From: an uncultured Chloroflexia bacterium
GTDB lineage: Bacteria; Chloroflexota; Anaerolineae; JAAYZQ01
Assembly: GCA_963700285.1 (NCBI GenBank)
Contig: CAVOXA010000010.1
Span: 1,632,001-1,696,000, forward strand
Length of the DNA: 64,000 nt
Direction of reading: 5' to 3'
Numbering within the stretch: position 1 is the stretch's first letter; each line of letters starts with the position of its first letter. Shown piece after piece: positions 1 through 64,000 of the stretch. The position numbers and the translations under genes are program-made. Under the pieces are notes generated by a model. It did no database searches. It saw only the letters and a program-made list of their open reading frames with translations, and was not told the origin of the DNA.

Positions 1-255
1 TTCCACAAGAGGGGCGCCGATGGCAACTTTGATCAGGTTGGCTGCCAAGCCTTCCGTACCAAGGGTGGCAAAGACTGGGGAAACGAGTTGTTCAACAGCG
101 ATGGAGAGAAATGCTGCTGGGCCTGCTCCCCAAATGAAAGCCAACGCCAGGAGCCAGAGAGGTTCCTTCTCGTATCGGTCAAGCCACCAGATAAAAAGAA
201 CGTATATGGCCGTGGGGATCAGCGCCCCCAGGATTGCCACCACAAGGATAGGCAT
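1..255 (-). CDS. prsW: PrsW-family intramembrane metalloprotease (N-terminal part, runs off window start)
   Basis: Manual translation of the minus strand from ATG at 255: MPILVVAILGALIPTAIYVLFIWWLDRYEKEPLWLLALAFIWGAG...IGAPLVE. The DRYEKEP and AP(L)VE(E) motifs are typical of PrsW. Absent from the ORF track because it is open-ended. Confidence 0.85.
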   Translation of the reverse strand, partial: MPILVVAILGALIPTAIYVLFIWWLDRYEKEPLWLLALAFIWGAGPAAFLSIAVEQLVSPVFATLGTEGLAANLIKVAIGAPLVE

Positions 256-460
256 CTGCCAATTGGCCTCCCTGGCCTGATTATAGCATGGAACGCCTGG
301 CCCTACAATGGCAGACTACCCGAGGCCCAGGGCAATTGCATCTAAACCCGTCATTGCGAGGGAACCGAAGGAATCTCCCCTTGAAACCGTAGAGATCGTC
401 GATTAAGGTTTAGGTACTCAAGTCAACCGCTTCTGGCGCTGGGTTCGCAGTGTTGCTTAC

Positions 461-527
461 TTGACATCTGCCTCAGGGTATGCTATCCTCGCACAGCATA
501 CCCCGCAGGGGTATGCTGTGCGAGGAT
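461..527 (+). promoter_or_regulatory. Sigma70-type promoter overlapped by a 20-bp perfect inverted repeat with a CsoR/RicR-like core
   Basis: TTGACA(461-466)-N17-TATCCT(484-489) with an upstream TG. ATCCTCGCACAGCATACCCC-gca-GGGGTATGCTGTGCGAGGAT (485-527). The core ATACCCCnnnGGGGTAT resembles CsoR-family operators. Confidence 0.7.
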
Positions 528-565
528 GGTTTGTACTTCCCAGCGAACCAGATGGAGGGATCCAA

Positions 566-817
566 ATGCCATTCATGCAGTCCACAAAGGCGCAGGTGAC
601 AGCCATACCACATGTGGTGGACGAGCGCTGTCAGGCATGTCGCCGGTGCGTGGCGCGCAAGGTATGCCGGACGAAAGCGATCCTGCAGATCGATCCAGAC
701 GAACCCCCCTTCATTGATGCCAGTCTATGCTATGGCTGCCACGCTTGCATTCCAGCTTGTCCCAATGGAGCCATTGTATTGGATGGGCATGAGCCCAAGA
801 TCCCAGTGGTTGGCTAG
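566..817 (+). CDS. Small 4Fe-4S dicluster ferredoxin-like protein
   Basis: CQACRRCVARKVC and CYGCHACIPACP motifs; GGAGG RBS upstream of ATG 566. Confidence 0.85.
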   Translation: MPFMQSTKAQVTAIPHVVDERCQACRRCVARKVCRTKAILQIDPDEPPFIDASLCYGCHACIPACPNGAIVLDGHEPKIPVVG

Positions 818-990
818 CCAATGCTCTTTCTCACTCTTTAGAGCAATTCCTACTGCCCAGCGGCTGTGACAGGCAGCCAATATCACATTGGACGCGATAG
901 CCCCCGGAAACAAGGCTGGCGCCTGCCAAGCCAGGGATTTCGCGGCGAGTAGCGCAACCCAGATAAATTGAATACACAACCCAGAGCAAG

Positions 991-1032
991 ACAGCGGCGT
1001 ACCCTCTTTTTGAGGTACGTCACTGTTTTTTT
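991..1032 (+). terminator. Intrinsic terminator
   Basis: Imperfect stem ACAGCGGCGTACCCTC / GAGGTACGTCACTGT followed by a T run. Confidence 0.65.
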
Positions 1033-1104
1033 GTAGCGAGATTCCTCTCAGTCTAGGATATTAGATATTAGCAGGCCAGCCAATCTGAGATAGGAGGAAT
1101 CTCA

Positions 1105-2190
1105 CTGGCAACCCACGTCTACGTGGCTTCGGCCAAGGGGCAGGTGCCCTTTCACCCGGTGAGTATGTACTTGTTGAGCCTCTATCGGCGGGAACGGAGC
1201 CTGCCCAGTCACGAGGTGCGGCGCAGGGTCCGGCACCTGGAGGACAGCCGGACCCTGCGCCGCTGTGCAGGGTTTGAGGCTGACTTTCCCTGTGAATCAG
1301 GCTTGCGCTACTTCGAGGGGCAGTTGATGCCCGAACTGCAGCAGGAAACCAACGCCCTCCAGCTGGACGCCCTCTACCAGGCTGGCCTGCTACCCATCAA
1401 AGCCGATGTGGACAAGAAGACGAGAGCGACGCTCTCTTTCGACGGCATGCTGCACCAAGCCCGTTCACGTCTGCGCTGCTCGAGCGTCAAAACAGGCTGC
1501 TACAAACCGGCGCCCCGTCCTTGTCCAGCCAAAGAGAAGGGCAAGCAGGGATGTGAGTGCAGCGACGAGGAGCATGCTGCCATCTGTCGACACGCAACGT
1601 CCCTGGACCCCCAGGCACGCTTCATCGTCTACACCAGCGACAACAAGCGAGCCCAGACTCCAGAGGCGCTCCCCCTGGCTCAAGATCGGAAAAGTCCTGG
1701 CTGATGCCGGGGCTTGCGAGCAGACCTGCCTCGACGCCATCTGGGCTGCTGGCGCGCTGTGCATGGTCGATATCTGTACCCACAGGTCTGACAATGACCC
1801 CGATACCCGGCTGACGCGCGGATATGACCAGCAAGGACATCCCCTCGACGACGATCCTCTCCCCTAGGGCGGCGACCAAGGTCATCAACGCCCGCATAGC
1901 CAGCGACCAGGTGACGTTGGAAGCCTGTGTCCAGCCCGCGGACAACGTACAAAGCCTGAGCTGCATCATTTTGCCCCGGCCCAGAACCGCACCTACAGCG
2001 ACGCCATGCTGGCCCAGGACGGCGACGAATGCCAGATCCGTCTCCGGTACCGTCGTCACCAGCCAGCCCCAGCACCTTTGACAACTGGGGCACCAACCAG
2101 TAGCTGTCTCTGGCCAACGGGGAAAGCAACGACCGCGAGTGGCTGGGCGACCTGCACCTGGTGGCCATTGATCATTCGGGATCCCCTAGG
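1105..2190 (+). pseudogene. Degenerate transposase (DUF772-like N-terminus, fragments in several frames)
   Basis: KGQVPFHPVSMYLL...RRCAGF...PCESGLRYF...LSFDGML resembles the IS4/IS5/IS1182-type N-terminus plus first catalytic Asp. Downstream fragments such as TRGYDQQGHPL continue in other frames with stops. Confidence 0.6.
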
Positions 2191-2391
2191 ATAAGCCCTT
2201 CGAGTGCCCTCAGTTCGGAAGTGGTCCAGAAGTATGACGCCGAGATTCAGGCGTTGGTGGCCCGGCCTGGCCTTCTGCCGGACGCGCTCTGCCGCGCCCA
2301 AGACCGGATCGGTAAGGACGGATCTAGCCAGGACCATTGGCTGGCGCCGGTGGGGCAGGGCGACCAAATAGAAGCCTCCAGCACTGGGATC

Positions 2392-2420
2392 TTGCCAAAT
2401 CGACCGGCTCGTGGTAGGAT
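2392..2420 (+). promoter_or_regulatory. Putative sigma70 promoter of the SLC13 permease
   Basis: TTGCCA-N17-TAGGAT with an extended -10 TG. Confidence 0.45.
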
Positions 2421-2441
2421 TGCTGGCGGAGGAAGACGATC

Positions 2442-4256
2442 TTGACCACTGACATAGCATTGATGCTGGCCATCCTGGCCATTTCGATCCTGCTCTTCAT
2501 CACTGACTGGCTCCGTGTAGATGTCGTCGCGCTTTTGGTGCTGTTGGCCCTGATCTTGACTGGCCTCATCACCCCGGAAGAAGCATTCAGGGGGTTTAGC
2601 AGTCCTGCAGTCATCACCGTATGGGCCATTTTCATCGTCAGCGGAGGCCTGTTCTATACCGGCGTGGCCAATCTTTTGGGCGACCGGCTGCTTAAGGTGG
2701 CCGGCACCAGTGCCCGCCGCCTGGTGGGTGTACTGATGACAGCCGTGGGTCTGATGTCTGGGGTCATGAACAACGTGGGGGCTACGGCAGTCATGATGCC
2801 GGCCACCGTGGCCATGGCTCGCAAAACCCAGATCAGTGCCTCCAAGCTCTTGATTCCCCTCGCCTTTGGTTCACTGTTGGGCGGCATGCTAACCCTCATC
2901 GGCACCCCGCCCAACATTCTGGTCAGTGATGCCCTACGGATGGCTGGGTATGAGCCCTTTACACTGCTCGCGTTTGCACCTGTGGGTCTAGCTGCCCTCG
3001 TACTGGGCGTAGTTTATATGGCAACCGTGGGCATGCGGATTCTACCTGACCGAACGCCATCGGAGTTGCTGGCCAAGGCAGCAGGCCCTGATGCGGATCT
3101 GATTGACCTTTACCGGTTGGGCGAGCGCCTGTTCAGGGCGCGCATCCCTGCCGGTTCCCCACTCATTGGCCAGCGTCTGGCCCAAAGCGGCTTGCGAGAG
3201 GATTTTGATCTATCGGTCATCGCCATGGAGCGATGGGGCGGGACACGCCTTGTACCCGACAAAGATACTACTTTGCGCCGGGGTGATGTCCTGTTGATCG
3301 AGGGTATGAGCGACAACGTAGTATGGGCAGGGCAGACAGGGCGCCTGGATGTCCAGCCTGAGGTCGGTGTGCATGACAAAGAGCTACAATCAGAGGTAAT
3401 CGGCATCGCTGAGGTGCTCCTGTCCCCTCACTCCAACCAGGCGGGCAAGACGCTGGCCGAGATTCAGTTCCGCGAAAAGTACCACCTGACCGTCTTGGCT
3501 GTCCTGCGCGACGGCCGCCCGCAACGTACGAGCCTGGTGGATCTGCCGCTGCGTTTTGGCGATACGCTGCTGGTGCAGGGTCCAAGGCACAACTTCCGTA
3601 TCCTTGCGCGTGAGGCTGACTATGTGGTTCTCGGCGACGTTGAGAGTGCTCCCCCTCTGCGTACCCAGAAGGCGCCGGTGGCGATAGGGATCCTGGCAGT
3701 TATGCTCGTGCCTGTCGTGGCTGGTTGGCTGCCCATCACGGCCGCGGCACTGCTGGCCGGCGTGCTCATGGTCCTCACTGGCTGCCTGACTATGGATGAG
3801 GCCTACCAATCCATCGAATGGAAAGCGGTTTTTCTGGTGGCTGGTACACTTCCCCTGGGCATTGCCATGGAGAAAACGGGGACAGCAGACTTGTTGGCAT
3901 CGTTGATGGTCAATGCCGTGGGCGGACTCGGGCCCCTGGCACTGCTGGCCGGGTTCTACATCTTGACCAATCTACTGACCCAGTTCATGTCCAACGCTGC
4001 TAGTACTGTCCTCATCGCACCCATTGCCATAGAGTCCGCTCTTAGGATTGGCAGCGAGCCCTATGCCCTGCTGATGGCAGTTGCTGTGGGAGCGTCGGCG
4101 GGCTTTCTCACGCCAGTGGCCCACCAATCCAATGTGCTGGTGATGGGACCAGGTGGGTACCGCTTTGGTGACTATTTCAAGGCAGGTCTCCCCTTGGACG
4201 TGCTGACTCTGATCATCGTACTGGTGGTCGTGCCTTTGGTGTGGCCCTGGCCGTAG
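2442..4256 (+). CDS. SLC13/CitMHS-family permease with two central TrkA-C (RCK_C) domains
   Basis: Hydrophobic N- and C-halves with GGMLTLIGTPPN and FLTPVAHQSN motifs; central SPLIGQRL and GKTLAEIQFR...LRFGDTLLV RCK_C repeats. Confidence 0.92.
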   Translation: MTTDIALMLAILAISILLFITDWLRVDVVALLVLLALILTGLITPEEAFRGFSSPAVITVWAIFIVSGGLFYTGVANLLGDRLLKVAGTSARRLVGVLMTAVGLMSGVMNNVGATAVMMPATVAMARKTQISASKLLIPLAFGSLLGGMLTLIGTPPNILVSDALRMAGYEPFTLLAFAPVGLAALVLGVVYMATVGMRILPDRTPSELLAKAAGPDADLIDLYRLGERLFRARIPAGSPLIGQRLAQSGLREDFDLSVIAMERWGGTRLVPDKDTTLRRGDVLLIEGMSDNVVWAGQTGRLDVQPEVGVHDKELQSEVIGIAEVLLSPHSNQAGKTLAEIQFREKYHLTVLAVLRDGRPQRTSLVDLPLRFGDTLLVQGPRHNFRILAREADYVVLGDVESAPPLRTQKAPVAIGILAVMLVPVVAGWLPITAAALLAGVLMVLTGCLTMDEAYQSIEWKAVFLVAGTLPLGIAMEKTGTADLLASLMVNAVGGLGPLALLAGFYILTNLLTQFMSNAASTVLIAPIAIESALRIGSEPYALLMAVAVGASAGFLTPVAHQSNVLVMGPGGYRFGDYFKAGLPLDVLTLIIVLVVVPLVWPWP

Positions 4257-4399
4257 GTCCGGCCAACGGACAGACACCGGAGGGTTTCGCCAGGCAAGGC
4301 TTCTCATGCCTGCGCACATCTCTGTCCTTCGTACTGTCCACTTGAGCACCATATCCCCCACCATCAGGTTCCTGCCATGATCCACAGACCTTCTAGAAT

Positions 4400-4464
4400 T
4401 TGCGTTATATTCTGGATTGCGGTATACTACCCTCGCGTTAGCACTCATCCAGATGGAGTGCTAA
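4400..4464 (+). promoter_or_regulatory. Promoter plus CIRCE element (HrcA operator)
   Basis: Exact TTAGCACTC-N9-GAGTGCTAA at 4438-4464; TTGCGT(4400)-N17-TATACT(4423); directly upstream of groES. Confidence 0.97.
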
Positions 4465-4509
4465 CGCGCTCACTGCGTCAAACACACAATATTCTAGGAG
4501 GAAGGCGAA

Positions 4510-6473
<1,964 letters not shown>

Positions 6474-6525
6474 AGTCAAATACAACCAGTCGCCAGGCAG
6501 CTGGTTGTGCCGTGCTGGTAGATTT

Positions 6526-6553
6526 AGCAGCCCCTCCGTCTGGAGGGGCTGCT
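6526..6553 (+). terminator. Hairpin downstream of groEL
   Basis: AGCAGCCCCTCC-gtct-GGAGGGGCTGCT, a 12-bp perfect stem with no long U tract. Confidence 0.6.
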
Positions 6554-6678
6554 GGTGCGTATGTACCAGCAGTTGAGAACGATGGGTGCACAGGGTTCAT
6601 CTGCCGGTACGGGACAGTTTCCTCTATCATGAAAAGCTTGAGCATAGAAGAATGACTTATCTGGAAGCTCGCAGTTTT

Positions 6679-6707
6679 TTGCGATAGCCCGGTAGATGTG
6701 GTATAAT
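6679..6707 (+). promoter_or_regulatory. Putative promoter of the LCP gene
   Basis: TTGCGA-N17-TATAAT with an extended -10 TG. Confidence 0.55.
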
Positions 6708-6781
6708 CGCACCTGCCTGCCCTGACTGAGCCCGGTCATGGCCCGAAACCGGGTTTCAGCGACCCTTGTGAGGTGGTTTGA

Positions 6782-8317
6782 TTGAGCAACAAGGAACCGC
6801 ATAGTCAGAATCAAACCAGGAGGCAAAGTGGCCCTCCTGTGTGGGCGCGTGCGCTCATTGGTCTTTTCCTGGTTTTGTTCTTCCTCGGTGGACTCCTCGC
6901 CGGCTACCTCTTTTACGTCACGGTCCGGGAGTTTGTGGCTCACACCGAACTACCGGCGCTGCCCGTCATCCGGATGCCATCGATCAGCCTGCCCGAGGCT
7001 GTGGCTGATGTGGAGAACCCCCTGGAGCCGCTGCCCCAGATGCCAGAGATGACGCCGATTGCTGGTTCGGGGGAAATCGTCTACTCGGCTCCCCCTCCAG
7101 CCAATCCGGCTCCGGTCGGTGAGCGAATCAATATCCTTTTGGTGGGAATCGATCGACGTGGGGGAACAGGCTGGGGCTATCGCACTGATACAATCATCAT
7201 CCTGACTATCGATCCGGTCAACAAGACAGCCGGGATGCTTTCTATACCCCGCGATCTTCAACTGTCGATCCCGGAAAATGGAGACAACCGGATCAACACC
7301 GCCAACGTTTGGGGCTACGAGTACGACTACCCGGGAGGCGGTCCGGCTCTTCTGAAACGGACGATCGAATCCAACTTTGGTATTCCTATCGACTATTATG
7401 TCATGGTTGACTTTGAGGCATTCGTCGAGATCGTTGATACCCTCGGGGGCATCGACGTAAACGTGCCTACCGTACTGCATGATACCATGTATCCTGATCC
7501 GAGGCCTGGCGATCAGTACGCCTTCAAGACGATCCACTTTGATCCTGGTTGGCAGCATATGAATGGCGAGCGTGCCCTCAAGTATGCTCGCTCGCGCATG
7601 AGCACCAGTGACTTTGACCGGGCCAAGCGCCAGCAGATGCTCCTCGTCGCCATCCGTGACAAAGCTCTGAATCTGAATCTGCTGCCCAAGCTGCCGACCC
7701 TGGCTGCAACTTTGGCCAGCAACGTCAAAACTGATATGACGATGGAAGAGATGGCCGAACTGGCGCCTCTGGCGCCGCAGATTGACAGGGCCAACATCAA
7801 GCAAGCGGTCCTGGAGAAGCCACTGGTGTATGCGTTCCGTCGCGAGGACGGCGCCGCGGTGCAATTGCCCAAGTGGGACTTGATCAATCCTGTGATTGCC
7901 GATCTGTTTGCAGCGCCGCAGGAACTTTCGGTAGAACCGACACCAACGCCAGCGCCTACAGCCCCGCCCATACCGACGCCTACACTGGCGCCTGTCGAGA
8001 TCAAAGACCTGAAGGAGTTGGCTAGCGAGGGCGCGCGTATCGCTGTACAGAACGGGACATCGCAGCCCAACTTTGCGGCGCGCGTGGCGACCATGCTAAT
8101 GGAAGAGGGCTACCAGGTGGTTGAATTCGGCGATGCCGGCCGCCTGGACTATCCGGTGACAGTCATAGTGGACTATACCGGCAAAGCCTATACCTTGGAA
8201 CGCTTGATGGAGCTGTTTCAGCCGGCACCGGAGAACGTACGCCGCAGCCCGAACCTCCGCAGCGAGATCGACATCCGAGTCATTGTGGGGCAGGATTTCT
8301 TCCTGTCGCAGCAATAG
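6782..8317 (+). CDS. LCP (LytR-CpsA-Psr) family protein with C-terminal LytR_C domain
   Basis: N-terminal TM; NILLVGIDRR...RTDTIII...LSIPRD...YARSR..TSDFDRAKRQQ; Pro/Thr linker; IAVQNGT...DIRVIVGQD. Confidence 0.93.
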   Translation: MSNKEPHSQNQTRRQSGPPVWARALIGLFLVLFFLGGLLAGYLFYVTVREFVAHTELPALPVIRMPSISLPEAVADVENPLEPLPQMPEMTPIAGSGEIVYSAPPPANPAPVGERINILLVGIDRRGGTGWGYRTDTIIILTIDPVNKTAGMLSIPRDLQLSIPENGDNRINTANVWGYEYDYPGGGPALLKRTIESNFGIPIDYYVMVDFEAFVEIVDTLGGIDVNVPTVLHDTMYPDPRPGDQYAFKTIHFDPGWQHMNGERALKYARSRMSTSDFDRAKRQQMLLVAIRDKALNLNLLPKLPTLAATLASNVKTDMTMEEMAELAPLAPQIDRANIKQAVLEKPLVYAFRREDGAAVQLPKWDLINPVIADLFAAPQELSVEPTPTPAPTAPPIPTPTLAPVEIKDLKELASEGARIAVQNGTSQPNFAARVATMLMEEGYQVVEFGDAGRLDYPVTVIVDYTGKAYTLERLMELFQPAPENVRRSPNLRSEIDIRVIVGQDFFLSQQ

Positions 8318-8492
8318 ATACAGGCCATCGGCAGCCCGTGACGATTCGCCTATTGGCTCTACCCTTGATGCAGTGTAGTACCTGATTGCCGGGCCCAACA
8401 GCAACGTGGGACTCCCCGGCTTCCGTGGCAAGGTCTTTGCCGGACCGTGCGTGCGCGGTTTTGCGAGGATCTTTTTTTTCCTGGGGGAAGCA

Positions 8493-9374
8493 TTGAAGCG
8501 TTACCGAGAAAACTATCGTCAGAGCGAGGCCAACAGTGACCCGAGTGAGGCAGTTGGGTTGATGCCCTGGAAAATCTGGCGTTTGAGTGACAGAGGAAAC
8601 GAACAGGTCGACGGCAACATTGTGACCGAGGAACCCCTTGAGATCCGCGTGGACAACCGGTCTGTCGCAGTACTGATGCGCACGCCGGGCAGAGAAAAGG
8701 AACTTGCTGCTGGTTTTGTGCTGGGTGAGGGACTGGTGACTGACCTTATGGACATTGCTCTCGTTCGCCATTGCGGACGGGCAGTGCCCACCGAAAGCTC
8801 TGAGGGTGATTCCCTGGACGAATCACGCAATCTGGTGGATGTGACCCTGATCCCTGGGGCTGCCAGCCCAAGCGAACTCTCTGACGTCGTTCAACTGATC
8901 CGTTCTGGATGCGGCCGGAGTGGGGTAGGCGCGTTGGTAGAGGACCTGGCCCCGGTTGATGCCGGCAGCAAGATACGGGTTGAGGTGCTGCAGAGGCTGC
9001 TGGGGCAGATCACACGCCAGCAGACGGCATACCGCGCGGCAGGAGGCATTCATGCGGCCGCGGTATTCGACACCAATGGCCGGTGCGTTGTCGTGAGCGA
9101 AGACATCGGCAGGCACAATGCCGTGGATAAAGCGGTGGGCCATTGCCTATTGCGGGGCATCCCTCTGAAGGACAAATTGCTGATAAGTACCGGTCGAGCC
9201 AGCTACGACATGGTAGCCAAAGGGGTACGGCTCGGAGTGCCAATCATCGCATCAATCTCTTCGCCAACTTCGCTCTCCGTTGAGTTGGCCGATGCGCTGA
9301 ATTGCACATTACTGGGTTACCTGCGGGGCAAGACGCTCAATGTCTACACGCATGGATGGCGAGTCGTAACCTAG
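8493..9374 (+). CDS. fdhD: Formate dehydrogenase accessory sulfurtransferase FdhD (start uncertain; ORF open from 8406)
   Basis: EEPLEIRV...MRTPGREKELAAGF...SGCG...GGIHAAA...EDIGRHNAVDK...ISSPTSL. Confidence 0.92.
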   Translation: MKRYRENYRQSEANSDPSEAVGLMPWKIWRLSDRGNEQVDGNIVTEEPLEIRVDNRSVAVLMRTPGREKELAAGFVLGEGLVTDLMDIALVRHCGRAVPTESSEGDSLDESRNLVDVTLIPGAASPSELSDVVQLIRSGCGRSGVGALVEDLAPVDAGSKIRVEVLQRLLGQITRQQTAYRAAGGIHAAAVFDTNGRCVVVSEDIGRHNAVDKAVGHCLLRGIPLKDKLLISTGRASYDMVAKGVRLGVPIIASISSPTSLSVELADALNCTLLGYLRGKTLNVYTHGWRVVT

Positions 9375-9673
9375 CGGTAAGACGCTGCGAACTGGCCTGC
9401 CTCTAGCAAAGAATGGCGGTTACGCCAGGATCGCGCTGCCAACGTCACACCCGCGTTCGCCTGCTCTCCTCGTAACCCAATCTGCAGCACCTATGCGGTG
9501 CCAAGATCTAGCGCAATGTCAGATATTGGGGTGTCGCGTGCTGGTGCCCGCTGATACCCGCGCTGTACGAGTTCCAGGCAGAGTGGGCTTGGCCAGCAGG
9601 TGGATGGCCGGTGGTGTGTCCTCCGAGATACTTGTTGTCGATAAGGCACTTGCCTTTGACTCGGGCGTGTTAG

Positions 9674-10351
9674 TCAGGTTAGGCCGTTCTCTGTGTCTCC
9701 GCTGCGCAGATTCAGGACCAGGATGTAGACGCTGATGATCAGCACCCAACCAGGAAAGACCAACGTCACCCATAGGCTGAAGCCGATGCTCACCAATAGA
9801 ACCAGTGCCAGCCCATAGGTCAGCAAAGCCAGCCAGCGCGGCATGGCATGGGTGCGGACCCAGATGGTGCCCAGCGAGATCATGAACACGCCCGCCATGC
9901 GGATGGCATAGACATTGCTAATCCGCCACATCAACGCCCGGCCGAAGGTGTACATGCCGCTGTCGATAAGTTGATCCGGTATGATGGCATGGCTGCTTAG
10001 CAGACTGCCGGCCAGTGCCGCCGAGACAAATATCATGGCTAGATACAGCAAGCCGCTGCCAAAGAAGACACTCGAAAAGAAGCGGTCCTCATGCTCCCCG
10101 ATACGGTCGCGGACCACGCCGATGAACCACAGAAAAGCAATGCCGGCAAAGGGCGCCAGGCTCAAGGCCAGGGCAACCGTGCTGCCCCGCTCCTCCAGCC
10201 ACCTGCCGCCATCTGCCGGGTCGGCCGGGATAGAGATCCGGATGAGGATGAGGGATGTGCCCAGCAGCAAGGCGAATAGTATGCCTGCTAGGGCCGCGGC
10301 TCGGGGCGTCCTGAGCCGCCGGTCGGTCAAATGAGGCACTTCGTCACTCAT
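9674..10351 (-). CDS. Hypothetical multi-pass membrane protein
   Basis: 225 aa ORF with about 6 hydrophobic segments; LRTPRAAALAG...PFAGIAFLWFIGVVRDRIG. Confidence 0.75.
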   Translation of the reverse strand: MSDEVPHLTDRRLRTPRAAALAGILFALLLGTSLILIRISIPADPADGGRWLEERGSTVALALSLAPFAGIAFLWFIGVVRDRIGEHEDRFFSSVFFGSGLLYLAMIFVSAALAGSLLSSHAIIPDQLIDSGMYTFGRALMWRISNVYAIRMAGVFMISLGTIWVRTHAMPRWLALLTYGLALVLLVSIGFSLWVTLVFPGWVLIISVYILVLNLRSGDTENGLT

Positions 10352-10404
10352 CGTCCATCTCCTATCTGAAAAGCTACCACAACCAGTTCGACTGGATTCT
10401 TCAT
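10348..10404 (-). pseudogene. Short N-terminal remnant resembling DUF1269 proteins
   Basis: GAGGAG RBS then MKNPVELVVVAFQ, which ends abruptly at the next gene's RBS. Confidence 0.35.
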
Positions 10405-10581
10405 AGATGCACCACTCCTCTCATATGCATGAAAACTCTTAGCGGAGATAGCCGGGAGTGCGATTCCGATTGCCATAGACACCGCCAGTGCCGGCACCAA
10501 TGTCAACCAACGGTGCAAGTCAGAGCCACGCCCGGTCAAAGCCCTGCACACCCAGCCCAGGACCCCAGACGATGAGATACA

Positions 10582-11025
10582 TCAGTTGGGCTCCAGGAAG
10601 GTCCGGCTACGCGGGCCATCCTCGATGTTGAGCGACATGGCCACATAGCCCCGCGCGGCCAGCTCACGCACCAGATGCTCAAAGCCGCGGTAATTGGGCT
10701 GTTCCACCTCAGGGTCGCATGGCCAGCGGTCCACGCCCATCTCGTCCGTAGGACAGCCTTGGTGGTTGCCGTGAAAGATCACGACAACGGGATATGGCCC
10801 GCCTTCTCCGGACGGCACGGCGATGCCGATGGAGAAGGCGAGCAAGAAGCCCAGCAGCCCCAGCAAGCCAGCCACCTCCGCGACCGGCATCGAGCCTTGC
10901 AGGAAGCGAGGATCACGGTGCTGGAGCCGAAGGCCCAGGCGGAAGCCGGTCTTGGTGACCAGTAGCACCAGACCTACTGTGAAGAGATAGATTGCCCAGA
11001 TCGGGAGTTGATCAAGGATGGACAT
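10582..11025 (-). pseudogene. Chimeric ORF: membrane protein N-terminus (DUF4239-like) fused to an alpha/beta-hydrolase fragment
   Basis: Two TM segments ending GLLGLLGFLLAFSIG, then AVPSGEGGPYPVVVIFHGNH...LAARGYVAMSLNI, truncated before any nucleophile motif. Confidence 0.55.
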
Positions 11026-11117
11026 TGCTCATACTCTCCTGCGCATCCATGCGCTTCGATGTGTCAAACACGACCTGGTCGTACCACCACAGCCGCTCGA
11101 AAAAGCCCCTGGCATGC

Positions 11118-12674
11118 TCACGTTGCTGAGGCGAAGATGGCATTCCAGTCCTGCTTCATATCCACAACGAGCCAGCCGCGTTTGGGGGCCTCCTTGAGGG
11201 CTTTGACAAGCTTGCCGGTGCTCTTGGTCTTGGCGTCATAGGCATATTCGCGTTCACTATCGGTATGGTGGACGATGAGACCGAAATTGGGGCGCGGGTT
11301 GTCGATCGTGGTGTACTGCAACATCGCGTGGTCGCCGTCGCTGTTTCCACAACATATTACAGGTCGCCGGCCGATAAACTGATGAATGCCGACTGGCTTG
11401 CCCTCCTTGTCGTTGACGAATAAATAGTCGAGTGTCTTTGTCAGCACCGGTCCGCTGTCGCATAGCTCGAATGTCGTCCGCGCTGTTGAGCCGACAACCT
11501 GCTCCGGTGGTATGCCGTAAACGCGCTCAACCCAGACGCGCATAAAGTCGGCGCCGCCACCGGAAACGATAAAGTTCTTGAAGCCATTTGCCCGCAGAAG
11601 GCGCAGGAGTTCCTGCATCGGTTGGTAGGTGAGTTCATCATAGGGCCTGCCAAAGCGCGGATGTTTGGCCGATGTGAGCCATGACTCCACGGCATTACGA
11701 AACTCGTCGGTCGTCATCCCTGCATGAGTGAGTGCCAGGACCTGCATCAGGCCATCGAAGTGTTTGCCTTCCAGGAGTTTTGCAAAATCGCCGGCCAGGG
11801 CGGCTTGAACCATTGGATCCGATGCGAGCTTGGGCTCAGTGAGGATGCGTCGGTTCAGTTCGTCGATGGCAAAGGCTGCCTGAAACGGCATCGGATTCTC
11901 CGGCCAGAGCGTGCCGTCGTTATCGTGCACGGCAATGCGTTCTGCCAGCGGCAAGAAGTCGGGCGATCCTTCCTTTGTCACCCTGGCGATGAACGCGAGA
12001 ATCGCCTGTTTGGCGGGGCCATCGTTCCAGGAGGGCAGCGGATCAATACGGTGGAGGTCATAGAGCTTTTTCTGAGCGACACCGTAATCCCCCACCTGGT
12101 AGAGGCTCACGGATACTGCCCGGAAGGTAAAGGCCTCGAATGGCTCCGCTTTCAGAGCGTCCACAAAGTCACGGGTCCCTATCCCGACGGTCAGATGAGG
12201 GTTGTAGTTCATGCCGGTGCGGGGTCCGACAAAGTTGTTCACATAGTCCACGGTCGGCTGGCTGATCGCCCCGCCGTCGGGGCGGGCCGCAAAGGCTTCG
12301 CCCGTCCCCTGCTCCACAGCGAACGGGGCGACGGCGTCGATGATCCTTTGCTGAAGTCGACGCAGATCCTGGGTCGGTTCGATGACGATTCCCACCAACC
12401 CGAGATTCTGGTAGGCCAGATCATAATAGCCAGTCGCATTGCTTTCCCATTTCATCGACTGCTCTGTACGCAGCACGTCGGCCACAACCTTGGCGACCTC
12501 GTCGAGGTCCGCTGTCCGCACAAACCGCTGGAGAATGGTGATGTGCGGCGCGTGGTTCGCATCCAGGGCGAAACCGTCCGGATAGCTCTCTCGCAGTCGA
12601 GCATTTGTTGCCCGGGCCTTCTCAACCGTGGCAGCATCTGGATCCAGCAGTATGTTGATCGCGATCAAGGTCAT
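11118..12674 (-). CDS. 2H-phosphoesterase (2'-5' RNA ligase-like) domain fused to a HAD-family phosphatase
   Basis: HITI and HLTV HxT motifs in the N-terminal ~205 aa; HAD motifs DNDGTLW, IVSGGG, K, GNSDGD in the C-terminal part. Confidence 0.85.
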   Translation of the reverse strand: MTLIAINILLDPDAATVEKARATNARLRESYPDGFALDANHAPHITILQRFVRTADLDEVAKVVADVLRTEQSMKWESNATGYYDLAYQNLGLVGIVIEPTQDLRRLQQRIIDAVAPFAVEQGTGEAFAARPDGGAISQPTVDYVNNFVGPRTGMNYNPHLTVGIGTRDFVDALKAEPFEAFTFRAVSVSLYQVGDYGVAQKKLYDLHRIDPLPSWNDGPAKQAILAFIARVTKEGSPDFLPLAERIAVHDNDGTLWPENPMPFQAAFAIDELNRRILTEPKLASDPMVQAALAGDFAKLLEGKHFDGLMQVLALTHAGMTTDEFRNAVESWLTSAKHPRFGRPYDELTYQPMQELLRLLRANGFKNFIVSGGGADFMRVWVERVYGIPPEQVVGSTARTTFELCDSGPVLTKTLDYLFVNDKEGKPVGIHQFIGRRPVICCGNSDGDHAMLQYTTIDNPRPNFGLIVHHTDSEREYAYDAKTKSTGKLVKALKEAPKRGWLVVDMKQDWNAIFASAT

Positions 12675-12769
12675 GGCTCTACTCCTTTCCAGGCCGCTTA
12701 TAATGGGTCATCATTTTGTCTCCTTATCAGCACTTGGCAGAGGGTAGAGACCTATACTCTTGGACATAA

Positions 12770-12925
12770 CAGAGTACGCGCGCCGCAGGCGCAACCAGCC
12801 GTGGCCGGCTGCGCCTGGCCCTCGTCCTGCCAGCGCTGGCGATACCCCTCGAGGTCATCGACCGGCGGCGGAAAAGGGTGCAGGTCGTAAAAGTCCTGCA
12901 CGGCATCCCGAGCGTGTGGCTTCTC
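12770..12925 (-). pseudogene. Fragment resembling the N-terminus of a class I SAM methyltransferase
   Basis: DAVQDFYDLHPFPPPVDDLEGYRQRWQDE...AGC in one frame, then lost. Confidence 0.4.
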
Positions 12926-13026
12926 ATGCGATGGTTTTCCCAATCGTCTATCGTCTATTGCACGAGTTATGGAAACTGCAGGTACAACGCACCACAGTGC
13001 GTTGCACCTGACAGTCGCCCCGTCTG

Positions 13027-14566
13027 CTAGTCGATGTTCAAAGCCTGTTCCATCTTGGCCAGGATCTGGTCGATGCCAAAGCTGGCCGGCTTCATGCGCG
13101 GCGGGAATTCCTGGAATGTCTCCAGAAACTGGCGAACCAGAAACTGGGCAGCGTAGGTGATGTAGGCGCGGTCGATCAACCAATCGAAGTAGGTGTTGGA
13201 GGTCACGTCCGCCCGCTCAAAGGGATCGGTGCGCAGGTTAAAGATCTTGGGGACACGCAGGAAGACGAAAGGCTCCATCCATATGGCGGCGGTCCCTTGA
13301 ACGCGCTGCTCGGCAAAGACGATCTTCCAGTTGTCGTAGCGCAAGCGCAACCAGGTCGCCATCATCGGAAAAGTAGACAAAGCCAGGCCGCGGTCCTTTC
13401 TCCTCCTCCCCGGTAAAGTAGGGCAGGAAGTTGTAGCCGTCGACGTGCACTTTGAACTCTTTATCGCCGGCCTGGTGCCCCGTTTTCAGCTTCTCGACAA
13501 TCTCCGGCTCGCCGGCGGCGGCCAGCAGGGTGGGCAGCCAGTCCTGGTGGGCGATGATCTCGTTGGACACGGTGCCGGTCTCGATCTTGCCCGGCCAGCG
13601 AACCATCGCTGGCACGCGGAAGGCGCCTTCCCAGTTGGAGTTCTTTTCGTTGCGAAAGGGAGTCATGGCCGCGTCGGGCCAGGAGTTCATGTGCGGGCCG
13701 TTGTCGGTCGAGTACATGACGATGGTGTCCTCGGCGATGCCCAGCTCATCCAACAGGTCCAGCATCTGGCCGACCTGCTTGTCGTGCTCGACCATGGCGT
13801 CGTGGTAGTAGGACTGCCAGCGCCCTGCCTGGCCGAGGATCTCCTCGGGCGGGTGGACGCGGAAGTGCATCCAGGTGGTGTTGAGCCAGACAAAGAAGGG
13901 CTGGTCATCCTCGTGAGCCCGGGTGATAAAGTCCTTGGCGGCGGCGACAAATTCGGTGTCGCAGGTCTCCATGCGCTTTTTGGTCAGTGGCCCGGTGTCC
14001 TCGATCCTCTGTTTGCCAACGCGGCCCCAGCGTGGATGCTCAGTTGGATCGTCCTCTTCGGTTGCCCAGGAGTGGATAACGCCCCGCGGGCCAAACATCT
14101 TTTTGAAGTTGGGAAAGTCCTCCTCCGGCGGATAGTCGACGTTCTCCGGCTCTTCTTCGGCGTTCAGGTGATAGAGGTTGCCAAAGAACTCGTCAAAGCC
14201 GTGGGCGGTGGGCAGGTACTTGTTCTTGTCGCCAAAGTGGTTCTTGCCAAACTGGCCGGTGGCGTAGCCCAGCGGCTTGAGCAGCTCGGCGATGGTGGCG
14301 TCCTCCGCCTGGAGGCCAATGTCGGCGCCGGGCATGCCCACCTTGGTCAGGCCGGTGCGATAGGGGCTCTGCCCGGTGATGAATGCCGCACGCCCGGCCG
14401 TACAACTCTGCTGGCCGTACGAGTCGGTGAAGCGCATGCCTTCGTCGGCGATGCGGTCGATGTTGGGGGTGCGGTAGCCCATCAACCCGTCGCTGTAGCA
14501 GCTCAGGTTGGTGATGCCGATGTCATCCCCCCAGATGATCAGAATGTTCGGTTTCTTCTCAGCCAT
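13027..14566 (-). CDS. Arylsulfatase (formylglycine-dependent), one frameshift at ~13344
   Basis: KPNILIIWGDD, SCTAGRAAFITG signature, GKNHFG, TDNG, WEGAFRVP. The C-terminus LRYDNWK...FNLRTDPFE continues in another frame. Confidence 0.92.
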
Positions 14567-14649
14567 TGTCCTTTTCACTCCTTTGCTTGGTCTGTTGGGA
14601 CCGCATTTTTCGATCTGTCCCGAGATCCACGGAATCGCCTGCTCAGGGA

Positions 14650-15225
14650 TTATTGCCGGGCCAGGATGCGCCGCATCTCAGCTTCGCTATCTTCGATCAC
14701 ATCGCCACTGACATCAAACGTCACGCTGTGGATCGTACCGGTGAATTCGAAAGGTGTCTGGTAGAAAGGAGCTACCGGCGCACCAGGATCCGCGCCGACG
14801 GTGATCCCTCCCGTCAGCCCCAGGCTGAAGGGCGTCGTGTGGGGGAAATCAGCCTGACCGGCGAGCTTGCCGTCGATGTAGAGCTGCGCGCGGCCGGGAG
14901 TGCCCTTCCCGTTGGCAAAGTCTGGCTGGCCGGTCACTTCGAATTCGAAGCGCAGTTCGTGCTGCCCGGCCGGGACCGGGACGGTGCTCTCCACGTGCAG
15001 GTAGTCGCGGGCGGCGTAATTCTGAACATACTACAGCTTGTTGTCTTTCACATAGAAGGAATACCCGCCATCGACGCCTTCAAAAGAAACCAGCGCGCCT
15101 TGCACACCGCCGGAGGGGATCTCCACATCGGCGGTAATGCTGTGCGTGCGGTTGAGCAAGCGCGGGCCCGCGTTAAAAGGTACAGCCTGCATGTGGGGGT
15201 AGAAGGTATAGCGCGTGCGGTCCTT
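14650..15225 (-). pseudogene. C-terminal fragment of a long arylsulfatase, with an in-frame TAG at 15031-15033
   Basis: RTRYTFYP...NRTHSITADVEIP...GGYSFYVKDNKL*YVQNY...LYIDG...PFEFTGTIHSVTFDV; the catalytic domain is absent. Confidence 0.75.
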
Positions 15226-15420
15226 GGTCGAGTCGAGGCTGGGCCCCACGCCGCGAGCGGCCACCGTCTGCCGGTAGGCGCGGTTGCGGGCACAATGTCG
15301 GGCGTGCGCTTCGGCGATGGCCTCGAGAAGAACGGTCTCCCGTTGAGGCGGCGTCATGGTCCAAAAATCGGTCAGAGCATAGTCGTGCACTGGATTCTCC
15401 TCGGTCACAGAGTATATCAC
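15226..15420 (-). pseudogene. N-terminal fragment resembling a LuxE/acyl-protein synthetase, fused in frame to the sulfatase fragment
   Basis: LLEAIAEAHARHCARNRAYRQTVAARGVGP matches the H-x3-N-x-x-YR start of LuxE/PaaK-like proteins. Confidence 0.4.
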
Positions 15421-15489
15421 CTTCTTGCGCGCAAGGCAAGCGGCAAATGTGGGGTTGGGGACAGGGCTTTGTTCTCTGCGTGGGGAACA

Positions 15490-17290
15490 TCAGTCGTAGC
15501 CCACAGCTCAGTTTCTTCGACGCACAGAGCCTGCCGCATTGCGTCCCTGCCGACTCGTTTTACGGCCGCATGGCCGCCGTCAGCGACGTGCTCTTTCCTG
15601 ACGAAGACCTGGCCATGATGTACTGCCCGGACAATGGCCGCCCGAGTCTACCCCCTTCCTTGATGAACGGCGTGTCGCTCCTGCAGTTCTACGACAACGT
15701 TTCCGATGACGAGGCTGTGGAGCGAACCAAGTTCGACCTGCGCTGGAAAGTGGCTCTGAAGCTGCCCCTTGATTTCCCCGGGTTTCATCCCACCAGCCTG
15801 ACCAAGTATCGCAACCGTCTCATCGAGAATGAGCAAGAGCGCTATGCCTTCGATCGATTCATCGCCGTGGGGCGAGAAGCCGGCTTCATTCCCGACCGGG
15901 TCACCTTGCTCACCGATACGACCAACGTCAAGGGAGCAGGTGCCGTGCAGGATACCTACACCTTGCTGCGCAAAGGGATGCGCAAGCTGCTCAAGGCCGC
16001 GGGTTTCCACCTGCCGAACAAGCGTCAGGGCCTCTCTCCCCAGACACGAACCCTGCTGGAACGCTACGTCGACCAGGACCGCAAGGCTGACATTGACTGG
16101 GCAGACCCCCAACAGCGAGCCGCCGAGCTTCAGGTTCTCTTTGAGGATGCAGAGGCGGTCCTTGACGCTGGCCGCCGAGCAGATCGACGACGACGAGGTT
16201 CGCTATCTGGGCTGGCTCTTGACCAAGATCCTGGGCGACGACCTGGTCGTCGATGATCAAGGCCAGGCCCAGATTGGGCAAGGGACGGCGACGGACCGGA
16301 TCATCAGCATCACCGACCCAGAGATGCGTCACGGACGCAAGAGCAGTGCGCACCTGTTCAACGGCTTCAAGGTCAGCGTGTCCACCGACCAGCACAGCGA
16401 GATGATCTTGGACATCGCCGATGTGACCGCCTCCGGCAGCGATGGTGCTCATCTCCTGCCCATCATCAAGCGCGTGGAAGCCCAGACCGATGTGACGGTG
16501 GAGCGGGCCATCGGCGATGGGGCCTACGGTTCAGGGAAGAACCGAGCGGCCTGTGACAACTATCCCGGCCATGCCGTGGATCTGGTCTCGCCGTTGGCCC
16601 AACCCTCCGACCCTGAGGTGGACAAGTCGGCTTTCGAGATCGACCTGGACGCCCAGACAGCGACCTGTCCCCAAGGTCACACCGTCACGGGCCAACCGGG
16701 CTGGAAAGCAGGATGGGCAACAGACTGTGGCTGTTCACCTTTCCGCGTGCGACGTGTGAAGCCTGTCCGCTGTTCGAGCGCTGTGTGCGCAGCAAGAAGA
16801 CGGGACGCACCGTTCGCACCAGAGCCTACGAAGCCTACCTGCAAGCGGCGCGGCTTCGTCAGCAAACGGAAGAGTTCGACCTGCTCTACCGACTCCGCGC
16901 TGCCGTGGAGCGCAAGATCGCCGAACTGGCCCAGCGTGGTCTCCGTGAGACCCGCTACGTGGGCGAGCCCAAACGGCAGTTACAGCGGCTATGGACAGGA
17001 GCGGCTGTGAACCTGAGGCGCCTGTTCTACCTGGCGGAGGCGCAAAAGGTTGACCTCGGCATGCTTCTGAGCCGTCTCCAGCCACAAAAGACGAGATGGG
17101 CGGCCGTGTAAGACAGAAAGAGAGGCAAGAAACGGCAGAGCACAGGCCGGGAAAGGCCAGCTTCCAGGACCAAAACGACCTCGGAACAGGGCTGGATGAC
17201 CGGCAAGCGGCTCATTACCCGTCGGATTGGTCTCGTGATTCACTTGTCAAGGTACCGATTCCCCCAAAATGGGGGTTATTCAGGAGTCTC
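15490..17290 (+). mobile_element. IS1182-like insertion sequence, left end missing; transposase ~15490-17111 with frameshifts near 16162 and 16710
   Basis: DNGRPSLPP...SDDEAV...DLRWKVAL (DUF772), TDTT, SITDPEMRHGRKS, GDGAYG, CPQG, CEACPLFERC, YRLRAAVERKIAEL. Right end GGGGTTATTCAGGAGTCTC is followed by CTAG. Confidence 0.88.
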
Positions 17291-17346
17291 CTAGGACCTG
17301 GGAAAGCGCCACAGCCCGTAGCCATGGGGGGAAATACCGCCGCAAT

Positions 17347-17414
17347 ATGGGGTGTTTTTTTGCCAAAAGGTAGGGTTTCTCCCCATTGACAGGGAGCATT
17401 TCTTGGGGTATACT
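17347..17414 (+). promoter_or_regulatory. Promoter with upstream conserved regulatory box (copy 1)
   Basis: TTGACA(17386)-N17-TATACT(17409), preceded by ATGGGGTGTTTTTTTGCCAAAAGGTAGGGTTTCTCCCCAT; matches 29217-29263 at 41/47 nt. Confidence 0.75.
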
Positions 17415-17658
17415 GGATATGCTACGATGGCTGGCTCAGAGCCAGCCCGTGATCAGCGTTCTGGGTTCGAACACCGCCCAAGATTTGGTTTGAACCCCTA
17501 GAAGCTTGCTTGCGGCCTGCAGATATCAGTTGCATGCTCCCCAATTGCGACCGAGTGCCTTGGTGATCGGTAGAAAAGAGGAGGTGAAAGATCGCCTACA
17601 AGACCGACCGTTCTAATGGCTCAATATCTCAAATACCATGTAATGACGGAGGCGAACA

Positions 17659-19490
17659 ATGAATCGGACGTTGAACCTATTTGGGCGGCGTGGCCCACGT
17701 CTGCCTGCCACGGTGATCTTGGTATCCGTTCTGCTGGTAGCCCTTGTACCAGTAGCCACCTTTGCACAATCTAGCATGTACCAGATCTACGTCACCGATG
17801 TAGGGGCTGCCCAGTTTACGGTGACATGGGTCACCGACACAGCCACGGATGGCCACGTGGATTGGGGCACGACCACAGCCCTGGGCAATACCGCGTCGGA
17901 TCCGGACACCAGTACCACCATGCACCGGGTGGTGGTCAGCGGATTGTCGGCCACTACCAATTACTACTTCCAGGTGCGTTCCGGGGCGACGACGGACAAC
18001 AATGGCGGCGACTATTACCAGATCACCACGGGTGCCAGTTTGAGTCCACCCTTGCCGGGCAAGATCGTGTGGGGCTATGTGAAGCAGTCGGACGGAACCA
18101 CGCCGGTGGCTGGTGCCCTGGTCTACCTGCAATTGCAGGACAACGATGCCAGCGGTGACGCTGGCACCTCGCAGTGGGTGACAACCGAGACCGATGGGAG
18201 TGGGGTGTGGGCCTACGACCTGAACAACGTGCGCCGGGCTGACGGCAGCGCCTACTTTGGCTTCTCCGACGGAGGCGACAATCTGCGTCTCGTGAGCCAG
18301 GGAGCCATCCAGGGCGTCGAGGGGGAGGATGGCGCGGAACGGATTGAGACCGTACCCATAACATACGATGCCCAGTTTGTGGATGCAACGTTGAGCGGTA
18401 CGCTGAACGGCTCGCCCATCGTCGGCCACGACCACTGGGGCGAGACCTGGACCGGGTCGGGGACAGGCTTGACTCGCCATGTCCTCTGATGGCACAGCCC
18501 TCCGGGGAGAGACGAGCGACACCAGTGGCATTGGCATCGTCGGCGTCGCCGACACTGCCACCGGCCCGAGTATCGGCGTTTGGGGCGTCACCAAGCTCCG
18601 TCGTGGGTCAAGGTGTCTTTGGCTGGGCCAGCAACACTGGCGGCACTGCTGGTGGTCCAGTCCCCAGAGGCGTCTATGGCCAGACAGACTCCAACGTTGG
18701 CATCGGCATCTATGGTTATGCCGGGAACCCAAGCGGCTTCACGACCGGCCTCTTTGGCCACGCCGCGTCGGAAGACGGCCGGGGCCTCATCGGCCTGGCG
18801 GACAACAGCCATCCCACCAAGACGACCATCGGCGTTTGGGGCGTCAGCGGCTCGGGAACGGGCCGGGGCCTGTTCGGCTATGCCAATCACCCCACCGGCG
18901 ACAACGCCGGCGTCTATGGCCAGACCGATTCCACGGGCGGTTGGGCGGGCAAGTTTGTCACCAGTACTGGCAACGGCGTCTACATCTCGGTCCCTGCTGG
19001 CAAAGCGGGTCTCACGATTGTGGGAGCTCCCAAGCCGGCTGTCGTGCGCACCGATGACGGCAGCCGGGAACTGTATGCCGAGGAGTCAGCCGAGGTCTGG
19101 TTCGCCGACTATGGTTTCGGCCAGCTGCAGGATGGCGCCGCAGTGATCACCATCGAACCTATCTTTGCCCAGACGGTGAACCTGGAGCAACCGTACCACG
19201 TCTTTGTCCAGGTCTATGGCGATGCAGAGGTCTATGTCAGCGGGCGGACGCCGGAACAGTTCGAGGTACGGTTGCGAGATGGCGACGCCAATGTCGAGTT
19301 CTCCTACCGGCTGGTGGCCAAGCGGTCAGGCTTTGAGGACCTGCGCCTGGATCGCGCCCCGTGGGCCGACAACGACCCGAACCTGTATCCGGAGCAGGGG
19401 ATGAACTGGACGGATAGGCTCGGTACCGAACTGGCTGTGCCGACAGTCACCGTACCGCAGCAGCTAGAGGCAGCGCCAGAGTCACCCTAG
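17659..19490 (+). CDS. Secreted protein: FN3/purple-acid-phosphatase-N-like + Ig-like module, Gly-rich GVYG repeats, phage-tail-like C-terminal domain (frameshifts ~18478, ~18595)
   Basis: Signal peptide; VTDV...FTVTWVTD...HRVVVSGL...YYFQVRSG; repeated G(V/I/L)(Y/F/W)G units; LYAEESAEVWFADYG...FSYRLVAKRSGFEDLRL. Three consecutive frames tile a single protein. Confidence 0.7.
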
Positions 19491-19939
19491 CCCCGGTATC
19501 TCCTATCCGATACTGTATCAATCCGTGGTGCAGATTGCGGCCTTTTGCGGCAGTCTGTACCACGCTGCAGATTGGTCCGACTGTGGCCTGCCCGCGGAGC
19601 ATAGGACTGGGATGCAGGCTGACGAAGGCTGCCTAAACAGGTACTCCCTTCCAAGTGACCAGAAGATGCCCTCTTCTGGTGTGGTAAAGAAGACAGGGTT
19701 TCACCCATCTTCTTCACCACACCGAGGTACGTGACCGGCCAGGACTCGGCACAGCTACCCAGTTTGATGGCCGAAAAAGTACCGGAACATGCTGGGCCGA
19801 CTGGAAATTCCCCAGCGGTTCCTTGCTTCCTGCCTGATTTCGTACGGCGGCTTTGGTGATCTCCAGACAGGCCCTGGGGCTGGCTGTGGAAGACCTCTGC
19901 GCTGGGTTTGGTACCAGCGGTGTCCTGGAGCAACCAACA

Positions 19940-21178
19940 ATGGCGTGGTTTCGCTTGATCGCTGGACTGTTTATCCTAGGCTGGGCCCTCCTCCCCCTAC
20001 CGGGCTCGGTCCCGAAAGCACGCCTGGGCCGTGCAGCCACGCCCCCAAAACTTGAGCAGTACTGCTCCGACGGTAGCGCGCGGCCTATCTCGACAGCCGA
20101 TCCCCTCATCTCTGACGTCCTGGTGACCAACCGTCGGGATGTTGCTTTCACCGTTACCTGGCGCACCGACGCGGCCAGCACAGGCCGGATCGAGTTTGGG
20201 GAAACCCCGAGCCTGGGTCAGGTGGCCTACGACGACCGGGGCGAGGACGTTGCCTCCAGGGTGCATCATGTGACCCTCACCCGGCTGACACCGGATACGA
20301 CTTACTACTACCGCGTGCATGCTGGCGGTGCGATCTCCCCTGCCGAGGGAGAGCCATACCAAGCCACGACGCTGCCGACGGGCGTACCACCTGTACCCTT
20401 TTTGGCCTATGGTCAGGTGAAAACGTCAGGCGGAGATCCAGCCGAGGGTGCGCTGGTACGAGTCCGGCTGTTGGACGCGGGTGGGGGACAATCAGAGCCG
20501 TTGTCCAAGTTGGTGGATAGTTATGGTTATTGGTCGCTGAACCTCCCCTTGGCAAGCTGCAGCGGCGTGCAACTGCAGCTTGCAGCCTTCGGCGCCGAAG
20601 GGGGTGTTGCCGAGCTGACCCACGCAGCTTGTGACCTCCGGCCGGCGCCGGCCATGGTGCTGGTGGATGGGTACGAGGTCGCGGTGACGGTAGTAGGCCA
20701 AGGCCGGGTGGAGCACAGGCCAGGCAATCCTTACCAAGCTGGCCAGAAGGCGAGGCTGGAGCCGATCGCTGACCCTGGATGGGCCTTTGCCGGGTGGAGC
20801 GGCCCGGATGCCGGAGACCTGGAGGATCAGGGCGATGGCACCTGGTCGCTGACAGTGGATGACGACAAGGCAGTCACGGCCACCTTTGCCGAAGGACTAT
20901 ACGAGGTGACGGTGACGGTAGTGGGCCAAGGCCGGGTGGAGCATCGGCCAGGCAATCCCTACCGAGCCGGCCAGGAAGCAACGTTGGAGCCTATCCCTGA
21001 CCCAGGGTGGGCCTTTGCCGAGTGGAGTGGTCCGGATGCCGGGGAGCTGGAGGACAATGGCGATGGCACCTGGTCCCTGCCAGTGGATGGAGACAAGGCA
21101 GTCACGGCAATTTTTGGGCGGGATGAGTACTCCTTTGACATCTATTTGCCATTGATCGGGCGAGAGGATCAGCGATGA
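19940..21178 (+). CDS. Secreted protein: FN3-like + Ig-like module, two InlB-B-like repeats, YLP tail
   Basis: GGAG RBS, signal peptide, ISDVLVTNRRDVAFTVTW module, two 76-aa repeats, tail IYLPLIGREDQR. Confidence 0.8.
   Translation: MAWFRLIAGLFILGWALLPLPGSVPKARLGRAATPPKLEQYCSDGSARPISTADPLISDVLVTNRRDVAFTVTWRTDAASTGRIEFGETPSLGQVAYDDRGEDVASRVHHVTLTRLTPDTTYYYRVHAGGAISPAEGEPYQATTLPTGVPPVPFLAYGQVKTSGGDPAEGALVRVRLLDAGGGQSEPLSKLVDSYGYWSLNLPLASCSGVQLQLAAFGAEGGVAELTHAACDLRPAPAMVLVDGYEVAVTVVGQGRVEHRPGNPYQAGQKARLEPIADPGWAFAGWSGPDAGDLEDQGDGTWSLTVDDDKAVTATFAEGLYEVTVTVVGQGRVEHRPGNPYRAGQEATLEPIPDPGWAFAEWSGPDAGELEDNGDGTWSLPVDGDKAVTAIFGRDEYSFDIYLPLIGREDQR
20672..21118 (+). repeat. Two tandem 228-bp coding repeats (divergent InlB B-repeat-like)
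   Basis: YEV(A/T)VTVVGQGRVEHRPGNPY...GDGTWSL...KAVTA at 20672 and 20900. Confidence 0.9.
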
Positions 21179-21606
21179 GGTGCAGCAATCCCGAGGTGCA
21201 AGGGGTAGAAGATCTGGTCGGTCCACGCGGACGGACCGCACTGGTGTACCCATCCCGGTCAGCCGTCTACCTGGCCGTCTTGGTACCTTCCAAGACGGCC
21301 GATGACCAGCCAGTTGTGGATGCGCTGGGCCGGGTGTGGCTGGCGAATGAGGGGCATGTACTGAGCGGGGCCAAAGCGGGCAAGGCCTCAGAGCCACTGT
21401 CGACGTTGGTCGACGGCTATGGCTACTGGTCCATGAACCTGCCGGTGGCGGCTTGTGACGACCTAACCCTCAAGCTGCAGGCCATCGGCCGCAGGGGCAG
21501 CGAGGCGGAGCTGATCCAGTCGGCGTGCGAAATTAGGCCGGCGCCGACGGTGATGCTGTCGGAGGAGGGGCCTATCAGCATCTATCTGCCGTTGATCACC
21601 CGTTGA
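21175..21606 (+). pseudogene. Orphan, 5'-degenerate copy of the last domain of the shared C-terminal cassette
   Basis: SEPLSTLVDGYGYWSMNLP...CEIRPAP...IYLPLITR is intact; the upstream part is eroded (KTADDQPVVDALGRVWL vs ETADGQPAVGALVRVWL); no signal peptide. Confidence 0.65.
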
Positions 21607-21828
21607 GGCCTCATTGTATGCCAATGGGTGGGTGGGGGAGTGGGCAGAGGAAGGCCATGAGGTTTAAAAGGGTCGGAGGCCCGGAGGCTGGGGTTCAGAC
21701 CGTCTCTGAGGTCGTGGAGAGCTCAGGATGATCGTACCAGATGCCAGAGGATGCCCAACATCGTGCTTATTAGAATTGAGGCCATCCTGTACGTCATGTT
21801 GGAGAATCGACAGGGAGGAGCTTGTGAA

Positions 21829-24800
21829 ATGAAAAAGCCGGGGAATCTCAGGAGATTCGTTATCGCCATGATGGTGATGGCCCTGTGTCTCACAGCTTTT
21901 GTGGCCGTAGGGGTAAGAACCCCCTCAGCAGCAGCGGGCATTCCGGTCCACGGTTCGCCTGGAGCGCCCATCGCGAACAACCCGATTGAGGTTGGCCGCG
22001 ATCCTCATGACCTGGCACTGCGGATTCTCGGCAGCGCCGCAGCAGGGACAAAGAAGTTTTCGTTCGATGGCGAGTACTATCAGGTTCATACGTTTACGCT
22101 AGAGGATGGGACTAGCGTTGATCAGATTGTCATCAATGGCCCGCCGACCCCTCCGGCTGGGATTGAGCGTAGTACCGTGATGCTACCTCAACCAGACCCG
22201 GTGGCGGGCGTCAACGTGTTGTCCAATGTACCTGCTTTCAATTGGTCTTTTGGTTGTTCGGCCACTTCTGCAGCAATGATTGCCGGATACTATGACAGAA
22301 CCTCGTATCCGAACATGTACACGGGACCAACGGACGGTGGGGTCATGCCCCTGGATAATAGGTTATTCCTTCCTGGCCGGATGTAGTCATAAATGGCGAG
22401 ACCAGGCATCAGTGTCCGTTGAGCGCAACTCGGCAAGGTCTCGATGGACGAAGCATTCGAGGCCATGTGAACGACTACTGGGTCAGGTACGGAAGCACCG
22501 ATCCCGATCCGTTCATGGGCAACTGGCCGGAACACTCGTATGGCGATTGCACCGGCGATTATATGAAAACCAATCAATACAACTATGACAATTTTGATGG
22601 TGCCACAACCTTCTGGAACTATACCAGTGGGTCTCCATGGCGTGGCACCTATACGAATGACGGTGGCTATGGCCTAGAGCTTTTCTATGAATCCAGAGGC
22701 TACACTGTTACCGACAGGTATAACCAATATATCAGGGGCCAGGGTAGTGATCCCTCATTGGGCTTCACCTACGATCAGTTCAAAGCAGAGATCGACGCTG
22801 GTCGACCGGTTATGATCCACGTCGTAGGTCACACCATGGTTGGGCTAGGCTATGATGACTCTACCCATCTTATGTATATCCATGATACCTGGGACTATAG
22901 CACCCACACCATGACCTGGGGTGGTTCATACAGCGGAATGGAGCACAAAGGTGTCACTATCGTCCAGTTGGCGGCAGCGCCCAGCCTGCCCGGTCCTTTC
23001 GGCAAGAGCAATCCAAACAACGGGGCACTCGGCCAACCGACAAACCTGACCCTGCAGTGGGGCAACAGCAACGGCGCCGCGAGCTACGAGTACTGTATCG
23101 ATACGTCCTACAACGGAGCTTGCGATGCAAGCTGGATCGACGTGGGCAATACGACGAGCGTCGTATGCCCTCGGAGCGGGTTGAGCATAAGCACCAGCTA
23201 CTACTGGCAGTGTGCGACGCGGCCGAAATTCGTCTGGAACCACCGAGGCTGACGGTGACGCATGGTGGGACTTTACGACCGGGGGCCAGTGCAGCGACCC
23301 CCACGAACCCAACGACACGGCAGGTCAGGCGAGTCCTATCAGCTACGGGCAGACGCTGACCGATCCCGGCATCTGCCCGGCCGGCGACGTGGACTATTAC
23401 ACCTTCTCCGGTGGTGCAGGGGATACCATCGTCGCCGACATCGATGCTTCGACCATCGGCTCCTCCCTCGATTCCTACCTCACCCTCTACGGCCCTGATG
23501 GCGTCAGTGTACTCGATCAGAACGACGACTATGAAGACCTCGATTCGCAGATCACATACAGCTTGCCCGCGGATGGGACATACTACTTGATGGTGCGGGA
23601 ATACAACCACCCAAACGACGGGGGAATAGGTTATTTCTACCATATCTCCCTGCACCGGAACCTACACGCCAACTGGACGTCGAGTGCCCCGAACCCGGAT
23701 GGGCAGATACTGCCTGGTGAGTGGGACAACGCGGCCAGCTACGACATTACGGTTGCTGGCGTTGTGAGCCAACGAGAAGCCGGCGCAGCAAGCAGGGCAT
23801 CACCCGAAATCCTGGCGCACGAGCGGCAACTGGACCTGGGACGGGCGGCGCCAGAGATCCCAGAGCTTGCCGTCACCCTATACGCCATGAACGACGCCGA
23901 CCACCTCTATCTGGCCATCGACAATCCCAACGACACGGGGGCAGATGAGTACGATCAGATGGGCCTGTACTTTGACGACAATCCGTTGCCGTCCGATGGG
24001 CAGTGGACGAACACGAGCTGCGGCAATCCGGATGGAGAAGGCAATTTCTGGGTCATGCCCTATGGAGTCGACTACCGCGAGTGGATCGAGGGTCCGGCCA
24101 CTTGCGAGGTAGTAGAGCCGGCGCCGGGAACCACCGGTGCCGTTGGCCATGTCAGCGGACACGCACAGGCAGAGGTCGCCATCGATCTGCCCGTGTCAGC
24201 GCTACGTGCTGCGCCAGGTGATGTCATCAACATGTATCTGTGGATCTACAATTCGGCCACAGGCCTGATTGATGGGAAGTGGCCTGAGGCCGCGGACTTT
24301 CAGAACCCTTCGACCTACGGGGCATTGACCCTGGCCAACCAGATTGATGCCTACGAACCAGACGATATCTGGGAGCATGCAACCTCGATCGAGGATGGGG
24401 TTCCTCAGACGCACAGCATTGTGCCGGTGGGTGATGAGGACTGGGTTACGTTCTCGCTGGCGGCGGAATCAGCCGTGGCCCTTGAGACATCGGGGCCCAG
24501 CGGGGACACCCGCATGTGGCTCTACGATAGCAATCTCGACCAACTCGAATACAGTGATGACGATGGGGACGGGCTATTCTCGTACATAGACCGGGTCTGC
24601 GGGACAGATGCGCTCGCTCCAGGCACCTACTATGTGCAAATCGACGAGTACAGTGATGACGGAGAGATCCCCACCTACGACATTGCTGTTGACGTTGTGC
24701 AGGTGTGCGACGGCGATGGTCACGCCTTGGCGCCTGGCTGGAACTTGTTAGCGCTGCGCCACGCGCCCCTGCCGGCTGCCGAGCCCGCGCTGGACGAGAT

Positions 24801-25917
24801 AGGAACTCAGGGCGGAGACGCTGACCTGGTGGCCCGCTGGCTCAGTGACAGCGATGTCTGGGAGAGCCATGCCAAGACACGACCATACAACAACTATTTG
24901 CTAGAGCTGGGTCAGGGTTACTTTGTCCGGGCCGCCGTAGCCAGTACCTGGGTACGCACGGGTCCCCCTCCTGCCGATCCAGCCCCGATGGATCTCGAAC
25001 CCATGTGGGCGCTAATCGGAATCCCCAAGCTGCCGGGTCCAATGACGGCCGCCGATCTGCTCGCCGAGGCCACAGCTCAGGGGGGCGCGTGCACAGAGAT
25101 CGACCGCTGGGATCAGCCTACCCAGACGTATGAATCTTTCGACAGCGGGATGCCCGGCACAGGCTTTGACCTGACGGAGGACGAAGGCTACTTTGTCAAG
25201 TGCGCCAACGCTATCACCTACACGCCTGGCGGAAGCGGCGCGCTGCAGCGGCCACCGTCGACCCAGGAGATCCCGGTGGGGCTGCCCGTACTGGAACCGG
25301 TCGCGGACCCGGCCATTTCTGACGTGCTGGTCACCAACCGCCGCGACGTGGCCCTCAGCATCACTTGGCGCACCGACCAGCCGAGCACCGGCTGGGTCGA
25401 GTATGGGGAAAAGACGGCCCTGGGCCAGACGGCCCACGACGACCTGGGCGAGGGGACCGTCTCACAGGTACACCACGTCACCCTCACCCGCCTGACACCC
25501 GAGACCACCTACTACTTCCGCGTGCATTCTGGAGAGACCGCAGACGATAACGACGGGGCGCTCTACAAGGTCACCACCAAGGAGACCGGCATGCCGCCCG
25601 TGCCGTACCTGGCCTATGGACAGGTGGAGACCGCTGACGGCCAGCCGGCGGCGGGGGCGCTGGTGCGGGTCTGGCTGGTGGATAAGGATGACAAGTCGTC
25701 TGAGCCGCTGTCGACGCTGGTCGACGGTTATGGCTATTGGTCGATGAGTCTACCCGTGGACCGGTGCAAGGACCTGGATGTGAGGTTGCAGGCCATTGGC
25801 CGGCAGGGCAGCGAGGCGGAGCTGACCCAGTCCGCGTGCGAGGTCAAGCCAGCGCCAACGGTCAAGCTGTCGGAAGAAGGGCCACTCAAGATCTACCTGC
25901 CTCTGATATTGCGTTAG
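21829..25917 (+). CDS. Large secreted C39-like cysteine peptidase with FN3, PPC and sugar-binding-like domains plus the shared C-terminal cassette (frameshifts ~22365, ~23210)
   Basis: GGAGG RBS; signal peptide; WSFGCSATSAAM (Cys), EIDAGRPVMIHVVGHTMV (His), HDTW; HEPND...DVDYY and YEPDD...DEDWV PPC-type domains; cassette from 24721; tail IYLPLILR. Confidence 0.78.
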
Positions 25918-26150
25918 GGGGTGTGCGCTGTAAGATAGACCCTGATCTGTTTCGCAAGCGCCAGGGCTGCTGGCGGGCATGTGGTGTGGTGAGCTGGCGC
26001 CTGCCAGCGGCTTTCTGAATTCGCGTACTGCAGATCCTCAGGCGTTGATGGCGTGGCGTCAGAGATCGCGAATCCTCGGGCTGAGCCTCTGAGCGGAGTC
26101 CAGGGTTGGGGTTCGACAAATCGCTCACTGCCGGGACCCTGTTCGGACGA

Positions 26151-26179
26151 TTGCATTGTTCGGCAAACGGTGATATAGT
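26151..26179 (+). promoter_or_regulatory. Putative sigma70 promoter
   Basis: TTGCAT-N17-TATAGT with an extended TG. Confidence 0.5.
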
Positions 26180-26259
26180 ATCCGCGCTTCCGAAAAAGCG
26201 CGATCGCAGCCGCATGGCATAGCATTGAGGTTTGAAGGAGGTACGACACGAGAAGAGCA

Positions 26260-29085
26260 TTGGAGCTTCGCGGTTTGATGGTCCTGATTTGCCTGCTACT
26301 TGCCTTCCCGGTTCCGTCACTGGCGGCGGATGGTGAAGAAGAGCAGCGGCATGTCACGGCCGCTGCTCCCAGCGCGCCGGTGATCTCGGTCTGGTACGGG
26401 AGTCCTCAGACCTTTGGGACGCTGGGCGACCCTCAGCGACAGATCAATATCCTGGGCAACGTCAGTGGGGCCAGCACCTTGCACTATTCGCTGAACGGCG
26501 GCCCGGACATCGAACTGGCCATGGGTGGCGGGGGATCGGCAGCAGCGCTGGACGGGAGACACGGATCCTTCCAACCAGACGAGGGGGAGGACAGCATCAG
26601 CGTCCGGGGAGCATTGGGCGATCCGGGGCCGATGGCTCCTGCAGTGGCTGCCGCTCTGCTGGTCACCGACAGCCCCCGGCTGGTATCTGATGGAGATTTC
26701 AACATCGAGATCGACACTGGGGATCTCGAAGACGGCCAGAATACCGTGGCCATCAAGGCCAATGGTGACCAGACTATTGAGACCGTCACGGTAGACTATG
26801 CGGCAGGCAACGCCTGGCCGTTGCCCTACAGCATCGATTGGAGCGCCACCCCTGACATCCGCAGCGCCGTACAGGTGGTGGATGGCCAATGGGCCAAAGA
26901 TGGGGACAACATCCGCACCCAATCCACCGGGTACGACCGGATCGTGGCTCTGGGGGATATGGGCTGGGACGACTTTCAGGTGACGGTACCGGTCACCATC
27001 CACGACTTTCCCGATCCCAACGCCGGCGGCGTGGGCATTGTGGCCCGCTGGCAGGGTCACTTTCAGATCGACGATGAGCAGCCAGGCCGGGGCTGGTGGC
27101 AGATCGGGGCCTATGCATTCTACCGGAATCGGGACGCGCAGAACGGCGGTGCCGCGCTGTCCATCTTTACCGGACACTATGATCTCGAGAGGGACCAGAG
27201 CGGCTACGAGGTGCCCCTGAACACGCCCCACTATTTCAAGCTGCGCGCCCAGACCAAGGTCCCGGGCCAGAGCGGCTTCTACAGCTTCAAGGCGTGGGAG
27301 GTGGGCACGGCCGAGCCAGAGACGTGGACCTTTGAGATACAGGATGCTCCGCCCGACGAGATGTTCAACGGCTCCGCCCTGCTGGTGGCCCACGAGGCGG
27401 ACGCCAGCTTTGGCGACGTCGAGATCCTGCCGGTTCTCGACGTCGACGTAACCACCGTTGGCGATGGCTCGGTTCAGGTTGACCCAGAATTGACCGGCAT
27501 CTCCGACGCATACCTCTATGGCGACGCCATCGAGCTGGCGGCCACCGCCGATCCGGGCTGGATCTTTGCTGGCTGGAGCGGCAGCCTGTCCGGCGCAGAC
27601 AATCCGGCTTCCCTCACACTGGTCGACGACGCGGCCATCACGGCTACCTTTGTGCCGGATGACAGCGTTAGCCTGGTTGTTGGCATCACGGGCAGCGGCG
27701 ACGTGGCTCTCAACCCTGCCGGCGGGCTGTACGCCCCTGGCACGGTTGTCATACTGGAGCCCCAGCCCGAACCAGGCTGGCAGTTCGCCGGCTGGACCGG
27801 TGACGACGCGGCTGACCTGGTTAACCGGGGCGATGGCACCTGGGAAATCACCATGGACGCCGACAAGTCGGTCACCGCTCAATTTGGCATCGCCCATACC
27901 CTATTGACCGGTCTCAACCTGCTGGCGCCCAGGCTGGAGACCGACCCGCCGACCACCGCCGAAATGGCCCTGGATCAAATCCAGGCGCAGGGGGGCAGTG
28001 TTGGCATGTCATGCCTCTGGCAGAGCATGGCCGACCGGTGGGAATGCCATGCCAAGGAGCAGCCCTTCAACAACTTTGTCCTGGCTCCAGGACAGGGCTA
28101 CGCCTTCCTGGCCAATACAGGCAGCACCTGGACGCGCACCGGCACTCCGGTCGACAGCCCTGTGCCAGTCCAACTCGACCCTGTCTGGACCCTGCTGGGC
28201 CTGCCCAACCTGGGCGGACTTACCACGGCGGAAGATCTGCTGAATGATGCCAACGCCCAGGGTGGCGCCTGCACCGAAGTACACCGCTGGGCCGACGGCT
28301 GGTGGGACGGGCACGCCGCCGGCACGGGTCCGGGATTTGACCTGAGTAACGACCAGGGCTACTTTTTGAAATGCGCCAACACCATCACCTACACGCCGGG
28401 AGGCAGTGGATCGGCAGCCCGGGCAGCCGGCTGGCCGGACCCCGCGGAGCCAGAGGTCCTGGCGCCCGCCCCCGGCCCGGTCATCTCTGACGTGCAGGTC
28501 ACCAACCACCGCGACGTGGCGCTCAGCATCACCTGGCGGACGGAGCAGCCCAGCACCGGCTGGGTGGAGTACGGCGACACCCCAACCCTGGGCCAGACGG
28601 CTTACGACGACCTGGGCGAAAGGACCGTCTCGCAGGCGCACCAGGTCACGCTGACCGGGCTGACACCCGAGACCACCTACGACTTCCGCGTCCATTCCGG
28701 AGAGACGGTGGACGACAACGATGGGGCGCTCTACCAGGTCACCACAAAGGAGACCGGCATGCCGCCGGTTCCCGACCTGGCCCACGGTCAGGTTGAGACG
28801 GCCGATGGTCAGCCAGCCGTAGGCGCCTTGGTGCGGATTTGGTTGGTGGATGGGGACGGTAATCCGTCAGAGCCGCTGTCGACCTTGGTGGACGGCTATG
28901 GCTACTGGTCCCTCAACCTCCCGGTACAGGCGTGCAAGGACCTGGAGGTCAAGCTGCAGATTACCGGTCGCCAGGGCGGCGAGGCGTCGATGACCGTGCC
29001 GGGCTGCGAGGTCAAGCCCGCGCCCGCCGTCAAGCTGCCGGAGGAAGGACCTCTCAAGATCTACTTGCCACTGGTAGCGCGCTAG
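26260..29085 (+). CDS. Secreted protein: ConA/lectin-like beta-sandwich, two InlB-B-like repeats, shared C-terminal cassette
   Basis: Signal peptide; GDMGWDDFQVTV...GVGIVARW...FKAWEVGTAEPETW; GWIFAGWSG repeats; cassette from 27895; tail IYLPLVAR. Confidence 0.8.
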   Translation: MELRGLMVLICLLLAFPVPSLAADGEEEQRHVTAAAPSAPVISVWYGSPQTFGTLGDPQRQINILGNVSGASTLHYSLNGGPDIELAMGGGGSAAALDGRHGSFQPDEGEDSISVRGALGDPGPMAPAVAAALLVTDSPRLVSDGDFNIEIDTGDLEDGQNTVAIKANGDQTIETVTVDYAAGNAWPLPYSIDWSATPDIRSAVQVVDGQWAKDGDNIRTQSTGYDRIVALGDMGWDDFQVTVPVTIHDFPDPNAGGVGIVARWQGHFQIDDEQPGRGWWQIGAYAFYRNRDAQNGGAALSIFTGHYDLERDQSGYEVPLNTPHYFKLRAQTKVPGQSGFYSFKAWEVGTAEPETWTFEIQDAPPDEMFNGSALLVAHEADASFGDVEILPVLDVDVTTVGDGSVQVDPELTGISDAYLYGDAIELAATADPGWIFAGWSGSLSGADNPASLTLVDDAAITATFVPDDSVSLVVGITGSGDVALNPAGGLYAPGTVVILEPQPEPGWQFAGWTGDDAADLVNRGDGTWEITMDADKSVTAQFGIAHTLLTGLNLLAPRLETDPPTTAEMALDQIQAQGGSVGMSCLWQSMADRWECHAKEQPFNNFVLAPGQGYAFLANTGSTWTRTGTPVDSPVPVQLDPVWTLLGLPNLGGLTTAEDLLNDANAQGGACTEVHRWADGWWDGHAAGTGPGFDLSNDQGYFLKCANTITYTPGGSGSAARAAGWPDPAEPEVLAPAPGPVISDVQVTNHRDVALSITWRTEQPSTGWVEYGDTPTLGQTAYDDLGERTVSQAHQVTLTGLTPETTYDFRVHSGETVDDNDGALYQVTTKETGMPPVPDLAHGQVETADGQPAVGALVRIWLVDGDGNPSEPLSTLVDGYGYWSLNLPVQACKDLEVKLQITGRQGGEASMTVPGCEVKPAPAVKLPEEGPLKIYLPLVAR

Positions 29086-29216
29086 GGGGCGGACCGGGTA
29101 GACGCCGAACCCTTCCGTGAGAACCAGGGCCGCAGGTGGGTACCGGGCAGATTAGGCCGGCGTACACCTGCGGCCTGCTGGATCCGCGCCCGGTTGTCCC
29201 CCTGTTTTTCCATCAA

Positions 29217-29284
29217 ATGGGGTGTTTTCCCGCCAAAAGGTAGGGTTTTACCCCATAGACAGGACGCCCCGTCTATGGTATCAT
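29217..29284 (+). promoter_or_regulatory. Promoter with upstream conserved regulatory box (copy 2)
   Basis: TAGACA(29256)-N17-TATCAT(29279), preceded by ATGGGGTGTTTTCCCGCCAAAAGGTAGGGTTTTACCCCAT. Confidence 0.72.
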
Positions 29285-29473
29285 AGATCCCAAGGTAGAT
29301 GGCCCGGGAGAACGCACCCTCATTGTCGAATCCCCCCCGGACCGCTGCCTGCTTGGGTGTGGAACAGAGCAGGCTGGACCGTAGCAGATCGCATCGTTCT
29401 CGACCGCCAGTCGCCGCGATTGTTGTACCGGTGAGAGGAGAGCCGCACAACCGATCAACTTCCAAGGAGGAAA

Positions 29474-32400
29474 ATGATGAATCGTCCCCATCGTTCCTGG
29501 CAAGCGGTGCTCAGCCTCTTTGCGGCTCTGAGCGTGGTCCTGACCGGCTTTCCGGTCCAGGCCGCCGTGCCGGCGGACATATCTGCGTGGTCGCCGGCAG
29601 TTCCCGACCTCATCGTGCAGGTGAGTACCGACACCGGTTACGACTACGATCCCGCCCTGGTCCAGGCGGCCGATGGCACGTTGCTGGCCGTGTGGTATTC
29701 CTACAGGTCCGGCTCTGCCGACCTCTGGTACAAGACCTCGGCTGACGATGGCGCCACCTGGTCCGCGGCCGGACAACTGGCCACGGATACCGGTTCGGAC
29801 TACAACCCGGCCATCGCCCGCGCCGCCGACGATACCCTGTGGCTGGTGTGGAGATCTTACGAATCGGGTAATTCTGACCTCTGGTTCAAGACGTCGACCA
29901 ACAACGGCGCCTCCTGGTCGGCGGCGACCCAGCTCACTACCGATCCGGCAGGAGACTATGATCCTGCTGTCACGGGCGCCGCCGACGGAACCATCTGGGT
30001 CGTCTGGTCTTCTGATCGCTCCGGGAACGACGAGATCTGGTACAAGACACGGAACCCCAGCACCGGCGTCTGGTCGGCTGACATCCAGTTGACCGCCGGC
30101 ACGGACTATAACTATGATCCCACGGTCGCCCAGGCGGCGGACGGCAAGATCTGGGTCGTCTGGGCATGGGACTGGGACGGGGTGCTGGCCTACCGGACCA
30201 CCTCGGACGGCGGCGCCTCCTGGTCGGCGGTGGCCGAGATCGACGGCGACTGCTGTCCCTGGGGGCCCAGCCTGGTCCGGGCCGGGGATGGCTCCCTGTG
30301 GCTGGCCAGTACTGACTACCCGCAGGTAGCCTACCAGACCAGCTACGATGATGGCGCGACGTGGTCCACCCGCCAGCCCTGGACCCGCTTCGTGGGCGGG
30401 GACCGGGATCCCTATCTGGCGGCGCTGGACGGTGGCAGGGTGGGGCTGGTCTGGAGATCGGAACGCAGTGGGAATGGCGACATCTGGTTCGGCATCTTTG
30501 GCGAGCGGGAGGATCTCAAACCGCCACCCTACGTGGACAGCCTCGAGCACGAGCCCGCCCACCCGGCGCCAGGCGAGGTGGTGACCCTCCGGGCCTACGC
30601 CGAAGACGAGACGGCGGTGACCAGCGTCCACCTCGTCTGGGATCTCAACAGCGCCCCGCAAGCAGACGTGGAGATGTATGACGACGGCGCCCACGGCGAC
30701 TATGGTGCTGGCGATGGCTGGTATGGGGTGCAGGCGGGACCCTTTGCCCTGGATGATAAAGTGAGCTATACCGCCCGGGCCAGCGACGGGGACGGCAACA
30801 CCTACACCCATCCCGGGTGGGAAAGCTTCGTGGTCGTCGAGCCCTTTGTCAAGACGGCGGATCTGCTGTTCGTACCGGACTATGACGGCGACAGCACGGA
30901 CTGGTTGCGGCCCTACTTTACGGATGCCCTGGACGATCTGGGCCGCGACTATGACCTGTGGGACACGGGGCTGCGAGGTGCGCCGGATGGCCTCATCCTG
31001 AACCAGTACGTGGATGGTCTCGTGATCTGGGCCGCCCCGGAGGACGGCTACTTCGAGCTTTGGGATGTGCAAGCTGACCTGATGGCCTATCTGGATGCCG
31101 GGGGCAGGCTGTTCATCACTGGCCAGGATATCGGCTACTATGAGCGCACCTCAGCCTTCTACCAGAACTACCTGCACGCCACCTACGTCCAGGACGATGC
31201 CAGCATCTGGAGCTTGAGCGGGTCTGGCGGCGATCCCATCGGTGACGGGCTGGCGCTGGCCATATCCGGTGGGGACGGGGCGGACAACCAGTACTATTCG
31301 GACGAGATCGACCCTGTCAGCCCGGCTGTGACGGTCCTGACCTACGACAGCCTGGCACTGCAGGGCCCGCGGGGCAGACGACAGAGCCCGGACGGGCCGG
31401 CCTGAGAGGCGGCCAGAAGACCCGCAGCGCAGAGGTGGCGATAGGCGACCGCAGTCAAGGGCCGGGTCGGCCGGAACGGCCGGCCCGCTGGCGACCATCT
31501 CCTCGGGCACCGCGGGCCTGAGGGTGGATACCGGCATCTACAAAGTCGTCTACTTTTCCTTCGGCTTTGAAGCCATCAACAGCGCCGCCGACCGCAGCAC
31601 GACCATGGAGCGGGTGCTGGCCTGGATCGAGGCTGATACGACTGTCCAGCCTGTCGTGCAAGTGAGCACCGACACCGATGACGACTACGATCCCGCCCTG
31701 GTCCAGGCGGCCGATGGCACGTTGCTGGCCGTGTGGTATTCCTACCGGTCCGGCACTGCCGACCTCTGGTACAAGACCTCAGGCGACGACGGCGCGACCT
31801 GGTCCACGGCCGGGCAACTGGCCACAGAAACCTACAGGGACTACGACCCGGCCCTGGCCCGCGCCGCCGACGATACCCTGTGGCTAGTGTGGCGCTCCCG
31901 TGAATCGGGCAACTATGATCTCTGGTACAAGACGTCGACCGACGACGGCGCCTCCTGGTCGGCGGCGACCCAGCTCACTACCGACCCAGGTCCGACTATG
32001 ATCCTGCTGTCACGGGCGCCGCCGACGGAACCATCTGGATCGCGTGGGTTTCCTACCGCACTGGCACCGACGAGATCTGGTACAAGACGCGGAACCCCAG
32101 GCACCGGCGTCTGGTCGGCTGACACCCAGTTGACCGCTGGTACGGACGAGAATTATGATCCTACGATCGCCCAGGCGGCGGACGGCAAGATCTGGGTCGT
32201 CTGGGAATGGGACGGGGTGCTGGTCTACAGGACGACGTCCAACGGCGGCGCCTCCTGGTCGGCCGTGGCCGAGATCGACGGCGACTGCTGTCCCTGGGCG
32301 CCCAGCCTGGCCCGGGCCGGGGATGGCTCCCTGTGGCTGGCCAGTGTCGACTACTCACAGATAGCCCAGCAGACCAGCGGCGACGACGGGGCGACCTGGT

Positions 32401-34874
32401 CCACCCGCCACCCCTGGACCCGGTTCGAGGGCTGGGACCAGGCTCCCTATCTGGCGGCGCTGGATGGCGGCAGGCTGGCGCTGGTCTGGGAATCAGAGCG
32501 CAGTGAGAATGACGACATCTGGTTCGGCATCTTGGGGGAACGCGAGGATCTCAACCCACCGCCCAAAGTGAAAAGGTTGGAGCACGAGCCCGCCGGCCCG
32601 GCGCCAGGCGAGGTGGTGACCTTCCGGGCCTATGCCGAGGACGAGACGGCGGTGGACACCGTCCACCTGGTCTGGGAGCTCAACGGCGCCCCGCAAGCAG
32701 ACGTGGAGATGTACGACGACGGCGCGCACAACGACTATGGCGCTGGCGATGGCTGGTATGGGGTGCAGGCGGGCCCCTTTGCCCTGGATGATGAAGTGAG
32801 CTATTCCGCCCGGGCCAGCGACGGGGACGGCAATACCTACACCCGCCCCTGGTGGGAAAGCTTCTTGGTCGTCGAGCCCTTTGTCAAAACGGCGGATCTG
32901 CTGTTCATACCGGACTATGACGGCGAGAGCACGGACTGGTTCCGGACCTACTTTACGGATGCCCTGGACGATCTGGGCCGCGACTATGACCTGTGGGACA
33001 CGGGGCTGCGAGGCGCGCCGGGTGGCCCCACCCTGAACCAGTACGTGGATGGGGTCGTGATCTGGGCCGCCCCGGACTGGGGCTTCTTCCGCGAGAACGA
33101 CGTCCAGGATGATCTGGCAGCCTACCTGGATGCCGGGGGCAGGCTATTCATCACCGGCCAGGATATCGGCTACTATGAAGGCCTGTCAGCCTTCTACCAG
33201 AACTACCTCCATGCCACCTATGTCCAGGACGATACCAATCTCTATGCCCTGAGCGGACAGGCTGGTGACCCTGTCGGCGACGGGCTGGCACTGTCCATTT
33301 CCGGTGGGGACGGGGCGGACAACCAGGATTCGCCGGACGAGATCGACCCTGTCAGCCCGGCTGTGACGGTCCTGACCTACGACAGCACGGCGCTGCAGGC
33401 CCGTGATGCAGTAGAGGAGACCCGGCCAGACCCGCCCGAGGATCGGCCTGAACCTCGCGGGGCAAGAAGGGACGATGGACGACCGCAGTCAAGGGCCGCG
33501 TCCGCCGGAAGCGCCAGCCCGCTGGAGAACATCTCCTCGGGGACGGCGGGCCTGCGGGTGGATACCGGCATCTACAGGGTCGTCTACTTTTCCTTCGGCT
33601 TTGAAGCCATCAACAGCGCCGCAGACCGCAACACGACCATGGAGCGGGTGCTGGACTGGCTCGGCGTCTGTGAGGCTTCTCACAGCCTGGCACCGGACTG
33701 GACGCTGCTGGCGCCCAACGTGGATACCGATCCCGCCACCGATGCCGAGGCGGCCCGGTCCGAGGTCGCCGCCCAGGGGGGCAACGCCCTGCAACTGTGC
33801 GCCTGGCTCGGCGGCACCCAGAACTGGCTGTGCTACGATGGGGATCCGCCGGGCAACAACTTTCCCATCGAGTTGGGACAGGGCTACTTTTTCCAGGTGG
33901 ACACGGCCAGCACCTGGCAGCGCACGGGGCAGGCCCCGGGCAGCCCCGTGCCGGTGGACATCAGGCCCACCTGGAGCCTCGTAGGTATCCCCAGGTTGCC
34001 GGGGCTCATGACGGCCGAGGACCTGCTGGACGAGGCCACGGGCCAGGGTGGGGCCTGCACCGAGCTGTACCGCTGGCAGGCAGGCGGATGGGTGGGGCAT
34101 GCCCGGGGGCTGCCTTTCAACAACTTTGGCCTGACCAACAACGAAGGCTACTTTGCCCGGTGCGCGAGTGCCACGACCTACATACCCGGCGCGGCCGCCA
34201 CACAGGCCCAGCCAGAGAGCTGGCCTGCAATGGTGGAGCAAGAGACCCTGGCGCCGGTCGCCGATCCCACCATCTCCGATATCCAGGTCACCAACCGTCG
34301 CGACGTGGCCCTGACCATCACCTGGCTCACCGACCAGCCGAGCACCGGCTGGGTGGAGTACGGCGACACCCCAGCCCTGGGCCAGACGGCTTACGACGAT
34401 AAGGGCGAGGGCACCGTCTCGCAGGCGCACCATGTCACGCTCACCGGGCTGACACCCGAGACCACCTACGACTTCCGCGTCCATTCCGGAGAGACGATAG
34501 ACGACAACGACGGGGCGCTGTACCAGGTCACGACCAGGGCGACGGAGCTGCCGCCCACGCCCTACCTGGCCTACGGGCGGGTGGAGACGGCTGAGGGTGC
34601 TCCGGCAGTAGGGGCGCTGGTGCGGGTGTGGTTGGTGGATGAGGCAGGCAACGAGGCCGAGCCAGTATCGGCCCTGGTTGATGGCTATGGCTATTGGTCC
34701 CTCAGTCTGCCAGTGGACCGGTGCAAGGATCTGCAGGTCAAGCTGCAGGTTACCGGCCGACAGGGCAGCAGTGCGGAGATCACCCAGCCGGCGTGCGAGG
34801 TCAAGCCGGCCCCAACGGTGGTCGCTGGGGTGAAGGGCGGCGCGGGTGTGTACCTGCCCATCGTGATGCGGTAG
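29474..34874 (+). CDS. Large secreted protein: 2x [BNR/Asp-box propeller + MYDDG Ig-like + alpha/beta domain] plus the shared cassette (frameshift ~31375; compensated shift ~31990-32095)
   Basis: AAGGAGG RBS; signal peptide; many TSxDxGxTWS Asp-boxes; VEMYDDGAHGDYGAGDGWYG; YLDAGGRLFITGQDIG...VYFSFGFEAI; cassette from 33681; tail VYLPIVMR. Confidence 0.82.
29615..33660 (+). repeat. Tandem direct repeat, two highly similar ~2.04-kb units (starts 29615 and 31656); partial third copy at ~38220-39352
   Basis: Long identical stretches, e.g. GACTACGATCCCGCCCTGGTCCAGGCGGCCGATGGCACGTTGCTGGCCGTGTGGTATTCCTAC in both units. Confidence 0.92.
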
Positions 34875-34968
34875 AGGCTGCGCGCTGTGTAGATACCGAT
34901 CCGGTTGGGAAGTCTCAAGGCCGCTGTGGCTACCTTTCCTTCGGAGGTGAGGTGAGAGGGGGCAAGCT

Positions 34969-37900
34969 GTGAGATCTAGCCTGGTTCTGCTATGCCTGCT
35001 AGTGGCAATTGGCTTGTTTGGGGCTGAATCTGCGGCAACGGTCCACCGGGTCGGGTCCAGCCCGCTTGTTGAGGCCCAGGTGGAGCGGCTGCCTTCTGGC
35101 TCGGATCCCCTCCGTCTGTGGCGGGATGAGGACGGGGACCTATGGGTCGCGACCTCATTCTATGAGTGGAACATCACCGGTGGAGATCGTATCACGGTCT
35201 TTGACGGGGGCCAGAGGTATGATTGGGTCCCCGACCCCAAACAGGAGGCAAGTGATAGGGTCGTCGACGCCTTGTTTCTGTCCCCGGCAGACGGCGTGCC
35301 CATTGCTGGCCGCATCGTCTATGATCTGTCTGACGAAGCGGTGGTCTATCTTGAACGCAGTGCCCCGGACGCTGAGGGTCTGGAGCTGGCCTTTCGCGCC
35401 AGCGACGGCATAATCCGGATGACACATCGTTGGCGAGGCAAGGATGCGCCGGTCGAGGTCAGCCAGAAGCCGATAGCACTGACCATGGATCGGACCTCAT
35501 TGCAGGACCTAAGTGGTTCGTTCGCCGCGGGCCGGAGAACTGGGGCAAGGTCCTACAGGCATGCTGGTCGCTATGCAGCCGATTCGGGACAGGGCTACAG
35601 CATGCTGACAGCCGAAGGACAGACGCCGGGCCCCCTGCCACCCGATGAGCCTACCTGTCCTTCAATGCCCAACCCCACATCGCCCTCGGCCTACGATCCC
35701 TGCCGTTTCCCCCACTTTTTTCTGCCAGGAGCTGTGCTGGGCAGCCGCTACCTCTACCTCTATGGTGCGCAGCCGGAGGCGCCGCTTGAGCCGCTCGAGG
35801 CGGTCGTGGCCGCCCTGCAACTGGAGCAGCCTGACCTGGACGCGCTCAACATCGCCCGGTTGCCGCGCTACGACTATGATGCGGCCAAGAACCTGCCCGC
35901 GCCCGGGGATCAGGTCACCTTCGAGGCCCGGGTGGCCAACTATGGGGGGCAGGCCACGGGCGAATTCGCCTATACCTGGTACCTGGATGGCACGCCGGTG
36001 ATGTCAACGAGCCGTCCGAGCCTGGCCCCTGGGGAGACCGCCACGTTGGCCATCAACTGGATCTGGCAGCCCGGCAACCATACCGTGAGCCTGGAACTCG
36101 ATCCAAGTAACCTGATAACGGAGGTCTCTGAGCAGAACAATTCAGTGGAAGACAGGACCAATGCCCTGGCCGTTGGCTTCTGGGTCGAGCAGAGTGTCTA
36201 CGATTATTTCAACCTGCACCAGGTGGAGCTGGGGTTGGGCAGTGTATCGTGGGATGATTGGGCGCAGAGGCAGCTTCGGCTCTGGAACCAGATGATGGCC
36301 GATGCCATCCATCCCCTGACCCCACAGGGTATCCTGGACCGCGTCCGTCTGGACAAAGTCACGGTTGTGCCCGACGGCACCCTGCCCAATCCATATCCCT
36401 CCAACTATCCCGAAACCAGCGACCATACAGTCGACCTGATGTGGGGTTTCCCCTCAGAGCTGGTAGGGGTGCCCAGTACCCATCCTCAGTACGGCCCTCT
36501 CTATCTGGACTATCCCGCGGCGTGCAACTTTGAGCCCAGCCTGTTGCATGAGATGAGCCATGCCCGCTACCTGATAGACCTGTACGGCCTGAACCTTGGC
36601 TTCAGTACGACCCATTTGGCGAGCGCGATAGACAGCACAGCCACCACGGTGCCGGTAGACGGAAACGTCGAGGACAACTACGGCTGGCCCGTGCCGACTT
36701 ACCTGGCGGTCGAAGGAGAGTTGATTGTCTGTCAGGCAAAAGGAACCTACTCTTTCACACCCTGCACGCGGGGAGCTGAGGGCACGACACCGCGATCCCA
36801 TGGCGAGGGCGCGATTGTCAACCTGGCCGCGGTGCGACTGCAGGATGGAGCGGGCAACCTGGTCATGGCTGGACCCGACATGCCGCTGGTCAGCATCTAC
36901 GACGATCATCTATACTACAACCGCTACCCCGACGACCTGATGAACTCAGGGGTGGTCTACGAGCAGTATTCTGCCTATGCCTGGAACAGAATTGCCGGCC
37001 GGCGTCCCATCTGCGGGAACTATAACGCCCCATGCAACATCGGCGAATACGCCAATGACCTGCCCCAACACATCATCTTGACCATCCGCGATGACAACGA
37101 ACAACCCGTACCGGACGCCGCGGTGGAGGTCTACCAGGCCAAGCCGGGCACCGGCTGGTACGCCAAGCTCTATCTCAATGCTCCTGATGCTGCGTACCAG
37201 ACGGATGCGCAGGGGAACGTAGATCTGGGGAGCTTTCCCTTTGGTTCTGCACCGCCCATCGTTCACACCTACGGCCACAGCAACGCCCTCCTCTTGCTCA
37301 AGATCACCCATGGTTCTGGGCCCGAATATCGTTTCTTTGAGGTGACTGTGCCCAACGAGACCTACTGGGGGATGCTAGGGCAAGTGAGCGACGGCACTGG
37401 GGCGGACTTCGCCCCGGCTCTGGTCCGGGCCGGAATGGCCGAGCTTCTCAGCATCTGGGAGCAGGAAGGCACGCTGTGGACCGCCCGCAGCATAAACTGG
37501 GGCGCCACTTGGTCAGCCGCCACACAGTTGGAGGGCTGCTGCCATTATGATCCAGCCCTTGCTCAGCTAGCTGACGACAGCCTGGCGCTCGTCTACCGGT
37601 GGAATGATGACATCTGGTTCCGCACAAGCACTGACGGCGGCCTGAACTGGTCGTCGCCTGTTCGGGTCACCGACCATCCGGCACTGGATCAGGACCCGGA
37701 CATAGCCCCAATGGCGGATGGTTCGCTCTGGATCGTCTGGCAGTCACTAAGAGACGGGCATGACGGCATCTGGTACAGCAGGAGCACCGATGGCGGCAGT
37801 TTGTGGTCACCGCCAGCCGAGATTCCCAACGATGCGGATTGGCAGGGCGACCCATCCATCGTCCAGGCCAGTGATGGCACGATCTGGGTCGTCTGGTTCC

Positions 37901-40626
37901 GAGCATATGGACTGGCCTACAGTGCGACCGCGAACGGAGGCCAGGACTGGACACCGCCGGCGTTTCTGGATGCAGGCGGGCCCATCGGCTCACCGAGCAT
38001 CCGGCGCGCTGTCGATGGCACCCTATGGCTCGCCTACAAGGTCGTGTACCTCATGGCCGATCGATGGCGCTCGCACATCTACTACCAGACCAGCACTGAC
38101 AACGGGAGTACCTGGTCCGGGCCACAACAGTACACCTACTTTGTCGGAGACAACAGCGGCCCGGCATTGGCCCCCATGGACACGCGCATGGGCCTGGCCT
38201 GGGATTCCACCCGGGCCAACAACTATGACATCTGGTTCGGCGTGTTTGGCGAGCGCGAGGATGTCAGCCCGCCGCCGTTTGTGAGTAGCGTCGAGCGCGA
38301 GCCCACCGATCCGGCACCGGCCGAGTTGGTGACCTTCCGGGCCAGTGCAGAAGATGAGACGGCGGTGAGCAGCGTCCACCTGGTCTGGGAACTGAATGGC
38401 GCCCCGCAGGCAGACGTGGAGATGTATGACGACGGCGCCCACGGCGATGACGGCCCTGGAGACGGCCGGTATGGGGTACAACTGGGACCTTTTGCCCAGG
38501 GTGACGAAGTGAGCTATACCGTCAGGGCCGGCGATGGGGACGGCAATACCTACACCCATTCTCCGTGGGAGACGTTTCGGGCCATCGAGCCTTTTGTCAA
38601 GACGGCGAATCTTCTGTTCGTGCCGGACCGCGACGGCGAAAGCACGGACTGGCTCCGCCCCTACTTTTCTGATACCCTGGACGATCTGGGCTATGGCTAT
38701 GACGTGTGGGACACGGGGCTGCGAGGTGCACCGGATAGCCCCACCCTGAACCAGTACGTGGATGGGGTCGTGATCTGGGCCGCCCCGGACTATGGCCTCT
38801 TCCGGGAAAACGACGTACAGGATGATCTGGCAGCCTACCTGGATGCCGGGGGCAGGCTGTTTATCACCGGTCAGGACATCGGCTACTATGAAGGCGCCTC
38901 AGCCTTCTATCAGGATTACCTCCATGCCACCTACGTCCAGGACAACACCGGCATCTGGACCCTGAGCGGGACCGGCGGCGATCCCATTGGTGATGGGCTT
39001 GGCCTCACCATTTCGGGTGGAGACGGGGCGGACAATCAGGATTGGCCGGACGAGATTGACCCTGTCAGCCCGGCTGTGACTGTCTTGACCTACGACAGCA
39101 CAGCGCTGCAGGCACCCGATGCAGAAGGCGAAACCCGGCCAGAACTGTCTGGACGAACAGGGGACGATAGACGACCCTCGTCCCGTGCCGGGTCGGCCGG
39201 GACCGCCAGCCCGCTGGGAACTGCTTCCTCGGGGACCGCAGGCCTGCGGGTGGATACCGGCACCTACAAGGTCGTCTACTTTTCCTTCGGCTTTGAGGCC
39301 ATCAACAGCGCCGCCGACCGCAGCACGACCATGGAGCGGGTGTTGGACTGGCTCAGCACCGATACGGCCTCTCACAGCCTGGTGTCCGACTGGACGCTTC
39401 TGGCGCCCAACGTGGCCACCGATCCTCCCACCGATGCCCAGTCAGCCCGGTTTGAGGTGGCCGCCCAGGGGGGCAGCGCCCTGCAACTCTGCGCCTGGCT
39501 CGCGGACACCCAGAATTGGTTGTGCTACGATGGGGATCCGCCTGCCAACAACTTCCCCATCGAGCTGGGCCAGGGCTACTTCCTCCAGCTGGTCCGGGCC
39601 AGCACCTGGCAGCGCACGGGAGATGCCCCGGGCAGCCCCGTGCCGGTGGATATCAGACCTACCTGGACGCTGATGGGCATGCCCAAACTGCCGGGGCCCA
39701 TGACAGCCGAGAGCCTGCTCGACGAGGCCACGGGCCAGGGTGGGGCCTGCTCCGAACTCTATCGCTGGCAAGCCGGCGGATGGGTCGGGCACATCCGGAA
39801 TCTGCCCTTCAACGACTTTGGCCTGACCAACAATGAAGGCTACTTTGCCCGGTGCGCGAATCCTATCACCTACACGCCCGGCGCGGGTACCTCGCAGGCG
39901 CAAGCGGCTGGCTGGCCGGCCCCCGTGGAGCCGGAGGCCCTGGCTCCCATCGATGATCCTGTCCTCTCTGACGTGCTGGTGACCAACCTGCGCGACGTCG
40001 CCCTGAGCATCACCTGGCGGACAGACCAGCCCAGCACCGGTTGGGTCGAGTATGCACCGTGCCAGGACTGCCAGTCCTATCGTGCCGACGACGATCTGGG
40101 GGAGGGGACGGTTTCGCAGGTGCACCACGTGACGCTGACCGGGCTGGCGCCCGAGACCACCTACTCCTTTCGTGTGCACTCGGGCTACTCGGTGGACGAC
40201 AACGACGGGGCGCTCTATCAGGTCACGACCAAAGAGACCGGCATGCCGCCGATCCCCTACCTGGCCTACGGTCAGGTGGAGACGGTTGACGGGACGCCAG
40301 AGGCTGGCGTGCCAGCTGTGGGCGCGTTGGTACGGATGTGGCTGGTAGATGGGGATGGCAAGCCGTCCGACCCGCTGTCGACGCTGGTCGACGGCTATGG
40401 CTACTGGTCCCTGAACCTTCGTTCAGGTACGGACCTGCCCACGCAGAACTGTGACAAAGTGGCGTTGAGACTGGAGGTCGTCGGCCCAATGGGTAGCGAG
40501 GCCGGCTGGGTCCAGAATGCGTGTGATGTGCTGCCTGCATCAAGGATAATGCTACTGGGGGAGAGCACCATCCGCCTATACCTGCCCACAATCCTGCGAC
40601 CGTCTCCAAAGTCCTACAGCCGCTGA
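34969..40626 (+). CDS. 1885-aa secreted protein: CARDB, M6-like zinc metallopeptidase, BNR propeller, MYDDG and alpha/beta domains, shared cassette
   Basis: Signal peptide; LDPSNLITEVSEQNN (CARDB); LLHEMSHARYLIDLY; Asp-boxes; cassette from 39373; tail LYLPTILRPSPKSYSR. Confidence 0.85.
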   Translation: MRSSLVLLCLLVAIGLFGAESAATVHRVGSSPLVEAQVERLPSGSDPLRLWRDEDGDLWVATSFYEWNITGGDRITVFDGGQRYDWVPDPKQEASDRVVDALFLSPADGVPIAGRIVYDLSDEAVVYLERSAPDAEGLELAFRASDGIIRMTHRWRGKDAPVEVSQKPIALTMDRTSLQDLSGSFAAGRRTGARSYRHAGRYAADSGQGYSMLTAEGQTPGPLPPDEPTCPSMPNPTSPSAYDPCRFPHFFLPGAVLGSRYLYLYGAQPEAPLEPLEAVVAALQLEQPDLDALNIARLPRYDYDAAKNLPAPGDQVTFEARVANYGGQATGEFAYTWYLDGTPVMSTSRPSLAPGETATLAINWIWQPGNHTVSLELDPSNLITEVSEQNNSVEDRTNALAVGFWVEQSVYDYFNLHQVELGLGSVSWDDWAQRQLRLWNQMMADAIHPLTPQGILDRVRLDKVTVVPDGTLPNPYPSNYPETSDHTVDLMWGFPSELVGVPSTHPQYGPLYLDYPAACNFEPSLLHEMSHARYLIDLYGLNLGFSTTHLASAIDSTATTVPVDGNVEDNYGWPVPTYLAVEGELIVCQAKGTYSFTPCTRGAEGTTPRSHGEGAIVNLAAVRLQDGAGNLVMAGPDMPLVSIYDDHLYYNRYPDDLMNSGVVYEQYSAYAWNRIAGRRPICGNYNAPCNIGEYANDLPQHIILTIRDDNEQPVPDAAVEVYQAKPGTGWYAKLYLNAPDAAYQTDAQGNVDLGSFPFGSAPPIVHTYGHSNALLLLKITHGSGPEYRFFEVTVPNETYWGMLGQVSDGTGADFAPALVRAGMAELLSIWEQEGTLWTARSINWGATWSAATQLEGCCHYDPALAQLADDSLALVYRWNDDIWFRTSTDGGLNWSSPVRVTDHPALDQDPDIAPMADGSLWIVWQSLRDGHDGIWYSRSTDGGSLWSPPAEIPNDADWQGDPSIVQASDGTIWVVWFRAYGLAYSATANGGQDWTPPAFLDAGGPIGSPSIRRAVDGTLWLAYKVVYLMADRWRSHIYYQTSTDNGSTWSGPQQYTYFVGDNSGPALAPMDTRMGLAWDSTRANNYDIWFGVFGEREDVSPPPFVSSVEREPTDPAPAELVTFRASAEDETAVSSVHLVWELNGAPQADVEMYDDGAHGDDGPGDGRYGVQLGPFAQGDEVSYTVRAGDGDGNTYTHSPWETFRAIEPFVKTANLLFVPDRDGESTDWLRPYFSDTLDDLGYGYDVWDTGLRGAPDSPTLNQYVDGVVIWAAPDYGLFRENDVQDDLAAYLDAGGRLFITGQDIGYYEGASAFYQDYLHATYVQDNTGIWTLSGTGGDPIGDGLGLTISGGDGADNQDWPDEIDPVSPAVTVLTYDSTALQAPDAEGETRPELSGRTGDDRRPSSRAGSAGTASPLGTASSGTAGLRVDTGTYKVVYFSFGFEAINSAADRSTTMERVLDWLSTDTASHSLVSDWTLLAPNVATDPPTDAQSARFEVAAQGGSALQLCAWLADTQNWLCYDGDPPANNFPIELGQGYFLQLVRASTWQRTGDAPGSPVPVDIRPTWTLMGMPKLPGPMTAESLLDEATGQGGACSELYRWQAGGWVGHIRNLPFNDFGLTNNEGYFARCANPITYTPGAGTSQAQAAGWPAPVEPEALAPIDDPVLSDVLVTNLRDVALSITWRTDQPSTGWVEYAPCQDCQSYRADDDLGEGTVSQVHHVTLTGLAPETTYSFRVHSGYSVDDNDGALYQVTTKETGMPPIPYLAYGQVETVDGTPEAGVPAVGALVRMWLVDGDGKPSDPLSTLVDGYGYWSLNLRSGTDLPTQNCDKVALRLEVVGPMGSEAGWVQNACDVLPASRIMLLGESTIRLYLPTILRPSPKSYSR

Positions 40627-40634
40627 ATCCCAAA

Positions 40635-40667
40635 AGAGGACCCCGGTCAGAGCTGGCCGGGGTTCTT
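40635..40667 (+). terminator. Hairpin after the 1885-aa gene
   Basis: AGAGGACCCCGGTCAG / CTGGCCGGGGTTCTT stem with G-U pairs. Confidence 0.55.
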
Positions 40668-40761
40668 GATGGGACGCATCCCTTCGCTCCGTCGCCACCA
40701 ACTTGCTGCCTGGATCCCTCACAATCCCCTTTCGTCTGCGTGCCTAGAGATTTCCCCCAGT

Positions 40762-40789
40762 TTGACAAGGGACAGAAGGCAGCTATACT
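40762..40789 (+). promoter_or_regulatory. Putative promoter of the radical SAM gene
   Basis: TTGACA-N16-TATACT. Confidence 0.6.
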
Positions 40790-40857
40790 CTGGTCAGCTC
40801 CAGCCATCGATAACCATTCCGCAAAGCCGGGATGGTTTCGGGAAGCAGAAACAGACC

Positions 40858-42347
40858 ATGCGTATACTGACGCTGAATCCGCCTTTCCATGCCCGATACT
40901 CTCGCTCCCAGCGCAGCCCGGCTGTGGTCAAGAGTGGGGTGGTCTATTACCCCATCTGGCTGGCCTATGCCACCGGCGTGCTGGAGCAGAGTGGGTTCGA
41001 GGTCAAGCTACTGGACGCGCCGGCTGCCGGCCACGATCTGCAAGACGTGCTGCAGCTGGCGGACGAGTTCCAGCCGCGACTGGTGGTCATCGATACCAGC
41101 ACGCCCAGCATCTACAACGACGTCGAAGTGGCTGAGGCGATCAAGGGCCGCAAACCCGATACCTTCATCCTGCTGGTAGGCCCCCACGTCACGGCCCTGC
41201 CGGAGGAGAGCCTGGGCATCAGCCCCTCCATCGATGCCGTCGCCCGCGGGGAATACGACCACACGGTGCGCGATGTCGCCCGCGTGCTGGCGGGCGGCGG
41301 AGACCTGGCCACCGTTCCTGGGCTGAGCTATCGCCATCGCAGCGGCGACTGGTGCACAACCCGGACCGGCCTCCCATCCAGGACCTGGATGCCCTGCCCT
41401 TTGTCAGCGAGGTGTACAAACGCCATCTGCGCATCGAGGACTATTTCTACTCCATCGCCCGCTACCCAGAGGTGACCATCGTCACCGGCCGGGGCTGTCC
41501 CTACCGCTGCACCTACTGCCTCTGGCCGCAGACGATCACCGGCCACGAATACCGCCGCCGAAGCGTGGCCAACGTCGCCGACGAGTTCGAGTTCATCGCC
41601 CAGGCGTTTCCCCAGGCCAAAGAGATCTTTATCGAGGACGACACCCTGACCGTGGACCAGGAGCGCTGCATTGCCCTGGCCCAGGAATTGATCCAACGCG
41701 GCAACCGCCTGCCCTTCACCGCCAACTCGCGGGCCAACGTGAGCTTCGAAACCCTATCCTGGCTGAAGCGGGCCGGATTGCGCCTCCTGTGCGTCGGCTT
41801 TGAAAGCGGCGACCAAGGGGTGCTGAACGCCATGCGCAAGGGCATCAAGGTGGAGCAGTTCTACCGCTTCCGGGAGGATGCCCGGCGCGCCGGCGTGCTG
41901 GTCCACGGCTGCTTCATGGCTGGCGGCCCGGGCGAGACGCACGAGACGCTGGCCCAGACGCTGGACCTGGCCAAGGCGCTGGACCCCGATACGGCCCAGT
42001 TCTTCCCCCTGATGGTCTATCCGGGCACCGAGGCCTACGAGTGGGCCCAGCGCAGCGGCTACCTGACCACCGACGATTTTCGCCAATGGCTGACGCCTGA
42101 GGGCCTGCACCGTACCGTGGTGAGCCAGCCCGAGCTCACAGCCGAGGACCTGGTGGCCTGGTGCGACCAGGCCCGTCGCTCCTTCTACCTGCGGCCGCGC
42201 TACATCGCGGCCAAGGCATGGGAGATGGTGGCCCATCCCGCCGAAGCGGGCCGGATCCTCAGGGCGGCCCGCACCTTCATCAAGTACCTGTTACGTCCCT
42301 CACTGCGATCTGGACCAGAGGATGTGGCACAACGGAAAGCAGTCTGA
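40858..42347 (+). CDS. B12-binding radical SAM protein (HpnJ-like), frameshift ~41350
   Basis: YYPIWLAYA...DTSTPSIYND...VGPHVTALP B12-binding domain; GRGCPYRCTYCLWPQ; FIEDDTLT; VGFESG; YPGT. Confidence 0.88.
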
Positions 42348-42364
42348 TCTCAAAAGAGGTGAAA

Positions 42365-44052
42365 ATGACGCGCAAACGGTTCTTGATCGGCATCTTTCGG
42401 GTCCAGGTAGCGACCATCATCTTTATGCTGCCCGCTTTCGTCCCTGTAGGGCTGGGGAACCTTGGCCTGGAGGCGCAGGGTTGTCCCCCTGTGGCCAATA
42501 CCCCCTCTTTCAGCATAGCCTACGGCCCTGTCCAACTGGATGGGGCTCAGGCCCCGGTGGGTACCATCGTCGAGGTGATCAGCCCTCGGGACGACGTGGT
42601 GGGCTGCATTGAGGTGAGTGCCGCTGGCAGCTACGGTGCCATGTACGTCTATGGTGAGGACACCTCGGTCAGCCCGCCGATACCCGGCATGAGGGCGGGC
42701 GAGACCGCTACCTTCCGCGTGGATGGGTACACGGCCACCGCCACACCCGAACTCCTGTGGCAAAATGACCGTGAACTCCACCAGATAGAGCTCACGGCCC
42801 AGACGCCGGACCCGGTCGAGATCGCGCTCTCGCCTGGCTTGAACCTGGTCCCCTGGCGGCTGGAGCCACCGCCCAACGTCCAAGGAGCCCTGGCCGAGAT
42901 CGCAGCCCAGGGTGGCCAGGCGCCAGAAGCTTACCGCTGGCTGAGCAAAGTGGACACCTGGGAGGGACACGTTCTGGGCAAGCCCTTCAACAACTTTGCG
43001 CTGGCGTTGGGCCAAAGCTATTTTGTCAAGGCCACGTCGGCCAGCACCTGGCAGCCCCCGGGGCAGCAGCCTGCCGGCCCGGTACCGGTCCAGATTGACC
43101 CCACCTGGACGCTGATCGGCCTGCCCGTTTTGCCCGGCCCGATGACGGCCCGTGGTCTGCTGGACGAGGCCACGGCTCAGGGTGGCGCGTGCACCGAGAT
43201 CTACCGCTGGGACGGCCAGGGAGACTGGGACGGCCACCTCAGTGGCCTGCCGGCGTACGACTTTGACCTGACGGATCGAGGAGGGCTACTTTCTCAAGTG
43301 TGCCAACGCCATCACCTATACGCCGGGAGCGGGTACCCAGCAGCAGGCGCCGTCTGCCCAACCGGCGCCCGTCGAGCTGGAAGCCCTGGAGCCCGTGCTC
43401 GGATCCCGTCATCTCTGACGTCCTGGTCACCAACCGTCGGGATGTGGTCTTCAGTCTCACCTGGCGCACCGACCGGCCCAGCACTGGCTGGCTGGAGTAC
43501 GCGAAAGACCTGACAGGTTTTCAAAACCTGTCAGGTCTGGGGGCACACGACGACCTGGGCGAGGGCACCGCCTCCCGGGTCCACCAGGTCACCCTCACCG
43601 GCCTGGCACCGGAGACAACCTACTACTTCCGCGTCCATTCGGGCGAGGCAGTAGACGACAACGATGGCGCACTGTACCAGGTGACCACCAGGGCCACGGA
43701 ACTGCCACCGGCACCCTTCCTGGCCTATGGGCAGGTGGAGACTTCCGAGGGTGCGCCAGCCGTGGCTACCTTGGTACGGGCCTGGCTGGTGGACAACGCA
43801 GGCGACGCGTCGGAGCCATTCTTGACTTTGGTCGACGGCTATGGTTACTGGAGCCTGAACCTGCCTATAGAGGCTTGTGAAGGGCTGCAGCTCAAGCTGG
43901 AGGCCATCGGCCAGCGGGGCAGCGATGTGCAACTGATCCAGCCGGCCTGCGAGGTGCAGCCGGCGGTCACGATTAAGCTGCCCGCAGAGAGCCCCACCGA
44001 GGAGACCCCCATGGAGACGTACCTGCCCATGATCCTGCGCGGATCTCCCTAG
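42365..44052 (+). CDS. Secreted protein: small beta domain plus the shared C-terminal cassette (frameshifts ~43275-43390)
   Basis: GAGGTG RBS; signal peptide; YGPVQLDGAQAPVGTIVEV...GSYG...PGMRAGETATFRVDG; cassette from 42821; tail TYLPMILRGSP. Confidence 0.78.
43506..43538. repeat. Perfect 33-bp REP-type palindrome inserted in-frame in a CDS
   Basis: AGACCTGACAGGTTTT-C-AAAACCTGTCAGGTCT, translated as (K)DLTGFQNLSGL. Confidence 0.92.
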
Positions 44053-44079
44053 CCACGCGACCGGCGGGTTTCGTCAAGT

Positions 44080-44111
44080 GAGAACCCCGGTCGGGCAAGC
44101 CCGGGGTTCTC
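44080..44111 (+). terminator. Hairpin after the 42365-44052 gene
   Basis: GAGAACCCCGG...CCGGGGTTCTC. Confidence 0.5.
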
Positions 44112-44141
44112 TTGCTGCCGGCGTCCGACTTCTGACCAGCT

Positions 44142-44170
44142 TTGCGCGGATCTGGGCCTTCAGGTATAAT
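44142..44170 (+). promoter_or_regulatory. Putative promoter of the glycan operon
   Basis: TTGCGC-N17-TATAAT. Confidence 0.55.
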
Positions 44171-44439
44171 GGCTCGGCACGTCCGGCTACCCTGGCCTTT
44201 TGGGTATGGTCCATGGGGTTGCGATCGTTGATGTTCCGTCGTCTCACAGTCGAGCTGGCAGGTGGATGGCGGCGCCATTCGTTTGGGCTACACTTGGCTA
44301 CCGCCCTCGTCCTCTCGGTGGCTGGCTACTGGCGGAATCCACTGCAGGCGACACCAGCCGCGGCGAACGTCCTGCCCAGAGGCCTGCTGGACGGCCCTGT
44401 CTGTTGGCAAATACCGTGATTTCTGGAGAAGCCTGCATC

Positions 44440-46386
44440 GTGGAGACAACACAATCCACTCCCCAGGAGCGCCCAAGCGTACTGGATCTTCTGATGGCCG
44501 CAGGGCTGGCCCTTTTTTTGGCCCTGCTGCCCTTTCACCTTGTCATCAAAAAGCTGATCCCCGGGCCCTTGGGCACCTACTGGAAGGAAATTCTGCTGGG
44601 CCTGCTGGTGCTCCTGTGGGTCGTTCGTTGCATACGCGCGCGCCGGGTTCTCTTGACCAGCACCCCCCTCGACGGCGCCGTGCTCTTTTACCTGGCCGTC
44701 TTGCTCCTGCGCTACGCACTCGATGGCTTCCAGTGGGTTGGCGCCTGGGGCCTGTACATCTCGATCCTCTATCTTCCCCTCTTCTGGCTGGTGCCAGCGG
44801 TCCTACAATCGCTCTCAGGAGAGGATCCACGACGCGGTACAGACTGGACAAAGGCATTGATGGCGCTCTTGGTGGCCATCGGTGCCGTCGTAGCTGTCGG
44901 GGGATTGGTCGAGTTCGCCCTCAATAGGCCCCTTTGGCCGTCGGAAGAGATGCTGCAGCGACAGGGGTTCTCCAGCATGTTCATTTATGGCACCCAAATC
45001 CGCCGCGTCTATTTCACCTTTGACTCTCCCACGACGCTGGCCAACACCCTGGCCATGCTGCTACCACTGGCCCTGGCGCTGGTCATGATCGCCCGCAATC
45101 CCTGGGGGGCGCTGGCGGCCTGGTTGGCCGCGGCCCTGATGGGTGTCTGCATCGTCGTGACCTTCAGTCGCGGCATTTGGGTGTCTACCGTGGTCGCCCT
45201 CGTCGTGATGGCGATCCTGAGCGGCTTTGTGCGGCGCAGGCGGCGGATCCTGTTGCTCGTGGCCGGGGTTCTGGCGGTGATCGTCCTGGCCTGGGTGCTG
45301 GTCCTGGCCGTCCGGCAAGAAGGGGATGGGTCCACACACAAAGGGGTCGTCGAACTCTCGCCAGCGGCCTATCAATCCGCGCCGATACTGGGAGTCCATC
45401 AAGATCTGCTTCTGGCGTCACCCATCCAGGGCCGGGCCGATGTCCAGACATGGACCTTGCTTGACCCCATCACCGCCCAGGACGACGCGCGCCCTGTCTT
45501 GTACCAGCATCCCCCTGAAAAGGGCAAGGACGAGGTCATCTACGCAGTGCAGGTGCCTGAAGGCAGCGCCCTGCGCCTGGCCATCGCCATGCCACCCGAG
45601 ACCTGGGCTCCGTACAAGGGGGATGGGGTCACATTTCAGATCTATGTCTCTGAACCCGATTCACCTCAGCCGGGACAACCGGTCTTTGTGCGGTACATCA
45701 ATCCCAAGGACAATCCCAGTGACCGCCGCTGGCGCAATTATCTGGTTGATCTTGCGCCATGGGTGGGGCGTACGGTGCACCTGAGCTTGAGCACCGAGTC
45801 TGGACCGGTAGACGACTGGACCTTTGACTGGGCCGGATGGGCCGATCTGCAGGTCGTAGGCGTCGATGCAGGCTACTTTGCCTCCCTACCGGCGGAGGGC
45901 GCTGTCCTTCGCCATACCCGCTCGATCACGGATTGGGTGCGCGACGAATCCAATCGCGACCGTCTGGCAGCCTGGAGCCAGGCGCTACAAGCCTGGCGTG
46001 CGGCCCCGTTGTGGGGTCAGGGACTCGGCTCAACCGGCGTGGCAGCCCTCCGTACCCAGCATGAGCGGGCCTTTGTTACCGAGAGCCAGGTCTTCAAGGC
46101 CCTGGTTGAGCTTGGTCCTCTGGGCCTGCTGGCTCTGGTCTATCTGTGGTTCCAGATCGCCCATGTCGGCTACCTGGCATATCGGGACGAGGAACGCCCC
46201 ACCGAACAGGCCCTGCTCCTTGGCATCCTGACCAGCCTGCTGGTGGTCTTTATCGAAGGCCTGGTCTATCAGAATCTGGAGGTCAAGCAGGTCAACGCCT
46301 ATTTTTGGACGCTGGTCGGAATCCTCGCCTTTCTGGCCAGGTACAGATCGGCGAAGCCCGAAACCAAGTCGGCTGGCCAGGCATGA
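44440..46386 (+). CDS. O-antigen ligase/Wzy_C-family membrane protein with a large inserted extracytoplasmic domain
   Basis: Multiple TMs; RVYFTFDSPTTLA, TFSRGIW, SNRDRLAAW...PLWGQGLG, LVELGPLG; ~190-aa soluble insert. Start GTG 44440 is inferred (ORF open from 44200). Confidence 0.85.
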   Translation: METTQSTPQERPSVLDLLMAAGLALFLALLPFHLVIKKLIPGPLGTYWKEILLGLLVLLWVVRCIRARRVLLTSTPLDGAVLFYLAVLLLRYALDGFQWVGAWGLYISILYLPLFWLVPAVLQSLSGEDPRRGTDWTKALMALLVAIGAVVAVGGLVEFALNRPLWPSEEMLQRQGFSSMFIYGTQIRRVYFTFDSPTTLANTLAMLLPLALALVMIARNPWGALAAWLAAALMGVCIVVTFSRGIWVSTVVALVVMAILSGFVRRRRRILLLVAGVLAVIVLAWVLVLAVRQEGDGSTHKGVVELSPAAYQSAPILGVHQDLLLASPIQGRADVQTWTLLDPITAQDDARPVLYQHPPEKGKDEVIYAVQVPEGSALRLAIAMPPETWAPYKGDGVTFQIYVSEPDSPQPGQPVFVRYINPKDNPSDRRWRNYLVDLAPWVGRTVHLSLSTESGPVDDWTFDWAGWADLQVVGVDAGYFASLPAEGAVLRHTRSITDWVRDESNRDRLAAWSQALQAWRAAPLWGQGLGSTGVAALRTQHERAFVTESQVFKALVELGPLGLLALVYLWFQIAHVGYLAYRDEERPTEQALLLGILTSLLVVFIEGLVYQNLEVKQVNAYFWTLVGILAFLARYRSAKPETKSAGQA

Positions 46387-46392
46387 GCTAGC

Positions 46393-47400
46393 GTGGACAC
46401 GGCATCTGCCTCGGTCATCATCGTCAACTGGAACCACGGTCACCTGATCCCCGGCTGCCTGGACGCGCTCCTGGCCCAGGACCATTCAGCGCTGGACATC
46501 CTCGTCGTCGACAATGGCTCCCAGGACGGATCGCCGGCACAGGTCGCCGCGCGGTACCCAACCGTGCGCTTGCAGACCTTTCCCCAGAACCGCGGCTTCT
46601 CCAACGCCTTCAATTGGGGGGTGAAACACTCTGACCGTGACTTTGTCCTCTCTCTGAACCCAGACACGGTTGTGCAACGTGGTTTTGTCCGGGAAATGCT
46701 ACAGGTGGCGAGGGATCACGGCCAGGATCAGGCGAGGATCGGCATGGTAGCGCCCAAGCTGCTCAGGACAAATGCCCCTACGATCCTTGATTCGACCGGC
46801 CTCTTTGTCGACCGCCGGCGCCGGCCCTACGATCGTGGTCAGGGCGAACCGGACCGAGGGCAGTACGATGCACAATCTTACGTTTTCGGCGCCTGCGGCG
46901 CGGCGGCGCTCTACCGCCGCACCATGCTGGAGGACCTTGCCCTGGATGGCGAGTACTTGGACGAGAGCTTTTTTGCCTATTATGAGGACGCCGATCTGGC
47001 GTGGCGCGCCCAATTGAGGGGTTGGCGATGTGTCTACGCACCGCGCGCCGTCGCCACCCACACCCGCGGCTGGGGCGATACCCTGCGCCAACCGGGGCAC
47101 GCGCCGAAAGGTGCGGCGGGGCCCAGACTGGCCCTTCGTAACCGCTACCTCATGACGGCCAAGAATGACGACTGGCGTCATCTTCTGGTGGACCTGCCTT
47201 TGATTCTGGCCGCCGAGTTACCACGCCTGGCCTACGCCGCCGTCACCCGGCCAGCGGTACTCCTGGGCCTGGTGGACCTGGCTCGTGCCTTGCCATCAGC
47301 CCTGGACAAGCGCCGCCAGATCCAGCGTCGCCGCACCATCGGCGATAGCGACATCCGTCACTGGTTTGTCAACCCCAGACAGACGGCCGGCGACCGCTAG
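46393..47400 (+). CDS. Glycosyltransferase family 2
   Basis: SVIIVNWN...VVDNGSQDGS...LNPD...YYEDADLAWR. Confidence 0.93.
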   Translation: MDTASASVIIVNWNHGHLIPGCLDALLAQDHSALDILVVDNGSQDGSPAQVAARYPTVRLQTFPQNRGFSNAFNWGVKHSDRDFVLSLNPDTVVQRGFVREMLQVARDHGQDQARIGMVAPKLLRTNAPTILDSTGLFVDRRRRPYDRGQGEPDRGQYDAQSYVFGACGAAALYRRTMLEDLALDGEYLDESFFAYYEDADLAWRAQLRGWRCVYAPRAVATHTRGWGDTLRQPGHAPKGAAGPRLALRNRYLMTAKNDDWRHLLVDLPLILAAELPRLAYAAVTRPAVLLGLVDLARALPSALDKRRQIQRRRTIGDSDIRHWFVNPRQTAGDR

Positions 47401-47410
47401 GGAAAAGTCG

Positions 47411-48517
47411 ATGAGTTCCAAGATCTTGCTGATCTACTATGAACCACAGCCCAGCGGCCAGACAGCCCATCTGCTTTCCCTTGTCCGTGGGTTGGACCTG
47501 GGTCGATACGAGGTCACAGTCGTTCTGCCTGTACATCTCACCGGCCCGGTCCCGGCATTTCAGCAAGCTGGCGCCCGGGTTGTGCCGCTTCCCTTGCGCA
47601 AAATCCGCTGGCCGCCACGGGCTGTAGCCACGTTTGTCCGCCTGATCCGCGAGGGAAGTCCAGACATCGTCCACGTTCATAGCCAGGAGGCCGGATTGGT
47701 CGCGCGCCCACTGGCCTGGCTGGCCGGGTCCCGTGCCATTCTCTACACTCCCCAGACCATCGACGTGCGCCGCGCCCGGTGGCACGCGCTGTACAGGACC
47801 CTGGAGCGCGCCCTGGCCTACTCTACCGACATTATCATCTCCGTCAACGAGGCCGACCGGCAGCGTCTGATCCGGTGGGGTATCCCCGGCCAGAAGGTCG
47901 TCACCATTCCCAACGGCATCGACCTGGCCGAATTCAAAGACCCCCCAGATACGGAGCAACTGCGTCAGGCGCTGGGCATGGACCGTGCATGCCCCCTGGT
48001 CCTGCAGGTGGGGCGGTTGAGCGCACAGAAGGATCCCTTGGCCTTCGTCCAAGGCGCGGTACGAGTGCTCCATACCCATCCCACCACGCAGTTTGCCCTG
48101 GTTGGTGATGGTCCACTGAGGGATGCCGTGACTTCCCGCATCAAGCATCTGGGCCTGGAGGAGCATGTGCATCTGCTGGGCTGGCGCGCCGGAGCGTCCA
48201 GGCTGATGGCCGCCGCTGACGTCGTCACCCTGACCTCCCGTTGGGAGGGCGCACCCTACGCCTTGCTGGAGGCTATGGCCTGGTCCCGCCCGGTCGTGGC
48301 CACGGCTGTCAACGGCTGTCCCGAGATCGTCATAGATGGCGTCACTGGTTTTGTCGTCCCGCCCGCCGATATGGCCTCCTGGGCCAAAGGGGTTGTTGAT
48401 CTGCTGAACGATCCTGCAGGAGCGACCAGGATGGGACAACAAGGCAGGCTGCGCGTCGAGGAGGAGTTTGATCTGCAACAGATGACTGCCCGCATCGAGG
48501 AGCATTACGTGCTATGA
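47411..48517 (+). CDS. Glycosyltransferase family 4
   Basis: IPNGID...VGRLSAQKD...SRWEGAPYALLEAMA. Confidence 0.93.
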   Translation: MSSKILLIYYEPQPSGQTAHLLSLVRGLDLGRYEVTVVLPVHLTGPVPAFQQAGARVVPLPLRKIRWPPRAVATFVRLIREGSPDIVHVHSQEAGLVARPLAWLAGSRAILYTPQTIDVRRARWHALYRTLERALAYSTDIIISVNEADRQRLIRWGIPGQKVVTIPNGIDLAEFKDPPDTEQLRQALGMDRACPLVLQVGRLSAQKDPLAFVQGAVRVLHTHPTTQFALVGDGPLRDAVTSRIKHLGLEEHVHLLGWRAGASRLMAAADVVTLTSRWEGAPYALLEAMAWSRPVVATAVNGCPEIVIDGVTGFVVPPADMASWAKGVVDLLNDPAGATRMGQQGRLRVEEEFDLQQMTARIEEHYVL

Positions 48518-48561
48518 GTTTGGTTAGAATGACACAGCGTTGGACAGTTGCGCAAGCTGAC

Positions 48562-48590
48562 TTGACTAGAGGCAGATCCCTTGGTAGAAT
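48562..48590 (+). promoter_or_regulatory. Putative sigma70 promoter
   Basis: TTGACT-N17-TAGAAT. Confidence 0.5.
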
Positions 48591-48675
48591 CTGGTATGCC
48601 TTTCAGGCGGCTTCTTCAGGGGACCGGCGGAAGAGTTGCTTCCATCCCACCAAAGCTGAGTTTTCCTAGTTGCCC

Positions 48676-49791
48676 ATGCCAATTAATAGCCGATTGTCAA
48701 TCACAGCCGTCATACCAGTGCATGATGGCGGCGAGGATTTCCTTCGCTGCCTGCAGGCCCTGGCCCAAGCAGAGCCAGCGCCTGGTGAGATCATTGTGGT
48801 GGCCGATGGCGACACCGCAGGCTCAGTTAAGACGGCTGAGACCTATGCCACAAAGGTCCTGAGCACCATCAGCCAGAGGGGACCGGCCCACGCGCGCAAC
48901 CTCGGCGCTCTGGAAGCCCGGGGTGACATTCTTCTTTTCCTGGACGCCGACGTGCTCGTGCGTCGGGAGACTATCGGCCAGGTCATAGATCTGTTCGAGC
49001 AAGATCCAGGCCTGGCGGCTGCATTCGGCTCCTATGATAGCGATCCCGGGGCAACCAACTTTTTTTCGCAGTACAAGAATCTATTCCATCACTATATACA
49101 CCAGACCGCTGACAGAGATGCATCCACTTTCTGGAGCGGCTGTGGGGCCGTCCGCCGTTCCGTTTTCCTGACCATGGGTGGTTTCGACGAGGGCTATTCC
49201 CGACCCCTCATTGAGGACATTGAGTTTGGCCATCGACTGAAGGAGGCAGGATATCCGATCCGAGTGTGCAAGAGGCTGCAGGTTAAACATCTAAAACGCT
49301 GGGGAGCCATCTCTTTGCTGAAAAGCGACTTCTTTGATCGTGCATTGCCGTGGACTGAACTGATCCTAAGTCGCAGGTGGTTCATAGATGATCTAAACCT
49401 AAAGTCGTCTAACCGGTTCAGCGTGGTATTGACCTATGTCCTTCTCATGAGCTTGCTTGTTGCCCTTTGGTGGCCGCCCGCTCTGATGGCCTCGGCAGCG
49501 GCAGGCGGTCTACTGTTGATGCTGAATCTCCCACTCTATTCCTTCTTCCTACGCGAGCGTGGTCTTTGGTTTGCCCTGAGAACAATCCCCTGCCACTGGT
49601 CATACTTTGCCTATAGCGGCCTTGCCTTCTCAGTTGGAGCAATCAGGCATCTCTTCTTTCATCGACGAAAAGGCGATAGCGGAAGCGAGACTGCGACACG
49701 CAGGCGGTACTGGTCACGAGCGTTTCAAGGATCCCCAACAGATCCAGAGCAGGGCAACGTTGACGATCTATTGTTACATAATGAACCGTGA
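48676..49791 (+). CDS. Glycosyltransferase family 2 with C-terminal TM segments
   Basis: VIPVHDG...GPAHARNLG...FLDAD...GGFDE...EDIEFG. Confidence 0.92.
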   Translation: MPINSRLSITAVIPVHDGGEDFLRCLQALAQAEPAPGEIIVVADGDTAGSVKTAETYATKVLSTISQRGPAHARNLGALEARGDILLFLDADVLVRRETIGQVIDLFEQDPGLAAAFGSYDSDPGATNFFSQYKNLFHHYIHQTADRDASTFWSGCGAVRRSVFLTMGGFDEGYSRPLIEDIEFGHRLKEAGYPIRVCKRLQVKHLKRWGAISLLKSDFFDRALPWTELILSRRWFIDDLNLKSSNRFSVVLTYVLLMSLLVALWWPPALMASAAAGGLLLMLNLPLYSFFLRERGLWFALRTIPCHWSYFAYSGLAFSVGAIRHLFFHRRKGDSGSETATRRRYWSRAFQGSPTDPEQGNVDDLLLHNEP

Positions 49792-49887
49792 AGAACCGAT
49801 GTACAGCACGGCGGCAGCAATGCAGGGCCATTGTGCGTTCGAGGACAGGGTCCCACACTCATTTCCTCAAATGAAGACACAGCCATC

Positions 49888-51297
49888 ATGAAACACCCCC
49901 TCGATCTCGTCATCATTGGCGCTGGTCCAGCAGGCTTGGCGGCGGCGTACGAGTCCGTCCAGCAGGGGATCAGTACGGTCGTTCTGGAAAAAGCCGATCA
50001 AGTTGGCGGACTGGCCCGCACAGAACTACACAAGGGCTATCGCTTCGATATCGGTGGTCACCGCTTCTTCACCAAGGTTGAGGACATCCAGAAGCTCTGG
50101 GAGGCGATGCTCGGCGAGGATTTTGTCGCGGTTTCTCGCTTATCGCGCATATACTACCAGGGTCAGTTCTTCAAATATCCTATGGAGTTCGTAGATACGC
50201 TCTCCAAGCTGGGCCTGGCTGAAAGCTCTCGGATCATGTTTAGCTACCTCAAGGCGAAGGTTAGGCCCTCTCCGCAGGAGGATACTCTCGATCAATGGGT
50301 GACGAACCGTTTCGGACAGCGATTGTACGAGATGTTCTTCCGAACCTATACCGAGAAAGTGTGGGGGGTTCCCTGCAGTCAGATCCAGGCCGACTGGGCG
50401 GCACAGCGGATTGCCGGGCTGTCGCTGAGAACGGTAGTGACCAACACCTTGCTCGGGACCAGCGGGACTCGGTCCCTAATCAACGAGTTCCATTACCCGA
50501 TCCTGGGACCGGGCATGATGTGGCAACGATTCAGGGAGGAAGTAGAAAGCCGGGGCGGTCAGGTGCGTACGGGAAGTCAGGTGATACGCGTCGAGCACGA
50601 CGCGGGACGGATCACGGCCTTGTTGACTGTGCAAGGAGGCAAGACATCTCGGATTCAGGCGAATCACTTGATCAGCAGCATGCCCCTGGCCGAACTGATA
50701 ACCTCTCTCTCCCCCACGCCTCCAGAAGAGGTAGTTCAAGCAGCACATGGTCTCCATTACCGAGATTTCGTCGTCGTGGCACTCATCGCCGAGCAGGCGA
50801 AGCAGTTCCCTGACCAATGGGTGTATATCCAAAGCCCAGATGTCCAGGTGGGGCGGGTGCAGAACTTTGGGAATTGGAGCGCTGCCATGGTACCCGATGG
50901 ACGGACAACGAGTTTGGGCATGGAGTACTTTTGTAGCGAGGGAGATGAAATCTGGCAAAAATCCGACGAGGAGCTTGTCGCGCTGGCAAAGCGGGAGTTG
51001 GTTGACCTCGGGCTGGCGCGGATGGCTGATATCAAAGATGGAGTAGTGGTCCGCCAGCCCAAGGCCTATCCGGTATATGACGAGGCGTATCGTGCCAATC
51101 TATCAACCATTCGAGGCTTTCTAGAAACGCTCGACAACCTGCAGACTATCGGCCGGAATGGGATGCATCGCTACAATAACATGGATCACTCCATGCTCAC
51201 AGGGATGTTGGCGGTGAGGAACTTGCTTGGGAAAGACCAGGACCTATGGTCAGTAAATGTGGAGCAAGTTTACCATGAGGGGATTGGAGAGCTGTAG
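49888..51297 (+). CDS. NAD(P)/FAD-dependent oxidoreductase (UDP-galactopyranose mutase/protoporphyrinogen-oxidase-like)
   Basis: IIGAGPAGLAAA...VGGLART...FDIGGHRFFTK...YTEKVWG...GRNGMHRYNNMDHSM. Confidence 0.88.
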   Translation: MKHPLDLVIIGAGPAGLAAAYESVQQGISTVVLEKADQVGGLARTELHKGYRFDIGGHRFFTKVEDIQKLWEAMLGEDFVAVSRLSRIYYQGQFFKYPMEFVDTLSKLGLAESSRIMFSYLKAKVRPSPQEDTLDQWVTNRFGQRLYEMFFRTYTEKVWGVPCSQIQADWAAQRIAGLSLRTVVTNTLLGTSGTRSLINEFHYPILGPGMMWQRFREEVESRGGQVRTGSQVIRVEHDAGRITALLTVQGGKTSRIQANHLISSMPLAELITSLSPTPPEEVVQAAHGLHYRDFVVVALIAEQAKQFPDQWVYIQSPDVQVGRVQNFGNWSAAMVPDGRTTSLGMEYFCSEGDEIWQKSDEELVALAKRELVDLGLARMADIKDGVVVRQPKAYPVYDEAYRANLSTIRGFLETLDNLQTIGRNGMHRYNNMDHSMLTGMLAVRNLLGKDQDLWSVNVEQVYHEGIGEL

Positions 51298-51370
51298 TTG
51301 AAAGCCAGGCAGCCCACGGTGTGCCGGAGTTGAACATAAGGATCGGCCAGTACCCGTCGGATGCCCTACC

Positions 51371-51399
51371 TTGACAACAGGTTCACCTTCAAGTAAAAT
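51371..51399 (+). promoter_or_regulatory. Putative sigma70 promoter
   Basis: TTGACA-N17-TAAAAT. Confidence 0.6.
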
Positions 51400-51480
51400 G
51401 CTGCACAGGCAGGATATACTGGGACAGGCCCCTCGATTACCCCACGCTGATACCCCAGGGTCAAAGAAAGGATGTTGTTT

Positions 51481-53281
51481 ATGAAGCAATCCACAAGTGA
51501 ACTGCGTCGCTGGCATCCGCAAAAGCTCCTTGCATCGCTTCTCATCGTGGCTTTCATTGTCGCGATAGTAGGCGTTCTTCCGCTAGAGCCTGCTGAGGTA
51601 GCAAGCGCCCAGGAGCTTGCTGATCCTGGGAGTGAGACGTCGCTCGCGGCGCAAGCTACCTGGAGCGATCCATGGCCTTTCCAACCAACATCATCCTCAT
51701 TTCCTGAATGGATCCCCGCCCATGCCGGACAAGGCAATCTGACGGCGACACTTGAGAGCAGTGTCACTGCAACGCGGGCTCCTGATGGACGCTGGTGGGG
51801 AGTCCAAATCTACGGCCAGAATCTTCGTGTCGAGAATATGGATAAGGTTGGTGCGGGCGTTGTCCGGGTGCCGCTGGAGTGGAAGACGATCGAGCCCGCA
51901 AATACCACACCAGCGAACTACCAATGGCCAGCAGAGTTTGAAGGGCAGCTTGCCCAACTAGCTGCCAGAAACATCAGGATCATTCTCACGCTCATGGGAA
52001 ATCCCTCGTGGGCAGCAACTTATGAGGCTGGACCCATCGACAAAACAGATGTCAGCGAGCTCGTGCAATTCATGGAGGCCGCCGTAGATCGCTACAGTGC
52101 GCCGCCGTACAACATCAAGTTTTGGGAGATCTACAACGAGCCCGACAATGCCCGCAAGTCTCGTGCCGCGCACGGCGGGTGGGGATACTTTCGGCGATCA
52201 ACCCGATAAATACGTCGAGGTTCTGGCCGCCCTCTACGAGCCGGTCAAGGATGTGGACCCGCAAGCCCAGATCGTATTCGGCGGCCTGGCCTATGACGGC
52301 TGGGACAATGGCTTTGTGGAGGATTTTCTGGATGATGTGCTGGCGCAGGGCGGTGGTGACTATTTTGACTTCATGAACTTTCACTACTTCACCTACTACA
52401 GAGAAATTGTGGGACCCAGCTACGGCATCGACATCATCGGCAAAACAGCGTACATTCGCGACAAGCTCGAGTCGTATGGCGTGGACAAACCCCACATCTG
52501 CAGTGAGACCTGCATGGGCAGCAACCCAGGGTTTGGCACGGAGGAACTCCAGGCCCGTTACGTTCCACAGGTCATGGCCCGCAGCGGGGAGGCCGGCTTG
52601 GATTTCACCGTCTGGTGGTGGCTCTATGACTACTCCAACATCGCCCAAGAGTGCGGCCTGCTGAGAGAGAATGGTAGTCTCAAGCCAGCCTACTATGCCT
52701 ACCAGACCCTCGCCAGTGAACTGGCCTCCACCGAGTACGTTGGCTCTATGCCGCCAGCAGATACGGGATCCGATGATATCGAGGCCTACGAGTTCGCCAC
52801 TGTGCAGGGTTCCGCCCCGGTGATCGTAGCCTGGACCAACGACGGTCTCCAGCACCAGATGCTGCTGGAGACCGAGCAGATTGTGATGGTGGACAAGTTC
52901 GGAGCCACCACGGAAATCTCCGATGATGATGATGGCAAGAATGACGGAAAGGTGACGGTTTCTGTCGGCCCGAGCCCGGTGTACCTGCGCTATCAACGCA
53001 TGTACCAGTTAGACATCGTCACTATTGGAATGGGTACGGTGAAACGACAGCCAAACCGGGCTGACTATCAGTTTGGCGAAGTGGTAACCTTGACTCCAGT
53101 TCCGAGCGCGGACTGGTCCTTTGGTCACTGGGGCGGCGTCGATGCAGAAGGTCTGGCTTTTAACGGCGATGGAACCTGGTCGCTGACCATGGATGCTGAC
53201 AGGGCACTGACCGCCATGTTCCTCCCACCCAAGGATCATGGCGCCTACCTGCCCGTGGTGTATCGGAACGCACGGCCTTGA
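51481..53281 (+). CDS. Secreted clan GH-A (GH5/GH39-like) glycoside hydrolase with InlB-B-like repeat and YLP tail (frameshift ~52190)
   Basis: WEIYNEPD, NFHYF, ICSETC, KPAYYAY; GDGTWSLTMDADRALTAMF; tail AYLPVVYRNARP. Confidence 0.82.
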
Positions 53282-53331
53282 CGATTCTGCGTTTATGACT
53301 GGAATCTGCGATTCTGAGGAGAATAGCTAGA

Positions 53332-54978
53332 GTGCGTAGGGTTCATAATTCGGTAGTGCTGTTGCTTGTCGCTGCGGTGACCGCCATATCAGCGATGATG
53401 ATAGCGGTGAAGGATCCTGCCGTGGCCATGCCAGCCAGACCGCAGGCACATCAGCATCTTGCTGTCTGGCGGACCGATAGATCCAGCAGGGATACCGATA
53501 GGCTGGCGAGTGCTCTTCCCGTATCGGACGCAAAATCCACCGCCTTCCTGCCAGCGGTCTTTGGCGGCCAAGGCTCCACGTGCTCGGTGCAGTCCCCATT
53601 CTCGCTCGAGGTTGCCGCCCTTCATCAGATTGTACCAAGCGTGGAAGGGGCATACAGTACCCATACCATGACTGATGCCGAATGGTGGGCACTGTACCAA
53701 GATGCATTTCCCTCCCTGGCGGCGGCATTGAAAGCAAGCGGAGCCTGTTGGACGCGAGTGCGAGTTGACTGGGCAATGATCCAGCCAGAGCCACCGCCAG
53801 CCGAATATGTGTGGGGGCCCTACCACGACGAGAGGTTACGGCTGGTGGCTGAAACAGGTGTGCACCAAATCGCCATTGTAGACGGTATACCCGAGTGGGC
53901 AGGCAACTCGGTCTTTGGCCCCATTGATTCTGACCGGCTGGATGAGTTCACTCAATTCCTGACTGAATTGGTCACTCGCTATAAGGAACCACCTTACGAC
54001 ATCCATCACTGGGAGTTGTTCAACGAACCTGACAGGACGACTGCAGACGGCGTTCCGGTAGGTTGGGGGTATGAGGGCGACCGCTATGCCCAGATGTTGG
54101 CCGTGGCCTACCCGGCAATCAAGGCGGCTGACCCGCAAGCGACGGTTTTGATGGGAGGCCTGGCCTATGACTGGTTCACGGAGTATCGTGGGCCATTCAA
54201 TCGTTACTTTCCAGACAAAGTGATGACGAGCGGCGGTGGCGATCACCTGGACGTTACCAGTTTCCACTACTTCCCTGACTTTTCCGCGGAATGGGAGCGC
54301 TGGGACCCGAAAAGCGAAGAGCGCCGTAACGGCTGGCTACCTGCCCCTAGCTGTGGCAAGGTGGATGATGGGCGAGGCACAGCCTACGAGGCTGGCGGCA
54401 TTGACCTAATTGCCAAGATATCTCATTTCCGGAATCGTCTAGCTACATGCTTTGGCCTGTACAAGCCAGTGTGGGTTACTGAGTTAGGGGAGCATGGCTA
54501 TGCCGGCGACTCTGACTCCCTTGCCGGGCAGGCTCGCTACGTGATCCAAGGGTATGCTCGCGGCTTGGCAGCCGGCATTCAGAATATCACGTGGTTTGCT
54601 CTCGTCTCCCCACCCTATGACCCGTACGACCAGGGGTTGCTGTTTCAAGATGACTGGTCTCCTAAGCCAAGCTACTTTGCGTACCAGACGATGACCCGCG
54701 AGTTGGCAGACCATACCTACGTGGACACGCTGGATGTGCAAGGTGTCGAAGCCTATGTCTTCCAGGACGCGGCACAGCAAGCAAAGACGGTAGCCTGGAA
54801 TCGATACCCAGGGGAATCGGCCCAGCTCACCTTTGCCGGCCACAGCCGCCTCCGTGTGGTGGATCGCAGTGGCAACGTGATGTTCGTCGAGGATGGAGGA
54901 TCAGGCGATCTGGATGGGACGGCAAACGGGAGTGTGAGCCTAAACATGACAGCCGATCCGGTTTTCGTGTCGCGATAG
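53332..54978 (+). CDS. Secreted clan GH-A (GH5/GH39-like) glycoside hydrolase
   Basis: Signal peptide; WELFNEPD, SFHYF, KPVWVTELG, KPSYFAY; N-proximal AFLPAVF motif. Confidence 0.85.
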   Translation: MRRVHNSVVLLLVAAVTAISAMMIAVKDPAVAMPARPQAHQHLAVWRTDRSSRDTDRLASALPVSDAKSTAFLPAVFGGQGSTCSVQSPFSLEVAALHQIVPSVEGAYSTHTMTDAEWWALYQDAFPSLAAALKASGACWTRVRVDWAMIQPEPPPAEYVWGPYHDERLRLVAETGVHQIAIVDGIPEWAGNSVFGPIDSDRLDEFTQFLTELVTRYKEPPYDIHHWELFNEPDRTTADGVPVGWGYEGDRYAQMLAVAYPAIKAADPQATVLMGGLAYDWFTEYRGPFNRYFPDKVMTSGGGDHLDVTSFHYFPDFSAEWERWDPKSEERRNGWLPAPSCGKVDDGRGTAYEAGGIDLIAKISHFRNRLATCFGLYKPVWVTELGEHGYAGDSDSLAGQARYVIQGYARGLAAGIQNITWFALVSPPYDPYDQGLLFQDDWSPKPSYFAYQTMTRELADHTYVDTLDVQGVEAYVFQDAAQQAKTVAWNRYPGESAQLTFAGHSRLRVVDRSGNVMFVEDGGSGDLDGTANGSVSLNMTADPVFVSR

Positions 54979-55148
54979 AGGTCAAGTCGGCTGACAAAAG
55001 ATCTCAGATTCTGGGCTATGATGCGCGGGCAGATAGTCGATCTCGTTCTCAAGACCGGCAGCCGCTCAGCGCATATTTGCGACTGCAAGTAGGCTGATTG
55101 GTGTGTCTCCAGGCTATCGATGCTACCCGGCTGGATGGTACGTAGGGT

Positions 55149-56234
55149 ATGGAGCAGGAGCGCATGGAGCACAGCAAGCGCGCTAGCATTATCATTGTGG
55201 CCCATAACGGAATAGACTACTTGGCTACATGCCTTGCATCGTTGCGGCGAGAAATCAGTCCTCACGATGAGTTGATAGTCGTCGACAATGCCTCTTGCGA
55301 TGGGAGTGCCGACTTGGTGCGCCAGCAGTGGCCCCATGCAACTGTCATTCGAAACCAGGCCAACGTCGGCTTTGCTGCTGGATGCAACACAGGAGCGGAG
55401 CACGCCAAGGGGTTTTACGTGGTATTTCTCAACCAGGATACGGAGGTCCTGCCTGGATGGCTTGACGCACTCTTGGCTGCTCTTGAGTCGGATGAAGCTG
55501 CTGCCCTGACCGCGTCAAAACAGCTATATCTGACCTGTCCCGAACAACTGCACAACGCAGGAGCAGACCTGCATTACTCCGGCTTGGTCTTCCTCCGTGG
55601 CGTGTTGCAGCGTGCCGACAAGTTCGCAAACGGAATTGAGAAGGTCCAAAGTGTAGTCGGCGCATCCTTTGCCATGCCCCGAAAGATCTGGAGGGAGCTG
55701 GGCGGCTTTTGCCCAGAGTTTTACATGTACTACGAGGAAATGGATCTTTCCTGGCGGGCGCAGCTAGCTGGGTACGTGTGCCTCTATACTCCAGAGTCGC
55801 TTGTCTACCACGGCGTGCCTCGCTCCACTCCCTCCTTCAACAAGCTACACTACATATGTCGCAATCGGCAGGTATCGCTGCTGAGTAACTGGCGGTGGAC
55901 CACCCTTGTTCTGTTGGGTCCCGGGCTCTTGCTGGCGGAACTGGCAGAGTTCGGCTTTGTGATCGTGGCAGGGAGGTTGGGGGGTATCTGGGCCAAACTG
56001 GCTGCCTACGGCTGGCTGCTCCGAAACCTTGGTACAGTGATGCGCCTGCGACGGGAGAGCCACCATCTCAGGCGCGTGCCCGACTGGGTGATCTTGGAGA
56101 ACCGAAGCTGGACACTTCAGCCGAGGGAATTCACCGGCGGCCAATTCGGCCGATGGCTGGCCAAGCTAGTGAACATTCCTCTATACGCCAATGGATGGTT
56201 GGTCTGGCATATTTGTCGTGGCTTGGGATGGTGA
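55149..56234 (+). CDS. Glycosyltransferase family 2
   Basis: SIIIVAHNG...VDNASCDGS...FLNQD...YYEEMDLSWR. Confidence 0.92.
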   Translation: MEQERMEHSKRASIIIVAHNGIDYLATCLASLRREISPHDELIVVDNASCDGSADLVRQQWPHATVIRNQANVGFAAGCNTGAEHAKGFYVVFLNQDTEVLPGWLDALLAALESDEAAALTASKQLYLTCPEQLHNAGADLHYSGLVFLRGVLQRADKFANGIEKVQSVVGASFAMPRKIWRELGGFCPEFYMYYEEMDLSWRAQLAGYVCLYTPESLVYHGVPRSTPSFNKLHYICRNRQVSLLSNWRWTTLVLLGPGLLLAELAEFGFVIVAGRLGGIWAKLAAYGWLLRNLGTVMRLRRESHHLRRVPDWVILENRSWTLQPREFTGGQFGRWLAKLVNIPLYANGWLVWHICRGLGW

Positions 56235-56327
56235 GAGGGCGTGCAGAATACACAAGGCCAGGTGCCCGGCCCGGTCTGACCCTAGTCTGCGGTGGGGATA
56301 GCTGAACTATCCCACTCGGCTTCCTAT

Positions 56328-56356
56328 TTGACAGCCATTGGTACAGAGGGTATAGT
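56328..56356 (+). promoter_or_regulatory. Putative sigma70 promoter
   Basis: TTGACA-N17-TATAGT; a hairpin at 56292-56315 lies just upstream. Confidence 0.6.
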
Positions 56357-56479
56357 TGGCTCCAAGATGAATGGGCTGGTGATGAGGCTGAATCCCCCTA
56401 TGGTAGGCCATATCTTCACGACAACCCGCGTTCTTGCCAGACGCCTGTTCTGTACGTCGCAGCTTGGCAGGAGGGCAAC

Positions 56480-57514
56480 ATGATCTCGGGAGAACCCTGG
56501 ATCTCGGTGATCGTGCCCGCGTACCAGGCGGAAGCTACTATCGACCGTTGCCTGGAGGCCCTTGCTGATCAGACCACGGCTCAAGACGCGTACGAAGTGT
56601 TGCTAGTGGACGACGGCTCCACGGATGGGACTTGCGCCCGAGTCAAGACCCATGCCGGGATTCGCCTGCTCACCCAGCCCAATGCCGGGCCGGCCTCAGC
56701 CCGTAACCTGGGTGTGCAGCATGCGAGGGGCAAGTTGGTACTGTTCACCGACGCGGACTGCGAGCCAGCTCCAGATTGGATCGAGCAGATGGCTGCCCCT
56801 TTTCAGCGGGAAGAGATCGCTGGAGCGAAAGGCGCCTACCTCAGTCGCCAGACAGAACTGGTAGCCCGTTTCGTGCAAATGGAGTATGAGGAAAAATACG
56901 ACTCTATGGCCAGAGAGCGATATATCGACTTTGTTGACACCTACGCAGCGGGCTACTGGCGAGATATCTTTCTTGATCACGGCGGCTTCGATCCGGTGTT
57001 CCTGGTTGCCTCGGTGGAGGATCAGGAATTCTCTTTTCGGCTGGCACGGCAGGGATACAAGATGGTCTTTGTACCTGAGGCCCGGGTCTATCACTGGGGC
57101 CATGCGCCCAACCTCGGCACCTATCTGAAGCGCAAGTTCAGGATCGGCTACTGGAAAATCCTGGTCACGCGGCGGTACCCGAACAAGATCGCTCGCGACT
57201 CTCACACGCCGCAGGTACTCAAGTTGCAGATCTTGTTGGTGGGATTCGGGCTTGCCTGCTTGGTCGCTAGCCCCCTGTGGACCAGCCTGATCTGGGGAGG
57301 CCTTGCCGCAGGGTTGGCATTCTCGCTGACCACACTGCCATTTGTTTTGAAAGCGTGGCGAAAAGATCGACTGGTGGCCATCATCTCCCCTGGGCTGCTC
57401 CTCGGGCGTGCTCTAAGCTTGGGAGTGGGTCTTGCTGTAGGACTCGTGGCCAATCTCGGTGCTGAGCTCGGCATTGGAGAGCGCAAAAGTGCGCGAACAA
57501 CACCAAGCCCCTGA
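56480..57514 (+). CDS. Glycosyltransferase family 2 with C-terminal TM segments
   Basis: SVIVPAY...VDDGSTD...GPASARN...FTDAD...EDQEFS. Confidence 0.92.
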   Translation: MISGEPWISVIVPAYQAEATIDRCLEALADQTTAQDAYEVLLVDDGSTDGTCARVKTHAGIRLLTQPNAGPASARNLGVQHARGKLVLFTDADCEPAPDWIEQMAAPFQREEIAGAKGAYLSRQTELVARFVQMEYEEKYDSMARERYIDFVDTYAAGYWRDIFLDHGGFDPVFLVASVEDQEFSFRLARQGYKMVFVPEARVYHWGHAPNLGTYLKRKFRIGYWKILVTRRYPNKIARDSHTPQVLKLQILLVGFGLACLVASPLWTSLIWGGLAAGLAFSLTTLPFVLKAWRKDRLVAIISPGLLLGRALSLGVGLAVGLVANLGAELGIGERKSARTTPSP

Positions 57515-58157
57515 GGACGTCCCGCTGTCGCCGAAGCATCTAGCATCGATCCAGGGCAGAAGGGGCATTCTCAAACAGATAATCGACATTGTGGGAGCAA
57601 CCATCGGTCTGCTGCTCTTTGCGCCCTTGATGCTGTTGATCACCATCTCAATCAAGCTTGACTCGCTCGGACCGGTTTTGTTCATACAGAGGCGTGTGGG
57701 GCTATTCGGCGAGACATTTCAGGTGTACAAGTTCCGCAGTATGGTTGCGAACGCCGAGGATCTGCTCGATCAGCTGATCGATATCCAGGTACTGGAAGAG
57801 CCAGTTTTCAAGATCCGCAACGACCCAAGGGTGACTCGTGTGGGCCGCTTCTTGCGCCGCTGGAGCCTAGATGAGCTTCCCCAGTTCGTCAATGTGCTCA
57901 AAGGGGACATGAGTCTCGTAGGTCCCCGTCCTGAAGAGGTGGGGCTCGTGCAATACTACAGCGACTTCCACCGGGCGCGCCTGTTAGCCAAGCCGGGGAT
58001 GACTGGGCCTGTGCAGGTGAGCGGCCGGGGCGACTTGTCGCTTAGGGCGAGAGTCGAGCTGGAGATTGATTACATCCAGCACTATTCTCTCGGCAAAGAT
58101 CTGCAGATCCTGCTGAAGACGATCCCAGCAGTGATACGTGGTGATGGCTCCTATTGA
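57459..58157 (+). CDS. Priming polyprenyl-phosphate sugar phosphotransferase (Bac_transf domain); start uncertain
   Basis: KQIIDI...GPVLFIQRRVG...KFRSM...DPRVTRVGRFLRRWSLDELPQ...SLVGPRP...KPGMTG. Confidence 0.92.
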   Translation: MLSSALESAKVREQHQAPEDVPLSPKHLASIQGRRGILKQIIDIVGATIGLLLFAPLMLLITISIKLDSLGPVLFIQRRVGLFGETFQVYKFRSMVANAEDLLDQLIDIQVLEEPVFKIRNDPRVTRVGRFLRRWSLDELPQFVNVLKGDMSLVGPRPEEVGLVQYYSDFHRARLLAKPGMTGPVQVSGRGDLSLRARVELEIDYIQHYSLGKDLQILLKTIPAVIRGDGSY

Positions 58158-58314
58158 GGCACTCGAGAACGGCCTGGGAGAGTTAAATCGACACAAGTCC
58201 CCCAGATCATCTATTGCCTTCCGCTGCGGGCCAGGCTGGCAGGCCTGACTGCGGGCTGAGTCTGGGCTGCTGGGCGGTACCAAGTTCCAGCAGGCGAGGA
58301 GGACTGAGGCCACC

Positions 58315-59823
58315 GTGCGCCATGAGGAGAAACGCGCTACGCTCATCGTGATGGTGGGGCTGGGGGCAACTGTGGCCACTGGCTATCTGCGTGAAGCAGC
58401 CCTGGCCTATCAGCTTGGTGTCGGTCGTTCGGCTGACATCTTTCTCATCGCCTTCGCGGTACCCGAGTTTGTCATCACGGCGCTGCCCATAATCCTTTCA
58501 GCGACCTTCATTCCCCTGTTTGCCGCTATCCGCCAGCGGGCTGGCGAGGGGCACGCCTGGCGCTTTGGTTACCAGGCGGCTGGGGGCCTGCTATTGCTGT
58601 TACTAGGCATTGTGGTCGTGGCTGCATGGGGAGCTCCCTTGTACATAAGCTGGCTGGCGCCCGGTTTCGGGCCCTGGGAGCAGGTCCAATCGGTCCGAGC
58701 CCTGTACCGCATGCTGCCTGCCATAGTCCTGATGGCAGGAGCGAACTTGGTCACTGCGGCGCTCCACGTCTACCGCCGCTTTGCGCGTCCGGCGCTGGCC
58801 TCAGCGACCAACAACTTGGTTTTCGTCGCTGCCCTGCTGGGCCTGCCCCTGGCCTGGGCGGTAGGCCGAGCTGCATGGGGTGTGACCTTGGGCGCAGCCT
58901 CGGCCCTGCTGGTTCAGTTGCCTTTGCTGTGGACCCTTCGCCCCGGTTGGCGAAAGGTAAAGGCCAAGGAGGATGCCCGAGAAGAGCTGTACCCAACGAT
59001 AAGGGACCTGGTCCGTCTGGCCGGGCCGCTGACGGCAGGATATGCAGTGCACCATGCCATCCTCCTTGTGGATCGAGCCATGGCCTCAACGTTGGGCGCC
59101 GGTAGCGTGGCCACCCTCAACTATGGCTACCGGCTAGCCTTGGTTGTGGGCCAGTTGAGTGGGTTGGCTGTCTCGACAGCGATGTTTCCCGGAATGGCGG
59201 AGCAGGCCGATCGCAGCGATGATGCCGGCCTGCGGGCCAGCCTTGCAGGTGCGCTGGGCCTTGTCTGGGCCATTGGCGTCCCTGCTTGCACCGGGTTGGT
59301 CCTTTTGCGAGTGCCGGTGGTCCAGGTGCTGTTCGAACGCGGAGCCTTTGATCAGGAGGCCACGGCAGCGGTCAGCGATGTGCTGAGGTGGTATGCTCCG
59401 GCAGTCCTGGCCGACGCGCTGTGCCAGCCGCTGTGGCGGGTCGTCTATGCTTGGCGCAGGGGGCGAGCAGTACTGGCAGTCAATGCCTTGCAGACCCTCC
59501 TTCGCTTGACAGGCAATCTGATCTTGATGCCGAGATTTGGGTATGATGGCCTGGCCCTGTCGGCCGCCATGGGGCTGTCCGTGCAACTCCTGGTCTTGCT
59601 CTGGTTCGTGCGCCGCCGTCTAGGAAACTATTTGGCGTTGCAGTGGTGGCGGCGAGCAGTCCGCGTTATTGCTGCCACGGGCTGTGCACTCGTCACGGCG
59701 GGTCTGCTGCATCGCAGCTTGTCCACAGCACCAGCCTTGGTCGATCTCATAGTCAGCGGTACGGTTGGTAGCTTGACGTATCTGCTTGTTCTTTGGTTGC
59801 TTGAGCAAGGGAATCGACACTAA
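58315..59823 (+). CDS. murJ: MurJ/MviN-like MOP-superfamily flippase
   Basis: GYLRE...LGVG..ADIF..AF..P; VDRAMASTLGAGSVATLNYG; LFERGAFD; many TMs. Confidence 0.8.
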   Translation: MRHEEKRATLIVMVGLGATVATGYLREAALAYQLGVGRSADIFLIAFAVPEFVITALPIILSATFIPLFAAIRQRAGEGHAWRFGYQAAGGLLLLLLGIVVVAAWGAPLYISWLAPGFGPWEQVQSVRALYRMLPAIVLMAGANLVTAALHVYRRFARPALASATNNLVFVAALLGLPLAWAVGRAAWGVTLGAASALLVQLPLLWTLRPGWRKVKAKEDAREELYPTIRDLVRLAGPLTAGYAVHHAILLVDRAMASTLGAGSVATLNYGYRLALVVGQLSGLAVSTAMFPGMAEQADRSDDAGLRASLAGALGLVWAIGVPACTGLVLLRVPVVQVLFERGAFDQEATAAVSDVLRWYAPAVLADALCQPLWRVVYAWRRGRAVLAVNALQTLLRLTGNLILMPRFGYDGLALSAAMGLSVQLLVLLWFVRRRLGNYLALQWWRRAVRVIAATGCALVTAGLLHRSLSTAPALVDLIVSGTVGSLTYLLVLWLLEQGNRH

Positions 59824-59914
59824 TACCCAGGGCTGCGGGCCAGCAACCCACGGGCACTTGTGAGTTGTTGGTAGTCTCTTTGCAACCACCCTTTGACATC
59901 GTACTGTCTGGCCC

Positions 59915-61222
59915 TCAACGTACGAACAAATGGCTTACCCGCTCCCAATCAGCAAAGAGATAGAGGGCGCCCAAACAGTGGAGCCAGGCTAGAAGCACAG
60001 CCTGGTTTGTGGCCGCAGGCACGCGGGCCAGCCCGCGGACCATCAGCAGAGCAATTGCAGGAAAGGCTAGCATGTAGTATCTATGCGCTGGAAGGGTGGC
60101 AGTCAGAGAGATGAACACCACAGCTATCCACAGCACGACATAGAGGTCGGACCGGACTCTGTGCCGCAGAATTTGCACAGCACCAAGGATTATGAGAGGG
60201 ATGTTGTACACGCCTAGGGCAGAAGGCAGCCTGGTAAGCAGGCTCTCAGCCAGAAACCTCTTTCCCCATTCAGTCAGTACAACGATCCCCAAATATGGGA
60301 CCAGGGTATCAGTCTGAGCGCCAAGTATGCCGCCGAAGAAAGCGAATACTATCCACAACGAGAATAATGCGAGGGATGTCAGAATCATCACAACCAGATA
60401 GCGCTTGAGATGCCGAAGGCGCTTGCTGGCGACAAACCACGCCAGTAGCACCGGGTAGATCAGGACCATGGTATATTTGGAGAGAAGGCCAAGACCGACA
60501 GCCAGCCCCGCGGCCACAGCAAGGGGATACGTCGGATTGCTGCGCAGGCGCGCGACCAGGAGCAGCGATAATACGAAAAAGAAGGTGACCGGGATGTCGG
60601 TCATGGCCGCAGGACCAAGCCGAAAGAAGAGAGGAAATGTGGGCACAAGGAAGGCTGCTAACAACCCCACGCGGCGACTGTACAACTCACAGCCAAGCAA
60701 GTAGGTCACCAGAAGCAGCCCAATGGACAGGACGAGGCCGGTCAGCCGCATGACCAACATCTCTACCCCAAACAGGTGCATGGCGACAGCATAGAGCAAT
60801 ACTATCAACGGAGGATGCTGGGGCCCCAGCCATCGGAAGTCGGTATAACTTTCGAGAAACGGAATTAGACCGTTCTTGACAATGAACTCGGCCGCTGTGA
60901 AGCCACGGCGCTCGGCTGCCCATGGTCGCTGACTTTGCGCGTAGATCAACCCAACTGTCAGTACCAGGAGGCAGAGTACCAAGAGTGCGAGCCATGGACC
61001 AACCGCGAACCTCGCTCCTAATCTGGTGTTCCTCAGGTCAAGACCCTCAGGAAGGACTATCACCACAAGACCGACGACAATCGTGTAGATGACTAGTGCA
61101 GGGATCTTTCCCGAGTAAGCCACCGCGCCCGTCAGCCAGGAGGCACCCAGCCAGACAAGCTGGAGTGCGGTCATCGAACCCAACAGGACAATGCGGGGCT
61201 TTGCGGCGTTGATTCTTCTCAT
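59915..61222 (-). CDS. ArnT/PMT-like (GT-C, GT39/GT83) membrane glycosyltransferase
   Basis: QHPPL...VMRL...AAMTDIP...GLLSKY...HRYYM motifs; many TMs. Start ATG 61222 is inferred (ORF open to 61423). Confidence 0.85.
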   Translation of the reverse strand: MRRINAAKPRIVLLGSMTALQLVWLGASWLTGAVAYSGKIPALVIYTIVVGLVVIVLPEGLDLRNTRLGARFAVGPWLALLVLCLLVLTVGLIYAQSQRPWAAERRGFTAAEFIVKNGLIPFLESYTDFRWLGPQHPPLIVLLYAVAMHLFGVEMLVMRLTGLVLSIGLLLVTYLLGCELYSRRVGLLAAFLVPTFPLFFRLGPAAMTDIPVTFFFVLSLLLVARLRSNPTYPLAVAAGLAVGLGLLSKYTMVLIYPVLLAWFVASKRLRHLKRYLVVMILTSLALFSLWIVFAFFGGILGAQTDTLVPYLGIVVLTEWGKRFLAESLLTRLPSALGVYNIPLIILGAVQILRHRVRSDLYVVLWIAVVFISLTATLPAHRYYMLAFPAIALLMVRGLARVPAATNQAVLLAWLHCLGALYLFADWERVSHLFVR

Positions 61223-61678
61223 CTGATGCAATCGCAATTCTCCACCCGATCTCGAATAGCTCTGGAGTCCGCCTCGGCGGCACCTGCAACCGCATTCTAC
61301 TACATCTCGTCCCAGAAGACCAGCCGATAGACAGTGGTTCTGGCCTTTCGGTAGAGTTGCTTTCCAGGTACTGGCCGAGACTGTAGATTCGCATAGAGAC
61401 CATCTGAGCTCGGGTGATATCATAGCCCCACGCCTTCAACAGGATCCGAAAACGACATACCTCCGCGATCACACTTCTGGACCCGCCGGAGTTTCTGTGG
61501 TATGATGAATTAGGCAGGCATCCACCCCGCCTCCGACTGTGCTGCCCTTTGGCCATCGTCAGCACAGCCGTCAAGATTCCCTGTCGACTGCCTTTCTTGT
61601 CCTCCAGCCTACAGATTCAAAGGGACGATCCTGGGGAAGGTTTCTGGATTCTACCAGGCAACATCGAGGTGATCCTGT

Positions 61679-64000
61679 ATGGAGCGGAAAAGTGCAATAA
61701 AAGGACTGATCGTGTTGGTGTTGGCCCTGCCATCCATTGTGGCGTTGCTGCCAATGGGCCATAAAAGCGTGGCGGCCACGCCGGTCGTGGATGTGGCTGA
61801 GAGAGCCAGAGTCGCCTCTGATGGGGTCTTTCCCGACTTTGACCACGTCGTCATCGACGACAATCCGCCATCTACCTACCGGATTACCGATATCCAGATT
61901 GGTGACATTAGCGGCGATGGTCTTCCCGACGTCTGGACAGCCGGCCGGGGAGAGGGAGCAAGCGCCGACCAAATGGTGTGGTACAAGAACCCGGACTGGA
62001 ACAGGTACGCCATCTCACCCGGTGACTATGTGTATGGCAATCTGGGTGACTTTGACGGGGACGGCGACCTGGACGTCGTGGCCGGACAGTTCGATGATGA
62101 CCGCATTTATTGGTTCGAGAACACGGGCCAACCCGAGCAGGGAGACTGGCCCAAATCCTACCTGGGTGTGAGTCCCTGGCCTGACGTGGTCCTTGTTGGC
62201 GACATTGACAAGGATGACCGTCTGGACGTCGTCTATCTGTACAAGGACTCATGGGGCTGGGCAAAGAACCCGTCTAATCCAAAGAATATCTGGTCTGACT
62301 ATACGATCTGGTCGGGTGGTAAGCGGACGGGTGGAGTATTGGCCGACATTGACCGGGATGGCGATCTGGACCTCGTATACGGCAATTCCTGGTTCGAGAA
62401 CCCACTGCCTGGCGGGGATCCCACCCGGGGCAGCCAGTGGGACATGCGCAGCATCGACTCGGGCTGGACCACCGAGGCCCGTAGCGCCGTGGGGGACCTG
62501 AATGGTGATGGCCGGCCCGATGTAGTACTGTCTGGTGAGGAAGATGAGTCCGGTGTCGCCTGGTATATCGCCCCGGCTGACCTGGCCAACGGAAGCTGGA
62601 CCAAGCAGGTCGTAGTCAGCAGCGGATACGAAGGGGTGCACTCGCTGGCTCTGGCGGATTTTGACCGTGATGGAGATTTAGACATCTTTGCTGCCGAGAT
62701 GCATCATGGGACGGACCCGGACAAGGTCACCGTCTTTGAGAATGTAGACAGCAGTTCCAACACCTGGAATGAGCACATCTTTGATACCATCGGCTCGCAC
62801 AACGCCAAGGCTGGCGATCTGGATCTGGATGGCTGGCCCGACCTCGTGGGCAAGAACTACCAGGCTGGCGACCTCCCGCTTCAGGTGGATCTGTGGTGGA
62901 ACCTGGGACTCGGCACGTTACCGGTGGACCAGTGGGAGCGCCACATCATTGACGACGCCCGACCCTGGCGGTCCGTGTTCATCGATGGTGGCGACGTGAA
63001 TGGCGACAGCCTGCCCGACATCGTCACGGGGGGCTGGTGGTATGAGAACCCCGGCAGTCCAGCTGGTTCGTGGATGCGGCATGACATCGGAGGCGAGCTG
63101 TACAACATGGCCGTCCTCCATGACCTGGACAGGGACGGCGACCTGGACATCCTGGGTACTGATGGCCAGCCTGGTGGCGATGTCTTCTACTGGGCAGAGA
63201 ACGATGGCTCGGCCTCATTCACCATCCACTCCAACATCCCACGGGCGGATGGCGACTTTTTGCAGGGCGCGCGGGCGGCGCAGATCGTACCCGGGGGAAA
63301 CCCGGAGGTCCTGCTGTCCTGGCACAATGCGACCAGCACACAGATGTACAGCGTCCCCTCCCCGGCTACGGCCGATTGGTTGTGGGAGGTGCTCAGCTCC
63401 ACGACGAACGGAGAGCAGATGGCGGTGGGCGACATCGACGACGACGGCGACCTGGACATCCATCTGGGAACCCAGTGGCTGCGCAACGACGGGGGCTCGT
63501 GGCAACTTTTCGATGCTTTCGACCTGGGCGATCCTGGCGGCGCTGCCGAACCGGACCGGGTGGAGCTGGCCGATATCGACCTGGATGGAGACCTGGATGT
63601 CGTGATCGGCGCCGAGCAAGCCGAGTGGGTGGTATGGGGCGAAGCACCATCAAACCCAGAAAATTCCTGGACGGAGCATGTGATCGCGAGCAACATTCTG
63701 GGTATGAGCCTGGATGTCGCGGATCTGGACTGGGATGGCGACATCGATCTCGTCGTCGGGGAACATGACCCGCATGACGGCGACGTCGGCCGGGTCATGA
63801 TCTACCAGAATGAGAACAAAGGCGGGAGCTGGAACGAGTTTGAAATCGACTCCGGCCTCGAGCATCATGTGGGGACCCAGTTTGTCGATATCGACAGAGA
63901 TGGGGACCTGGATATCATATCGATCGGCTGGGAGCACAGCAAAACGGTTCTCTACGAGAACAAAGCTACCAGCGGCGGGCCGAGCAACAGGCCACCCAGG
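61679..64000 (+). CDS. Secreted FG-GAP/VCBS repeat protein (runs off window end)
   Basis: Manual translation from ATG 61679 (GAGGTG RBS): MERKSAIKGLIVLVLAL... followed by many GD(F/I/L)DxDGDLD repeats with W(Y/F)EN. Absent from the ORF track because it has no stop in the window. Confidence 0.88.
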   Translation, partial: MERKSAIKGLIVLVLALPSIVALLPMGHKSVAATPVVDVAERARVASDGVFPDFDHVVIDDNPPSTYRITDIQIGDISGDGLPDVWTAGRGEGASADQMVWYKNPDWNRYAISPGDYVYGNLGDFDGDGDLDVVAGQFDDDRIYWFENTGQPEQGDWPKSYLGVSPWPDVVLVGDIDKDDRLDVVYLYKDSWGWAKNPSNPKNIWSDYTIWSGGKRTGGVLADIDRDGDLDLVYGNSWFENPLPGGDPTRGSQWDMRSIDSGWTTEARSAVGDLNGDGRPDVVLSGEEDESGVAWYIAPADLANGSWTKQVVVSSGYEGVHSLALADFDRDGDLDIFAAEMHHGTDPDKVTVFENVDSSSNTWNEHIFDTIGSHNAKAGDLDLDGWPDLVGKNYQAGDLPLQVDLWWNLGLGTLPVDQWERHIIDDARPWRSVFIDGGDVNGDSLPDIVTGGWWYENPGSPAGSWMRHDIGGELYNMAVLHDLDRDGDLDILGTDGQPGGDVFYWAENDGSASFTIHSNIPRADGDFLQGARAAQIVPGGNPEVLLSWHNATSTQMYSVPSPATADWLWEVLSSTTNGEQMAVGDIDDDGDLDIHLGTQWLRNDGGSWQLFDAFDLGDPGGAAEPDRVELADIDLDGDLDVVIGAEQAEWVVWGEAPSNPENSWTEHVIASNILGMSLDVADLDWDGDIDLVVGEHDPHDGDVGRVMIYQNENKGGSWNEFEIDSGLEHHVGTQFVDIDRDGDLDIISIGWEHSKTVLYENKATSGGPSNRPPR

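Follow-up and report, generated by a model that had tools for sequence, protein, structure and literature searches.

The (Y/F)LP peptide that recurs, mostly on exported proteins, in the 64,000-nucleotide stretch of Chloroflexota DNA analysed here (the window) appears to be a portable β-strand. We propose, at a probability of roughly 0.78 and partly on the basis of structural models, that these tags bind uncleaved by filling the strand missing from repeat 1 of a four-repeat protein, likely an envelope scaffold. The sequences themselves indicate an association of the tag with exported non-lipoproteins, its placement at either end of a protein or in a loop, its match to strand 1 of the repeats, and the loss of this strand from repeat 1. 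Of the two roles suggested by the original prediction, docking onto an envelope component is supported by a predicted partner, while recognition by a processing enzyme is disfavoured.

The tag is already catalogued, since NCBIfam lists the identical motif as the “YLP-box putative sorting motif” (NF053834 ultrashort_CTERM; NF050076 sort_motif_YLP). As displayed, both entries consist of a name and give neither partner nor mechanism, and our literature search found no published mechanism for the YLP-box; what is added here to the known tag is a predicted receptor and its occurrence in N-proximal and internal positions. Scored as 20-aa snippets, five of the nine window sites pass the NF053834 cut-off (10 bits) and two the NF050076 cut-off (15 bits), two score below the cut-offs and two are unreported; when whole ORFs are searched, only one of the nine is reported.

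All nine copies of the recurrent (Y/F)LPxxxR motif named in the original prediction are present in their reading frames, on the forward strand. Eight are terminal, 7–15 residues ahead of the stop codon and, as had been claimed, without a transmembrane helix after any of them. The most upstream copy (21140..21163; NF053834 14.8 bits as a 20-aa snippet) lies near the C-terminus of ORF 19853-21178, which encodes a signal peptide, a two-domain cassette and two InlB-B-like repeats, and the next (21580..21603; NF053834 17.5, NF050076 16.1 bits) ends ORF 21175-21606, which covers a 143-aa fragment of the cassette and has no signal peptide. ORF 23212-25917, which probably forms the final part of a split gene whose start lies near 21751, combines PPC domains with the cassette and ends in the tag at 25891..25914 (NF053834 14.0 bits), a tail that is disordered in the model. 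The copies at 29059..29082 (NF053834 14.7, NF050076 16.7 bits) and 34848..34871 (NF050076 13.7 bits, below the cut-off) end ORFs 26260-29085 and 31524-34874, respectively; the latter contains a BNR propeller, choice-of-anchor X and the cassette, and its signal peptide is found in the upstream piece 29474-31405. Within the 1,885-aa ORF 34969-40626 (CARDB, BNR, cassette), the tag at 40576..40599 is placed 15 residues before the end; NCBIfam does not report it, and our own tag matrix scores it 21.7, although this tail belonged to the training set. Two further copies, at 44017..44040 (NF053834 12.8 bits) and 53243..53266 (NF053834 7.1 bits, below the cut-off), lie near the ends of ORFs 43300-44052 and 52097-53281. 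The former ORF has its signal peptide in an upstream piece starting near 42365; the latter is the downstream piece of a split glycoside-hydrolase-like gene followed by an InlB-B-like repeat, with the signal peptide in piece 51472-52209. The ninth copy, a variant at 53542..53565 without the basic residue, sits at residue 72 of the GH5-like ORF 53332-54978, in the linker after the signal peptide (own matrix 13.2; no NCBIfam report), and a paralog (G000:C10:546037-544400) carries a tag at the equivalent place.

Only four of these ORFs (19853, 26260, 34969 and 53332) have a signal peptide in their own frame, and four others (23212, 31524, 43300 and 52097) each represent the downstream part of a gene that frame changes have split. 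The nine sites are not independent, because six of the tails follow copies of one duplicated cassette, represented by 28483..29049 (forward strand), with a fibronectin-III-like domain and a second β domain; a PDB sequence search with the cassette returned only weak fibronectin-III matches. This shared context is what speaks for regarding the tail as nothing more than the final strand of the cargo fold itself, a reading we find hardly credible: the tail is disordered on its own protein in the cassette model (pLDDT 29), three copies of the cassette lack it at their ends, another runs on into other repeats, and the tag follows many unrelated domains. The cassette is a passenger and not part of the tag, in agreement with the earlier claim that the motif is independent of it. 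One small module ends in the tag at 30 of 40 Chloroflexota loci versus 0 of 40 other loci; in other phyla, FlgD-Ig (a secretion-type C-terminal domain), dockerin-like or other modules occupy this slot.

In the genome from which the window was taken (G000), 72 of 5,511 called genes carry a terminal tag, compared with 15 expected from the internal rate. Among six-frame ORFs of at least 300 aa, the motif matches 8, 7, 14, 13 and 5 times at 7, 8, 9, 10 and 11 residues from the stop and 0–2 times at each distance from 12 to 40. Tagged genes are mostly exported and non-lipoprotein. Using our own hydrophobicity rule for signal peptides rather than SignalP, we found the tag in 42 of 518 signal-peptide-only genes versus 26 of 3,825 genes without a called signal peptide, so the motif is not equally common in cytoplasmic proteins and its proposed relation to export holds. 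Judged by eye, only three of the 25 high-scoring tagged genes without a called signal peptide appear cytoplasmic; the remainder are split genes or have miscalled starts. A lipobox pattern is found in 1 of 47 tagged versus 112 of 464 untagged exported genes. Beyond the C-terminus, tags are also found close to the N-terminus and between domains, and one sits in a membrane-protein loop.

The candidate receptor is encoded outside the window by a single-copy gene (G000:C10:832444-833786) and is an exported protein of four ASRAH β-sandwich repeats. Its structural model (pLDDT 94.6) lists seven strands in repeat 1, whereas an extra strand (residues 94-106) opens repeat 2. Repeats 2–4 open with a YLP-like strand that repeat 1 lacks in 62 of 63 homologs; the sole exception, L150, and its relative L151 have such a strand directly before repeat 1. 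Strand 1 contains a Pro in 59, 62 and 61 of the 63 homologs for repeats 2, 3 and 4, respectively, and in repeat 2 it is nearly the tag consensus. When a matrix built only from cargo tails was run over the mature receptors, the best window was a strand of repeats 2–4 in 60 of 63 homologs (39 of the 42 genome-derived rows), and the start of repeat 1 scored at least 0 in only one of 63. Some relatives join the cargo to four complete repeats or bring along a strand of their own, and in L148, L156 and L195 an enzyme is fused to complete repeats.

The repeats adopt the eight-stranded ASRAH fold, with strand 1 missing from repeat 1. Including its opening strand, repeat 2 aligns with residues 1-113 of TM1070 (PDB 1nc7) at Z 13.9 and 2.5 Å rmsd over 106 residues (Foldseek probability 1.00, target TM 0.71), and the receptor profile matches ASRT at E 5e-4. 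The conserved Asn ending strand 2 is invariant in repeat 1 (N37) and present in at least 90% of the 63 homologs in the others (N141, N248, N359), while the conserved ASRAH Trp opening strand 1 falls outside the five most frequent residues at position –1 or 0 of this strand in repeats 2–4. The receptor is a divergent branch of this fold. No NCBIfam family covers its repeats in eight proteins, and Pfam matches among the 63 homologs are scattered (DUF6385 in 15, DUF5719 in 14, CARDB in 5, ASRT in 3). Its gene is unlinked to the predicted cargo genes and has glycosylation-type neighbors, and no receptor surfaced in a neighborhood scan of 90 tag-bearing and C25 loci. It ranks 426 of 4,611 by codon bias, a weak proxy for high expression, and homologs show no enrichment for its consensus promoter (6/53 versus 451/5,632).

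Complex prediction, proposed earlier as a screen for a docking partner, placed the tail of ORF 26260-29085 into repeat 1, the acceptor domain lacking one strand of its fold, with a score of 0.82 (runs 0.84, 0.81 and 0.82), compared with 0.00 for the best of three controls. Solved complexes attain the mark used here in 116 of 157 cases and mismatched pairs in 2 of 215, counts that apply only approximately to our alignments. The runs share at least 48% of their contacts at a partner pLDDT of at least 45, and confident contacts are confined to tail residues 190-200 on one side and repeat 1 with adjoining parts of repeat 2 on the other. The prediction covers one tail, and the fold of the partner in it is uncertain. 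The predictor may have placed the tail by its likeness to the receptor's own repeats. In the mechanism we propose, the tag, which matches the first β-strand of an ASRAH repeat, is predicted to be free on its own protein and to dock into repeat 1, and tag and receptor would meet after Sec export. The receptor sequence shows no transmembrane helix, lipobox or recognised anchor, and we lean slightly towards a receptor layer on the envelope that is S-layer-like or bound to glycans. According to Table 2 of PMC13319060, a 49-kDa “CARDB” protein (A0A540VDF2) has the second-highest copy number in a filament fraction of Litorilinea aerophila; it was absent among the named matches to the receptor and stays a lead only.

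Profiling for a co-occurring partner, also proposed earlier, gave different results at two taxonomic scales. Since NF053834 is noisy on whole genomes (matches in 10 of 14 control genomes) and counts of 0–4 are background, a count of 8 was used as the tag-rich line. All 14 tag-rich genomes of the phylum sample have the receptor; in the class sample its presence does not discriminate, because it was detected in 33 of 45 tag-rich and 51 of 66 tag-poor genomes. The receptor profile was derived in part from genomes that it then served to test, and related genomes are not independent. Misses fall mostly in fragmented assemblies: at no more than 200 contigs the receptor was found in 21 of 22, and one copy is cut at a contig end. 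It was not found in G161 (99% complete, 90 contigs), nor with three profiles in any of the three genomes of genus g107 (G157, G200, G241), of which G157 has real-looking tags. In five receptor-negative genomes of 98–100% completeness, none of 15 HMM matches is a true tag.

An improbable alternative is that a sortase, an exosortase or a PorU/gingipain-like C25 peptidase cuts the tag and joins the protein by a covalent bond to a lipid or wall polymer. G000 does encode five sortases, one exosortase and four C25 peptidases, C25 is present in 14 of 14 tag-rich phylum genomes versus 10 of the other 137, and the window is situated among glycan genes. However, the sortases and the exosortase were rejected as partners, as they have their own motif-plus-helix substrates in G000, some adjoining the enzyme gene; the single exosortase adjoins a gene ending in a helix and basic cluster. 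The tails themselves show neither the LPXTG features of sortase substrates (no Thr-Gly, no helix after the motif) nor those of PEP-CTERM (no transmembrane helix, no basic cluster). C25, which matched perfectly in the phylum sample, failed as a partner in that of the class (35/45 tag-rich versus 40/66 tag-poor) and was not found in 10 of the 45 tag-rich genomes, including the single-contig G162 with real-looking tags. Eight of 42 tails end on the basic residue itself, which leaves no peptide beyond it for an enzyme to remove, and cleavage at N-proximal or loop tags would lose or split the cargo. A glycan-locus link was also rejected: a sugar transferase lies no more than 25 kb from 10 of 74 tagged genes versus 25 of 464 controls, but from only 5 of 49 tag-gene clusters.

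It is unlikely, though less so, that the tag binds the open repeat of a four-repeat protein acting as a transient carrier or chaperone across the outer layers. The docking evidence from sequence and model fits lasting and transient binding alike, the receptor has no transmembrane helix or lipobox, and FlgD-Ig fills the same slot in other phyla. Against a carrier, one loop tag belongs to a protein that membrane helices fix in place on either side of it and that cannot be carried outward; the lipobox is nearly missing among tagged proteins; and permanent fusions of enzymes to complete repeats suggest an anchoring module, as do the amidase fusions to tetrads in PMC2739507. We consider it equally improbable as cleavage that there is no protein partner and the tag embeds itself in an outer layer of lipid or wax-like material, or adheres to other tags. 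Here the likeness to the ASRAH strand would reflect origin only. Six or seven of the eight tag positions are hydrophobic, and genus g107 has tags and no detected receptor. Yet the fixed aromatic-Leu-Pro register suits a pocket rather than bulk partitioning, even though the Leu-Pro invariance arises partly by construction because our matrix was seeded on it. Eight residues would also be a weak lipid anchor for cargo of 100–200 kDa, and both the exact strand loss in repeat 1 and the joint absence of tag and receptor in five genomes would be left unexplained.

Strand docking into repeat 1 resembles donor-strand complementation, known from chaperone-usher and type V pili, in that a strand of one chain is predicted to complete the β-sandwich of another. 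Those systems build filaments or one fixed tip pair; in the present case a portable tag would allow about 70 unrelated cargos to share a single acceptor. β-strand complementation is also described for PilX-PilY1 tip complexes (PMC13190605). As proposed for the tag, dockerin–cohesin pairs hold many exported enzymes non-covalently on a scaffold, and dockerin-like domains fill its slot in other phyla. The dockerin of the cellulosome folds into a calcium-binding domain about 70 residues long; the tag has eight residues, is unfolded alone and would join the receptor core. Like the enzyme-processed C-terminal signals (LPXTG/sortase, PEP-CTERM/exosortase, T9SS CTD/PorU), the tag is short, portable, mostly C-terminal and found on signal-peptide proteins, but no helix or basic tail follows it and it occurs away from the C-terminus; the three enzyme classes tested are otherwise accounted for or dispensable to it. 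With the ASRAH superfamily (TM1070; Anabaena ASRT, PDB 2ii7), the receptor shares the fold, the strand-2 Asn and the tetrad. Amidase-fused ASRAH tetrads of Chloroflexi, with sugar binding proposed from context, are described in PMC2739507, the available portion of which mentions neither a stand-alone tetrad with an incomplete first repeat nor a completing peptide.

The proposal bears on how Chloroflexota hold proteins on their layered envelope and on what those layers consist of (PMC7332563, PMC13319060). For filamentous members we tentatively picture an enzyme-free display, in which an S-layer-like ASRAH lattice offers open repeat 1 sockets that receive an eight-residue strand from each of dozens of enzymes, adhesins and membrane proteins; this tag might have split from strand 1 of an ancestral cargo-tetrad fusion, and the receptor might be the protein layer in cryo-tomograms of the phylum. 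With a named tag and receptor, a single peptide and a 100-residue domain suffice to test docking. If true, an orphan NCBIfam motif would gain a mechanism, a candidate envelope protein would be named for much of the phylum, and strand complementation would serve as a general address label rather than for filament building. The tag and receptor would then be a natural short-tag/catcher pair, by which the cell would likely hang dozens of enzymes on its surface without an anchoring enzyme.

The original prediction placed nine copies of the tag, an eight-residue YLP-box, in the window, and all were present in a six-frame translation. In the source genome, G000, the window spans C10:1632001-1696000. 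Eight of them lie 7-15 residues ahead of the stop and, as claimed, are followed by no helix; the ninth, in ORF 53332-54978, is close to the N-terminus. Because one duplicated cassette (a fibronectin-III-like domain plus a second beta domain) precedes six of the nine tails, the window holds fewer than nine independent cases. Several tagged ORFs are fragments of frame-split genes in which the upstream fragment encodes the signal peptide. Frame-split genes occur at 17659-19490, 21751-25917, 29474-34874, 40666-42347, 42365-44052 and 51472-53281; the first shows 96-99% identity to an intact paralog elsewhere in the source genome G000 (G000:C14:297841-295931), and by sequence comparison the splits are likely assembly indels. 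The two neighboring glycoside-hydrolase-like paralogs at 51472-54978 differ in the end at which the tag sits, C-terminal in one and N-proximal in the other. A surface-glycan locus (40666-60000) is interspersed with tagged genes and includes glycosyltransferases, an O-antigen-ligase-like gene (44200-46386), a sugar transferase gene (57459-58157) and a MurJ-like flippase gene (58315-59823). Transposase-like ORFs, judged from the six-frame translation, lie immediately upstream of the exported-protein cluster (15447-17111).

Across G000, motif matches in ORFs of at least 300 aa cluster 7-11 residues from the stop (n = 47), with 0-2 per distance at 12-40 residues. Based on our own gene calls, 72 of 5,511 genes carry the terminal motif, compared with 15 expected. 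The association with signal peptides held when checked: the motif ends 42 of 518 genes with a signal peptide only, 4 of 1,168 membrane genes and 26 of 3,825 others. A matrix derived from the 42 tails of the signal-peptide-only genes, [ILAV]-[YF]-L-P-[LAI]-[IVL]-x-[RK], recovered 74 terminal copies, and 3 of 25 tagged genes called without a signal peptide appeared cytoplasmic by eye. At a matrix score of at least 13, the first 120 residues of exported proteins contain 6 tags per 60,281 positions, versus 5 per 438,406 in genes called without a signal peptide; the corresponding internal counts are 7 in 159,575 and 2 in 631,378. Only 1 of 47 tagged exported genes shows a lipobox pattern, versus 112 of 464 untagged ones. 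A membrane protein that reads as YfhO-like has one tag copy within a loop. Three cassette copies lack the tag at their end (L002, G000:C14:311616-298015; L009, C22:228779-223389; and C10:1698062-1698532), one of the three being in a 4,500-aa protein.

The cargo-tail matrix flagged an internal match in G000:C10:832398-833786. The gene is present in single copy, and its product, the proposed docking partner, here called the receptor, has a signal peptide and four ASRAH repeats. Its model (pLDDT 94.6) matches the ASRAH protein TM1070 with a Z score of 13.9 (rmsd 2.5 Å, 106 residues; next unrelated match, Z 6.0), and the match begins with the opening strand of repeat 2. In 63 homologs (22-84% identity), repeats 2-4 possess this opening strand, with its Pro 17 residues ahead of a conserved Asn in most rows, and in repeat 2 its consensus is nearly that of the tag. 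Repeat 1 usually starts 12-21 residues ahead of its Asn without a tag-like strand, and its alignment to repeat 2 begins only at residue 15 of the latter. Median cargo-matrix scores fall from 6.9 in repeat 2 to 4.9 in repeat 3 and -1.0 in repeat 4, and the best window in the opening stretch of repeat 1 has a median of -13.7; in 60 of 63 homologs, the top-scoring window of the receptor is a strand 1. Two homologs (L150, L151) carry a YLP-like strand immediately ahead of repeat 1, and three (L148, L156, L195) have a peptidase-like or amidase-like region fused to complete repeats. The genomes encoding L150, L151, L148 and L156 contain 0-2 tag matches, while that of L195 is tag-rich, so fusions and tags can coexist. 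Amidase-fused ASRAH tetrads of Chloroflexi are described by De Souza et al., with wall-sugar binding proposed (PMC2739507). Three genomes of one genus (G172 and G215, with loci L197 and L198, and G253) show 17-18 receptor-profile matches each, many within very long proteins.

In the structural model of a window cassette, both domains are folded, with pLDDT 66-91 in most 10-residue blocks, compared with 29 in the final block, which is the tail. Modeled together with the C-terminal 33 residues of ORF 26260-29085, the mature receptor gave a complex score of 0.82, compared with 0.00 for the best of three controls; in calibration, 116 of 157 solved complexes attained the score mark, as did 2 of 215 mismatches, and these counts apply only approximately here. 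The runs shared at least 48% of contacts (partner pLDDT at least 45), and confident contacts were limited to tail residues 190-200 against repeat 1 and neighboring parts of repeat 2. The only solved relatives found were stand-alone ASRAH proteins. The prediction, for which other repeats within the receptor could have served as a template, supports tail-receptor binding without demonstrating it.

Recognition of the tag by a processing enzyme is an unlikely alternative. All five sortases and the single exosortase of G000 have conventional substrates. In the phylum sample, the match between C25 peptidase and tag-rich genomes was perfect; in the class sample, it was not found in 10 of 45 tag-rich genomes, one of them a single contig, and the peptidase is better read as cargo. 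Locus L008 (G000:C7:24077-38774) groups three C25 peptidase genes with a radical-SAM-like gene and several small accessory genes, a neighborhood found again in 4-6 of the fetched C25 loci. For the receptor, a strong profile match occurs in 14 of 14 tag-rich versus 19 of 137 other genomes of the phylum sample (151 genomes), and in 33 of 45 tag-rich and 51 of 66 tag-poor genomes of the class sample (111 genomes; 21 of 22 and 32 of 40 at up to 200 contigs), with a profile built partly from sampled genomes and with related genomes not independent. When 10 of the 12 misses were searched again, a single fragment turned up, at the end of a contig. No receptor was found in the three genomes of genus g107, all fragmented, which is the main result against the docking model. 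In five receptor-negative genomes (98-100% complete), none of 15 HMM matches was a true tag by eye. Taken together, the donor-strand mechanism, in line with the docking originally proposed, has good support from sequence, from the natural fusions and from a single controlled prediction, and the gap in distribution is real. We put the predicted donor-strand docking of the tag on the receptor, resting on sequence and modeling, at a probability of nearly 0.8.

The tag fills an anchor slot. It forms the C-terminal end of a small exported G000 module (L001:767-3548 = G000:C10:1572166-1574947); among 41 longer homologs, eight end in FlgD-Ig and one in a Pfam dockerin, and further homologs, by reading, end in a dockerin-like region or membrane helix. 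Among 80 named genome loci in the matches listed, the module ends in a tag by eye in 30 of 40 from Chloroflexota, a share possibly inflated as the query included the tag and only listed matches were counted, versus 0 of 40 others. Alternative ends (L048, L063, L067, L083, L092, P0038, P0041) are dockerin-like in two Chloroflexia, of a short Trp-Leu-Tyr type in Sumerlaeota, a conserved terminal domain in Verrucomicrobiota, or an Ile-Phe-x-Asp-Gly-Phe motif; judging by their sequences, these are possibly further docking tags. A gene encoding a fibre-like protein is found on the same strand, no more than 5 kb from the module, in 61 of 80 loci (L031-L110) across phyla. In G000 (L001), this gene is followed by a peptidase S74 chaperone piece, and the small tagged protein may supply an in-trans anchor to a fibre whose own C-terminus gets cut off.

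The tag is already known by name: two NCBIfam models are called "YLP-box putative sorting motif", and five of the nine window sites, tested as snippets, reach the cut-off of one. Full-text search for "YLP-box" and a search of titles and abstract openings for tag or receptor as a topic, both with most subscription papers outside their coverage, returned no paper and no published account of the donor-strand mechanism.

Judging from the signal peptides, cargo and receptor would both be exported by Sec. The free tag is then predicted to insert into receptor repeat 1, completing its beta-sandwich, and the tetrad would retain the cargo complex on the envelope. The pair would work like dockerin-cohesin docking and use the same structural means as pilus strand complementation, but belongs to neither. 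Cryo-tomography studies of Chloroflexota report outer layers and lattice-like ones whose composition they give as unknown (PMC7332563; PMC13319060), and S-layers are stated for the phylum (10.1101/2024.05.28.596244). A lipoprotein gene directly after the receptor (L141:7909-8499 = G000:C10:833908-834498; homologs in 20 of 68 receptor loci, E <0.1) encodes a candidate membrane tether for it. Glycosyltransferase-type genes surround the receptor gene, and with the lipoprotein gene they form the setting expected of a putative surface layer that is glycosylated and has a partner in the membrane.
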